A DNA stretch of 64,000 nt, from the NCBI GenBank assembly GCA_002269645.1, contig NIVC01001804.1:1-64000 (forward strand), given 5' to 3'. Below the pieces are notes generated by a model. It was given only the letters and a program-made list of their open reading frames with translations. It was not told the origin of the DNA and did no database searches. The DNA comes from Macrostomum lignano. Taxonomy: Eukaryota. Position 1 is the stretch's first letter, and each line of letters begins with the position of its first letter. A program made the position numbers and the translations under genes. Shown one piece after another: positions 1-64,000 of the stretch.

Positions 1-228
1 ATGTGGCGTGATCATTCCCGCCTGCAAAGCAGCACGACCTTGGAGACACGCGAATGTGGCGTGATCATTCCCGCCTGGCAAAGCAGCACGACCTTGGAGA
101 CACGCGAATGTGGCGTGATCATTCCCGGCCTGACAAAGCAGCACGACCTTGGAGACACGCGAATGTGGCGTGATCATTCCTGCCTGACAAAGCAGCGCGA
201 CCTTGGAGACACGCGAATGTGTCGTGAT
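1..228. repeat. 53-bp minisatellite (about 4 copies, cut by the window edge) in the first RasGRF intron
   Basis: Unit atgtggcgtgatcattcccgcctgcaaagcagcacgaccttggagacacgcga recurs every ~53 nt. Confidence 0.9.
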
Positions 229-315
229 TAAAGCCTCTTGCCCAGTCGAGCAGACTTAAAACTCCTGTCTAACAGATCTCTAACCATTGTCTAACAGCCC
301 ACCAGCCGGACTTAC

Positions 316-591
316 CGCATACTGCTGTCTCTCAGTCCTGTCAACCTGTTTGAGCGACAGATACTTGTCGCAGTAGGAGCCTTCCAGCAGGGCGACCCCG
401 GAGGGTTTCTCAGACTTGTCGCTGTCGTAGTAGAACAGAAGGTTCTGGTAGAGCACGAAGTAGCGCAGCTGCCACTTGCCCGTGTCCAGACTGCGCTTGT
501 GCAGCCAGCCAGCCTGACTGGCCGATCCTGACCGGGCCTTCAGCGACAGGTGCAGCAGTTGGGAGTCGTTGACTCGGATAGCCTTCTGCAT
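316..591 (-). CDS. RASGRF: RasGRF (Ras guanine-nucleotide releasing factor) first coding exon, N-terminal PH domain; gene continues off the left edge
   Basis: Translation MQKAIRVNDSQLLHLSLKARSGSASQAGWLHKRSLDTGKWQLRYFVLYQNLLFYYDSDKSEKPSGVALLEGSYCD closely resembles the vertebrate RasGRF1 N-terminus as I recall it (MQKAIRLND...KW...FALLQNLLFYF...PSGLYLLEG..C). ATG at 591-589; phase-0 GTAAGT donor after 316. Confidence 0.88.
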
Positions 592-684
592 GACTGCTGC
601 TGCTGCTGCTGTTTGGCGACTTGGCGATTCTGAGCTGCGTCTGCGGATAATCGGGTAGTTAGGACTCGAAAAATGCAATGTGGG

Positions 685-1300
685 AAGTGGGATTTAGGAT
701 TTGGGAATTGGGATTTGGTAATAGGATTTGGGATTCAGGATTGGATTTTTCGGGATTTGAGAATTGGGATTCGGGATTTGAGAGTTGGGATTTGGGATTT
801 GGGATTCGGGATTTAGGATTTGGGATTCGGATTAGATTTTTGGGATTTGGAAATTGGGATTCGGGATTTGGGATTTGGGATTTGGGATTTAGGAATTAGG
901 ATTCGGGATTTGGGATTATGGATTTGGGATTTGGGATTTGGGATTCAGGAATTAGGATTTGGGATTCGGGATTGGATTTTGGGATTTGGAAATTGGGATT
1001 CGGGATTTGGGATTTGGGATTTGGGATTTGGGATTTAGGAATTAGGATTCGGGATTTGGGATTTGGGATTTGGGATTTAGGAATTAGGATTCGGATTTGG
1101 GATTTGGGATTTGGGAATTGGGATTTGAGAAATCGGATTAGGCAATTGGGATTTGGGAATTGGGATTGAGAAATCGGATTAGGCAATTGGGATTTTGGAT
1201 TTTGGATTTTGGATTTGGTAATAGGATTTGGGAATTGGGATTTGAGAAATGGGATTTGAGAAATGGGATTTGAGAATTTGAATATGGATAGGAATTTTGG
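685..1300. repeat. G-rich 6-7 bp degenerate satellite (GGGATTT/GGAATT/GGATTC)
   Basis: Continuous run of gggattt-type units directly upstream of the RasGRF exon. Confidence 0.9.
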
Positions 1301-1814
1301 GGTGCAATTTTTGGGATTTAGAAAACCGAATTCAAATTTTGGGTTTGTACTCGTAGTTGGAAATCCAGCTATTGGACTCAAAATTGGGACTTAAGTTCTG
1401 GTATCTGCGTATTCGAATTCGAAATTAAGATTGGAGTTCCGAGATTGGAATTTACACCTGTGTTGTGACCTCGTGCAATTTCGATGCAAGAACTCCTATT
1501 TTCAAAGCTCGCTGCTTATGCTGCATTTTCATCTGGGGTAAAAGAAAATTAGCATGAAATCCAAAATATTGACAAAAATTGCTGAACTTGTGCCTGCTGC
1601 ACTTCCCCTGGCAACCTCTCCGTCACTTCCCGTTCTCCCTCTGACGGGATTTTCTGTGCCTAACAACTGACTTCCGCTTCCTGTCGTCTGCTTTGACTCT
1701 CTTCTCCACCTCTGTCTCCAATCTCCCTCTCTTCCTTCGCCTATCTCATCTCTACTCTCCCTCTCTCACTTCTCCACTCTCAACCCTCTTTTCTCCACTC
1801 TCCACAATTCTCTT

Positions 1815-2015
1815 CTTCAATCTCACGGCTCTCTCTTCTTCAATCTCATGGCTCTCTCTTCTTCACTCTCATGGCTCTCTCTTCTTCACTCTCATGGCTC
1901 TCTCTTCGTCACTCTCATGGCTCTCTTCTTCACTCTCATGGCTCTCTCTTCTTCAATCTCATGGCTCTCTCTTCTTCACTCTCATGGCTCTCTCTTCTTC
2001 ACTCTCATGGCTCTT
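1815..2015. repeat. CT-rich ~23-25 bp minisatellite
   Basis: Repeats of ctctctcttcttcactctcatgg. Confidence 0.8.
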
Positions 2016-2629
2016 TGTTCCCTCTCCTTATCTCATATCTTCGCTCTCACCTCTCTCTCATCTCTGCTCTCACGCACTCAATTCTACCCCTCTTATTCCA
2101 TTATCTCTCTTAAAAACTGTAGTTCATCCTCATCTATCTCAACCCCCTCAGTCTCCCCCACATCCCTGGCGCCTGGCAAGCAGAGCTGTGAAAACCACAA
2201 GATGGCTCACGAGGCTGGACTATACAGCGGCTTCACTGGGCTCTCCGGGGACCCGGGGCATCAGCTCTGGCATTTCAAAATGCCGATAATCATATGCTGT
2301 TGCTTTATACAGTGAGCCATCTTTCTGTTTTGCTGATACACCAGTACACTGAGCCGACTCTGGATGGATTTGAGACTACTTTTCCTGATTCATCACATGG
2401 GGCAAAGTTTCTCATTTTCTGTAGCAATCACTGCTTTTTACATTTTTTACACTTTACTTCAGATGCCATTGTTTAGAACTCTATGACTGAGTCTGGGAAA
2501 AGACTGCCAAATCTCAGCATCTGGAAGGGACAGTCGCAGGGGAAAATTACGGAATGCAACTGTCTATGGCCAGGCTCGATTCCAAGTGCAGTCGCATTAT
2601 TTTGGGGCTAAATTGGAATCTCGGCTTGG

Positions 2630-2835
2630 GCCAATCCCCAAGGCACAGGGAAGTGAACATGCTTAGCGATTAAGGTAAAGTTAGGGCCGCTGTACACTCC
2701 TGTGTGATTTTGTGCCTGTGTGTGTGCCTGCTCAGAGGCGTCGGCGGAGTGGGCAGTAATGGCTCTCGCCGGTTAAAGTGTGACAATGTCGCTTAAAGTG
2801 CGCCAGGAGCCCCTGCCTCTTTATCTAAAAAAGTC
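2630..2835 (+). mobile_element. Interspersed repeat (SINE/LINE-tail-like), copy 1
   Basis: Shares cccaaggcacag...gggccgctgtacactcc with 13605-13700, and gtgcctgctcag..gtcggcgga.tgggcagtaatg.ctctcgccggtt...cctgcctct plus an A-rich tail with the reverse complement of 20845-20975. Confidence 0.55.
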
Positions 2836-4431
2836 AAAGGCCAGCCCTTAGCTGCGAAAACTTCAGCGAAAGCAGATTTAGAGACCAATTGGCTTTCATT
2901 TCAACGGGTGCGTGGTACACTAATCTGGGCGGAAAGACAAGAAATACAAAGGAGAAAAACTTAAGAGACAAAAAAGGGCTCACGAGAAGCAGAACTCCTG
3001 TTTGCAAAGGAATTGCACTATTGCAACTCAACAAACTGCTTATTGACTGCAGGCAGGCGCGGGAGAAGGAAGCCAGAAGGCGACTCAAAGAGAGGAGGCT
3101 GCGATTTTGGGGTGGGCGGTCGCAGTATTCGCTGCAAGTTTCCCCTATAAATGCAATCATTTTGCTGCATCAGCTGCTGCCCCGCCTAAGTCGCACCTGG
3201 GCCTGCACTGCAGCCTCCCCACCTACCCGACTGAGGTGACTGAGGAATCTGGCGAGAGAGAGGGACGCAGGGAGAGAGAGAGAGACGGCAAGAGAAACCG
3301 TTGCCATGGAGACGTGTATTTGGCAAACACACGCGAGACTGGATTATTGTATATTTAACGGGCAGGCGGGGGGTTGCAGCTGGGATGGCCTAAAAGTCTA
3401 AACTGCTTTTGAACATGCCGGGTGGGCAGCGGGACCTGCCTATTCTGTGAGGGAAAGTTGTTTCAGAGAAAAAGATTTCCGGACCAGCCTGTTTACTGCG
3501 ATGTGGGAAGAAACTTACGCAAAAAATATTTATCGGCGTCTGAAGCAAGGAGTGACTTTGCCGCGGCAGTAGCTCACGGCTGCTCTTCAGCAGTGTAGCT
3601 GCCTCAGTCTCCGGTTGGCTGCCCTGCAGACGGCTGAGAGAGTTTTATTGAAAACAGAGTCACCCCAGGGACTGTCAGCCTATCAAACTGTCAAAGTGTC
3701 CGCCGGTTGCAGTCGGAGCCCCCGGAGCAGCGGCTGGGCTTTCATAGGCTTCGGCGACGCACGATTTGCGAGGCCTGGGGTGGGGGGACCGCCGCCAGGA
3801 CTGGCTCTGGGCGGTGTCCAACCCCAGGCCTCGAATTCAACAACAGCCGACCGACCCTGCCTCAGCTGCATTTGCTCAGAGGGCGTCCTGCAGTCCCCCC
3901 CCACAGTTCTCCCTCACCCCATGGGAGCGGACAGAATGGCCGAGAGAAGGGCGGCGGACCTGGAGGGGTGGCGAAGGCGAAACGGGGAATTGTGTCGCAG
4001 CTCGCGTCAAAAGGAAAATAAGGAGATGAGGGAGAGCCGGGAGCAGGCTGATGGTGATGATAGCAGCATAGAAGAGCAGATTCTCTTCAGTAAAAAATCC
4101 ACTGAGCTGTCTTGAACCGCGTGTGCTCTGCTCCAGCTCTCCCTTTCCCTGCTGTCTTTCTTGCCTTTTCAAACTGAAACAGCAGAAGAAATCAATTCAT
4201 CAAAGAAAGCCACCGAACGGACGGCAGCTGCGCCGCAATGATGGGGCAGCGGGCAGATCTCAGGCTAGGAATATTGCAGAAATTCTCTTTGCGATGCCAG
4301 ATTCGCGTCTGATTGCGCCTTGGGATTCGATTTTGGAAAATAATTATAATTTTCAACTACATTAAATATTCCTTGGAATTTTGAGCATTTACATTTTGAT
4401 GACCAATTTGATAAGTTTCAATCATATTGCC

Positions 4432-4878
4432 GCCTCAATCACCCTCCACTGCTTCCCTCTATCCCCTTCGCAATCACCCTCCACTGCTGCCTTCTCTCCC
4501 CTCCGCAATCACCCTCCACTGCTGCCCTCTCTCCCTCCGCAATCACCCTCCACTGCTGCCCTCTCTCCCCTCCGCAATCACCCTCCACTGCTGCCCTCTC
4601 TCCCCTCCGCAATCACCCTCCACTGCTGCCCTCTCTCCCCTCCGCAATCACCCTCCACTGCTGCCCTCTCTCCCCTCCGCAATCACCCTCCACTGCTGCC
4701 CTCTCTCCCCTCCTCAATTACCCTCCACTGCTGCCCTCTCTCCCCTCCTCAATTACCCTCCACTGCTGCCCTCTCTCCCCTCCTCAATTACCCTCCACTG
4801 CTGCCCTCTCTCCCCTCCTCAATTACCCTCCACTGCTGCCCTCTCTCCCCTCCTCAATTACCCTCCACTGCTGCCCTA
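4432..4878. repeat. 35-bp minisatellite (~13 copies)
   Basis: Unit gcaatcaccctccactgctgccctctctcccctcc. Confidence 0.9.
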
Positions 4879-5437
4879 GCAGTGATAACAGTGTGGTCAC
4901 TCCTTCTCAAGCACCGTATCCTTAATCTCCAATACGAAGCCAGCACCTTGAGCATAAACAGCCAGGATCCCGATGCAGAGCGACCCGTTCCCAAGGATTA
5001 AAATTGTTTGGATGAATAATAGTGAGGGGACTCGGCAAGCTGCTCCTAGAGACACACGAGTGCCCGCTCGAAACCCAGCACAAGGAAGGAAGCAGGATGC
5101 ATGGGGGCAGGAGTCCAGCACAACGAAGGCCTCGCAGCTCGGGTTCTCACACAGCTTGAGTCCACGCGCTTTAATCCCCCACCCCCCTCCCCCAAGGGTC
5201 GCCCAGCTTGCCATATTTGCAAGTGAGTGATTTCTACTTTTTTTCAGCGTCAGTGCATGCAGGAGTCGCAGATTCGAGTTCCGGACTGACGCTCTGAGGC
5301 TGCAATCCCCTGAATATAATATTGCATACTCACTCCTTGTGATTAGTTTCATATTAAAAATAAAAGTTTTTCGCGCACCTTTGTTAATTAAGAGTCAGCA
5401 GACATCGGTGGCCGAGCCTTGATCCCGGCCGTATGCT

Positions 5438-5545
<108 letters not shown>

Positions 5546-7024
5546 GGAGATGGGGACGTTCCCGAACTAATTAGGCAGGTAGGCTGGTAGGCTGGCAGGC
5601 AGGCAGTGTGTAAAGAAGCAGCCGAGGACTGAGCAGGAAGCCAGAAGGGAGCTGGTTGGGGAAAGTTTGCCTGAAGGCAGCTGCGCTGAGCAGGGGACTC
5701 CGGAGCAGGGGCAGGGGGTGAGCAGCAGCTGACCAGCTTGAATCCTGCCGCGGGTACTTCGGGGAATGAAAGCATCGCAAAAAGGCAAGCTAAGAAAAAG
5801 TATACTGCCTGCTCATAGAAAACAAGTTGAATTTATTCTCTGCGAATTCGACAAAGTGGGTGAATTTCAGTGTGTGAAGCTCAACACGTCCTTTTTTGAT
5901 CGACAACCGTCAAAAAATGCGCAGGGCATAAGCGGGTAGATTAAGTCATTAACGGGAGGGGTTGGGTGCAGATAAGAAAAGGAGGGGTGGGGTGCCCGAC
6001 AGAGGAAAGAGGCAAGAGCGAACAGCCAATCAGAAGGCAGCGAGGGAGAGAGATAAGATTTACTGGGTTGAACTGGACAGAGAGAGAGAAAAACAGAGAC
6101 GAGTGCAGATGAACTGAAGGACTGACTAAGAAATCCGCGACAGCGATATGTGAGCTGCAGCTCTGCTCTCCAATATCCATAAATTTAAATTTGTACTTTT
6201 TTCAAATAATCGCTTATGCATGCACAGAGGCAGCTAATTGTGCAGGTATCCGGGCTTATAAATCTTTTCGCTGAGCACAGCAACTCGGTCCTGCAGGGCT
6301 CTACAGATATAGCTAGATTCCCCCAGACCGGTAAACCAGTAGCTATATACCGTGCTGTCCTCAATAATTAATGAGCACACGAGTAGCGAGGACTAAAAGC
6401 AGGGTTGGCTACATTAGCTATGGAGAACTGCATGTCTGTCCTACCTGAGCACTGCGTGCAGTAAAAGAGGGGGAACCGGACAGCAGGTGAGATAAAGAAT
6501 GCGATGCGGCTTCAGTAGTTATACGGGGGGAGATCGGAGGCGGGAGCCTGGCTCGCGCCCCTCTGACTCTGTTCTCAACGCTCCTTCGTTCGTAATATTT
6601 TCTTCTTCAACTGGAATATTTCAATATAACGGATTCGACAGCCTTTGTTCCCGTGAATCCCGATCATCATGTGGCAAAGCACGATCCTTTGATGAAGATT
6701 TCTAATCAAAGGTCAGCGAGTAGTTATTTGGGGTGTACGAGTTATATGAAATTTCAAGACTCGAATGCCCTTTCCCAACTTTTTTATACGATGCCAGCGC
6801 TTTTGGGGAAAGGTCAATTTAACTGTTTACTTGTACAGTTACATACCCACAATACAATGTAATTTATTTATTTAACTGTGTATGTCCAAGGCCGTCACCA
6901 CCGGAAGGGGGGCCGGACATGCCCCCCCCCCCAGTAAAAGCTATGGGGGAACATGCCAATGCTTTGTCACCCCACCCCACTGTGTGACCGCGTTCTTCAA
7001 ATCATTTTTTGTCTGCGGTGCTTA

Positions 7025-7362
7025 AATGAGTGCCTGCGGCGCCAAAATGAGTGCCTGCGGCGCCAAAATGAGTGCCTGCGGCGCCAAAATGAGTACCTGC
7101 AGTGCCAAAATGAGTGCCTGCAGTGCCAAAATGAGTGCCTGTAGTGCCAAAATGAGTGCCTGCAGTGCCAAAATGAGTGCCTGCAGTGCCAAAATGAGTG
7201 CCTGCGGCGCTAAAATGAGTGTCTGCGGCGCTAAAATGAGTGTCTGCGGCGCTAAAATGAGTGTCTGCGGCGCTAAAATGAGTGTCTGCGGCGCTAAAAT
7301 GAGTGCCTGCGGCGCTAAAATGAGTGTCTGCGGCGCTAAAATGAGTGTCTGCGGCGCTAAAA
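7025..7362. repeat. 21-bp minisatellite (~16 copies)
   Basis: Unit aaaatgagtgcctgcggcgcc and variants. Confidence 0.9.
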
Positions 7363-8064
7363 TAAGTCTGTCTGTCTATGCATGTCTCAGTGCTTAGTCT
7401 GTCTGTCTCTGCCGAGCCACAGTGAAAATCTCATGCAGTTGAATCGCTCGCAGTTGGGATAAGCGACAATTCATTAACAATTTGCTGAATCGGCCAGAGT
7501 TTGCGGCTGAAATCTGGGACAATCCAACAGCAGATACAAGCCAGAATAGTGCACTCGCTAATAAAAAGGAATAATCCGATATAGAGGGGATCTCGCGTGG
7601 CCGGACAGGAGCTCTCAGCCCCTCTCCGTCCCCCAGGGGGAATTTCCTGGACCAAGGAACGAACTGTGGCCACGCAGGCAGACAGCCACGCAATCGGGCC
7701 ATGATGAACATCTCAGCCTGCAGGCCGTCGCATCCGATTGTCCTCAATCACGGACCGATAGACAGCTCGGTCTGGGCAGCCACTCAGCGGCCCAGAGCAG
7801 TGCAGCAATAATTGCGCTTACAGCCTATGGAAATGAATATGCCTAGAGATAGATTTTTTAATAGCTGGCTCGAGGCAAGGCAATCCTGGGCTGAGCAGTC
7901 GGCCTCGGAGATAAAGACAGAATTCGACTGCAATTAAGCGAATGCCGAATCGCCTTGCCGCTTTGTGTGTGTGCGTCACTGCATGTAAGAATCGATGCTA
8001 GTGTTCCTTTTACTAAATGACTGAAATTTTGCATGTAAGATATCCATGAATGAGGGCAAAATGA

Positions 8065-8540
8065 AGAATCAGCAGTCCCTGAATGCAGAGCGGAATGAAG
8101 AATCAGCAGTCCCTGAATGCAGAGGGGAATGAAGAATCAGCAGTCCCTGAATGCAGAGGGGAATGAAGAATCAGCAGTCCCTGAATGCAGAGGGGAATGA
8201 AGAATCAGCAGTCCCTGAATGCAGAGGGGAATGAAGAATCAGCAGTCCCTGAATGCAGAGCGGAATGAAGAATCAGCAGTTCCTGAATGCAGAGCGGAAT
8301 GAAGAATCAGCAGTCCCTGAATGCAGAGCGGAATGAAGAATCAGCAGTCCCTGAATGCAGAGCGGAATGAAGAATCAGCAGTCCCTGAATGCAGAGCGGA
8401 TTGAAGAATCAGCAGTCCCTGAATGCAGAGGGGAATGAAGAATCAGCAGTCCCTGAATGCAGAGCGGAATGGAGAATCAGCAGTCCCTGAATGCAGAGGG
8501 GAATGAAGAATCAGCAGTCCCCGAATGCAGAGGGGAATGA
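8065..8540. repeat. 34-bp minisatellite (~14 copies)
   Basis: Unit gaatgaagaatcagcagtccctgaatgcagagcg. Confidence 0.9.
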
Positions 8541-9381
8541 AGAAGCCGTCCACCTGAGCCAGGAAAACAATCCAAGCAACAGGATGAAGTGCTGAAATGT
8601 AATTTCTCCAGTCCCGTATTGAAGCTGAGGCCAATATTACAGTTTTAGCGCCAGCAAGCAGCCCATGGGGCGGTCATTTCGGGGCCTGAAAGCGGCAACA
8701 ACAGCCCAAATTAGAACGCGGAAGAGCGATATTCCAGCGCCCAGATGCATATAGCAGTGCCAGGCCCCGCAGCTGAACACTTTAATAAACAGATCGGAAT
8801 TCATACGCACGCAAATTAGACAAACTGGGGACAACATGGGCCTAAAAATAAACTGACTCGGCTTTTAATTGCCAAGCGAAACACTGCAGCAAGCCGTATC
8901 TTGCAGCCAAAGACAATTTTGGCTAATTGGCTGAAAAGCCAATAAAAGGGCCACTTTGAAGTTCCATTTAGCTTCGCAGTCGCTTAAAATTCGAATCCCC
9001 CACTTCTGTGACAAATATAAGGATGGGAATAGAAAAATGAAAACAAAAAAGCAGAATTTCAGCATCGTCATTTACAAAACTTGAAATAAATTGAATTATT
9101 ATTAATGCAACAATACACAAGATATTACAAAATGATAAGCGATTTTTTACAGAGCAGATAGAAAAATAACAGAAAAAGCACCTTATACTACTGCAAGGCA
9201 GCAGATAGCAGTGATTAGTTAGTAGAAAAATGCTGGACATAAAAAATAAAGTTGTATATAATGCATTACCGAGTTTATAAATGTTAGAAACAATTATTAA
9301 TCCCATAAACAAAAATAAAGAAAAAATACTACTGACTTGGTTTTGAAATGTTAGTAGTGCAGACAGCGACTCGACATCCCG

Positions 9382-10521
9382 TCAGACATTTATCTCATCG
9401 AAAAACTCTTGACAAGCGGCATAGGCTCCGGTGAGGAAAAACGTTCGGTCCTGGTTAATCCTCTCTGCCAACCGGGACTGCAGAGCCTGGCAACTGGAAT
9501 TAATGAAAATTATGATTTGTTATTAAGTTGTTGTAAATTTTATGATCTACCATTAGAACTATGATCAATCATGAGTCACAATGACCCAGTGACTGGTTAC
9601 AGCATAGTGCTCAATCATGAGTCACAATGACCCAGTGACTGGTTACAGCATGGTGCTCAATCATGAGTCACAATGACCCAGTGACTGGTTACAGCATGGT
9701 GCTCAATCATGAGTCACAATGACCCAGTGACTGGTTACAGCATGGTGCTCAATCATGAGTCACAATGACCCAGTGACTGGTTACAGCATGGTGCTCAATC
9801 ATGAGTCACAATGACCCAGTGACTGGTTACAGCATGGTGCTCAATCATGAGTCACAATGACCCAGTGACTGGTTACAGCATGGTGCTCAATCATGAGTCA
9901 CAATGACCCAGTGACTGGTTACAGCATGGTGCTCAATCATGAGTCACAATGACCCAGTGACTGGTTACAGCATGGTGCTCAATCATGAGTCACAATGACC
10001 CAGTGACTGGTTACAGCATGGTGCTCAATCATGAGTCACAATGACCCAGTGACTGGTTACAGCATGGTGCTCAATCATGAGTCACAATGACCCAGTGACT
10101 GATTACAGCATGGTGCTCAATCATGAGTCACAATGACCCAAGCCGCACAGCAACTCACTCCACCAAGTCGAACAGTCCTCCGACAGCCCACTGAGTGACG
10201 GCCACGCTAAAATCCTTGTGATGAGACTCCTCGGTTGCGAGGCCGGCAGAGTCCGAACCGGAGGCGGAGAAAAACCGATTGAAGTCCGGCAGGGAGATTC
10301 GAACCGACACGCGCCGGAGGGCTGCGGCAGCTCCGGTGCGGCTCATTGCCACGAATGACAGGCTGGCGGAGTGAGTGGGATTCTCTGGCGCTGAATGGCA
10401 TTCTGGGTGTCTGCATTTCTGTCTGTCTGTCTGCCTGTCTGTCTGTCTGTCTGTGTCTTCGTCTTTTGTGACTGTCTTTCTGTCTGTCTGTCTGTCTATC
10501 TGTGTCTTCGTCTGTTGTGAC

Positions 10522-10564
<43 letters not shown>

Positions 10565-10582
10565 GTCTTCGTCTGTTGTGAC

Positions 10583-10627
<45 letters not shown>

Positions 10628-10664
10628 GTGTCTTCGTCTGTTGTGACTGTCTGTCTGTCTGTCC

Positions 10665-10714
<50 letters not shown>

Positions 10715-10851
10715 GTCTCCGTCTGTTGTGACTATCTGTCTGTCTGTTTGCCTGCCTGTCTTGTCCGTCCGTATCGAACGAGCTTGGAGACCGTTGAGAG
10801 TTTCGATTTGCTTTCTGTCGTTGTCGCATCGAGGCTGCAGCAGCTGATCAC

Positions 10852-10940
<89 letters not shown>

Positions 10941-13900
10941 ACTATCTATCTATCCATCCATCTATCTATATATCTATCTAACTATCTATCATTGTTTAGT
11001 CCTTTAAAGCCTGTGCTCTAAGATTACGAACTTACAGACCAGTACAAGTCACAGATACTAAAATAATAAGATAGGCCACTCAGGCAATTAAAACAGCTGT
11101 CAACTTTCAGTTCACTAGCAAATAAGAATACATCAGCTATTTTATATAAAAGGCAATATAGCTCGTAATAAGAATTGGGGCGTGGTGGGGGGTTGTGTGG
11201 AAAGGCGCGTTTTGGAGGGTTTAGGCTGGGGGGTAAGAGCCAATAAAATGAGCCTTGACTTTAAAAATATATTAAAATACTTCTGTTTATCTTACTACTC
11301 AACTGAAAGTAGCTTACACGCAAATAAGATGAGTGGCCTATCTAGTTATTCCAGTATCTGTGGTACAATCTAGCATTTTCTGTGGAATATGAAAACAACC
11401 GAGTGTGCTTACAACTACTACAGACAATAATTCAGAACTCACTCAACCGCGGTCTCGTCGAGACATTGCAGCTTGGCCAGGCAGCAGGCCTGAGTCTGCC
11501 TGAGTCGCAGAAACTCCAAAAGCAACAGAAAAGCCGGCTTAACAAGGCTGTAGGCCCGCTGCAGTGTGAGGTATCAATGGATAGTAGATGTGGGGTTTAA
11601 AAATGTGACAAGACAGTTATTACTCAAATACAAAATATCTAATAACAGTTATTACCCGTTCAAACTCGGACAGCGGCATATTGGGGCAGCAGTAGCCAAG
11701 GGAGTCCGTGACAAACTTTGCTGTGGACTTGAACAGCGGCACCAGCTGAGCGTACGGCCCCGTGCATCCGCCTGCGGTAGGGCGGTTTTTCAAGTCATCA
11801 ATTATCTGCGTGCTCCCTTATTATAGAATAGAAGAATTCTAATTTTCACCACATTTTATCACATTCATCCGCCCTATAATATCACCTTTATCTGCCCCCT
11901 AGAATCACCTTCATCCGCCCTCTAATCACCTTCATTTGACCTCCAATCACCTTCATCCGCCCTTTTATCATCTACAACATCACCTTCATTCCCCATCCCC
12001 AAATAACCTTCATCCTCCCTCTTATCACCTGTATCCGCTCTCTAATCACCTTCATCCGCCCTCTAATCCCCTTCATCCGCTCTCTAATCACCTTCCTCTA
12101 AAATCGCTGCCATCCGCCCTCTAGAATCGCTGCCATCCGCCCTCTAAAATCACTGCCATCCGCCCTCTAGAATCGCTGCAGAATCACTGCCATCCGCCCT
12201 CTAGAATCGCTGCCATCCGCCCTCTAGAATCGCTGCCATCCGCCCTCTAGAATCGCTGCAGAATCGCTGCCATCCGCCCGGCAGAATCGCTGCCATCCAC
12301 CCTCTAGAATCGCTGCAGAATCGCTGCCATCCGCCCGGCAGAATCGCTGCCATGCAATCCTCACCTTCCCACACGGAGCAGGAGAAGGTCTGCAGTCGAA
12401 GTTCATCAGCAGATTCCAGATTCCCACCGTGAACCTGACTGCGGTTGGCACCTGTAGCATCTTCATCCTGCCTGTTAGGTGTCTGTCCATCACCGTCATC
12501 AGTCTCCATTGGCTGCAGCAGTTTGCAGTGAACCAGCAATCGGCTGTGCAGGTATTTCAGAGTCACACGCGGCGGAGACTCAGTCACAGCGTACTGGACT
12601 GTGTAGAAGCTGTTGGGTGTTGGCGTTGGCTATTGGTATGGGTTGATTGGCAAATGCATGAGGTAACAAAAGTGCATCTAGCTCGTACAGAGGCCAACAG
12701 GTGAGCAGTGACAGAAGCCTAAAATCACAGGTGAGCAGTGACAGAAGCCTAAAATCACAGGTGAGCAGTGACAGAAGCCTAAAATCACAGGTGAGCAGTG
12801 ACAGAAGACTAAAATCACAGGTGAGCAGTGACAGAAGACTAAAATCACAGGTGAGAATTGACAGATGCCTAAAATCACAGGTGAGAATTGACAGATGCCT
12901 AAAATCACAGGTGAGAATTGACAGATGCCTAAAATCACAGGTGAGCAGTGACAGAAGCCTAAAATCACAGGTGAGCAGTGACAGAAGACTAAAATCACAG
13001 GTGAGCAGTGACAGAAGCCTAAAATCACAGGTGAGAATTGACAGGTGAGCAGTGACAGAAGACTAAAATCACAGGTGAGCAGTGACAGAAGACTAAAATC
13101 ACAGGTGAGCAGTGACAGAAGACTAAAATCACAGGTGAGAATTGACAGATGCCTAAAATCACAGGTGAGCAGTGACAGATGCCTAAAATCACAGGTGAGC
13201 AGTGAAAGAAGCCTAAAATCACAGGTGAGCAGTGACAGAAGCCTAAAATCACAGGTGAGCAGTGACAGAAGCCTAAAATCACAGGTGAGCATTAGGTAGG
13301 CAGAGGCGCCCAAACTTACGCGCAGTGAGTCAGGAAACTGAAATCAATCCTGGAAGAAGCGGATTCGGCAACAAAGGAATCAGCAGCGGCGGTGCAGCAG
13401 GACGAGTCCAGACGCTGGCGCCGGCCTGGCTGGTGCAGAGACTGCTCAACCATGGCCTCAGCTTGAGCAGAGTACAGAGCGGCAGCTATGAGGCACTTGC
13501 TCTTGTCCATGAGGCACTGTCGCATGCGGCGGCGTACTGAAATATTTTTTTAGTATATGTACATCAATAAATATTCGGTATGCGAGGCCGTAGCCCAAGA
13601 GCGCCAACTCCCAAGGCACAGTGTAGTGTGCATGCCGAACGATAAATCAAGTCAAGGGGCCGCTGTACACTCCCGTGTGAGTGTGTGCCTGTGCGTATGA
13701 CTGCGTACGTATCCGCGCGCTGATTCTATAACTCGAGCGACTCTGGCACGCCTCAGGCAATAAAACATATCTAAAAATTCTCATTACTCACAGTTAACTA
13801 ATCGCTGCTTCCTTTGAGTTCTCGGATCGAGGTACCGAGCTCGAACCCCGACTAGAATCTGCTTCATCAGCTTGTCGGCAATCTCGCTGGCGGCCTCGCC

Positions 13901-16900
13901 AAGCCGACGACGGTAAATGGCAAGCAGGGCGGACTCGTCCAGCTGCTCATCCTGCTGCTGCACACTGCTCAGAGCCACGTCAGCCTGACAGCGCTCCAGC
14001 TCCAGTTTCAGACGGTTCAGTAGGATGTTCTTGAACCTGGGCGGCAGAGGTTGGCACAGCTGCCGCAGGCTGGCTATCAGCTCTGCGCCAACCCCAGCCT
14101 GCTCAGCTTCGAAGCCGGCAAAGAAGCTGAAGCTGGCCAGCCGCATCAGCTCATCTACGGTGCCGCTGGATTTCGAGTAATTCCCTGCCGCCAACTGACC
14201 GCACCGGAGCGGCAGCAGCGGTGACGCGTCCAGGGAGTCGGCGGCGCCGGCGCCCGAGGCTTCGTGCTGCTGGCGCAAAAACGACGGGGTGGCGACGAAG
14301 TTGCCGGACAAAGACCTGAGGTGGCTCGGCGTGGCCACTTGGGAGGACGGCGACAAAGACTTGAGGTGGCTGGGCGTGGCGACTTGGGCGGACGGCGACA
14401 AAAACTTGAGGTGGCTGGGCGTGGCGACTTGGGCGGACGCCGACAAAGACTTGAGGTGGCTGGGCGTGGCGACTTGGGCGGACGGCGACAAAGACTTGAG
14501 GTGGCTGGGCGTGGCGACTTGGGCGGACGGCGACAAAGACTTCAGGTGGCTGGGCGTGGCGACTTGGGCGGACGGCGACAAAGACTTCAGGTGGCTGGGC
14601 GTGGCGACTTGGTTGTGCGGCGCCAAGGGCTCGAGACTTCGTCTGTTAAGTTCGATTGGGTTAAAAGAATGCGCGACGTGACATCTCGTTATCGTGGTTA
14701 TCAGCAGCTCGAGGCTTAGATAAATTGAAGCTGCAATAGAAAATTCTAATATCCAAGATTTCTGAATGCCAGTCCCAGAATGAGCCCCCAGTCCCTAATC
14801 CCAGTGTCCCCAGATCCGGAATCCCAGTGTCCCCAGATCCGGAATCCCAGTGTCCCCAGATCCGGAATCCCAGTGTCCCCAGATCCGGAATCCCAGTGTC
14901 CCCAGATCCGGAATCCCAGTGTCCCCAGATCCGGAATCCCAGTGTCCCCAGATCCGGAATCCCAGTGTCCCCAGATCCGGAATCCCAGTGTCCCCAGATC
15001 CGGAATCCCAGTGTCCCCAGATCCGGAGTCCCAGTGCCCCAGATCCAAAATCCCAGTGTCCCCAGATCCGGAATCCCAGTGTCCCCAGATCCAAAATCCT
15101 AGTGTCCCCAGATCTCGGATCCCGAGTCGATCCAGAATCCGAGTCCCCGCAGATCCCGAGTCCCCAGATCCCGAACCCCTAGAGTCCCCAGATCCCAAAT
15201 CCGAGTCCCCAGATCCTGAACCCCCAGAGTCCCCAGATCCCGAATCCTAAAGTCTACATAACCAATCGAATAGTGCAGTAACACAATCACAACAATAGAA
15301 GCTTCTCACCCAGAGCTCAGCGACATGTGAGTAGCGGCATTAGCCGGAGCTGAGCACGCAGCTGTGAAGCGAATAATTTTAGTGGACGCGGAGGGTGGCG
15401 ACTCGTGGCCGGCGTCCAGCTGCATGCTTTCGCCGCTGTCTTGGCCAGCTGTCATTGTCGGCGGATCATCGACACAGTAAGTGGCGTTCGCTTGTTGAAC
15501 TGGCGGCGAATCTACCAGCTTTTTCTGATTTGCTGCTGCAGCAGGCTGGGCGGCCTCGACCTCCACTGGATCGGAGCCCGAGCTGCCAGCGCTGCCCGGC
15601 ACTGCTGGAAATGCCAGTTTTTTAATTATAGATAAAAATTTTCGCATTTGAGTAGAAATTGTTTCAAAAAGGAGTTGCAATTTTAAGAAACAATGTTTTC
15701 CGTTTTGTTTTCCAAGAAACGATGTTTTCCGTTTTATTTTCTAAGAAATAATGTTTTCCGTTGTGTTTTCTAAGAAACGATGTTTTCCGTTTTGTTTTCT
15801 AAGAAACGATGTTTTCCATTTTGTTTTCTAAGAAACAATATTTTCCGATTTGTTTTTTAAGAGACGATGTTTTCACTTGAAGTTTTGTTTTCTTAGAAAC
15901 GATGCTTAAGATTTGATCTCGAAGAAACGATGTTTCCCGTTTTGTTTTGTAAGAAATGAAGTTTTGTATTTTGGTTTCTAAGAAACGATGTTTCCTGTTT
16001 TGTTTTCTAAGAAACGATGCTTGACATTTCTAAGAAATGAAATTTTCCGTTTCTGTTCGATATCCTGTTATGCTTTCGAAGAAACAAAACTATATGTTTT
16101 TTCGAGAATTAAAATTTTCCGTTTCACTTAAGTTATCGTAGCATGGTAGCGGTCAAGGAACTAGCGAACCGTTTTGAAAATGCGCTGATTGCCTAAGTCA
16201 GGAAGCCATGGCCAGTATACCAGAAAATAATATTTCAATAATTTACCCACAACTTACAGTCAGACGCCTGAGGAGAGCCCTGCTGAGCAGCAGCCACAAT
16301 GCTCATGCTGTCAGAGTCGCCAAACAGAGACCGCTCGATCTGGGCCAATATGGACGAGTCGGCGGCGGGAGGCGCCCGACGAGGTGACACCGCCGTGCAG
16401 GTGGCGTGGAACAGCTCTTCCAGTTCGCGGCATCGCTCCAGCACCGAGTCATTGCCTGTGTTGCCATTGGATACAGTTTGAACTGGGGGCTTCTGCTTTG
16501 GCTCAGGCTGCTGCTGCTCAGGCTGAGGCTCGTCTGGCGATATAATTAGCGACTCGTCATCATATCCTGCCAGGTGACTGACCGTGAATCTGCGTTTGAA
16601 ATTCATACTGAGATGTGATGATCGCATTGAGTGAGTAGAACACATGGGGTTGTATTGGGCTGAAATAAGGCTTATTGCTGCAAACCAAAGGTCACGGATA
16701 TGGTCATTGGGTCATGCTAGAGACAGGGGGTCAGTGGGACTTATACCGTAATAGTGCAGTTACGGTCATAAACTGAGGCCAGGTGGGTCATATATTGAGG
16801 TCAGGTGGTCTTTTACTGACGTCAGGGGGTCATATACTGAGGCCAGGTGGGTCGTATATTGAGGTCAGCCGGTCAGGGAGGTCATATACTGAGATCAGGT

Positions 16901-19428
16901 GGGTCATATATTGAGGTCAGGGAGGTCATATACTGAGATCAGGTGGGTCATATATTGAGGTCAGGGAGGTCATATACTGAGATCAGGTGGGTCATATATT
17001 GAGGTCAGGGAGGTCATATACTGAGATCAGGTGGGTCATAAACTGAGGTCAGGTGGGTCATATACTGCGATCAGGTGGGTCATACACTGCGATCAGGTGG
17101 GTCGTATATTGAGGTCAGGGAGGTCATATACTGAGATCAGGTGGGTCATAAACTGAGGCCAGGTGGGTCATATACTGCGATCAGGTGGGTCATATATTGA
17201 GGTCAGGGAGGTCATATACTGAGATCAGGTGGGTCATAAACTGAGGCCAGGTGGGTCATATACTGCGATCAGGTGGGTCATACACTGCGATCAGGTGGGT
17301 CGTATATTGAGGTCAGGGAGGTCATATACTGAGATCAGGTGGGTCATAAACTGAGGCCAGGTGGGTCATATACTGCGATCAGGTGGGTCATGCACTGCGA
17401 TCAGGTGGGTCGTATATTGAAGTCAGGAGGTCATGATACTGAGGTCAGAGGGGTCATATACAGAGGTCAGGGAGTCACGCTGATAGCTGGAGTCATTTTG
17501 AGGCTAATGGGTCATGCTGGAGCTAAGCAGGTCACACTGAGGCCACACTCACGATGAGGCCAATAAATAATGAAAGCACAATGACCGGTTAACTGAGGCC
17601 TGCAGCCCCAAATTGCAGTAAAGCAAATAACTACCTTGAAGACGGCTGCCCCAGCTGATGCTGATTGCAGAAATGCTGGCTGACGGTGGCCGCGGCCGAG
17701 GACGACGAGGTGATCAACGTCATGCTGCTGCCACTTGACGAGAAGCCAGCAGCAGCGGCACCGGTCGTGGCGGCGGCGGCGGACACAGCGGCGGTGGCGC
17801 AGCTGCTGGCAGCGAATGCGGTCACAGCAGCGACCATCTTCAAGGACTCCGAGCTGCTCGTGTCGGAGTAGTTTGGCATAGGCAGGATCCGCTCAGCCAG
17901 CTCGTGATGCAGCAGCTGGTGCATCTGGCCAATCAGCTGACTGGCGCAGCGCTGCATCCGCAGCTGCCGGGTGGCCTCGCCTCCATCGTCCTGACTGAAG
18001 TCGTCGTCTCCGTCGCCGACAACCTCGTTGTTGTCCTCGACGTCGGCATCGGCGAGCTGTGGAGCCTCGTCACCAGCTGCTGCCCGCTGGCTGTTGTCTG
18101 CGTCATCGCCGTGAGCGGCCAGATAGGCGGAGAAGTCGTCCTCGATGTTGGCGTCGGGACCTTCAGCGGTGATGTCGGATGGAACTTGCGGTTGCGGCAC
18201 CGGCTGCGGCGGCGCAGCTGCCGATGACATCGTGGTGATCTCCATAGCAACTGAGTCATAAAGGGTTCGATTCTCCGCCATTGCCGAAGCCTGAGCAGCC
18301 ATTGAGACGCTGGCGGTGCCGTCCGCAGACTGCAGGGTGAGCATGTCGGACTCCTTGATGAATTCCTTCACTTTGTAGGTGCGAGCGAAGCTCACTCGCT
18401 TTGAGCGGCTGCCAGCGCCGCCGCCTCCGCAGCCGTCGTTGAAGTCGTCTGGTATGATGTCATCTTCGTTCAGTGTGCGCTTCAGGATCTGCGTTCAGCG
18501 GTGGGCATGAGGCGCATTTGTCTTCGTTTTCACTCTCACCTGCTTGTCTGCACCACTACCTGTCTGCTTGCCTGCATCTCTACCTGTCTGCTTCCCTGCA
18601 CCTCTACCTGTCTGTTTCCCTGCACCTCTACCTGTCTGCTTCCCTGCACCTCTACCTGTCTGCCTGCTTCCCTGCACCTCTACCTGTCTGTTTCCCTGCA
18701 CCTCTACCTGTCTGTTTCCCTGCACCTCTACCTGTCTGCTTCCCTGCACCTCTACCTGTCTGTTTCCCTGCACCTCTACCTGTCTGCTTCCCTGCACCTC
18801 TACCTGTCTGTTTCCCTGCACCTCTACCTGTCTCTTCCCTGCACCTCTACCTGTCTGCTTCCCTGCACCTCTACCTGTCTGTTTCCCTGCACCTCTACCT
18901 GTCTGCTTCCCTGCACCTCTACCTGTCTGTTTCCCTGCACCTCTACCTGTCTGCTTCCCTGCACCTCTACCTGTCTGTTTCCCTGCACCTCTACCTGTCT
19001 GCTTCCCTGCACCTCTACCTGCCTGCTTCCCTGCACCTCTACCTGTCTGTTTCCCTGCACCTCTACCTGTCTGCTTCCCTGCATCACTACCTGTCTGCTT
19101 CCCCACTTGTCTACCTGTCTGCTTCCCCACTTGTCTACCTGTCTGCTTTCCCACTTGTCTACCTGTCTGCTTCCCTGCATCTATACCTGTCTGGTTCCCT
19201 GCATGACTACCTGTCTGGTTCCTTGCATCACTACCTGTCTGGTTCCCTGCATCACTACCTGTCTACTTACCTGCATCTCTCTGCTTCCCCACTTGTCTAC
19301 CTGTCTGCTTCCCCACTTGTCTACCTGCAATATATTGCAAAATATGTACATAGAAAAACACTTACAGATGATCTGGATCGCTTCTGAGTGCGAGTCTTAG
19401 TTGTTGCATAAGGTACTAGATTTGACAT
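9382..19428 (-). CDS. KNL1: KNL1/Spc105/CASC5-like outer-kinetochore scaffold, 11 exons, ~1150 aa
   Basis: Predicted exons (minus): 19428-19366, 18488-17635, 16589-16258, 15604-15310, 14642-13792, 13536-13320, 12609-12365, 11771-11656, 11558-11443, 10410-10159, 9493-9382. All introns are GT-AG with matching phases and the joined 3453 nt is stop-free. The N-terminus [21 protein letters not shown]|ILKRT...[17 protein letters not shown] carries the SILK and RVSF PP1-docking motifs. It is followed by [11 protein letters not shown] (MELT-like), a low-complexity middle, a helical region and a beta-rich C-terminus compatible with tandem RWD folds. Some acceptors have in-phase alternatives. Confidence 0.82.
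9566..10140. repeat. 46-bp minisatellite (~12 copies) in the last KNL1 intron
   Basis: Unit aatcatgagtcacaatgacccagtgactggttacagcatggtgctc, nearly invariant. Confidence 0.92.
10420..10990. repeat. Compound (GTCT)n followed by (TATC)n microsatellites in a KNL1 intron
   Basis: GTCT runs 10420-10760 with interspersed gtgtcttcgtctgttgtgact spacers; TATC run ~10852-10990. Confidence 0.9.
11870..12350. repeat. ~21-23 bp minisatellite in a KNL1 intron
   Basis: aatcaccttcatccgccctct grading into agaatcgctgccatccgccctct. Confidence 0.85.
12698..13290. repeat. 30-bp minisatellite (~19 copies) in a KNL1 intron
   Basis: Unit aggtgagcagtgacagaagcctaaaatcac. Confidence 0.92.
13605..13700 (+). mobile_element. 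Interspersed repeat, copy 2 (inside KNL1 intron 5)
   Basis: cccaaggcacag...ggggccgctgtacactcccgtgtga is shared with 2630-2710. Confidence 0.5.
14290..14612 (-). repeat. 45-bp tandem repeat, probably coding ([15 protein letters not shown] x7 plus a partial copy) in KNL1 exon 5
   Basis: In frame and stop-free on the minus strand, with a unit length divisible by 3. Confidence 0.75.
14790..15248. repeat. 23-bp minisatellite in a KNL1 intron
   Basis: Unit cccagatccggaatcccagtgtc. Confidence 0.9.
15690..16060. repeat. ~29-bp degenerate minisatellite in a KNL1 intron
   Basis: Unit tttctaagaaacgatgttttccgttttgt. Confidence 0.8.
16770..17460. repeat. ~21-bp degenerate minisatellite in a KNL1 intron
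   Basis: Units such as ggtcatatactgagatcaggtg and ggtcatatattgaggtcaggga. Confidence 0.85.
18545..19328. repeat. 24-bp minisatellite filling KNL1 intron 1
   Basis: Unit ctacctgtctgcttccctgcacct. Confidence 0.92.
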
Positions 19429-20844
19429 CGCTGATTAATGTTTATCAGTGCTAAAAACAGTAATGAGAAATTTTGTCACTTAAGATTTTCTTTATCCAAG
19501 AGCAGTTAATAACAATGACATTGTTTTTGTCAGACAATACTATATATATAAAAATAAAGCATATATTTAAGTTTTTTGTCAAAATCATAATGCCATTTGG
19601 CATAATGACATCAAATTTGACAATTTGTTATGCCATTTTCAATTTTGACATGCCATTGGCATAAAATGTAAAATAACACTTTGTGAGCCCATATTACTGT
19701 TTCCTTTCAAGGTAATACTTGAACAAGTTTAAAAGCAAAACTAAAATTTGGAATTGGGAATTTAGCATTGGCAATTTGGCAATGGCATAATGGCAAAAAA
19801 TTGTTATGCCATTTTGGCATAAAAGCATCAAAATCATTATGCTCTTTTTTAATTTTGATAGCATGCCTATGACACAAAAAACCTAGGCATATATTAATAC
19901 AAAATCCAAATTAATAAAAAACAAAAAAACATGAAAATAGTTCTTAGACAAGACAAAAAAGCTTAGCTACTATATCAGCTTATAAAATAAGATATATAAT
20001 AAACAGTTATGATATCAGTTGAGAAAACTATATATGCCTAACCTTGGGAATCACATGGCCAGTTCTATTGGCAATATACACATGTAAATTGCTATTGGCT
20101 ATCATTTTACTTATTTTGTCTTGTGTGCTGCTAATAGAAACAGCCAAGTTAATTCTTAGGTTACAACCAAACATAGAGAAATCTCTATCATTAAGCAATA
20201 ATGAAAATAAACTTAGTAAATTGTCTTATATATTCTGTTGTACTTTTGACTCTCAGGAAGGATGCGCCTACAAGGGTCAGAGTATGCAGGCCCATGTTGG
20301 CCTGCGTTAGGGCACGAGTGTATACATGGGACCCTAAGTCTAGGCTCTGGGGTATCAGGATGCACCCAAGTGGCTGGCACACATGTAGGGACACTGATGT
20401 CAATCACCTTTAGCAGGGTATCAAGGTGCATGAGCTGGCATCTACATACAATGGGCTTAAAGTACAGGGTGGTCCCTGGCTGACTACCTAGCCTAGTCCC
20501 CCCTTGGCCCTTAGTTGGCCTTAGGACACACAAACTGCCCCTGCTATAGCCCCCAAAATGAAAGAGACAAGGCAGTGACTTACTTCATGTACAGCTTGCC
20601 TTTGTGCATGCGGTCAATTAATTGCAGCTGAAGTCTGTTCACAGCTAGCAGACATATGGCTATGGCATAGGCATAGAAGTTCAAAGAAAATTGGTTGAGT
20701 TGTTTTTTGCTGAAATCGATCACACACACATGCACACACACAGACAGACCCTATTTGGTATATGGATAAGGGATAAAAAAGCAAAAAATTACATATTTCT
20801 TGGCCTATTATTGTTTGGCAGATTGGTATGGGCATAGAAATTGT

Positions 20845-20975
20845 TTAAGTTTATTTTTTTATTAGAGGCAGGGGGTTGTGTGCACCCTGACGCACTTTTA
20901 AGTGACATAGGCACACAACCGGCGAGAGGCATTACTGCCCATTCCGCCGACTCCCCTGAGCAGGCACACAAGCGC
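20845..20975 (-). mobile_element. Interspersed repeat, copy 3 (3' part with A-rich tail)
   Basis: The reverse complement aligns by eye to 2715-2835. Confidence 0.55.
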
Positions 20976-21623
20976 GCGGATTGTTTAAGTTATACAAAAT
21001 TACAGAAAGTTATATAATAAATTGTTATTATAGAAGTGTCTTTTTGCAGAAATGAATATAACCCCATATAGTCGACTATAAAACATTTTTAGAACTTTAT
21101 AAGTTTATTACTTGACCAATTTTTATAAGTAAGGGGTCTTCATACTTATGCAAATGAGATTTATCAGATGAATTAGAAATATACAAAAAATAATAATCAA
21201 AATATCGCTCACAATCCTCATAGGCTAATGCTAGATAGATCTAAGCACGCGTCGCGAGTCCGTGTTCTACTTGGCATGTTTCTAGGATTTGAATTTTTAC
21301 TTTTTTTTAACATAGAAAAACAACTTTATTACTTTTAGTGTGTACCACAAATTTCTTTCACTGACCCATTAAAAATTTTAGAATAAATAATTTTTTGCTT
21401 TACAAAGCATTATAAAAAATAAAATAATGATCATACCTTTATATCGAAGAGTTGGGGTTTAATTTAAAAATACTGCATCATTTTTAAAGCGCTTTAAATA
21501 AACTTTAAAAGTGTACACTGAGCAAAGCTTCAGACAAAGCAAATATACTCTTAAGACATATGAAACGAGTCTATTGATTTGCATCACAATAATTTTGAAT
21601 GCCTCTCAATGGCTAGGCCTAGT

Positions 21624-22110
21624 TATAATATCGTTATATTGCTTATTCATCTTCTAAAATTAAAGTTATTCATCTACCATTCTTACCATAGTTATTCATT
21701 TAACAACTATTTTAGATTATAATATTTTTATAACTTCTAGCTTAAACTAAATTTGTGTCTTCTTAAAGCAATTTAATATTATTAATAAAATAGCTTAGTC
21801 CTAATTAATCCAGTATTTAATTAATTTGTTTTATTAAAATTAATTATGATTAGATTATCCTATTTATTATAATATCGTTATATTGCTTATTCATCTATTC
21901 TATAATTAAGGTTATTCATCTTACCATTATTATAATAGTTATTCATTCAACAACTATTTTAAATTATAATATTTTTATCACTTCTAGCTTAAATTTGATT
22001 TTGTATACTTCCTAAAACAATTTAATTCTATAAAATAGCTTAGTCCTAATTAATCCATGAATTAATTAATTGGTTTTATTAAAATTAATATTGATTAGAT
22101 TATCCTATTT
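21624..22110. repeat. AT-rich ~243-bp tandem duplication upstream of the semaphorin ATG
   Basis: tataatatcgttatattgcttattcatc...ttagattatcctattt occurs twice, starting at ~21624 and ~21867. Confidence 0.8.
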
Positions 22111-22467
22111 AAGAAATAAATAGCCAAGACTATATTTTAGATTTTTCTATAACCAAAATTTTCTTGTATTGATATCTGTATCTAGACTATAGCTAATTAA
22201 CTCATGTAGTAACTTTCTATAACTATTGACAATATAAAATCCAATGGCAGCAAGTCCTATATCATCATTAAGTATGGAGTTTAAGAAAGTTAAGAATGAT
22301 TTAAATTTCATTTAAATTTAGTGTACAAAAAACTATATTCATTTTAGCTTTAGCCCTAGCCCCCTAACCAGGGAGAGATTCAAAATCTCTGTTGCTTGAG
22401 TTATCTTAATATATGAATAAGTTATAACATTTTCAGATATGAGTTATCAACAGAAATGGATTAAATA

Positions 22468-25400
22468 ATGCACTACAAGATCATTATCATTTTTTCTCTA
22501 ATTGTCTTATTGACAATATGGAGTGCTACTTCAAGCTATGCAATAATTTTCACTATCAATAATAGGCATTTCTTTTCTTTTAAAGGTAATATTTAGCTAC
22601 TAAAATATTGCATTGTCTTTGCCTTCAACTTTAATTTACAATTCAAGCATCATTTTAGAATTAAAAAGTCAACTGACCAATGTCACTCTTAATGGAGGCT
22701 CAATCAAGCTTGTAGCTTCAATAGCTGGCTTCTACTACCTTGGTGGATTGTAAGCATTTTTATAATTTAGAGTCTAACAAATTGATACTAAATTTATTGA
22801 TTCTCTATTGACATCATTTCTCTCGCTTGTTCATGCAGCAATGCTCTGTACCGAGTCAGCTGCTCTGGCAGCAGCAATTCACCACAGCTGGTGGCCGCAG
22901 TGGGATCTGAAACGCGGCCGGTCACTGTAAAATACCTGTACATACTTGGCGATCCAGCATCTGCAGCATTTGTCTGTTCATACACTGCGCAACCATCGGG
23001 ACTGCCTATGGTTGGAGCAACCCCTTCGTGCATTTTGTTTAATGTAACAGCTGAGTTACCATGGAAACCAGTTAATCTGACTAATCGTCAAACATCGACT
23101 GTAAGTAAATCCAGTAGTAAATTTAGTAGGGGTTGTAGCATAGTGGCTAGAGCGTTGGACTCACAACTGAAAGGTTGGAGGTTCGATTCCCGATCCCACT
23201 GGAAGAATTCGTGTCCTTGAGCAAGACACTCAACTCTGCATAGCTTCAGTTCACCCAGCTGTAAAATGGGTGCCAGCATTAGCTGGGGTAATTGAGGCCT
23301 GTGTGTGGTGACCCCCCAGTCCTTGGACTGAACAGCCCATTAGGACAGCAATAGCTGGGCAGGCATGTACATCTCTCTCTCGCACTCTCGCAGCTCCTGA
23401 CGGGATTTCTGATGCCAAACTCTCCGCACGACCCGGAGCGAATTTCCCTTCGGCTGAACGGCTCGCACGCCTTCATCAGCAACTATCCGCAGGTGCAGGA
23501 CACCTTGGACATCATCGAGCTGCGCTGGCCTCGCTTCGATCGCATCGGCTGGCTCACCGCCGATTTCTTGTCTCGACGGAACCGGGAAGCCTGGATATCT
23601 AGGCTTGCTCAGCCGGTTGCTATGGCAACTAGAGGCGAGAAACTCTACGCGCTGTTTGTTGAGGAGGCCTTTGAAGCCAGCAATTATTATAGCAGCGTTA
23701 GCGGGGAAGCCTTCCGCACTTCCACTGCTGTTCTCAAGGTGAGCATTAGCCCCATCTGACTGAGTGAGTAGCATTAGCTCCACCTGACTGAGTGAGTAGC
23801 ATTCGCCCCACCTGACTGAGTGAGTAGCATTAGCCCCACCTGACTGACTGAGTAGCATTAGCTCCACCTGACTGAGTGAGTAGCATTCGCCCCACCTGAC
23901 TGAGTGAGTAGCATTAGCCCCACCTGACTGAGTGAGTAGCATTAGCCCCACCTGACTGACTGAGTAGCATTCGCCCCACCTGACTGACTGAGTAGCATTA
24001 GCCCCACCTGACTGACTGAGTAGCATTAGCCCCACCTGACTGACTGAGTAGCATTAGCTCCACCTGACTAAGTGAGTAGCATTCGCCCCACCTGACTGAG
24101 TGAGTAGCATTCGCCCCACCTGACTGAGTGAGTAGCATTAGCCCCACCTGACTGAGTGAGTAGCATTAGCCCCACCTGACTGACTGAGTAGCATTAGCCC
24201 CACCTGACTGACTGAGTAGCATTAGCCCCACCTGACTGAGTGAGTAGCATTAGCCCCACCTGACTGAGTGAGTAGCATTAGCCCCACCTGACTGACTGAG
24301 TAGCATTAGCCCCACCTGACTGACTGAGTAGCATTAGCCCCACCTGACTGACTGAGTAGCATTAGCCCCACCTGACTGACAATCCCCCGCAAATGTAATT
24401 ACCCGCAGCTGCCGCGGTTCACCCGTCTCGCTAGGATCTGCTTAAACGACCCCGGCGGCCAGCAGCCCTATCAGGACATGCGCATTATGACGTCATTCTT
24501 CAAGTTGCGTCTGATCTGTAGAAATGGAAGCGTGGACTACGATGTGCTGGGTGAGGGAGTGGACTGTTATCAATCGTCGGTTATCAATATTTATGCTTGA
24601 GTTAACAGGTAAAACTCGCCCTTGACATATCTCGCCTTAGAATCGCTCTTGACATCTCGCCTTAGACTCGCCTTTGGCATCTCGCCTTAGACTCGCCCTT
24701 GGTATCTTGCCTTAGACTCGCCCTTGACATCTCGCCTTAGACTCGCCCTTGGTACCTTGCCTTAGAATCTCCCTTGACATCTCGCCTTAGACTCGCCCTT
24801 GACATCTCGCCTTAGACTCGCCCTTGGTACCTTGCCTTAGAATCTCCCTTGACATCTCGCCTTAGACTCGCCCTTGACATCTCGCCTTAGACTCGCCCTT
24901 GGTACCTTGCCTTAGAATCTCCCTTGACATCTCGCCTTAGACTCGCCCTTGACATCTCGCCTTAGACTCGCCCTTGGTACCTTGCCTTAGAATCTCCCTT
25001 GACATCTCGCCTTAGACTCGCCCTTGACATCTCGCCTTAGACTCTCCCTTGACATCTCGCCTTAGACTCTCCCTTGACATCTCGCCTTAGACTCTCCCTT
25101 GACATCTCGCCTTAGACTCACTCTTGGCATCTCGCCTTAAACTCGCCCTTGACATCTCGCCTTAGACTCGCCCTTGACATCTCGCCTTAGACTCGCCCTT
25201 GACATCTCGCCTTAGACTCTCCCTTGACATCTCGCCTTAGACTCTCCCTTGACATCTCGCCTTAGACTCGCCCTTGACATCTTGCCTTAGACTCGCCCTT
25301 GGTACCTTGCCTTAGAATCTCCCTTGACATCTCGCCTTAGACTCGCCCTTGACATCTCGCCTTAGACTCTCCCTTGACATCTCGCCTTAGACTCTCCCTT

Positions 25401-28400
25401 GACATCTCGCCTTAGACTCGCCCTTGGTACCTTGCCTTAGAATCTCCCTTGACATCTCGCCTTAGACTCGCCCTTGACATCTCGCCTTAGACTCGCCCTT
25501 GGTACCTTGCCTTAGAATCTCCCTTGACATCTCGCCTTAGACTCGCCCTTGACATCTCGCCTTAGACTCTCCCTTGACATCTCGCCTTAGACTCTCCCTT
25601 GACATCTCGCCTTAGACTCACTCTTGGCATCTCGCCTTAAACTCGCCCTTGACATCTCGCCTTAGACTCGCCCTTGACATCTCGCCTTAGACTCTCCCTT
25701 GACATCTCGCCTTAGACTCTCCCTTGACATCTCGCCTTAGACTCGCCCTTGACATCTCGCCTTAGACTCGCCCTTGGTACCTTGCCTTAGAATCTCCCTT
25801 GACATCTCGCCTTAGACTCGCCCTTGACATCTCGCCTTAGACTCTCCCTTGACATCTCGCCTTAGACTCTCCCTTGACATCTCGCCTTAGACTCACTCTT
25901 GGCATCTCGCCTTAAACTCGCCCTTGACATCTCGCCTTAGACTCGCCCTTGACATCTCGCCTTAGACTCGCCCTTGACATCTCGCCTTAGACTCTCCCTT
26001 GACATCTCGCCTTAGACTCTCCCTTGACATCTCGCCTTAGACTCACTCTTGGCATCTCGCCTTAAACTCGCCCTTGACATCTCGCCTTAGAATCGCCATT
26101 GACATCATCCCCTTACAATGACCCTTGACATCCCGCCTTAGAATTCGTCCATCTGAGTTAATGAGTCCTGAGGACGTTTCAGATTACTCTCAGGTAGACC
26201 TGCTTCTAGTTGTTACTTTTTCAGACTCTTGTTTCTTACGAGCGTATGTCAGACAGGCAGTGCGCTGTGGGGGGGGGTCTCAGCCCATACCCGGGTTGTA
26301 AATATTGATTAATAATAATGTGCTTCCCTATCCTGGCACGGCAGGATATTTAGTTATGGGGAGAAAGGGGAGCAGTTTTCCACCCAAGCTGGGCTGTTAG
26401 GGTGCATATTTTAGCACTGTTTCCAGCTCTGCTCCCCACCCGGTCTCTCCCTCCCTCTCGGTGCAGTCCCAGTGCAAGCTATTCAACGCCAAGGCGCCAC
26501 TTCCTGATCATTATGCGAAAGATTAAGTTCCTTGGTTTATTAGAAATCCAGCAAGTCTGTAGAAGTGCTTTGAAATTGCTTTACAGAAATTTTAGATCTC
26601 TCTTCTTCTGCCTTTCTCCCTGCCTGAGGTAACTACTTGCCTACAAGCCAACTGACAACCGCCTTAGCTACCACAAGTTAGGAATTACGTAATCATAAAC
26701 TCTCAAATCTGTCTTCACAATCCAAAAGCCTTTCAAAGCGCCTGTCAACAAATTTCTCATATTGATGAAACACAAAGTGTCCATGGCTTCCTGTAGCAGA
26801 ATGTGAAAAGCTTGTTGTGTGTCTGTCTGCATTTCGATTGGAGGTTGGCTGTTGTCGCTGACCTCAACTGACCTCAATGCAGCAGCTGCCGCTTCTTCCA
26901 TTATCGGCATTTTGTGATCTGCGCACAGATGGCAATGGTGTTGCTTTTTCTGGCCAGATGTTTGGGGGGAAGCAAAGGAAAACTTTGTTTGGCAGGAAAT
27001 CTTGCAGATTGCTGTGAGAATTTTTTTGCCTGCATTGAATTTCTTTGTGTTGCGGTGCCTTCCTTCCACCACTAAATGGCCCTAAATGGCCCTAATAGAG
27101 CTCAGCAACCTTAGTACAGGTGAGGGACTTGAGTTTTTGCCTTGCTTTGCCTTTTCTCCAGCTCTATCTATATCTAATCTCATCTCCCTGGCTTCTCCCC
27201 CTCCCGCTCTAACTATATCTAATCTCACTTCCCTCTCTTCTCCGTCTCCCGCTCTATCTATATCTAATCTCACGTCCCTCTCTTCTCCTCTCCCACTCTA
27301 TCTATATCTAATCTCACTTCCCTCTCTTCTCCTCTCCCACTCTATCTATATCTAATCTCACTTCCCTCTCTTCTCCGTCTCCCGCTCTATCCATATCTAA
27401 TCTCACGTCCCTCTATTCTCCCCTCCCGCTCTATATATATCTAATCTCACTTCCCCCTATTCTCCCTTTTCTGCTCTATCTATATCTATCTCATCCTCTT
27501 TTACCCCTCCTGCTCTATCTATATCTAATCTCACTTCCCTCTACCACTTCAAATCCATCTAATCCAATTAATTCAAGATACTTCAAGAACCTCCCAGGAT
27601 TTTCTACTGCCAGCTGTGTGCCAAGCGATATTAAACTTTTCTTTATAAGATAATGATTTTGATGAAGCATTTCATTCATTAGCAACAAGCCATGAGCTGT
27701 CCGTCTTTGGTAGGGGCGGGGGTCATTTCAGGTAGTTTTTTCCTGCCAGACTGATTAACCGCGCGCTCTGAAAAGATAAGCTGAATCATGCTGCACCCAA
27801 GCCTGCCCCTCAGGCTGTTACAGCCGGTTCAAATATCAGCATATCCGATATGATCAAGTTGGAATTGCTTTTACATGTTGAATCACCCCAGCCCACCCTG
27901 AGGGAGGGATCGAGTATTTTCCTCGAATGTGGATGATGATGATGCTGGAGGCAGGCCGTTCCGTTTGATTGGGGGCTCGCCGCCCTCCACATCGATAAGA
28001 GTTGCTGGGCCTGATGCGCAGGTAGGTACTGTATATTGATGAGGCTTTGGCTAGCGGATTCTGCACAGTTAGATACGCTTAATCTCGCTGTTTCTTGATT
28101 AATATGCCCCGAAAAACTGCCGAACTGGGAGGGATTGCAAACTTACCTCGGAGGTTTGTAGCAGTTTTTTATTGCTTTCTGAACTGCAGCTCTGCGATGC
28201 TTTCAGAAGAAGCAGCAGAAACCCAGAAATCTTTCCGGACCCCAAGCTTGTGACTCATGAGCTTGTGACTTATGAGCTTGTGACTTTATGAGCTTGTGAC
28301 TTTATGAGCTTGTGACTTTATGAGCTTGTGGTTTTATGATCCTGTGACTTTATGAGCTTGTGACTTTATGAGCTTGTGGTTTTATGATCCTGTGACTCAT

Positions 28401-31400
28401 GAGCTTGTGACTTATGAGCTTGTGACTTTATGAGCTTGTGACTTTATGAGCTTGTGACTTTATGAGCTTGTGGTTTTATGATCCTGTGACTTTATGAGCT
28501 TGTGACTTTATGAGCTTGTGGTTTTATGATCCTGTGACTTTATGAGCTTGTGACTTTATGAGCTTGTGACTTTATGATCTTGTGACTTTATGAGCTTGTG
28601 ACTTTATGAGCTTGTGACTTTATGATCTTGTGACTTTATGAGCTTGTGACTTTATGAGCTTGTGACTTTATGATCCTGTGACTTTATGAGCTTGTGGTTT
28701 TATGAGCTTGTGGCTTTATGATCTTGTGACTTTATGATCTTGTGACTTTATGATCTTGTGACTTTATGATCTTGTGACTATATGAGCTTGTTGTTTTATG
28801 AGCTTGTGGTTTTATGAGCTTGACTTTATGATCTTGCGACTTATGATCTTGTGACTTTATGAGCTTGTGACTTTATGAGCTTGTTACTTTATGAGCTTGT
28901 GGTTTTATGAGCTTGTGGTTTTATGAGCTTGACTTTATGATCTTGTGACTATATGAGCTTGTGACTTCATGAGCTTGTGACTTTATGATCTTGTGACTTT
29001 ATGATCTTGTGACCATATGATCTTGTGACTTTATGATCTTGTGATCATATGATCTTGTGACTATATGATCTTGTGACTTTATGATCTTGTGACCATATGA
29101 TCTTGTGACTTTATGAGCTTGTGACTTTATGACCTTGTGGTTTTATGAGCTTGTGGTTTTATGAGCTTGACTTGACTTTATGATCTTGTGACTATATGAG
29201 CTTGTGACTTCATGATCTTGTGACCATATGATCTTGTGACTTTATGAGCTTGTGACTTTATGACCTTGTGGTTTTATGAGCTTGTGGTTTTATGAGCTTG
29301 ACTTGACTTTATGATCTTGTGACTATATGAGCTTGTGACTTCATGAGCTTGTGACTTTATGATCTTGTGACTTTATGATCTTGTGACCATATGATCTTGT
29401 GACTTTATGATCTTGTGACCATATGATCTTGTGAATATATGATCTTGTGACTTTATGATCTTGTGACCATATGATCTTGTGACTATATGATCTTGTGACT
29501 TTATGATCTTGTGACCATATGATCTTGTGACTATATGATCTTGTGACTTTATGATCTTGTGACTCTATGATCTTGTGACTTTATGATATTGTGACTATAT
29601 GAGCTTGTGACTTCATAAGATTGTAATTTAATCAATATACTGAACTTTTAGCTTCATAATTTCAAAGATTCGCCAGCTTAAAACTGTACGAACCTGAAGC
29701 TTTACGCATTTTTTATTATTCAAATTATCTTGCTCGCAGCAGCTCAACGATTATCAAGCAATCTTCTTTCAGGTGCTGGTTTCTCTGCATTCAAAGCAAA
29801 TTTTGTAACTGTCTACCTTCTGTGTGTCTCACGGTCCAATTCATTGTCAGTCTCGTCTTTAGAAGGCAAAAAATGTGAAGTGCGCTGTTGACCTGCTCAA
29901 ATAAATAACTTGAATAAATAAAAGCCACAGTTTTATCATTTGCAGGTGCAGCCCTCTTATAGCCGCCTTTTAATTAAGTTGCATATAGAACTTATGCAAC
30001 ATTATTGCATAATTTTCTCTTAGATAAACTGCAGATGTTTAAATGGAATGTTTAAATACAATGTTTAAATGCGTTTAATTTAACTGCAATGAATGTCTGT
30101 AGATTTAAAAAGTTCGTGAAATATTCCATTATAAACTATTTAAGTGTAGGCATAAGATTTCGGTACATTTCTATCTACTTCTCAGCATTTGCCCATCTGT
30201 AACTCTACCTCTCAGCCTATCTATGATTTCTCAATCTACCTCTCAGCCTATCTATGATTTCTCAATCTACCTCTCAGCCTATCTATGATTTCTCAATCTA
30301 CCTCTCAGCCTATCTATGATTTCTCAATCTACCTCTCAGCCTATCTATGATTTCTCAATCTACTCTCAGCCTATCTATGATTTCTTATTCTACCTCTCAG
30401 CCTATCTATGATTTCTCAATCTACCTCTCAGCCTATCTATGATTTCTCAATCTACCTCTCAGCCTATCTATGATTTCTCATTCTACCTCTCAGTCTATCT
30501 ATGATTTCTCATTCTACCTCTCAGCCTATCTATGATTTCTCATTCTACCTCTCAGCCTATCTATGATTTCTCAATCTACCTCTCAGCCTATCTATGATTT
30601 CTCATTCTACCTCTCAGCCTATCTATGATTTCTCATTCTACCTCTCAGCCTATCTATGATTTATCAATCTACCTCTCAGCCTATCTATGATTTCTCATTC
30701 TACCTCTCAGCCTATCTATGATTTCTCATTCTACCTCTCAGCCTATCTATGATTTCTCAATCTACCTCTTAGCCTATCTATGATTTATCAATCTACCTCT
30801 CAGCCTATCTATGATTTCTCATTCTACCTCTCAGCCTATCTATGATTTCTCATTCTACCTCTCAGCCTATCTATGATTTCTCATTCTACCTTTCAGTCAG
30901 CCTATCTATGATTTCTCACTCTACTTCTCAGCCTCTACCCATCTCTCGCTCAGCCTAGCATTTTATTGATATCTACGCTCATAGCTGTTTCCCGGTCGCT
31001 GATTACTTATCTGCATTTCAAACGGCATTTCTTAGTCTCCCCTGCAGCTAATCCACTGTTTAGCATTAATCCCACCAGTGCAGCCCGGAAATCCCCAATG
31101 GAAAGGAAAATCTCAGCTTTAACAATGTCTGATCCTATTTAACAGACAGTTTCTCCATCACTGTGCCTCATCTATCACATTTGGGCAACTGCCTGCCTCT
31201 GGGATTTTGCACCTCGCGCTGCCTTCCACCAAGCTTTTTTTAGACTCCGATATGCGCGCTGACGTTGGTTCGCATTCTGTGGCGGGATTTTATTCCCCTA
31301 ATTCCCTTGCCTTGGCCCTCTTAGCTCAGTCTGACGCCTCGCCTGCCTCTTTCCTCCTTATCTTCTGCCCTGACAGCTGACTGGAAGAGGATTCTGGGCG

Positions 31401-34400
31401 CCCGCCATCTCCTCTCTCTCGCATTGGTGACTTCCATGCCCACCATGGAGGCTGTATACTATTTTTTCCTCTTTCCCAATCCGCGATGTACTTTTGTAGA
31501 AGCCCAGTTTTCTAAGGCTCCGATGGTGCGCGCTTTATTGGTTTCTGGCTTCTGCCTTTCGAAACTTATTATATTGTGCTGCTTGCGGGATAAAGGAAGC
31601 TGGATGATGGACAGTATTTATCCATGAAGCTGGGGCTCTGCAGTCTCCAGTTACACGATTGTTCCATTTTCGGCTGCTTAAACTGGGGCATCGAGCTGAT
31701 TTCTAAGAAATATTTTCAAGGCCCTTTTAGCCTGTTTTAGTTTGCATACAGGTGACTGCTGAGGGAACATGCAGTCTCACTAAATTCTGTTCATTTAATT
31801 GGAATTTTCTCTCAACTATTTATCTCAGTAGTGAATATCTCAAATCCCAAATGTCTACTCCCTATATTGGAGTCTCCTATCCTTTCTAGGAATCACGCAA
31901 TTCCATTCTAGGAATCATCCAGTTCCATTCCAGGAATCACCCAGTTCCATTCCAGGAATCATCCAGTTCCATTCCAGGAATCACCCAATTCCATTCCAGG
32001 AATCACCCAGTTCCATTCCAGGAATCACCCAATTCCATTCCAGGAATCACCCAGTTCCATTCCAGGAATCACCCAGTTCCATTCCAGGAATCATCCAGTT
32101 CCATTCCAGGAATCATCCAGTTCCATTCCAGAAATCACCCAGTTCCATTCCAGGAATCACCCAGTTCCATTCCAGGAATCACCCAATTCCATTCCAGGAA
32201 TCTCCGAATTACATTCCAGGAATCACCCAGTTCCATTTTAGGAATCACCCAATTCCATTCCAGGAATCACCAAATCACATTCCAGGAATCGCCGAATTAC
32301 ATTCCAGGAATCACCCAGTTCCATTCCAGGAATCAACGGATTTCCATTCCAGGAATCACCCAATTCCATTCCAGGAATCGTATTCTTTCTGGTAATTCCG
32401 CCTGCTACAGATTAATAATCTCCTTATCTTCTTCCCCATTGTGCAGAGCGCGTCACGGAAGTGTCCCAATCAGATCCAGGCACTTTCTACGGCCTGTTCT
32501 CCCTGCAGAACTCGCCGTCGCCCGCCGGTCACCGCGCCCTCTGCCGGTTCACCCTGGCGGAGGCGGAGGCCCTGATCGGCAGCTCAGACTTCATCCAGCT
32601 GGAGCAGTCGGGCCTGCTGTCCTACACCGCCAAGCGGCTGTCCCGAGCCGCCTATGCCGCAGCCTCCGGCCGGCCTCGGCCCACCCTGTGCGAGTGGACT
32701 CCCGAGGAGGCCAGGCAGTTGAAGCTGAGCAATCTCAAAGTTGAGCACACGGCACCGCTGATGGCCAGGCCGCTGATATCCAACAGTTTGGTCACCTTTG
32801 ACGCCGCGCCGGTCGGCCAAGGCGGAGTCGCTTCGCTGTGTCGGGTGGCCGAGACCGAGCAGGGAGATGTGCTGGCGGTTGGGACATGTGCGGCTGGGTG
32901 GCATCTGCTTGTTGCTATGCGAGATCTGCTTGTTGCTATGCGGAATCTGCTGGTTGCTATACGGGATCTACTTGTTGCTATGGGGGATCTGGTAGTTGCA
33001 ATGGATGATCTGGTAGTTGCTATGCGGGATCTGCTGGTTGCTATGTGGATTCTGTTTGTTACTATGCGGGATCTGCTGGTTGCTATGTGGATTCTGTTTG
33101 TTACTATGCGGGATCTGCTGGTTGCTATGTGGATTCTGTTTGTTACTATGCGGGATCTGCTGGTTGCTATGTGGATTCTGTTTGTTACTATGCGGGATCT
33201 GCTGGTTGTTATGTGGATTCTGTTTGTTACTATGCGGGATCTGCTGGTTGCTATGTGGATTCTGTTTATCACTACGAGCGTATGCGGGATCTACTTGTTG
33301 CTAGGCTGAAGGTGTGATTTTTTGTGTAAAATATGTTTCTCTGCACAGTGACTGGTTGGAACAATCGGTACAAGGCGATATTCGGTTCTGTTTAATTACA
33401 CAGAACCGCCCACGTATTTTTTTTGGGTTCGAACTGCTACTTCAGGCAAAAAGCAATCGCTAGACAGTTTAGATCGAAAAGATCATTGCTAACTTATTCA
33501 TATCTTCTGCTACTTTTAACTCTATCAGTTATCCATATAGTTGTGCCATGCCTGAGGCGCGTGTGCAAACAAAGTATCTGTTTTTGCGTGGCTTCTTTGA
33601 AGGGAGCTTCATGCAGGGGAGTGACGACACTCGGATGGCGCAGTGGCTACAGTTGAGGCCTGAGAGATCGAATGACTGCTTGCTTGGGTCTGGCTTGCTT
33701 CTTTCTGCTTGGCTGCGTCCTTGCTTTTTGCGCACAGCTTGTCACAGTGTGCGACTGTCTGTCTCTCTGAGTGTCTCTCAGTCTCCCTGAGTGTCTCTCA
33801 GTCTCTCTGAGTGTCTCTCAGTCTCTCTGAGTGTCTCTCCGTCTCTCTGAGTGTCTCTCAGTCTCTCTGAGTGTCTCTCAGTCTCTCAGAGTGTCTCTCC
33901 GTCTCTCTGAGTGTCTCTCAGTCTCCCTGAGTGTCTCTCAGTCTCTCAGAGTGTCTCTCAGTCTCTCTGAGTTTCTCTCAGTCTCTCTGAGTGTCTCTCA
34001 GTCTCTCTGAGTGTCTCTCAGTCTCTCTGAGTGTCTCTCAGTCTCTATGAGTGTCTCTCAGTCTCTCTGAGTCTCTCTCAGTCTCTCTGAGTGTCTCTCA
34101 GTCTCTCTGAGTGTCTCTCCGTCTCTCTGAGTGTCTCTCAGTCTCTCTGAGTGTCTCTCAGTCTCTCTGAGTGTCTCTCAGTCTCTCTGAGTGTCTCTCA
34201 GTCTCCCTGAGTGTCTCTCAGTCTCTCAGAGTGTCTCTCAGTCTCTCTGAGTTTCTCTCAGTCTCTCAGAGTATCTCTCAGTCTCTCTGAGTCTCTCTCC
34301 GTCTCTCTGAGTGTCTCTCAGTCTCTCTGAGTGTCTCTCAGTCTCTCTGAGTCTCTCTGAGTCTCTCTCAGTCTCTCTGAGTGTCTCTCAGTCTCTCTGA

Positions 34401-37400
34401 GTTTCTCTCAGTCTCTCTGAGTGTCTCTCAGTCTCTCTGAGTGTCTCTCAGTCTCTCTGAGTGTCTCTCAGTCTCTCTGAGTTTCTCTCAGTCTCTCTGA
34501 GTGTCTCTCAGTCTCTCTGAGTGTCTCTCAGTCTCTCTGAGTGTCTCTCAGTCTCTCTGAGTGTCTCTCAGTCTCTCTGAGTCTCTCTCAGTCTCTCTGA
34601 GTTTCTCTCAGTCTCTCTGAGTTTCTCTCAGTCTCTCTGAGTGTCTCTCAGTCTCTCTGAGTCTCTCTCAGTCTCTCTGAGTCTCTCTCCGTCTCTCTGA
34701 GTTTCTCTCAGTCTCTCTGAGTCTCTCTCCGTACCTCCGAGTTTCTCTCAGTCTCTCAGAGTATCTCTCAGTCTCTCTGAGTTTCTCTCCGTCTCTCTGA
34801 GTCTCTCTCCGTCTCTCTGAGTCTCTCTCCGTCTCTCTGAGTCTCTCTCCGTCTCTCTGAGTTTCTCTCCGTCTCTCTGAGTCTCTCTCCGTCTCTCTGA
34901 GTCTCTCTCCGTCTCTCTGAGTTTCTCTCCGTCTCTCTGAGTCTCTCTCCGTCTCTCTGAGTCTCTCTCCGTCTCTCTGAGTCTCTCTCCGTCTCTCTGA
35001 GTTTCTCTCCGTCTCTCTGAGTTTCTCTCAGTTTCTCAGGGTTTCTCTCAGTCCCTCCGAGTTTCTCTCAGTCTCTGAGTTTCTCTCAGTCTCTCAAGGT
35101 TTCTCTCAGTCTCTCAGAGTTTCTCTCAGTCTCTCTGAGTTTCTCTCAGTCTGTCTGAGTTTCTCTCAGTCTCAGAGTGTCTCTCAGTCTCTCAGAGTAT
35201 CTCTCAGTCTCTCTGAGTCTCTCAGTCTCTCAGAGTTTCTCTCAGTCTCTTTAAGTTTTTCTCAGTCTCTCGAAAATGCATCATGTTTATTTTTGTTCTG
35301 TCATCATGATTCATCTCAAACTTTTCTTCCAGATTCCGGCTCCCTCATCAAGTTTTTTGTCCCAGCAGCATCATCATCATCGGCATCATCATCAGCATCA
35401 TTAGCAGCTGCAGCAGCGCACCAAATCGAAACCCTCCAGCTGTTCCCTCCGGGCAGCGGTGCCCGCATCGACAGTCTGTCCGCCGGCGCTGGTCGCCTGT
35501 TTGCCGTTTCGGACAGCGCGGGCGCCGCCGTATGGCTGGCCGAGTCGCGCTGCAATCGGCAGGCCGGCTGTGTGGCCTGCGTGGCGCTGCGGGACCCCCG
35601 CTGCAGCTGGCGGTTGGACCTGCGGGAGTGCGCGTTTGCTGCGGAGCCTGAGGGGTGAGCAGCGATTAGGGCTTGGCGTTCACCGTGACTTTAGAAGGAG
35701 GCGTTCACTGTGACTTTAGGATGCGCTCACCGTGACTTTAGAAGGAGGCGTTCACTGTGACTTTAGGATGCGCTCACCGTGACTTTAGAAGGAGGCGTTC
35801 ACTGTGACTTTAGGATGCGCTCACCGTGACTTTAGAAGGAGGCGTTCACTGTGACTTTAGGATGCGCTCACCGTGACTTTAGAAGGAGGTGTTCACTGTG
35901 ACTTTAGGATGCGCTCACCGTGATTTTAGAAGGATGCGCTCACCGGGACTTTAGGATGCGCTCACCGGGACTTTAGGATGCGCTCACCGGGACTTTAGGA
36001 TGCGCTCACCGGGACTTTAGGATGCGCTCACCAGGACTTTAGGATGCGCTCACCGGGACTTTAGGATGCGCTCACCGGGACTTTAGGATGCGCTCACCGG
36101 GACTTTAGGATGCGCTCACCGGGACTTTAGGATGCGCTCACCGGGACTGTCTGATGCGTTCACCGGGACTCTAGAATGCATTCACCGTGACTCTAGTAGG
36201 ATGCGTTCACCGTGACTTTAGGATGCGTTCACCGGGACTTTAGGATGCGTTCACCGTGACTTTAGAAGGAGGCGTTCACTGTGACTTTAGGATGCGCTCA
36301 CCGTGACTTTAGAAGGAGGCGTTCACTGTGACTTTAGGATGCGCTCACCGTGACTTTAGAAGGAGGCGTTCACTGTGACTTTAGGATGCGCTCACCGTGA
36401 CTTTAGAAGGAGGTGTTCACTGTGACTTTAGGATGCGCTCACCGTGATTTTAGAAGGATGCGCTCACCGGGACTTTAGGATGCGCTCACCGGGACTTTAG
36501 GATGCGCTCACCGGGACTTTAGGATGCGCTCACCGGGACTTTAGGATGCGCTCACCAGGACTTTAGGATGCGCTCACCGGGACTTTAGGATGCGCTCACC
36601 GGGACTTTAGGATGCGCTCACCGGGACTTTAGGATGCGCTCACCGGGACTTTAGGATGCGCTCACCGGGACTGTCTGATGCGTTCACCGGGACTCTAGAA
36701 TGCATTCACCGTGACTCTAGTAGGATGCGTTCACCGTGACTTTAGGATGCGTTCACCGGGACTTTAGGATGCGTTCACCGTGACTTTAGGAGGCGTTCAC
36801 CGTATCTGCAGGGATCTTCGATGCATTCACTGAGTTTTAGAGGCATTCACGGGCAATCAAATGTAAATAAAAGGCGACTATGCGAGATTCACAGTGATGG
36901 ATCACCGCTGGAATCTCATTAAAGCTCCAAAGCTCTTCATTTTCCAGCCTGACCAACGCGTCCTCCGGGCATCACAGCGGCTGCCCCATCAGCTCAAGAG
37001 ACCTCAACAGCCGTGAGTTGCATTCGGAATCTGCTATTATCATTAGTACACCTGTACTTTTAACTCTCCCCAATGCTCTGTCGGCTTTTAACTGCCGCAG
37101 GCCTGCCATCGCTCGCTCCGCCGACTCGGGGGGCCTCGCAGACCTCGGCGCTGCCGCCCCTCCTTGGAGCGTCTGGCGGCAGCCTGACCGACTCTGCGTC
37201 ACTCGCGGCAGCGATGAACTCCGGCGGAGTCAGCGGAGTCCCAGTCGGCAAATTCGTGGCCGCCCTCATCGCCCTGTGCCTGCTCGGCTTCTCTGCCGGC
37301 TTCTTCTTGGGCTGCTTTGTCCGGCGCCGGCGCAACCTGCGGCGGGATGTCGGCAGAGGCGGCGCTGACGGCAGCGCAGCGGAGAGGGAGAAGTGCATCG

Positions 37401-39371
37401 GCGAGGTTCCGGCCGACTGCCACGGTGCTGCGGCTGCTGCGGCTGCAGGTGAGATTGAGGCACTTGCAGCATCTAGGCTGTCAGGTTTTGTCAGGTTCAG
37501 GGCTAGTGTCAGGGCTAAAGCTAGTGTCAGGGCTAAAGCTAGTGTCAGGGCTAAAGCTAGTGTCAGGGCTAAAGCTAGTGTCAGGGCTAAAGCTAGTGTC
37601 AGGGCTAAAGCTAGTGTCAGGGCTAAAGCTAGGGTCAGGGCTAAAGCTAGTGTCAGGGCTAAAGCTAGTGTCAAGGCTAAAGCTAGTGTCAGGACTAAAG
37701 CTAGTGTCAGGGCTAAAGCGAGTGTCAGGGCTAAAACTAGTGTCAAGGCTAAAGCTAGTGTCAGGGCTAAAGCTAGTGTCAGGGCTAAAACTAGTGTCAG
37801 GGCTAAAACTAGTGTCAGGGCTAAAGCTAGGGTCAGGGCTAAAGCTAGGGTCAGGGCTAAAGCTAGTGTCAGGGCTAAAGCTAGTGTCAGGGCTAAAGCT
37901 AGTGTCAGGGCTAAAGCTAGTGTCAGGGCTAAAGCTAGTGTCAGGGCTAAAGCTAGGGTCAGGGCTAAAGCTAGGGTCAGGGCTAAAGCTAGGGTCAGGG
38001 CTAGGGTCAGGGCTAGGGTCAGGGCTAAAGCTAGTGTCAAGGCTAAAGCTAGTGTCAAGGCTAAAGCTAGTGTCAGGGCTAAAGCTAGTGTCAGGGCTAA
38101 AGCTAGGGTCAGGGCTAAAGCTAGTGTCAGGGCTAAAGCTAGTGTCAGGGCTAAAGCAAGTGTCAGGGCTAAAGCTAGTGTCAGGGCTAAAGCTAGTGTC
38201 AGGGCTAAAGCTAGTGTCAGGGCTAAAGCTAGTGTCAGGGCTAAAGCTAGTGTCAGGGCTAAAGCAAGTGTCAGGGCTAAAGCTAGTGTCAGGGCTAAAG
38301 CTAGTGTCAGGGCTAAAGCTAGTGTCAAGGCTAAAGCTAGTGTCAGGGCTAAAGCTAGTGTCAAGGCTAAAGCTAGTGTCAAGGCTAAAGCTAGTGTCAG
38401 GGCTAAAGCTAGTGTCAGGGCTAAAGCTAGTGTCAGGGCTAAAACTAGTGTCAAGGCTAAAGCTAGTGTCAGGGCTAAAGCTAGTGTCAGGGCTAAAACT
38501 AGTGTCAAGGCTAAAGCTAGTGTCAGGGCTAAAACTAGTGTCAAGGCTAAAGCTAGTGTCAGGGCTAAAACTAGTGTCAGGGCTAAAGCTAGTGTCAGGG
38601 CTAAAGCTAGTGTCAGGGCTAAAGCTAGTGTCAGGGCTAAAGCTAGTGTCAGGGCTAAAGCTAGTGTCAGGGCTAAAGCTAGTGTCAAGGCTAAAGCTAG
38701 TGTCAAGGCTAAAGCTAGTGTCAGGGCTAAAGCTAGTGTCAGGGCTAAAGCTAGTGTCAGGGCTAAAGCTAGTGTCAAGGCTAAAGCTAGTGTCAGGGCT
38801 AAAGCTAGTGTCAGGGCTAAAACTAGTGTCAGGGCTAAAGCTAGTGTCAGGGCTAAAGCTAGTGTCAGGGCTAAAGCTAGTGTCAAGGCTAAAGCTAGTG
38901 TCAGGGCTAAAGCTAGTGTCAAGGCTAAAGCTAGTGTCAAGGCTAAAGCTAGTGTCAGGGCTAAAGCTAGTGTCAGGGCTAAAGCTAGTGTCAGGGCTAA
39001 AGCTAGTATCAGTTTCCTCAGCAGTTGAGCGCCCGTCCTCTCACCCGCCATTACTTTTCCCCGCCGCAGGCGACGTGCCGCTGCGGCTCCGCCGGTCCCA
39101 GCACGGAGAGCGCAGCCACCAGGCAGTGTCAAACGAGTACACGGAGCACCCGCCGCAGGCAGTGGCCTCCTACGCCACCCCGCCAGCGGTCCCAGCCGTG
39201 ATGAGGATCGTCAGCAGCCACTCGTCGGCTCTGGACAGCTGGCAGAGCTGCAGCGCCGATGTGCCCGCCATCGATGATGTTGACGAGGACGAGGAAGAGA
39301 ACTCCGGGATGCACACTCGGCGCGGTCAGCCGATCGGAGACCATCGAGACAATGACTGGAGACACATCTAG
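22468..39371 (+). CDS. Divergent transmembrane semaphorin (signal peptide-Sema-PSI-TM-cytoplasmic tail; class 1/6-like architecture), 10 exons, ~811 aa
   Basis: Predicted exons: 22468-22585, 22659-22749, 22839-23100, 23394-23738, 24409-24550, 32447-32887, 35333-35654, 36948-37012, 37101-37448, 39070-39371, with consistent phases. Signal peptide MHYKIIIIFSLIVLLTIWSATSS. Sema motifs YYLGGFNALYRVS, NSPHDP, KLYALFVEEAFE, RLARICLNDPGG, FFKLRLIC, TFYGLFS, ALCRFTL, RPRPTLC. PSI CNRQAGCVACVALRDPRCSW...C. TM FVAALIALCLLGFSAGFFLGCFV followed by RRRR. The donor at 32887 is the weakest call. Confidence 0.85.
23129..23335 (+). mobile_element. tRNA-derived CORE-type SINE in semaphorin intron 3
   Basis: tRNA-like head with A box TAGCATAGTGG (23136-23146) and B box GGTTCGATTCC (23180-23190). 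It is followed by gtgtccttgagcaagacactcaactc...cttcagttcacccagctgtaaaatggg, which resembles the MIR/CORE consensus as I recall it. Confidence 0.75.
23745..24380. repeat. 28-bp minisatellite filling semaphorin intron 4
   Basis: Unit gcattagccccacctgactgagtgagta. Confidence 0.92.
24615..26135. repeat. 25-bp minisatellite (~60 copies) with higher-order structure
   Basis: Unit ctcgccttagactcgcccttgacat; variant units (ggtaccttgcc, ctcactcttggc) recur periodically. Confidence 0.92.
26540..28060 (-). CDS. Candidate nested antisense gene (three phase-compatible exons), unknown product
   Basis: Putative exons 28060-27897, 26949-26689, 26623-26540 with GT-AG boundaries and matching phases; no recognisable domain; 5' end not found. 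Confidence 0.3.
27165..27540. repeat. ~44-bp CT-rich minisatellite
   Basis: Unit ctctatctatatctaatctcacttccctctcttctcctctccca. Confidence 0.8.
28250..29612. repeat. 16-bp minisatellite
   Basis: Unit agcttgtgactttatg with atcttg and ggtttt variants. Confidence 0.92.
30195..30930. repeat. 31-bp minisatellite
   Basis: Unit tctcagcctatctatgatttctcaatctacc. Confidence 0.92.
31895..32378. repeat. 22-bp minisatellite
   Basis: Unit agttccattccaggaatcaccc. Confidence 0.9.
32905..33270. repeat. 21/42-bp minisatellite just after semaphorin exon 6
   Basis: Unit gcgggatctgctggttgctatgtggattctgtttgttactat; it explains the spurious MRDLLVAMWILFVT tail of ORF 32461-33309. Confidence 0.88.
33765..35270. 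repeat. 20-bp satellite
   Basis: Unit gagtgtctctcagtctctct. Confidence 0.92.
35680..36800. repeat. ~21/45-bp minisatellite with a ~520-bp higher-order duplication
   Basis: ttaggatgcgctcaccgggact units; the diagnostic variant ctgtctgatgcgttcaccgggactctagaatgcatt occurs at ~36147 and ~36670. Confidence 0.88.
37495..39008. repeat. 18-bp minisatellite (~80 copies) filling the last semaphorin intron
   Basis: Unit gctagtgtcagggctaaa; source of the three spurious 650-690 aa ORFs. Confidence 0.95.
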
Positions 39372-40307
39372 ATGGCGCGCTTTTCTTGGTCACTGTTGGC
39401 CAACTGGTGCATAAGAAGCGAATCCCCAATCCCCAATCTGCTGTCTGCTTTGCTAATTTTATCGCTCACGATATGCTTCTTGCCTTGCCATCAAAGTTAA
39501 TATTTCAAAGCCTTGGAGAACTTTTCACTGCAGCTGCCCTGCAACAGCTGATCTGCTTTTAGCTGACTGGCTATTCATTGTAGGTCAAAATCAATATTGA
39601 CAAATGGATAGATTTTTAATCATTTTACGTGCTAATCATACTACTTGCTTACGTTGCTGCTAGATAGTAGTATGTCAGATTTTTTCTGTGCAATCCGATT
39701 CTTGACTGAAATTTGTTAATTAAACCTTATTTTTTAAAAAGCGATTCTCTGTTAAACTTTTTTATGTTTAAAAAGCACAATCAGAAGTTTAGGACCAAAT
39801 TGTTTAATTTAGCATAAACTGTTTATCGGTCAATATTTTTTTAATATTTTTTCTTATAAATGTATTTTTATATAATGTGAGTATTCACCATATTTACTAC
39901 TGGTCGGTAAGGTTTAAGTAGTAGCAAATATTTATATCAATGAATAAATTGCCAGCTTGTAAATCTGGGCTTTTACTCTATTTGAGAGATCAGAAGAGAG
40001 AAAATATACTTCCTATATATTATACTTTTCACTATTTTCTTGAAAGATTTTAATTCAACCGGATAATCGTTTGCGGAGGGCGTTGGCAAGCAAGTCTGCT
40101 GTCATGGAATTCGCCAAGTTTAAACAAAAAAATCTTTGATCTACGAACTTTTTGCACATTTTTTGGCGAAATGCTCGCTAATTGAGCAGCAAATTGTAAC
40201 AAATTGCGTCAATTCAAAAATGTATCAACTTGGCTGTAGCTGCGACATGTTATAAAACAGGTAATTGCTCAGTTAACTGAATGAATCCAGCATTGAAGAA
40301 GCACAGC

Positions 40308-40955
40308 ATGGCTTTAGTCAACTCTGCTATTCTCGGTCTCTGCTTGCTGAGCGTCCTGCTCAGTTTCGTTCCAGCAGGTCGCGCATGCTTTGGCAAATCT
40401 CCCAGCTTCAAGGCTACTTACCGCACTACCTTTGATCGCTCTAATCCCCGGACAGAGATGAACTTGAACAGCATCATCAAGAAAACATTGATGCCAGCAA
40501 TGAGCAGCTGGCTTCGCTGCTGTATGCAAATGTCAGCAGAGATTTTCCCGGTAGTCACGTCATCGTGCTCGTCTACAACCCCATCGGCGGCGTGTCGAAG
40601 CACGAAAATCTGTTCTGCCCGTTTCAGCTGCACCTGACTCGCTATCGGGCTGAAGGGAAGAAGAACATTCATATTCAGTTGTCGAAAAACAGCGTCTTCA
40701 ATGCTGCCAGATGCTCAGAAGTGGATGTCCAGGCTGTGCCCTGCGGTGGACTTCTGCGGGGCTGTGAAGCTGGCTTCGGTCATAGACTATCGGACCAGCG
40801 ACCTGGCTTACAAGGCCAGTCCAGGCTCTCTGGCCATCGATGTGGGCTATCACGTCTACACGAGCTACGGAGTCATGGGGCAGTCATTCAGGATTGACAA
40901 GAGGCAGACTTGGCGTATTGAAAAGCCTGTTCAGCACATTCTTTTGTTTGGGTAG
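40308..40955 (+). pseudogene. Single-exon small secreted protein (~215 aa) with two compensating frameshifts (pseudogene or assembly error)
   Basis: Signal peptide MALVNSAILGLCLLSVLLSFVPAGRA. The protein-like reading moves to another frame at the A-run near 40483 (KK/NIDASNEQLASLLYANVSRDFPGSHVIVLVYNPIGGVSKH...KNSVFNAA) and returns near 40710 (DAQKWMSRLCPAVDFCGAVKLASVIDY...HILLFG*). Confidence 0.55.
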
Positions 40956-41579
40956 CCGGAATGTCCTGATCAACTAAAGCTTGAATTATACTGAAGTTCA
41001 CTGACTGGCTAATCAAAAGCTTTTAAATCAAAAAATATACAAGACATCTTTGGTGACATGGTTTTCCAACTCTTGTTGCATTTGAATTTGTTAGCGCGGC
41101 TCTGAAAAGAAAATACAATTTCATCAGCAAATCTCCACTTGTCTCCTCTCTGAAACCGCCCTAGAGGACCTGTTTCTCAAACTTAGCAGATCTTGTCTCT
41201 TTGCCATTCTTAGCAGATCTTCTCAATCTGCTCGGTTCCTTTAGGATCTTCTAAGATGGGATGTACATTTGTTTTGTTATTCATTTGGCTAAAGTGTCCT
41301 AGCTGAAATATATTTTATTTTATGACAAAATGGGAAAATAAATTTAGGAAAATATGCGATTCGAAGCTATAAAAAGATAATGGGCTCTCGGTGGTTGGGC
41401 GCTGAGCTGTGGAATTTTTCGTGCCGCGTTTCTTCAATGCAGTTCACGATCTGCTCCCCCATTTGCCTTGCTCTCACTCTGTGCCAAGCTTTTGTTTTGT
41501 TGCTCATCCCAGCAGCCTAGAATCGTGAAACCATGGAAAGCACCGCCTCTCTCTCTTGTCTCTCGTATCTCCCACGGAC

Positions 41580-41840
41580 CACTTGGTATCTCCCAGACGT
41601 ATCCCTAAACGTCTGATCGCGTACCTCCAGCTGTAGTTCCGAAGTGCTCATCAAGGAGTCACCAAGCAACCAATCCGGTTTATTTTGAGATGCGCAGGTT
41701 TTTCAGCGGCGATTAAACTTAAAGTTTAGAACAAATTTATTGTTTAAATATTTTTCTATTAACTACGAGCGTATTGAACTTTAAATAAAATCAATCACAG
41801 TTAGAAACTTTACGGAAACAATAAATAATATAAAATATAG
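41580..41840 (+). repeat. Interspersed repeat related to 62340-62600
   Basis: Shared tgctcatcaaggagt(c/g)accaagca core followed by tttcag(c/t)ggcga and an AT-rich tract. Confidence 0.4.
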
Positions 41841-42939
41841 ATAATCAAATAGGGTTAAGGCAGATCAACCTGAGTATAGATATCGCTTGAGCTGAAGAGC
41901 AAAAAAACAAAAACTGCGTTTGCGGCGCAAAGAGGGAGCAAAAATCGAATAAATAATCCAGAAAAGCACGTACAGGTATCGGGTTCGTCTTTGATCTGAA
42001 TTGGAAATCCTGTAAAGATAAAAAATTAGCGGCTAGATTATCTGAGACCATCAGAACGGTCTGATCTAAAGAGGGCACGGCAACACAAAACACGGCACAG
42101 AAAAATTTCGGCTGCTTGGATACGAGAAACTGGAGCAGTGCTTCAGCAACAAAACGATTGTTTGTCAAAGGCAAAACATCTTGATTACAAAGCTTTAGAT
42201 AATTTTTCTGGCTACTGGGCACCACATGGTCACTATATGCAGTTCGATATCATTCAATTCAGCCACTTGTTAAGTTTTCACCCTGACGAAACCAGCGGTC
42301 AATATTTCTCAGATCTCAGCCCCGAGTGACGCAATTGACACCACTCAAGCGGTTCTCCTCTGAACTGTGGGTGATGCAATTGGCGTCACATGGAGAATTT
42401 AATCACAGAAAGGTTTTGCTTCACAAATCAAAGCATCATTTTACCTTCAATTTCATTCGAACTGGAATTCACTTTATTAGACAATCGGAAGCTTAACTTC
42501 GACACTTATAGCTCTGTAAATGTAAATCTTCATTCATTTTAGAAAAGCCACTTTTCAATATGAACTCCAATTCATATCGGACAATCTGTTGACGCAACTT
42601 ATATAAACTCTGATTCACTTTCAATTTTGTCTTTTTAGTGCGTTAGAGTTTTTCAGAGCCAACAACTTATAGGCTTTCTTCCTAATAGAAATTTGTGTCT
42701 GCTGTCGATATTGAAAACGAGTTTGTCCAGAATGAATAGAGATTTACATGTACAGAGCTATAAGTGTCGAAGTTAAGCTTCCGATTGTCTAAAATAAATT
42801 GTAGTTTGAAGGAAATTGAACTTAAAATGGTGTCATGTACTCTCAGTTCTCAGACTTTATAAACTTGTTCTGGGTGGAAACTCTAACATGTTGCTGAGTG
42901 TACATATACATAGCGTCTCAGAAACCGCTAAAAAATTGT

Positions 42940-44817
42940 TCAGAAGCCTCTAAGCTTGTGAGCTCTTTCCGGATCGAAGCTGACTTGGCGTGAAAGCTGG
43001 TCAACTTTCTGTGGCACAACACGATACAGGCTGTTTCTCATCCAAACAGGGTTCCTCTGCAAGTGGTCGCTCACATTTGTCATGATAGTACTGAGGTCGA
43101 GCTCACGGAAGTTTTTCTCGATGAAATCGCAAACAGTCTGCACGTACAGCGAACCCGTGTTGATGCTTCTAAAGGCGACTGAGCCTGGACTGTTGGCGTA
43201 GCAGACCAGAAAGTCGCTCTCTGGGGTACAGACTGTGAGGTTGTACCTTGTTTCCTCTCGCGAATAGGAAGCAAAAGTTCGATCCTGGCGGCTTCCGCGA
43301 CCGGCCTGAATGAAGAACACCTTTGGCTTTCCTTCTAGGCTTCGGCAGACAGAGGTCTGTGATGCGATGGTAGTGGCGGTAAAGTCTTCAGCCTTTCAAT
43401 AGTGAATTCCAGTCTAGTCCAGACTTTTGCAAATGCGAGAAACCAATTCTTTTTCAGACAATATTACACTTTGTTTCAATATCATACTCGTACATTTCTA
43501 TACGGAGCTATTTGAATAACCCTATTATTGCATATATCTAGTAACCATAATAGAAGCTAAGCATGTATTTTTGGCTTACCTGAAACCTTTCGATCACTTT
43601 TCGAATTTCGTAGGGACACCCGTCCCTACCGTAGATGCAGTCGTGGCTGCCGTGCGCCATCAGGAAGCAGACAAAGCTGCCGTGCTTGGCAAGGTCTCGT
43701 GACTTTTTAATCTCACTGAGGAAATCATCCAACTGCTCAGTAGTAAGGTCTTTTTTTATCTTGACGATGAAGCGCAGCCTCTCGAATACCCGTTTCGCTT
43801 GTTCAACATCATGATCAGAACCCTTACGCTCTGTAATACTGAATGTGATGTCACTTCCGGACTCGTACCTGCTGATGTTGATGATGAGGCAGTAGCCTTG
43901 CGGGTCCGTCACTGGATAGAAGTCTCCGTCGAGCCTGGAATGCAGCAGACGCTCAATATACTCGTAATTTTTTATACTGACAACAAAAACATAAATTATG
44001 TAGTAGCACCTTGGTGGTTGATGTCGAACTATTTTGGCTCGCATAGCTCCGCTGAGGTTTCTAAAAAGTTTTTTTTCATTGTCAAAAGGAAATTTATTTG
44101 AACTATTCAATGAGTGAATATTTGTTAGCAGTTTTCACTGGACAAATAAAGTAACATCGACTCACAAATCTGCTTCCTCCGCTTTATCATCTCTTGGTTC
44201 TTCCGAATGGTCCGTGACAATTTTTCGCCTAAAATGGTCAAAAAGCTTTGTAGTCTATTAGCTATGCTTTCAGAAGCTGTGTGTGCTGTAGCTGTGTGCT
44301 GTAGCTGTGTGTGCTGTAGCTGTGTGCTGTAGCTGTGTGTGCTGTAGCTGTGTGTGCTGTAGCTGTGTGTGCTGTAGCTGTGTGCTGTAGCTGTGTGTGC
44401 TGTAGCTGTGTGCTGTAGCTGTGTGTGCTGTAGCTGTGTGTGCTGTAGCTGTGTGTGCTGTAGCTGTGTGCTGTAGCTGTGTGTGCTGTAGCTGTGTGCT
44501 GTAGCTGTGTGTGCTGTAGCTGTGTGCTGTAGCTGTGTGTGCTGTAGCTGTGTGCTGTAGCTGTGTGTGCTGTAGCTGTGTGCTGTAGCTGTGTGTGCTG
44601 TAGCTGTGAGCTGTAGCTGTGTGTACTGTAGCTGTGTGTGCTGTAGCTGTGTGTGCTGTAGCTGTGGGTGCTGTAGCTGTGTGTGCTGTAGCTGTGTGTG
44701 CTGTGCTGTAGATGCGTGCTGTAGCTATGTGCTGTAGCTGTGTATGCTGTAGCTGTGTGTCCTGAAGGAACTCACGGCAGTGCCAGAGGCTCGTTGAAGT
44801 AAATCTTGCCTTCGTAA
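42940..44817 (-). CDS. Caspase-family protein (peptidase C14A) with the catalytic Cys replaced by Gly; 5' end unresolved
   Basis: Exon ~43935-43580 encodes FYPVTDPQGYCLIIN...RKGSDHD...FVCFLMAHGSHDCIYGRDG. Exon 43356-42940 encodes SLEGKPKVFFIQAGRGS...ESDFLVCYANSPGSVAFRSINTGSLYVQ. Small phase-compatible upstream exons lie at ~44104-44010, 44228-44166 and 44817-44776. Confidence 0.85.
44275..44760. repeat. 13-15 bp minisatellite in a caspase intron
   Basis: Unit tgtagctgtgtgtgc. Confidence 0.9.
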
Positions 44818-45589
44818 CTAAAATTGCAGAGTGGAGTCTGAAGTCAGGGGAATAGAGGATGAGCGCCCTTGCTCCATGCTTCACTCTATGTTTTATCGAT
44901 CTTCATTCTGTTTAACTGTCGAGCTTGCAACTTTCCAATTCTTTACCGTAATAATACAGAAAAGTACTACAAAAACTGCCCCATTTTACGAGCGTAAGTT
45001 AAAACTATTTTTTCACAGCAAAATGCTTGCTGCGCTGAAGTCTCACCATAGACCGTATATTCCATGGGCCACTCACTATTAAAACTACTCGTATGTAAAA
45101 ATTAAACCACTTTAAAGCTCACTTTCAGGGAGGTTAATGACATAGATTTTATTTTCGGGATTTAATCGATCACTTTCCCGGACATATTGCAAGGATTATT
45201 GTATGTACCTAAATAAGCGAGCTTCTCTCTTCTCTTCCTTCGTGACTCGAGAAATTTCTTAATGAAATTTTGTCTATGGTAAGAATGTGGGGGCTTCGCC
45301 TCTACACCCCCAGCAGGGGCTTCGCCCCCACACCCCAATCCCCAACTTCAACCATAGACATACAAGTACCCCGAAAAAAGCTGGAAAAATCTTTAGGCCG
45401 ACCACAGTCGCTGAAAGTTTAAGTTCAGTAGCTGAGGGACATAGAAAGTATTTTTGCAATGGAGAAGAAATATAAATTTATTTCAGTTGCACGAAGATAC
45501 AGAAACTTCACAACCGCTAAAAAGACTGCCGTATATGAAAGTAAGTGAAAAAATTTGACACTTTTCTGTAAAAGCGGCAAACCTTTTAG

Positions 45590-46271
45590 GCAGACTTGAA
45601 TATGCCTCTGCTTCTGCTTCTTGGAAACTCAGAACTTTGTGGTCCTTGACGATGAGTTTTCCGATGACAGCTTGGTTGCCGAGACAGCAGTTTAGGTCAC
45701 GCAAGCGCTAATCTTTAATCAAGAACTAACAGAAGCCTTTAGTTGTTGGCACCATGATCTCACGCAGGGCCGTCTGGAGGTCATTGAACGACTTGCTTCC
45801 AGGTTTGTCTGGCGCCGCGCTATCTGCCGATTTTTCGTATAGAGCCGGCGACAGTCGCAGCAGCAAGACTTGAGCTCGTGCGGCTGGATCCCAGTTGAAC
45901 AATGCGGCTCCAATCTCAAAGCCAACGATCCAAATTGGCCGTCTCCTCGAGTCTTCCAACCTCAGACATGCCCGACGTTGGACTCCACTTTGGGTGACGC
46001 TCTGGTTATCACTCGGAGTTGCTCGTGACTGGGGGCTGCTTGAAGACACTGCTCCATTGCGGCTTGCAGAAATTGTAGCCGAATTGGTCCTTGCCTGTGC
46101 AAAAGACTTTGTTGGATCCCCTGCTGTCTTGGCTGGCTCCTTGCTCATTGCGTCAGGTTAGAATCGCTGCGACGCCAATACTACTACTGAGGCTGTGTTT
46201 ATTTGAGTTGCAGCTCGCAGCCGATAAACTACGTATATTTCTGCTCAGCCGTAGGCCGTGCTCCAGAGCTT
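45590..46271 (-). mobile_element. Truncated Ty3/Gypsy (Mag-like) LTR retrotransposon remnant: partial 5' LTR, PBS and frameshifted gag
   Basis: On the minus strand an AATAAA-containing LTR end is followed by PBS TGGCGTCGCAGCG (46177-46165) and an ATG at 46148. The translation ...WIVGFE...QVLLLRLSPALYEK...PDKPGSKSFNDLQTALREIMVP, then in another frame LRDLNCCLGNQAVIGKLIVKDHKVLSFQEA, resembles Gypsy gag. Confidence 0.65.
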
Positions 46272-48044
46272 TCTATCTTAATAAATCTAAATATACTAAA
46301 TCTCTAATATTTGTTTGTTTGTTTGTTTGTTTGTATGTTTGTCCATAACGCTCTAGAGATTGCAATTCTTCACCGATTTTGATCGCGTTTTCGTCAAAAG
46401 ATTCGAAATTGTCTAATAATAATAATTGTCTAATATGATTGTGTAAACAATCATAGAAGCGTCATGTAAACAGTCATAGAAGCGTCATGGAAGAATAAAA
46501 GAAGCGTCATGTAAAAATCAAAAGAAGCGTCATGTCAGACATGAAAGAAGTGTAATGTAAAAATTAAATGAAGCTATTGTGCTGTGCTGGGGAGACTTAC
46601 TGAGATGTCAAGGCTCACGGAGAATAACTGAGATTACGGAGGGGGGTTTCTGAGATGTCAAAGCAAAAGTCAGAAACTACTTCAAAGTACATGTACTTTA
46701 CTCAAATTTTTTATTACATTCTTTGTTGGCTCGCCACGGGGGGGCGCTGATAGAAGAAGAGTCATGTAAAAAAGAAAAGAAGCACTATGTATACATAAAA
46801 GAAGAGTCATGTCGAAGTTAAAAGATTCATTTGGGAATTGCTACGATGTCAAGGCTTGGAGGGAATCGCTATAGTGCTGTGATTCTTGAAGAAAGAATCA
46901 CTAAATTGTCAAGGCTTAGGGGAAAAGAATTGCTGAGATTTCAAGGCTTTTATAGGTTGGGTTAAAGTTAGGTTTAGGTCAGGTTTGGGTTGAGGGTTAG
47001 ATTTTAGCGGGTTTCAAAGTTAACAGGGGATTTTTCAGATATCGAGGTTTATGGGGGGCATTGCTGACATTTCAAGGCTTACGGGGGAAATAGCTGAGAT
47101 GTCAAGGTTCATGGGGGAATAAATGAGATGTCAAGGCTAAAGTCAGAAGCTACATGTAGTCTATTGAAAACTTTTTTTCATTATTTGTTGGCTCCTCACG
47201 GGAGGGAGGGATCGCTGATAGAAAAAGCGTAATGTAAAAAATAAGAAGCTTAATGTCGAAGTTAAGAGATTCATTTGGGAATCCCTACGATGTCGAGGCT
47301 TGCAGGGAATCGCTATAATGCTGTAGTGCTATAATGACTGTTGGAGAGAATTACTGAAATGTCAATGCTTTAGGGTTAGGGTTAGGGTTAGGGTTAGGGT
47401 TAGGGTTAGGGTAAGGTTAGGGTTGGAAGGTTGACAGATTTTTTTTAGATTTCAAGGCTTTTTGGGGGCATTGCTGAGATGTCAAGGGGGAAGTTGATAT
47501 GTTAAAGCTTGTGGGGGGGGAATTACTGACATATCAAGGCTTACAAGGGACTTCTGATATATATTGCAAAAAGATTCTACATGTACTTTATTACAAAGCT
47601 TGTACTGCATTTTTGGCTCCCCGACGCTAAGATACTAAGCTAAAAAATACTACTAGCGCTTTACAAACTTATGCAGATGTCAGGCTGTAGGGTTAGTGTT
47701 CGGGTTGGTATTAGGGTTTAGGTTTAGGGTTAGGTTCAGGGTTATTGCGTTAAGATTCGTGTTAGGGTTAGGGTTAGAGTAGCTTATAACTTAGCTCATG
47801 TAGCTTATTAAAAATGTTTATCATGGAAGCATCATGCAAAAACAATGGAAGCGTCATATAAAAATCATAGAAGCATCATGCAACAACCCATGGACAAAAT
47901 ATTGAATTTAGGGTTTTGGTTAGGATTTGGGTTAGTGTTAGAAGTTTGACAGGAGATTTTTTAAGATTTCAAGACTACATGTAGCTTATTAAAAAACGCG
48001 TATTGCATTTCTTTGGCTCCCCAACGGGGGGCGTAGATTGCTAG
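46272..48044 (+). mobile_element. Non-autonomous Helitron-like element with internal repeats and TTAGGG-like tracts
   Basis: Begins TCtatcttaataaa...(gttt)n...accgattttgat. Ends with a GC hairpin-like gctccccaacgggggg followed by CTAG (48041-48044) and then T. Several internal copies of the terminal motif; (TTAGGG)n at 47370-47425. Confidence 0.55.
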
Positions 48045-48269
48045 TTAGCTTCTAAATTATTATGAGCATAGTAAACTTCCAACTAAGAAAAATACATTAG
48101 CCTGTGTTCTGAATTTTTATGTATGGCCAAGCTACTACAAAAATGTGAAAAATGCCCACTCAGAGCAACTGCAGTCAGCTGCTCAATATTCAATCATAAT
48201 TTACAGCACATATAGTTTTCATGCATACATTCTCAGACATTCTCATTCTCAGTCGCCATGAAAACTCAC

Positions 48270-50222
48270 CCACGCAGCAGCTCAGCCAGTCTCCAGTTTC
48301 TCTTTTGTGTGGCCAAGGCTAGCGCAGTCCTATACTTATTGTTCTTCAGGCTCCAATCCGCCCCTGAGTCCAGCAGAACCTGACTGACGTGCTGGGGCGC
48401 CCAGCAGGTGACTGCCTGTATGAGGGGTGTGTATTCACACTGATTCCTCGCATTGGCGGAGGCTCCGGCAGCCAGCAGAGCGGAAGCTGCGGCAGAATTG
48501 CCATCTTTGACTGCATGATGCAAACAACTGTCAGCAGCAGTATTCGCACAGGTGGGATCACCAAGCTCCACCAGCTGCTTCCACAGAGCCTCATCACTCC
48601 TCCAAGCTTCGTTCATCGCAATATAACCCCGTCTGTCATAAGCATCCATCTCCACCAGCTTCATCCGATCCTCAGCATTGAGCTGAGCTACGCCCATCAA
48701 CGCGGTGAGACCCAAAAAGTCAGGCAGGTCGCAGCTGTCGCGGGTCGCTGCTCGTCGCAGTCCCACCAAGTCGCGCGCGTTCACCAGCCGCTGCAGCTTC
48801 TGTCGATCCGCCTCCTCCTGCAAAGACGAACGGAAACTTTGAGCACAGCTACTCAGCTGCTGCAACATCAGCACCGCAGATTCCACTCACCTGAGCTGTC
48901 AGACCGGAGATAGTGCCATATTCATCCACAACTAGCCGCATCTCCCTGCAACAGCAAAAATGAGCAGCGATGCGAATATGCAATTTTCTAAAATATGACA
49001 ATTCCGATTGACAAAAAATTTACTTTAATAAGGTCTAGATAATTTTTCATGATAAATTTAGTAAATGGAAATTCCTACTTATCTGAGCTGCTTACAGATG
49101 GAGTTTCCAAGAGGACTGCAGCAGCTCTGCAACAATCAGCATTGGCGAGAGCGCATCCGACTTCTCACACGCAGCTCATTTTCCATTTCTGCAGCATTAG
49201 TTTCCTTCCATCTCACAATGTCTCACAAAGCACTCACGCACAGCCTCCCAGTTCTCCATCTGCAGCTCAACCCACACACTCTCACTGCACACCGAGGCCC
49301 TACAGCTTCCATTCTTGACTGAGATCAACCGGCACCCCATTGGCTGGGAGGCAGCCAGCTTATCAAGCAGCGAACTGCTCACTCACCGCTTGATGTAGCT
49401 GGCCAGCTCTGAGTGGCCGCTGAGCCTCGCCAGTGCGGACGCTGTCCAATCTTCGAGATCTTTCAGTCTGAGCAGCCGCGACCTCTTCGAGTTTCTGTGC
49501 TGTCTGCATTCATTGAACCTGTCCTGCCTCAGCAGGTGCAGCAGGTGCTTGGCGCATTTCCAGCTTCCAGTCCGCGCCGCCTCCATCAGCGGAGTGGCGC
49601 CGTTGTCATTCCGCAGCCACTTCGCATCGAACGACAGCAGCGTCAGCAGCCGCAGGTGGTCCCGCCGGGCTGCCAGGTGCGCAGCCGTGTTGCCGTTCGC
49701 GTCAGCTGCCTTGGGGATTGCGCCCAGCTCAAATAAGTACAAGATGCACTTTTCAGTGTGCACGGGAGTCTCAGGAGCGTCGGCCACCAGCATGAGGACG
49801 GTCCGACGATCTGCATCAGCGCTGGTGACCAGCTGGCGCGTTGCCAGCCGCCGCACCTTGCCGAAGTCACCTTGGATGACGAGCTTGGCGAGAGTGTGGA
49901 GATCGGCTGGTGAGTCTCCGACGCTTTCCCGGTTGCTGGGGTCCGGCTTAGTGAGTTGCTGCAACTGCAATTAAAGCATCTCTAACCTAAGTGCAAATCT
50001 TAGCACTGAAGTATTTTAGGAGACTTGAATTTACGAGCGTATGAGCTACTGGAGTAGCTGAGAGATGACTAATTTATTACTAATTATTAGTTACTAATTA
50101 CAGATTACTAGTCAATTTCAATAACTTCAACTTACCGCTCTGTCAGAGAACATGGTTATTTTTTCGCTTTCTGACGAAGTGCTTGACGTGCTCAAAGAGC
50201 TTGAACTTGAAGAGCTGGACAT
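48270..50222 (-). CDS. Ankyrin-repeat protein (two ankyrin modules), paralogue A
   Basis: Predicted exons 50222-50136, 49964-49387, 48945-48891, 48817-48270 are phase-consistent, plus a probable tiny terminal exon near 48190. Ankyrin motifs DANGNTAAHLAA, NDNGATPLMEAA, DFLGLTALMGVA, SCLHHAV, YTPLIQAV. Confidence 0.78.
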
Positions 50223-51959
50223 GGCAAAGCGCAGGGTGCTTGTTGGCGCAGGATGGCTGGGAAGTTCGGCATTGGGGCGGGGCAGGGACCTCTGCGGCAG
50301 ATTTTATTGCTTTGGCTGCTCGCGGAGGACTGGCTGAGCGGCTTTGCTGTTCATCTCTTGCATTGTACTGAAGACCAGATAGGCAGGCTGCACAGTGCGC
50401 AATACGATGCATATTTTATGCTGTGCTGTGAAACAATAACTTCTCTTCTCATCTCACCCGTCTCTCTAATTAGCAACAGTCTTTCAAAAGCTGAGGTTAG
50501 CATTATCTAAAAATGGGCTTGCTGCCAGGACCATTAAATAGACAATGGGCAGGTATCCAATGGGCCGTTGGAAATTTAATTTTCTTCACGAATGCCAGAA
50601 TGTTTTTTGTAATATAAAACAACGAATGAACAAAATACGCTCGTAGTAGCAATTATAACGGTTAGAATAAATCGGCTTCAACGAATTATCACTACAATCA
50701 ATTTAAAGACGCCACAACCCTCCCACTCTCAATCTCCATCTCGTAGGCTAAACGTTTGCATTTTTCTCAGCAGGTGGTACAGTATTCTGACCTGTCGATC
50801 CAAAAGGGTGGCCAACGCGAACATCTGATAAGTTGACCCTGCAACCAATGCATTCCAGGCATAAAAAAGTTCGATCGCTCAATCTCGATTGGCTATTGTC
50901 GATTTAGGCTGCCCATTGTCGAGATCAGTATCTTACCAAATGGTATGTAGGTGTGTCATCGCTATTGGCTTGATTTGTGGCATCCTGACCTGACTCCATA
51001 TCCACAAAGAATTGTGTTGTGTCGTGTAACTTGACAGGCCAACTTCATTATAATTATTACGCTAATGTTTCTGGTATAACGTAAATGCTAATTATAGTAT
51101 TAATATTATTCCTGTCATTTACTTATACTGCCACTTTAAGTAGAGTAGTTGATAAAGTACCTGTACAATTTATCATTAATCACGCTACATCTTTGGCTCT
51201 TGAATTTATCGATCGTGCAGTTTCTCTAGCGTGAATAAAATATCGATCATGTCGTTTTTCTAAAATGCTAAATACACTAAAGACTAAAATATATATAAAG
51301 CAACTGTGCGCACCTAGAAATTTACTCTGCAACTCATCTGGAAACTTCAAGTCTCGGCTATACAACAAATTGCAGTTGAACGACAAATCAATTTCATCAA
51401 TATGGACTAAATTTCCACGAGTAGAAAGTGGTTAAAACCTGCTCCGGTTAGTTAGTTTTTGATGCCTTATCTGATTTTCCAACACTGCACATCTGTTTAT
51501 ATAGGCCTATGACATTTGAACTTTTACAAATCCTCTTGCTCTTTGAAATCTTTGCAGTTTGACGTGTGTATGCCGATGTCTATGGCCAGAAAGTCAGAGG
51601 TCACATATAACGGTCTCGAGGCGAGCGAGATGAGACTATACCTTTTAGTTTTAACAATTTTTTTGGACATTAGTGAAGTTAATTTAGTCATTAGTCAGCT
51701 CAGTCCTAGAAAAGTCATAGACTATAGACTATATAGACCATAGACTATAGTTAAGAAATGAAATCGATTTAGTCAAGTGCCACGTATTTAAACCTTTCCA
51801 TGACTTGATTTTAGTCAAAGTGAATTTTATTTAGTCATCATGGCGGCAGAGTTCATGGCTTGCAAAGTTTGGTTGCAGAGTTCATGGCTGAACTGTCTGC
51901 ATTGGTTGATGAGCCGTTCTGCCTTCTGCCGTTCATCAAGCCTGCAGCTGACCAAGTTG

Positions 51960-52415
51960 TCCAGTTACTTTGATCGCTCGACTGGAGAACGACTACAGGA
52001 TGAAGTGATTTACACTTTATTGTATGTCTTGGGAGAGCGCGGTCAAGAGCACCTCCAACACCTTCGTCAGAGAGACATACTCGTAGAAAAAGAAGACGGC
52101 GACGGCAAGAAGTATTACGAGCTACCTAACCTCAGAACCAAGAACCAGAGTGCCAATCCAGTCAAGGCCAAAGGTTTCAACACAAAGCAAGCGAGAATCT
52201 ATGGCGGTCAGTATGAACTCATTAAGACCTACCTTCAAGTCCTGCCCAACGAAACCAAGGACAATTCGTTTTTTCCAAGACCGATGGCAAATAAAGAAGG
52301 ACAGCTGCAGTTTTCAACTAAGCAGGTTCGTGGGATCAATTGGTTAGGATCGTTCATGACTCGATTAAGCACCCTGTGTGAGCTCAGCAAAAAGTATACG
52401 AACCATTGCATTCGA
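51960..52415 (+). mobile_element. Crypton-type tyrosine-recombinase transposon fragment (DUF3504-like), 3'-truncated
   Basis: LQDEVIYTLLYVLGERGQEHL...TKN...ARIY...FFPRP...RGINWLGSFMTRLSTLCELSKKYTNHCIR follows the Crypton/KCTD1/ZMYM-type recombinase pattern; similarity stops right after the HxxR box. Confidence 0.75.
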
Positions 52416-52499
52416 GTAATCCATAGCTACTGGGAAAACACTTGGTACTTGGCAGTTTCTGTTGGGAGCGCGAGGTTTTCCAGCACGCGGTTCATCACG

Positions 52500-52506
<7 letters not shown>

Positions 52507-52530
<24 letters not shown>

Positions 52531-52677
52531 TGACTGACTGACTGACTGACTGACTGACTGACTGACTGACTGACTGACTGACTGACTGACTGACTGACTG
52601 ACTGACTGACTGACTGACTGACTGACTGACTGACTGACTGACTGACTGACTGACTGACTGACTGACTGACTGACTGA
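52507..52677. repeat. (CTGA)n microsatellite at the 3' end of the Mab-21 reading frame
   Basis: Pure CTGA run of ~170 nt. Confidence 0.95.
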
Positions 52678-52679
52678 TG

Positions 52680-55062
52680 GTCGGACCAAAAGCAAAACTT
52701 CCACGCCGAGTCGCGGCTGCTCAGATGCCACATCACGAACTCCACAGTCGCTTCAGTCGCCGACTTCTCACGAGACCAAGCGATGCCTCTGCTTACCGAG
52801 TGACCTGAGCACGAGCTCACGACTCTCTCTGCAGTTTCTCGGTCATCAAACTTCAGGCAAGCCAGCGCTCTGAGAGCCTCCCGTGCTGAGAGGGCGCAGT
52901 CTGGCAGTCTGGCAATCAGCTCTGTGAGCGACTCCTGAGATCGCTGGCTGCAGTCACTGCGCGAGAGACGCACCAGACACTCTCTCACCACGTCGTAGAT
53001 CTGATAGTACTCGAGAGCACTGGACTTCGCGAGGGGCATCGGACTCAGATCCGGCAGGATTTGGAACGGGTGGAAGTAGAATGTGCCTGAGTCGCTCACA
53101 GGTCTGAGACTGCCGATGAACTGCTGCAGCAGTTGGGGCAGCCGATCGATTACTGTTCTCAGTGTGCTCATGATGCGGTCCAAATGCTGGTCCGCTCTCT
53201 CCTTAGCCGCACCCTTGAGGTAGATGGCCGCATCGCTGAGAAAGAAATGGTTCATGATGCGACCCCGAGATCGGTCAGGTGTGTCAGGTGTTTGTCCTGC
53301 TCTCGGCTCTTCTCCACACAGTCGAGCAGCATCTGCAGCGACTGTCTCGTGAGACTCACGAGGTTCTCCTTCTTCCACTGCTCGACCGGCGTCTCATCCA
53401 CCATTCGGAAGGTGATGGTCTTCACGTGGTAGGACTTCAAGCCTCGCTGATTGAAGCCATCTTTGTGACAGATGACCTTCTTGACCAGGTATTTGAGTGT
53501 GACGAACAGTTGGCCTTGCAGGGTAGTGAGACTTCGCAGCATCCGGTTCTCCAGGAAGCTGGTGCTCACGCGGAGCTCTTCGCCTCCTCGGTCAGGAGAG
53601 GCTGCGTACACCACGTGACAGGGCGATGAGTCGGAGGTGAGAACCTCCTGGAGAGCCTCCAGCACAGGATGGGGGATGTTGGAGATGCGGTTTGGCAGCA
53701 GCGGCGCGATGGGCGGGTAGCGGCAGAGACGGCATGCAGAGACATTGTCCAGCGCTGGCTTCAGTGTGCATCCGGGCGTCGGATAAGCAGGATTTGAGGC
53801 TGTAAAAACGATTCGGTTCCCGATCGGGAAAAATACAACTTTGAGTCTGTGCAGTGATGCTTTGGACTGAAATACCAAAACCGCTCAAACAAATGGCACG
53901 ATATTTGCAGCCACCCTAAACTCACTACGGAGAAGGTCTTTGTTACCTTAAAATTCTTTAAATTCGAGTTCTTCTTACCTAAAAGTGCAAAAAAGCTACG
54001 AGCTAACTTGCGTAATTTTTAACTGAATCCTCCGTAGCGTTGCTCCACTTTTACCAATGCTACTCAAACATGACACTTAAAATCTTGCCAAGTTTTCTTA
54101 AATTCTTGCCAGAATGGACTAATCCCAGCACACGGAACTCAAGGACATAATTGAACCGTTTGTTGTGAACCTTCTTAAACAAAAACTTCTACTGTCCATT
54201 TGCACTTTTAATATTGAATTATATTTTACCACTCCTCACGTGTTCTTTATTAGTTTTGCTGATGTTTTGCATCCCTACACTGCTTAGTTTCTGTAGAACA
54301 CTTAAACAGTATCATTACTTTTCTCTCGTACGAGTTTGCCACCGCTTCTTATCATTTTACATCAAAGCTACATATTAATCCCAACTCCTTGCCTCCGATT
54401 ATAAAATGCAAATGTATCACCTCTATCCTAACTATTAACAAGCTTTGTTTGAGCATGACTTCAGATTTCAGAATTTCATGCTTAAAAAAGATCCAGAGTT
54501 AAAAGTCCGCAGGTTGCAACAGCTTGCACATAATAAATGCATGTTGCCAACACAGACCGTCAGGACAGTCAGGCTCTTGTTTAGATCTGCTTACTGAGCT
54601 TAGCTATACTATCGCATACAGAATGTTCTACACCAATGCTTTACACGCTAAAAGCAAACGTCTCTAGCAATCACTAACTGAACTATTAGACCATCTCATT
54701 CCCAAAGAGAGAACTCACCGAATCCTGAACACTGAATGTGCCCGTTCACCAACTCGTGCTGCTCCGGAGCTCCATCGCACTCGCACAGGCCTCTCTGGTG
54801 GTATTCTCGGCCGGGAGTCAACTCTATCACATCAATATCGGAATTGGCGTCAGTTCTGCCGTTCAGTGTCGTCAAGCTGTTGCCCCAGCCTTCTGAGTAG
54901 CTGCCGACGACAAAGTATGAAGGGTTTCTCAGTCGACTTCTTAGAATCTGCTGCAGGGCATCAGCAGCCGCGCTCTGCAATGCGGCTCGGGATTCGGTGA
55001 AGCCTGACTGCTCCAGTGCCGAGTGAAGCTGCTCGCTCAGCTCTGAGTCGCTGGGACTGCAT
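52680..55062 (-). CDS. Mab-21/cGAS-like nucleotidyltransferase (cGLR) domain exons, with one frameshift near 53292
   Basis: Exon 55062-54719 has VVGSYSEG...NSDIDVIEL. The exon from 53799 has ALDNVSACRLCRYP, PCHVVYAAS, LRVSTSFLENRMLRSL, FVTLKYL, LKSYHVKTITF. After a 1-nt shift the frame continues TPDRSRGRIMNHFFLSDAAIYL...WKFCF. Confidence 0.8.
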
Positions 55063-55983
55063 CTAAAATGTGAGTTGATGGTGAAAAACGTGCAGGCGTC
55101 TAGAATGGTTAGTTGAATAATTTGTGCTTAAATTTGAATTTTAGCTCGTATTTGACTAGCATAAGGCAGCAGTCTTAAACAGTGCATGAATTGATATCAT
55201 GGCAGTTGATCCTTTTAGTCCTTTTAGTTTTAGTATATGAATTTAGTTTTTTTATCGGCCGCAGCAGACTTGTCTGTGTCTATGACTTAATGTGAGCCGC
55301 GCTGTACGTTAAATAAGATTTATATGTAAAGAGGCAAAGCTGGCAAGAAAGCCAAAAGAAAATACAAAGAAACTGTGGGAGCAAAGACTCTCGAAAGAAC
55401 CACAACATAACAGTGGCATCGCGAGCAGGATCAACTACAGGCATGAGTAAGCAAGGCGAAAAAATAGTCGGCTCCCCTACAAAAGCAGGAGCAGGTCCAC
55501 CGGCTGGCCAGTTGACCAAGGCAGCAGTCTCTGTTGTCAAGACTCCAGTTATTGAAATTTAGAGAAATTTTTTACATGTTTTGTTCCTGAAAATTTTCCA
55601 ATTTCCATAACTCGCTATGCAGTGTCTGTCGTATGGTTAGCACGTAGGAAGTGTTGATAAAACGATGAGGATTTGAGACTAGATTTTTGCACTGGAGGTG
55701 GGATGGGGCAGGCTGGAGGTGAAGGTCGTGAAATCCACATTCACACTGCATATACTTCTGAGTCACCGATAAACCTTGTGAGCATTGATATCAGCCATGT
55801 CATTCCATATTGACTCAGCATTTTGCAAGCTTTTGCTTTCCACTGCTTGTGTGTTGTTCCAACTTCTAAAACTGCCTATCATTACCGCTTGCTTGTACAA
55901 TTACACAATTTTCTTCGAAGTCGTAAAAACTCGAAAAGGAATAAAAGACGATGAAAAAAACAAATCAAAGGACTGAAACTTAC

Positions 55984-58031
55984 CCAAATTGTGACTGTTT
56001 TTGTGGCTCTTCCACAGCAACTGTATTTTTAGCCACTTCTTGAAGATTACTGTGCTCAACCTTGGCGTCAGCTTGTGCTTTGATGAGTGAGCTCACAACT
56101 TGGTGGTGACCAATCTGTGATGCAATGTAGAGAGTTGAAACGCCTTGGATTTGTTGAAGATTGACGTAAGCTTGTGCCTTGATGAGTGAGCTCACAACTT
56201 GGTGGTGACCATACTGTGATGCAATGTAGAGAGTTGAAACGCCTTGGATTTGTTGAAGATTGACGTAAGCTTGTGCCTTGATGAGTGAGCTCACAACTTG
56301 GTGGTGACCATACTGTGATGCAATGTAGAGAGTTGAAACGCCTTGGATTTGTTGAAGATCGACGTCAGCTTGTGCTTTGATGAGTGAGCTTACAACTTGG
56401 TGGTGACCATTCTGTGATGCAATTAGGAGAGGTGAGCAGCCATCGCTTCGTTGAAGATTGACGTCAGCTTGTGCTTTGATGAGTGAGCTCACAACTTGGT
56501 GCTGACCTTGCTTTGATGCAATGTAGAGAGGTGACTCGCCAGTGTTTCGTTGAAGATTGACGTCAGCTTGTGCTTTGATGAGTGAGATCACTACTTGGTG
56601 GTGACCTTTCTGTGATGCAACGTAGAGAGGTGAGCAGCCACTGACTTCTTGAAGATTGACGTCAGCTTGTGCTTTGATGAGTGAGCTCACAACTTGGTGG
56701 TGACCAAAATGTGATGCAATGTAGAGAGGTGACTCGCCAGTGTTTCGTTGAAGATTGACGTCAGCTTGTGCTTTGATGAGTGAGCTCACAACTTGGTGGT
56801 GACCTTGCTGTGATGCAAAGTAGAGAGGTGAGCAGCCATCGCTTCGTTGAAGATTGACGTCAGCTTGTGCTTTGATGAGTGAGCTCACAACTTGGTGGTG
56901 ACCATTGTGTGATGCAATTAGGAGAGGTGAAGCGTCTTGGATTTGTTGAAGATTGATGTCAGCTTGTGCTTTGATGAGTGAGCTCACAACTTGGTGGTGA
57001 CCTTGCTGTGATGCAATGTAGAGAGGTGAGCAGCCATCGCTCCGTTGAAGATTGACGTCAGCTTGTGCTTTGATGAGTGAGCTCACAACTTGGTGGTGAC
57101 CTTGCTGTGATGCAAAGTAGAGAGGTGAGCAGCCATCGCTCCGTTGAAGATTGACGTCAGCTTGTGCTTTGATGAGTGAGCTCACAACTTGGTGGTGACC
57201 ATTGTGTGATGCAATTAGGAGAGGTGAAGCGTCTTTGATTTGTTGAAGATTGATGTCAGCTTGTGCTTTGATGAGTGAGCTCACAACTTGGTGGTGACCT
57301 TGCTGTGATGCAATGTAGAGAGGTGAGCAGCCATCGCTCCGTTGAAGATTGACGTCAGCTTGTGCTTTGATGAGTGAGCTCACAACTTGGTGGTGACCTT
57401 GCTGTGATGCAAAGTAGAGAGGTGAGCAGCCATCGCTCCGTTGAAGATTGACGTCAGCTTGTGCTTTGATGAGTGAGCTTACAACTTGGTGGTGACCTTG
57501 CTGTGATGCAAAGTAGAGAGGTGAGCAGCCATCGCTCCGTTGAAGATTGACGTCAGCTTGTGCTTTGATGAGTGAGCTCACAACTTGGTGGTGACCCATC
57601 AGTGATGCAATGTAGAGAGGTGAAGCGCCTTTGATTTGTTGAAGATTGACGTCAGCTTGTGCTTTGATGAGTGCGCTCACAACTTGGTGGTGACCATTTT
57701 GTGATGCAATGTAGAGGGGTGAATAGCCATCGGCTTCTTGAAGATTGACGTCAGCTCGGGCTTGAATGAACATTTCAACAATTTTGTCTTTTCCCATTGC
57801 ACACGCAAAGTGAAGCGGCGAGAATGTCATCTCATTGATTCTGAAGAGCCTATCAACGTTAGAAGGAATCTGCAGGTATCGTGAAATTTTTGTTTCATTT
57901 TCGAACATAACGGCTTCCAGGATCTCCTGCTGATCAGTACCATCAAGGCCCTCGCTTTGGCCTGCGGACCTGCCGAAGGTCTGCTTCAGAACTGCTGCAA
58001 TCGCTGTCAAGATTCTCCAAAGAGCTTCCAT
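55984..58031 (-). CDS. Ankyrin-repeat exon (18 near-identical 33-aa repeats); probable exon 1 of an ANK-cGLR gene
   Basis: ATG at 58031; repeats of xSPLY(I/F)ASxxGHHQVVSSLIKAQADVNLQxxxG; ends TTT GG|GTAAGT (phase 2), matching the phase-2 acceptor at 55062. Confidence 0.9.
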
Positions 58032-58244
58032 TTTGGTTCGTTATCGGTGCTGTGGAATGCGGAGAGCGCCGCATTTTGCTGGAATTTATCTATTATTGCT
58101 CATTTGCGTCACAATTGTCTGCCATTGGCAGCGCTGCCACCGCCAATTGAAATAAATGAGGCTTGGGTGCGGTTCTGCTTGGCTACAGAATTATAAGCTG
58201 CATAAAATGCAGTCATAAGAATAATTGCTAATCTAGCTGCTGCT

Positions 58245-58299
58245 GTCTGTCTGTCTGTGTGTCTGACTTAGTGTCCGTCTTAGTGTCTGTCTGTCTATA

Positions 58300-58372
<73 letters not shown>

Positions 58373-58412
58373 GGCTGTCTGTCTGTATATCTGTCTCTCT
58401 GTCTGTCTGTCT
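58245..58412. repeat. (GTCT)n microsatellite
   Basis: GTCT run. Confidence 0.9.
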
Positions 58413-58466
58413 ATAATGCTATACACAGGCACACACTCATACAGATGCTCACACAGGGTGTACAGC

Positions 58467-61400
58467 GGCCATGACTTTATATTCGTCAGAAATGCACACT
58501 ATCCAGCATTCATGGCTGTTCGATAGCAGCAGATCTAGGAAGGAAGATATAGAAGCGGCAGACAGAGGAGGGTGGAAGGTCTAGAAGCGGCAGACAGAGG
58601 AGGGTGGAAGGTCTAGAAGCGGCAGGCAGAGGAGGGTGGAAGGTCTAGAAGCGGCAGACAGAGGAGGGTGGAAGTTCTAGAAGCGGCAGATAGAGGAGGA
58701 TGGGAGGTCTAGAAGCGGCAGGCAGAGGAGGGTGGAAGTTCTAGAAGCGGCAGGCAGAGGAGGGCGGAAGTTCTAGAAGCGGCAGGCAGAGGAGGGCGGA
58801 AGTTCTAGAAGCGGCAGGCAGAGGAGGGCGGAAGGTCTAGAAGCGGCAGGCAGAGGAGGGTTGTAGGTCTAGAAGCGGCAGGCAGAGGAGAGGGTTGTAG
58901 GTCTAGAAGCGGCAGACAGAGGAGGGTGGAAGGTCTAGAAGCGGCAGGCAGAGGAGGGTGGTAGGTCTAGAAGCGGCAGACAGAGGAGGGTGGAAGGTCT
59001 AGAAGCGGCAGGCAGAGGAGGGTTGTAGGTCTAGAAGCGGCAGACAGAGGAGGGTGGTAGGTCTAGAAGCGGCAGGCAGAGGAGGGTTGTAGGTCTAGAA
59101 GCGGCAGACAGAGGAGGGTGGTAGGTCTAGAAGCGGCAGACAGAGGAGGGTGGAAGGTCTAGAAGCGGCAGGCAGAGGAGGGTGGTAGGTCTAGAAGCGG
59201 CAGACAGAGGAGTAGCTGGGGATAAAGTATCCATTGGAAAAATAACCCCAACCCCCCTCCCTCAAGATCGATACCAGTGTCTTGGAAGGCGCAATATTTT
59301 TAAAGCTCCGAGAGTGGGTCTGGCCGACTGGATAGAATAGAAGGACCTCCTAGTTTGCATTCCAGTAGTTTTTGCTGCAGCAGAGATACAGGACTTGCCC
59401 CCAAGGAGTTGGCAGGCGGAATGTTGTACAGTTGTGCTTTAATCTTCTTTCTGTGCTCATCCGGCTGTCTGCTCACCATCAGCAGCCTGTTCAGCGATCG
59501 CTGGATGCTGGTTGAAGTGGCTCTGAAGGAGACGGACTACTAGCACACACCCTAACAATTCCTATACAGTAGCAGAACAAACCTCCAGCTGACATTTTTA
59601 TGTATAAAGTGGATTCAGGTTTCAAGCTTACAGCCGATCTGAACACGGTATACTGTATACGATTTCTTATCTGACTTCTACCAGTAAGCAGTTGAGGTTG
59701 CTTGCTCTGTATTTCTGAATTAAATGCCTGAATATTTTATTTGCCAACATGTTGAGACACGTAGAATCAATGCTTAACCATGCATTATGAATTAATAAGC
59801 AACGTACATGTGAGCTGCCTTTTGATAGTGAAGTGCGAGCTTTGCCAAATACCGTAAAATTAGGCCTTGGGCACTGCAGTGTCAGTAGTTATTAATCAAA
59901 TCATTAATCGAATCTGTACCATGTCGTTCACAGCATCTGAGAATGAACCGGGGAGGCAGTTAACATAAACTTGTCTTAGGCTGTGGAGTATTTACTTTCA
60001 TGCTGTCTACTTTGAGTACAGCGCAAAGTAGATTAGCAGATTATTTCTACTTTTATTTTCTTACTTCCTTTTTGCGTTTTTATTCAACAATACGCTCTTG
60101 TTTGATTTCCTAAATGTCTTTGCTTTCATTAGAGTTTTATACTTGAGTAACGTCGGAACGAGAATGAATTCAGACAATAAATGAAACAATACTACAGCCA
60201 CAGTACTGTTACCTGCAAAAACCTGCTAAGGCAAGTTGGTCATCTATCTATCTTCCATCCGGAATGCTCCCATACTCAAGTCCGCCTTTCTATCTGTTTC
60301 ATAGAAAGTCTCGTCCCACATTTGGCTCATGGAAGTCTGTTTTGTCAGGCAGTTCTATAGTTCTATGTCAGGCATATAAAGGCCATGACTTTATATTCGT
60401 CAGAAATGCACACTATCCAGCATTCATGGCTGTTCGATAGCAGCAGATCTAGGAAGGAAGATATAGAAGCGGCAGACAGAGGAGGGTGGAAGGTCTAGAA
60501 GCGGCAGGCAGAGGAGGGTGGAAGGTCTAGAAGCGGCAGACAGAGGAGGGTGGAAGTTCTAGAAGCGGCAGATAGAGGAGGATGGGAGGTCTAGAAGCGG
60601 CAGGCAGAGGAGGGTGGAAGTTCTAGAAGCGGCAGGCAGAGGAGGGCGGAAGTTCTAGAAGCGGCAGGCAGAGGAGGGCGGAAGTTCTAGAAGCGGCAGG
60701 CAGAGGAGGGCGGAAGGTCTAGAAGCGGCAGGCAGAGGAGGGTTGTAGGTCTAGAAGCGGCAGGCAGAGGAGAGGGTTGTAGGTCTAGAAGCGGCAGACA
60801 GAGGAGGGTGGAAGGTCTAGAAGCGGCAGGCAGAGGAGGGTGGTAGGTCTAGAAGCGGCAGACAGAGGAGGGTGGAAGGTCTAGAAGCGGCAGGCAGAGG
60901 AGGGTTGTAGGTCTAGAAGCGGCAGACAGAGGAGGGTGGTAGGTCTAGAAGCGGCAGGCAGAGGAGGGTTGTAGGTCTAGAAGCGGCAGACAGAGGAGGG
61001 TGGTAGGTCTAGAAGCGGCAGACAGAGGAGGGTGGAAGGTCTAGAAGCGGCAGGCAGAGGAGGGTGGTAGGTCTAGAAGCGGCAGACAGAGGAGTAGCTG
61101 GGGATAAAGTATCCATTGGAAAAATAACCCCAACCCCCCTCCCTCAAGATCGATACCAGTGTCTTGGAAGGCGCAATATTTTTAAAGCTCCGAGAGTGGG
61201 TCTGGCCGACTGGATAGAATAGAAGGACCTCCTAGTTTGCATTCCAGTAGTTTTTGCTGCAGCAGAGATACAGGACTTGCCCCCAAGGAGTTGGCAGGCG
61301 GAATGTTGTACAGTTGTGCTTTAATCTTCTTTCTGTGCTCATCCGGCTGTCTGCTCACCATCAGCAGCCTGTTCAGCGATCGCTGGATGCTGGTTGAAGT

Positions 61401-62238
61401 GGCTCTGAAGGAGACGGACTACTAGCACACACCCTAACAATTCCTATACAGTAGCAGAACAAACCTCCAGCTGACATTTTTATGTATAAAGTGGATTCAG
61501 GTTTCAAGCTTACAGCCGATCTGAACACGGTATACTGTATACGATTTCTTATCTGACTTCTACCAGTAAGCAGTTGAGGTTGCTTGCTCTGTATTTCTGA
61601 ATTAAATGCCTGAATATTTTATTTGCCAACATGTTGAGACACGTAGAATCAATGCTTAACCATGCATTATGAATTAATAAGCAACGTACATGTGAGCTGC
61701 CTTTTGATAGTGAAGTGCGAGCTTTGCCAAATACCGTAAAATTAGGCCTTGGGCACTGCAGTGTCAGTAGTTATTAATCAAATCATTAATCGAATCTGTA
61801 CCATGTCGTTCACAGCATCTGAGAATGAACCGGGGAGGCAGTTAACATAAACTTGTCTTAGGCTGTGGAGTATTTACTTTCATGCTGTCTACTTTGAGTA
61901 CAGCGCAAAGTAGATTAGCAGATTATTTCTACTTTTATTTTCTTACTTCCTTTTTGCGTTTTTATTCAACAATACGCTCTTGTTTGATTTCCTAAATGTC
62001 TTTGCTTTCATTAGAGTTTTATACTTGAGTAACGTCGGAACGAGAATGAATTCAGACAATAAATGAAACAATACTACAGCCACAGTACTGTTACCTGCAA
62101 AAACCTGCTAAGGCAAGTTGGTCATCTATCTATCTTCCATCCGGAATGCTCCCATACTCAAGTCCGCCTTTCTATCTGTTTCATAGAAAGTCTCGTCCCA
62201 CATTTGGCTCATGGAAGTCTGTTTTGTCAGGCAGTTCT
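58467..62238. repeat. Near-identical ~1.9-kb tandem duplication (58467-60356 and 60381-62238), each copy starting with a 32-bp minisatellite
   Basis: Offset is 1914 at the start and 1882 after the array (one 32-bp unit tctagaagcggcagacagaggagggtggaagg fewer in copy 2). Identical ORFs at 59355 and 61237; 24-nt junction filler at 60357-60380. Confidence 0.92.
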
Positions 62239-62339
62239 TTACGTTTGGTAGCAAATACTCGTTACATGCAGCTCGTGTTTCGTTTAAATGTACTCATATA
62301 TACGATGTGAGCAGTCCTGCTCATCGGCTCACTTTTCCC

Positions 62340-62600
62340 TGTAATTTTTGTCTCCGTCTCTCGTATGCATCTCAGGCGTACTGTAGCTATTGCCAACTGC
62401 TCATCAAGGAGTGACCAAGCAGAAAGCAATCTAATTTTGTCTGGATGAGCAGTATTTCAGTGGCGACAGAACTCAAACAAAATACTGGTTTATTATTTAA
62501 AAGCTTTTGATTAACTACTTTAGTTTAGAAGAATTAGTCACAGGGTTATAAACTTTACACGGAAACGAAAAATATCATAAAAATAAAATGAAACGATAAT
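62340..62600 (+). repeat. Interspersed repeat related to 41580-41840
   Basis: ctgctcatcaaggagtgaccaagca...tttcagtggcgac followed by an AT-rich tract. Confidence 0.4.
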
Positions 62601-62859
62601 TGAGTACTTGAAGGTTAAGCAGATTGACTTGAGTAGACATCAGAGTCAAATAACCATTAGTCATATTCAGAAGGTAACACGATCGGTGTTTGAACAGCAG
62701 AAAAGTGTCCACATTTATCAATCAAGCTGCCAATACGAGTATATCAAATATTCCATCATTAAAGACAGCTCCGTGACATCGCCGCTACCTGAAGAAACTC
62801 ACAGCGGCTTCAAAGGCTAGTCGAAGAACTTCTTGTCTTCGTACCTGAAAAAAGAAGTG

Positions 62860-63167
62860 CAGAGTATAAACTCAGAGTGTGGATTTCAAATTGCAGAGTG
62901 TAAACTCGGAGTGTGGATTTCAAATTGCAGAGTATAAACTCAGAGTGTGGATTTCAAATTGCAGAGTATAAACTCAGAGTGTGGATTTCAAATTGCAGAG
63001 TGTAAACTCAGAGTGTGGATTTCAAATTGCAGAGTGTAAACTCGGAGTGTGGATTTCAAATTGCAGAGTATAAACTCAGAGTGTGGATTTCAAATTGCAG
63101 AGTATAAACTCAGAGTGTGGATTTCAAATTGCAGAGTGTAAACTCAGAGTGTGGATTTCAAATTGCA
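62860..63167. repeat. 34-bp minisatellite (~9 copies)
   Basis: Unit gcagagtataaactcagagtgtggatttcaaatt. Confidence 0.9.
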
Positions 63168-63323
63168 CTATAGTTCTTACTGCCCATTTATACTACAAAA
63201 ATTAAAAAATTCCACTCAGAGCAACTGCAGTCAGCTGCTCAAAATTCAATGATGAGCAATAATGCTTTTCAGCGATTTCGAGCATAGGTCAGAGAGATAT
63301 TCTCAGTTGCCATGGAAACTCAC

Positions 63324-63945
63324 CCACGCAGCAGCTCAGCCAGCTCGCTGTTTTCCGTCTGTGTGGCCAAATCCAGCGCAGTCATGCCGTCTCTGTCCTT
63401 CAGGCTCCAATCCGCCCCTGAGTCCAGCAGAACCCGACCGACTGCGGCGGTGGTGGCGGGGGGCGCAAAGATGGCTGCCAGCATGAGGGGAGTCAATTCA
63501 CAGTATCCTCGATCGTTCCTGGCGTTGGCGGAGGCTCCGGCAGCCAGCAGAGCGGAGGCTGCGGCAGAATTGCCACCGAAGCCTGCCCAGTGCAGGCAAC
63601 TATCAGACCTTGAATCCACACAGGTGGGGTCACCCAGCTGCACCAGCTGCTTCCACAGAGCCTCATCACTACACGAGCTGTTCAGAGCTGCCCACATCAA
63701 CGCGTTGAGACCACATCTGTCAGGCAGATCGCAGCTGCCGCGGGTCGCCGCTCGCCGCAGCCCCGCCAAGTCACCCGCCTCGGCCAGCCGCTGCAGTTCC
63801 TTTCGATCCGCTTCCTCCTGCAAAGGTGAGCGGGAAATTTGAGCACAGCTGCTCAGCTGCAGCCGCATCGGCACCGCAGATGCCGCTCACCTGGACTGTC
63901 AGGCCGGATAATGAGGCATTTTTTCCCACAACCAGCCGCATCTCC
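63324..63945 (-). CDS. Ankyrin-repeat protein, paralogue B (3' exons; 5' part lies beyond the right edge)
   Basis: Exons 63945-63891 (EMRLVVGKNASLSGLTVQ) and 63817-63324 (EEADRKELQRL...DRCGLNALMWAA...SCLHWAG...LTPLMLAA...DGMTALDLA...ELLRG), with the same intron positions as paralogue A. Confidence 0.8.
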
Positions 63946-64000
63946 CTGTAACAGTAAAAATGAGCAGCGAATTCGCAATTTTCCATATCAGACAACTACG

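Follow-up and report, generated by a model that had tools for sequence, protein, structure and literature searches.

Macrostomum lignano carries, in the right 24 kb of the 64,000-nucleotide stretch analyzed here (the window), caspase, ankyrin-repeat and Mab-21/cGLR sequences in close proximity, which raises the question whether such neighbors act in one pathway. A preliminary description had proposed a defence locus made of a sensor, adaptors or decoys and an effector. We think it probable that the right 24 kb is a duplication-and-decay (birth-and-death) region of two lineage-expanded families, whose adjacency is no sign of a shared pathway. Both families are of known kinds, of immune or cell-death type, and both follow one design, in which an N-terminal ankyrin-repeat module is fused to an effector domain. 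All listed homologues of the ankyrin-caspase and cGLR genes of the window come from M. lignano itself. The general layout is as first described, with exons for PH and Sema domains in the left part, and with the caspase, ankyrin and cGLR exons sharing the minus strand (Table 1).

Table 1. Features of the right part of the window, with strand and supporting evidence
Feature	Position	Strand	Evidence
118-aa ORF, hydrophobic N-terminus (proposed secreted protein)	40281..40637	+	ORF only
Inverted repeat, 85-nt arms, 88% complementary, 146 nt apart	42477..42792	.	outside L002-colinear blocks
p10-side exon with stop codon	42940..43356	-	Peptidase_C14 E 3.7e-13; P0025 residues 318-411 100%; acceptor
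p20-side exon, His motif FLMAHG	43580..43934	-	Peptidase_C14 E 1.7e-18; acceptor CAG/G, donor CAG/GTAAGC
Intron insertion, window-only, 3.3 kb	44827..48133	.	colinearity with L002 broken: 44826 = L002 7197, 48134 = L002 6907
Ankyrin exon ANK-B	48270..48817	-	Pfam Ank_2; P0025 residues 17-200 100%; acceptor canonical, donor GG/GTGAGT
55-nt mini-exon, encodes (R)EMRLVVDEYGTISGLTAQ	48891..48945	-	exact P0025 N-terminus; flanks ...tgcag/ and /gtgagt
Ankyrin exon ANK-A (probable)	49387..49964	-	83-85% aa identity to ANK-A of L002 and P0032
225-aa ORF (Crypton candidate), ends in (GACT)n	51840..52517	+	ORF only
(GACT)44 microsatellite, cGLR 3' breakpoint	52500..52677	.	tandem repeat calls; L001 homology end
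cGLR exon 3, third catalytic Asp region, Mab-21_C, partial C-terminal extension	52678..53799	-	Mab-21_C 24.9 bits vs cutoff 24.1
cGLR exon 2, NTase core GSYSEGWG...DIDV	54719..55062	-	85-88% identity to P0001, P0002, L001; canonical splice sites
cGLR exon 1, intact 683-aa ankyrin ORF	55984..58031	-	Pfam Ank families E 1e-126; donor GG/GTAAGT
Two tandem copies of non-coding 1.88-kb unit	58574..62245	.	pairwise alignment; TRF arrays 58542-59212, 60456-61094
Relic of sequence downstream of caspase exons in L002	62390..62640	-	70.7% identity to L002 10159-10412
Orphan ANK-B exon of copy 2	63324..63817	-	Pfam Ank_2; 56% aa identity P0025, 65% P0032, 77% P0026

A caspase gene with an ankyrin prodomain

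The preliminary description had listed a caspase without catalytic cysteine and two paralogous ankyrin genes. The caspase domain is indeed present on the minus strand with the pentapeptide QAGRG instead of QACRG, its p20 and p10 parts being recognized by Pfam PF00656 in two exons, and the paralogy of the ankyrin segments also stands (48245-48970 against 63299-63970, 81-83% nucleotide identity). What has to be given up is the division into separate genes, as the caspase belongs to a gene that includes one of the two ankyrin segments as an exon, while the other is an orphan exon. The ankyrin reading frames of this part of the window lie at 48266-48886, 49383-49970 and 63320-63874. P0025, a UniRef model of 411 residues that combines ankyrin repeats with Peptidase_C14, is 100% identical to the window over ANK-B, p20 and p10 and likewise carries QAGRG. 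All splice junctions of the gene are canonical and phase-compatible, ANK-B is in phase with the p20 exon, and the reading frame is intact. As read from these matches, the caspase and ANK-B exons belong to one ANK-prodomain caspase gene, extending from 49964 to 42940. For ANK-A, paralogy with P0032, a gene model in the paralogous locus L002 that unites ANK-A, ANK-B and the caspase, makes it probable that it is a further exon upstream in this gene, and its splice phase is compatible with the mini-exon (CG/G), inside which the ATG of the P0025 model falls. The exon order on the minus strand is thus ANK-A, with this qualification, followed by the mini-exon, ANK-B, a 4.3-kb intron, p20 and p10. The MGSAAS first exon of L002, a start-codon exon upstream of ANK-A, was not found in 49978-52500.

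The ANK-B-to-p20 intron harbors the insertion that is private to the window, and this insertion contains short tandem repeats, including (TTAGGG)9 at 47370-47424, and a 140-aa ORF (45726-46148). No Pfam domain was found in it, and only one piece of 99 bp (46316-46414) recurs in another locus, L002. Directly downstream of the caspase stop codon follows the inverted repeat, which looks like a MITE or hairpin insertion.

The orphan ankyrin exon possesses a donor sequence identical to that of the first copy, and no second caspase match exists anywhere in the window. The segment 63172-63997 matches L002 6104-6927, and the intervening 3.2 kb of L002, which include the caspase exons, correspond to about 530 bp in the window, with a 34-bp minisatellite at 62858-63167. 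This match and the downstream relic show that the caspase exons of the second copy were deleted, and the orphan exon is what is left of that ANK-caspase copy.

The disrupted ANK-cGLR

The proposed sensor was an ANK-cGLR. Its architecture is as described, a 683-aa ankyrin ORF (55980-58031 as called) and, after it, exons for Mab-21/cGLR, all on the minus strand, but the gene is broken by a frameshift and a 3' truncation. Exon 1 comprises 17 near-identical 99-nt repeats in a tandem array, and according to per-position variability and pN/pS the variation among them is restricted to the canonical ankyrin binding positions. The catalytic motif G[GS]...[DE]h[DE] with a third acidic residue is present, exon 2 containing GSYSEGWG...DIDV and exon 3 PALDNV. 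In alignment A1, G49, S50, D71 and D73 are nearly invariant and the consensus PAxDxV is seen, and the Asp of PALDNV is the likely third Asp, judged from where it falls on a predicted strand. For the closest intact paralogue, P0001, AlphaFold predicts a cGAS/Mab-21-type NTase fold (pLDDT 73.9), for which Foldseek returns cGAS 8eae and 4k96 as top matches (E 1e-4, TM ~0.48 on target) and further MAB21L1, MiD51, MB21D2, OAS3 and CdnE; the NTase core is short and its model of low confidence.

In comparison with a 97%-identical paralogue at the locus L001, 4 bp (GACA) are deleted after ~53293, leading to a stop at 53254-53252, and tblastn with P0001 switches from frame -1 to -3 in exon 3. The coding sequence is therefore interrupted, with the nearly invariant IMxHFFLxDAAxYL motif out of frame. 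Homology to the L001 paralogue ends at 52678, beside the (GACT)44 microsatellite, and the last ~110 codons (P0001 residues 482-591) have no match anywhere in the 64-kb window. Up to the frameshift the dN/dS is 0.61, and beyond it 1.07, a near-neutral value from 14 nonsynonymous and 4 synonymous changes; the rise comprises only 18 substitutions and is not statistically significant. With the 4-bp frameshift and the loss of the 3' end at the microsatellite, the cGLR would be disabled, and on the evidence of its sequence the gene, extending from 58031 to 52678, is a recent pseudogene. With the 2-kb ankyrin exon still fully open and the splice sites preserved, the disabling was either very recent, or the 4-bp gap is an assembly error.

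Surrounding DNA and turnover of the region

The recent tandem duplication of the first description is real: 58574-60362 and 60456-62245 align over 1,790 bp with 99.78% identity, three mismatches and one gap. It is non-coding, each copy opens with an array of ~20 copies of a 32-bp minisatellite, and no Pfam domain was found in the duplicated unit. The reported Gypsy, Helitron and Crypton remnants, on the other hand, yielded no recognizable domain. In non-genic stop-to-stop segments of at least 45 aa no Pfam family, whether for RT, integrase, gag, Rep-helicase, tyrosine-recombinase or otherwise, was detected at E<=0.1, and the ten longest ORFs matched no Pfam family at E<=1. The 225-aa ORF taken for a Crypton matches nothing in Pfam, NCBIfam or the PDB sequences, no gene is recorded for it, and its AlphaFold single-sequence model (pLDDT 37) is unusable.

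The 118-aa ORF that had been regarded as a small secreted protein is likewise without Pfam match or gene on record. No homologue was found among 5.8 billion proteins at E<=0.01, even when the ORF was concatenated with neighboring frames, and tblastn found no match in the paralogous loci. ATG-ORFs of at least 118 aa occur in 35% of Markov simulations of 14-kb non-genic sequence; three were observed where 0.4 were expected. With neither homologue nor family, paralogous counterpart or gene record, the ORF has nothing to mark it as a gene.

The notion of a fast-turnover locus is borne out by tandem and dispersed duplicates, the deleted caspase exons of one copy, the window-private 3.3-kb intron insertion and the frameshifted and truncated cGLR, and micro- and minisatellites occupy the breakpoints. 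Decay is common among related copies as well, with an in-frame stop in the L002 caspase and an L001 copy without ankyrin exon. The right 24 kb contains one ANK-caspase gene, one disrupted ANK-cGLR and one orphan ankyrin exon, along with the non-coding tandem duplication, mini- and microsatellites and inserted DNA of no recognizable type.

The loss of the catalytic cysteine

The caspase gene itself has an intact frame, and the fate of its product depends on the active site. The histidine of the catalytic His-Cys dyad is kept in FLMAHG and the cysteine is replaced by glycine, the codon GGT at 43302-43300 standing in place of TGT in L002. This single change suggests that the product is unable to act as a cysteine protease. 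The glycine is private to the window copy, as about 25 of about 25 other relatives checked keep QAC. Against its L002 paralogue the caspase domain has a dN/dS of 0.34-0.36 (0.36 for the p20 exon), which in this one pair indicates moderate constraint, whereas the ankyrin modules evolve fast (0.7-1.25).

Moderate constraint without stop or frameshift makes a selected pseudo-protease conceivable, and this is the most serious alternative to general decay, albeit one that we consider rather unlikely. The gene would have originated by tandem duplication of a caspase-8-like initiator, its product would heterodimerize with active ANK-caspase paralogues as a flatworm functional analogue of cFLIP, and the remaining region would be debris. 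The precedent is CFLAR, which adjoins CASP8 and CASP10 and has lost the catalytic cysteine. In keeping with such a role, ORF and splice sites are intact, and the gene retains the His motif as well as Q and R in the pentapeptide QAGRG that holds the mutated residue, and, to judge from the sequence, the RKG and FRS stretches, among which we presume the residues of the substrate pocket to lie. Moreover, DED caspase-8-like proteins are the nearest relatives outside Macrostomum, and the gene is part of an array with further ANK-caspase copies. However, a cysteine loss that is not conserved but confined to one copy gives no sign of long-term retention, and the pairwise dN/dS mostly reflects history from before the mutation. 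In addition, sister copies are demonstrably decaying, and the first coding exon of the paralogue was not found at the window gene. We lean towards a young, dying copy; a cFLIP-like decoy, kept because it pairs with active paralogues, is a less probable alternative.

It is improbable that the lesions are assembly errors, be it the 4-bp deletion, the tandem duplication, the microsatellite break at the 3' end or the T-to-G change, with both genes being actually intact and active. In repeat-rich long-read assemblies indels do arise, as do repeats that are collapsed or expanded, the deletion lies in the context GACAGACA, and the break coincides with a microsatellite. On the other hand, QAGRG is also found in P0025, which is not flagged as encoded by the window and therefore probably, with some uncertainty, stems from another assembly. 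A loss of 4 bp is unlike the 1-bp homopolymer error that is usual, the C-terminus is found nowhere in the 64-kb window and has thus not merely shifted, and L001 and the window have different flanks to either side.

Adjacency without recurrence

Recurrent co-clustering, a check suggested with the defence-locus proposal, was not observed. Among four Mab-21 and four ANK-caspase loci of M. lignano, each taken with ±10 kb (~190 kb in total), tandem copies of the same family occur at L002, L004 and L008, and none of the eight, a small sample, holds both families. Uniform random placement would put a Mab-21 gene and a caspase gene no more than 3 kb apart with a chance of ~1%, a rough figure from family sizes and a genome size that we take to be roughly 0.76 Gb, so that the adjacency, though non-recurrent, is not pure chance. 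Under the birth-and-death reading, a rearrangement-prone region would have received a cGLR copy between two ANK-caspase copies in tandem, and the two families would for this reason lie side by side.

A working defence island, with the ANK-cGLR as sensor, ankyrins as adaptors or decoys, a pseudo-caspase and a secreted effector, all kept together by their function in one pathway, would agree with two families of immune or cell-death type within 3 kb on one strand and with fast-evolving ankyrin modules and hypervariable cGLR residues at binding positions as recognition modules, but it is very improbable, as the supposed adaptors are caspase-gene exons, the cGLR is disrupted, the effector ORF is without support and the families do not co-occur at the eight other loci. 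Equally improbable is a non-accidental adjacency in a modular ankyrin surveillance, with related, hypervariable sensor modules coupled to a caspase or a cGLR output, the Cys-less ANK-caspase beside the cGLR kept as a decoy or regulator, analogous to cFLIP, in a worm without FADD and DED signaling, and the locus as a snapshot of module exchange.

Comparison with known systems

The main value of the analysis is corrective: a reading of the raw sequence had split one fusion gene into three and taken a pseudogene for a sensor, and for this reason the region looked like a defence island. ANK-cGLRs are described in animals, including coral and M. lignano (PAA86972.1, PAA45980.1), and those of M. lignano with the same motifs have already been catalogued and cloned, although the main text of that study names no Macrostomum cGLR as an active enzyme (Li et al. 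2023, PMC9980059). The window gene shares with them the N-terminal ankyrin module followed by a Mab-21/cGAS-type NTase, the GS...[D/E]h[D/E] motif and third Asp, and with the cloned M. lignano proteins also a similar core (GSFAEAWGNSL...DVDV there, GSYSEGWGNSL...DIDV in the window) and a predicted cGAS-like fold; it differs in being frameshifted and 3'-truncated.

ANK caspases of platyhelminths have been reported as restricted to parasitic flatworms (Lee et al. 2014 for Schistosoma; Horkan et al. 2024, PMC11463336). Like these, the window caspase has an ankyrin prodomain instead of DED/CARD and is kin to DED (caspase-8-like) initiators, DED caspases being its nearest relatives outside Macrostomum among those checked. 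In contrast, its host is a free-living macrostomid and the copy lacks the catalytic cysteine; the comparison is by architecture, and no parasite sequence is among the named top matches. The ANK caspases of M. lignano bear on the published view of parasitic-flatworm specificity, and this free-living animal possesses a sizeable and architecturally varied caspase set with N-terminal modules (ANK, ANK+kinase, Ras/Roc).

With cFLIP (CFLAR) and other pseudo-caspases the window gene has in common that a caspase-8-like paralogue beside related copies has lost its cysteine and kept the remaining fold. Unlike cFLIP, it has no DED, and its cysteine loss is not conserved but limited to one recent copy. 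The copy with this private Cys-to-Gly change and the hypervariable array of ankyrin repeats offer easy entry points to the question of ankyrin repeats as recognition domains. The region as a whole resembles the birth-and-death immune families known from NLR, R-gene and VLR-like arrays, with duplicates in tandem or dispersed, many pseudogenes, recognition modules that are built of repeats and evolve fast, and surroundings rich in TEs or satellites. It is distinguished from them by two unrelated effector families that adjoin each other, and no more than one or two of its members in the window may be functional.

The ANK-caspase gene and the remnant of a second copy

The Cys-less caspase and one of the two paralogous ankyrin genes of the preliminary description form a single ANK-caspase gene, probably with ANK-A included (see the table of exons). 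By Pfam, two ORFs on the minus strand carry the caspase domain, and the UniRef model P0025 (411 aa, ankyrin plus Peptidase_C14) is 100% identical to exons of the window and links the ankyrin ORF of 48.3-48.8 kb straight to the caspase exons. The same order of ANK-A, ANK-B, linker and caspase is seen in the paralogue P0032 at another locus, L002, with which 40994-49978 is colinear at 75-90% identity, and all splice sites are canonical and phase-compatible. As the homologues of both the Mab-21 part and the caspase part all come from the free-living flatworm Macrostomum lignano, and given the identity of P0025, the window is M. lignano DNA.

Exons of the ANK-caspase copies and the ANK-cGLR, in window coordinates
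Gene	Exon	Position	Strand	Remark
ANK-caspase	ANK-A	49964-49387	minus	putative
ANK-caspase	mini-exon	48945-48891	minus	
ANK-caspase	ANK-B	48817-48270	minus	
ANK-caspase	p20	43934-43580	minus	
ANK-caspase	p10	43356-42940	minus	includes stop
ANK-cGLR	exon 1	58031-55984	minus	open 683-aa ankyrin ORF, 17 near-identical 99-nt repeats
ANK-cGLR	exon 2	55062-54719	minus	GSYSEGWG...DIDV
ANK-cGLR	exon 3	starts 53799	minus	
ANK-caspase, copy 2	ANK-B	63817-63324	minus	second "paralogous ankyrin gene"

The intron between ANK-B and p20 measures 4.3 kb and holds a 3.3-kb insertion (44827-48133) that is missing from L002; an interstitial telomere-type (TTAGGG)9 lies within it at 47370-47424. Downstream of the caspase stop codon sits a MITE-like inverted repeat (42477-42561 and 42708-42792; 85-nt arms, 88% complementary, 146 nt apart). 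Upstream of ANK-A, a search for a first coding exon of the L002 type, encoding MGSAASSLNNT, found none, which leaves the 5' end of the gene uncertain; in the P0025 model, translation begins at an ATG in the mini-exon. In P0032 this first exon encodes what may be an N-myristoylation signal, to judge from its residues. The p20 exon of P0032 (BOX15_Mlig007583g1, L002 8506-8874) has an in-frame stop, at which the annotated protein terminates.

The loss of the catalytic cysteine is confirmed: the active-site pentapeptide reads QAGRG, with a GGT codon (43302-43300) where L002 has TGT. All of the approximately 25 other M. lignano family members checked have QAC at this position, so that the Cys-to-Gly change is private to the window copy. 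The catalytic His motif is retained, and the residues that would form the substrate pocket in a caspase look conserved. Relative to L002, dN/dS is 0.34-0.36 in the caspase exons and 0.7-1.25 in the ankyrin exons.

The other paralogous ankyrin gene is the leftover ANK-B exon of a second ANK-caspase copy. Here 63172-63997 matches L002 6104-6927 and 62390-62640 matches L002 10159-10412, the 3.2 kb of L002 that carry the caspase exons being replaced by about 530 bp including a 34-bp minisatellite; no second caspase match was found anywhere in the window. That this exon is a 5' exon of the cGAS-like receptor (cGLR) was considered but found no support: the cGLR ankyrin ORF has its own ATG just past stops.

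A probably disabled ANK-cGLR and its variable ankyrin array

Provided that the assembly is correct at the lesion points, we conclude that the ANK-cGLR, previously counted as a sensor, has recently become a pseudogene. Its splice sites are canonical, and its closest relative is P0001 at locus L001; the two agree at 88% of the nucleotides in exon 2 and at up to 97% in the 3' part. After 53293, 4 bp are missing compared to L001 (GACAGACAAACA to GACAAACA, the undeleted form being GACAGACA). The resulting frameshift leads to a stop at 53254-53252, and the IMxHFFLxDAAxYL motif, almost invariant across the family, falls out of frame. A small intron that would rescue the reading frame is rejected, since no GT...AG pair is present and the surrounding sequence shares 97% identity with uninterrupted coding sequence of the paralogue. 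Homology to P0001 and L001 furthermore stops at 52678, on reaching a (GACT)44 microsatellite, and P0001 residues 482-591 are matched nowhere in the window. Against L001, dN/dS rises from 0.45 in exon 2 through 0.61 in the part of exon 3 that precedes the frameshift to 1.07 in the part that follows, the last value being based on only 18 substitutions and thus suggestive, not significant.

Identity between 52678-55126 and L001 9926-11812 is mosaic, 91% overall with approximately 88% in exon 2 and 97% over the final 750 bp, a pattern suggesting that gene conversion may have occurred between dispersed cGLR copies. The window intron also contains a 560-bp insertion (54101-54660), and no ankyrin exon lies within 10 kb upstream of the L001 copy.

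Family membership was assessed with an AlphaFold model of P0001 (14-sequence alignment input, pLDDT 73.9), for which the best PDB match is cGAS, followed by MAB21L1, MiD51, MB21D2, OAS3 and bacterial CdnE. A Mab-21 alignment profile searched against PDB sequences gave predominantly ankyrin matches and no cGAS alignment.

The 17 ankyrin repeats (55984-58031, minus strand) vary in amino acid sequence only at repeat positions 3, 4, 5, 7, 12, 15 and 16, which correspond to the positions that are randomised for target binding in designed ankyrin proteins. Their framework does not vary in amino acid sequence and hardly varies even at synonymous sites, with a pS of 0.046 versus 0.32 at the variable codons, which show a pN/pS of 1.27. 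As read from the repeats, this pattern fits a diversification of the binding surface combined with concerted evolution of the scaffold, and it is possibly worth more than the cluster claim.

Open reading frames, insertions and repeats

A secreted-protein gene, as formerly proposed, is rejected as a supported gene. Apart from the hydrophobic N-terminus of the 118-aa ORF (40281-40637), nothing favours it: it has no Pfam match and no counterpart in L002, and no homologue came up even when it was searched together with its neighbouring frames. Such ORFs appear in 35% of simulations of 14-kb non-genic sequence; three were observed versus 0.4 expected in the non-genic 14 kb, an excess that may include remains of former coding sequence. 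The only trace is a sub-threshold Pfam match to a Zc3h12a-like NYN ribonuclease (40638-40952, plus strand; E 0.0018, 18.9 bits, cutoff 23) in a frame that adjoins or overlaps the ORF and for which a homologue was not found; judged by this match, the segment may be what is left of a decayed coding sequence.

Nor was support obtained for the Gypsy, Helitron and Crypton remnants. The inserted DNA is real, as it interrupts the colinearity with L002, but protein-domain support was absent by every route: Pfam searches of long ORFs and of all segments of at least 45 aa in non-genic DNA gave no transposable-element domain, and neither NCBIfam nor a PDB sequence search produced a match. The AlphaFold model of the "Crypton-like" ORF (pLDDT 37) was too poor for a fold search, and exact-product look-ups of this ORF and of the one at 40281-40637 yielded no gene on record. 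The tandem duplication, in turn, is as described: 1,790 bp, 99.78% identical, young and non-coding.

Micro- and minisatellites are abundant across 40-64 kb, where Rfam and tRNA scans gave no match. The left part of the window contains PH-domain and Sema-domain exons amid large satellite arrays (1-40000; for example 37060-39400, 18470-19400, 12680-13310 and 10150-10980). These arrays create very long spurious ORFs, reaching 690 aa, in several frames of both strands, which makes the length of an ORF by itself an unreliable sign of a gene in the M. lignano genome.

Origin of the cGLR-caspase adjacency

Caspase, ankyrin and cGLR sequences do lie together, as first noted; what has fallen away are the separate ankyrin genes, the intact cGLR and a supported secreted protein. 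The simplest explanation of the adjacency is a duplication-prone, repeat-rich region. Neither flank of L001 shows any relation to the window, which suggests that a dispersed duplication would have inserted the cGLR segment between the two tandem ANK-caspase copies. A non-random association of the two families is not the simplest reading, but may hold, given a sample of only eight other M. lignano loci. It could draw on the rarity of such adjacency under uniform random placement, roughly estimated at about 1% with an assumed genome size; against it, none of these loci, each taken with 10 kb on either side (Mab-21: L001, L003, L004 and L005; ANK-caspase: L002, L006, L007 and L008), contains both families. 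Tandem copies of one family occur in L002, L004 and L008. In L004, two tandem cGLR-type Mab-21 genes without ankyrin exons (7361-11903 and 14628-17125) adjoin a DM9-domain gene and clathrin heavy chain. Turnover in the region is fast, as proposed; a sensor-adaptor-effector pathway is not supported.

Relation to known families

Both families are of known kinds, to which the window adds one Cys-less and one broken member. Ankyrin- and TPR-fused cGLRs, and the absence of cGLRs from most flatworms, were reported by Li et al. 2023 (PMC9980059). The supplementary tables of that study list several M. lignano ANK-cGLRs, including cloned constructs (e.g. PAA86972.1), with the same motifs as the window gene, so that family and architecture were already known; its main text names none of them as active.

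M. lignano has many caspases with N-terminal ankyrin or other modules (PAA46841.1, PAA56209.1, PAA61143.1, PAA63380.1, PAA47029.1), among our protein set the ANK-caspases P0034, P0040, P0045, P0118 and P0157, the Ras/Roc-caspase P0059 and the ANK-kinase-caspase P0066, besides those at L002 and L006-L008. Among the relatives checked, the nearest ones outside Macrostomum are DED caspase-8-like proteins. According to Horkan et al. 2024 (PMC11463336), ANK caspases are confined to parasitic flatworms, and for M. lignano that study mentions only a kinase-bearing one, whereas here they are found in this free-living species, an observation that is possibly also worth more than the cluster claim.
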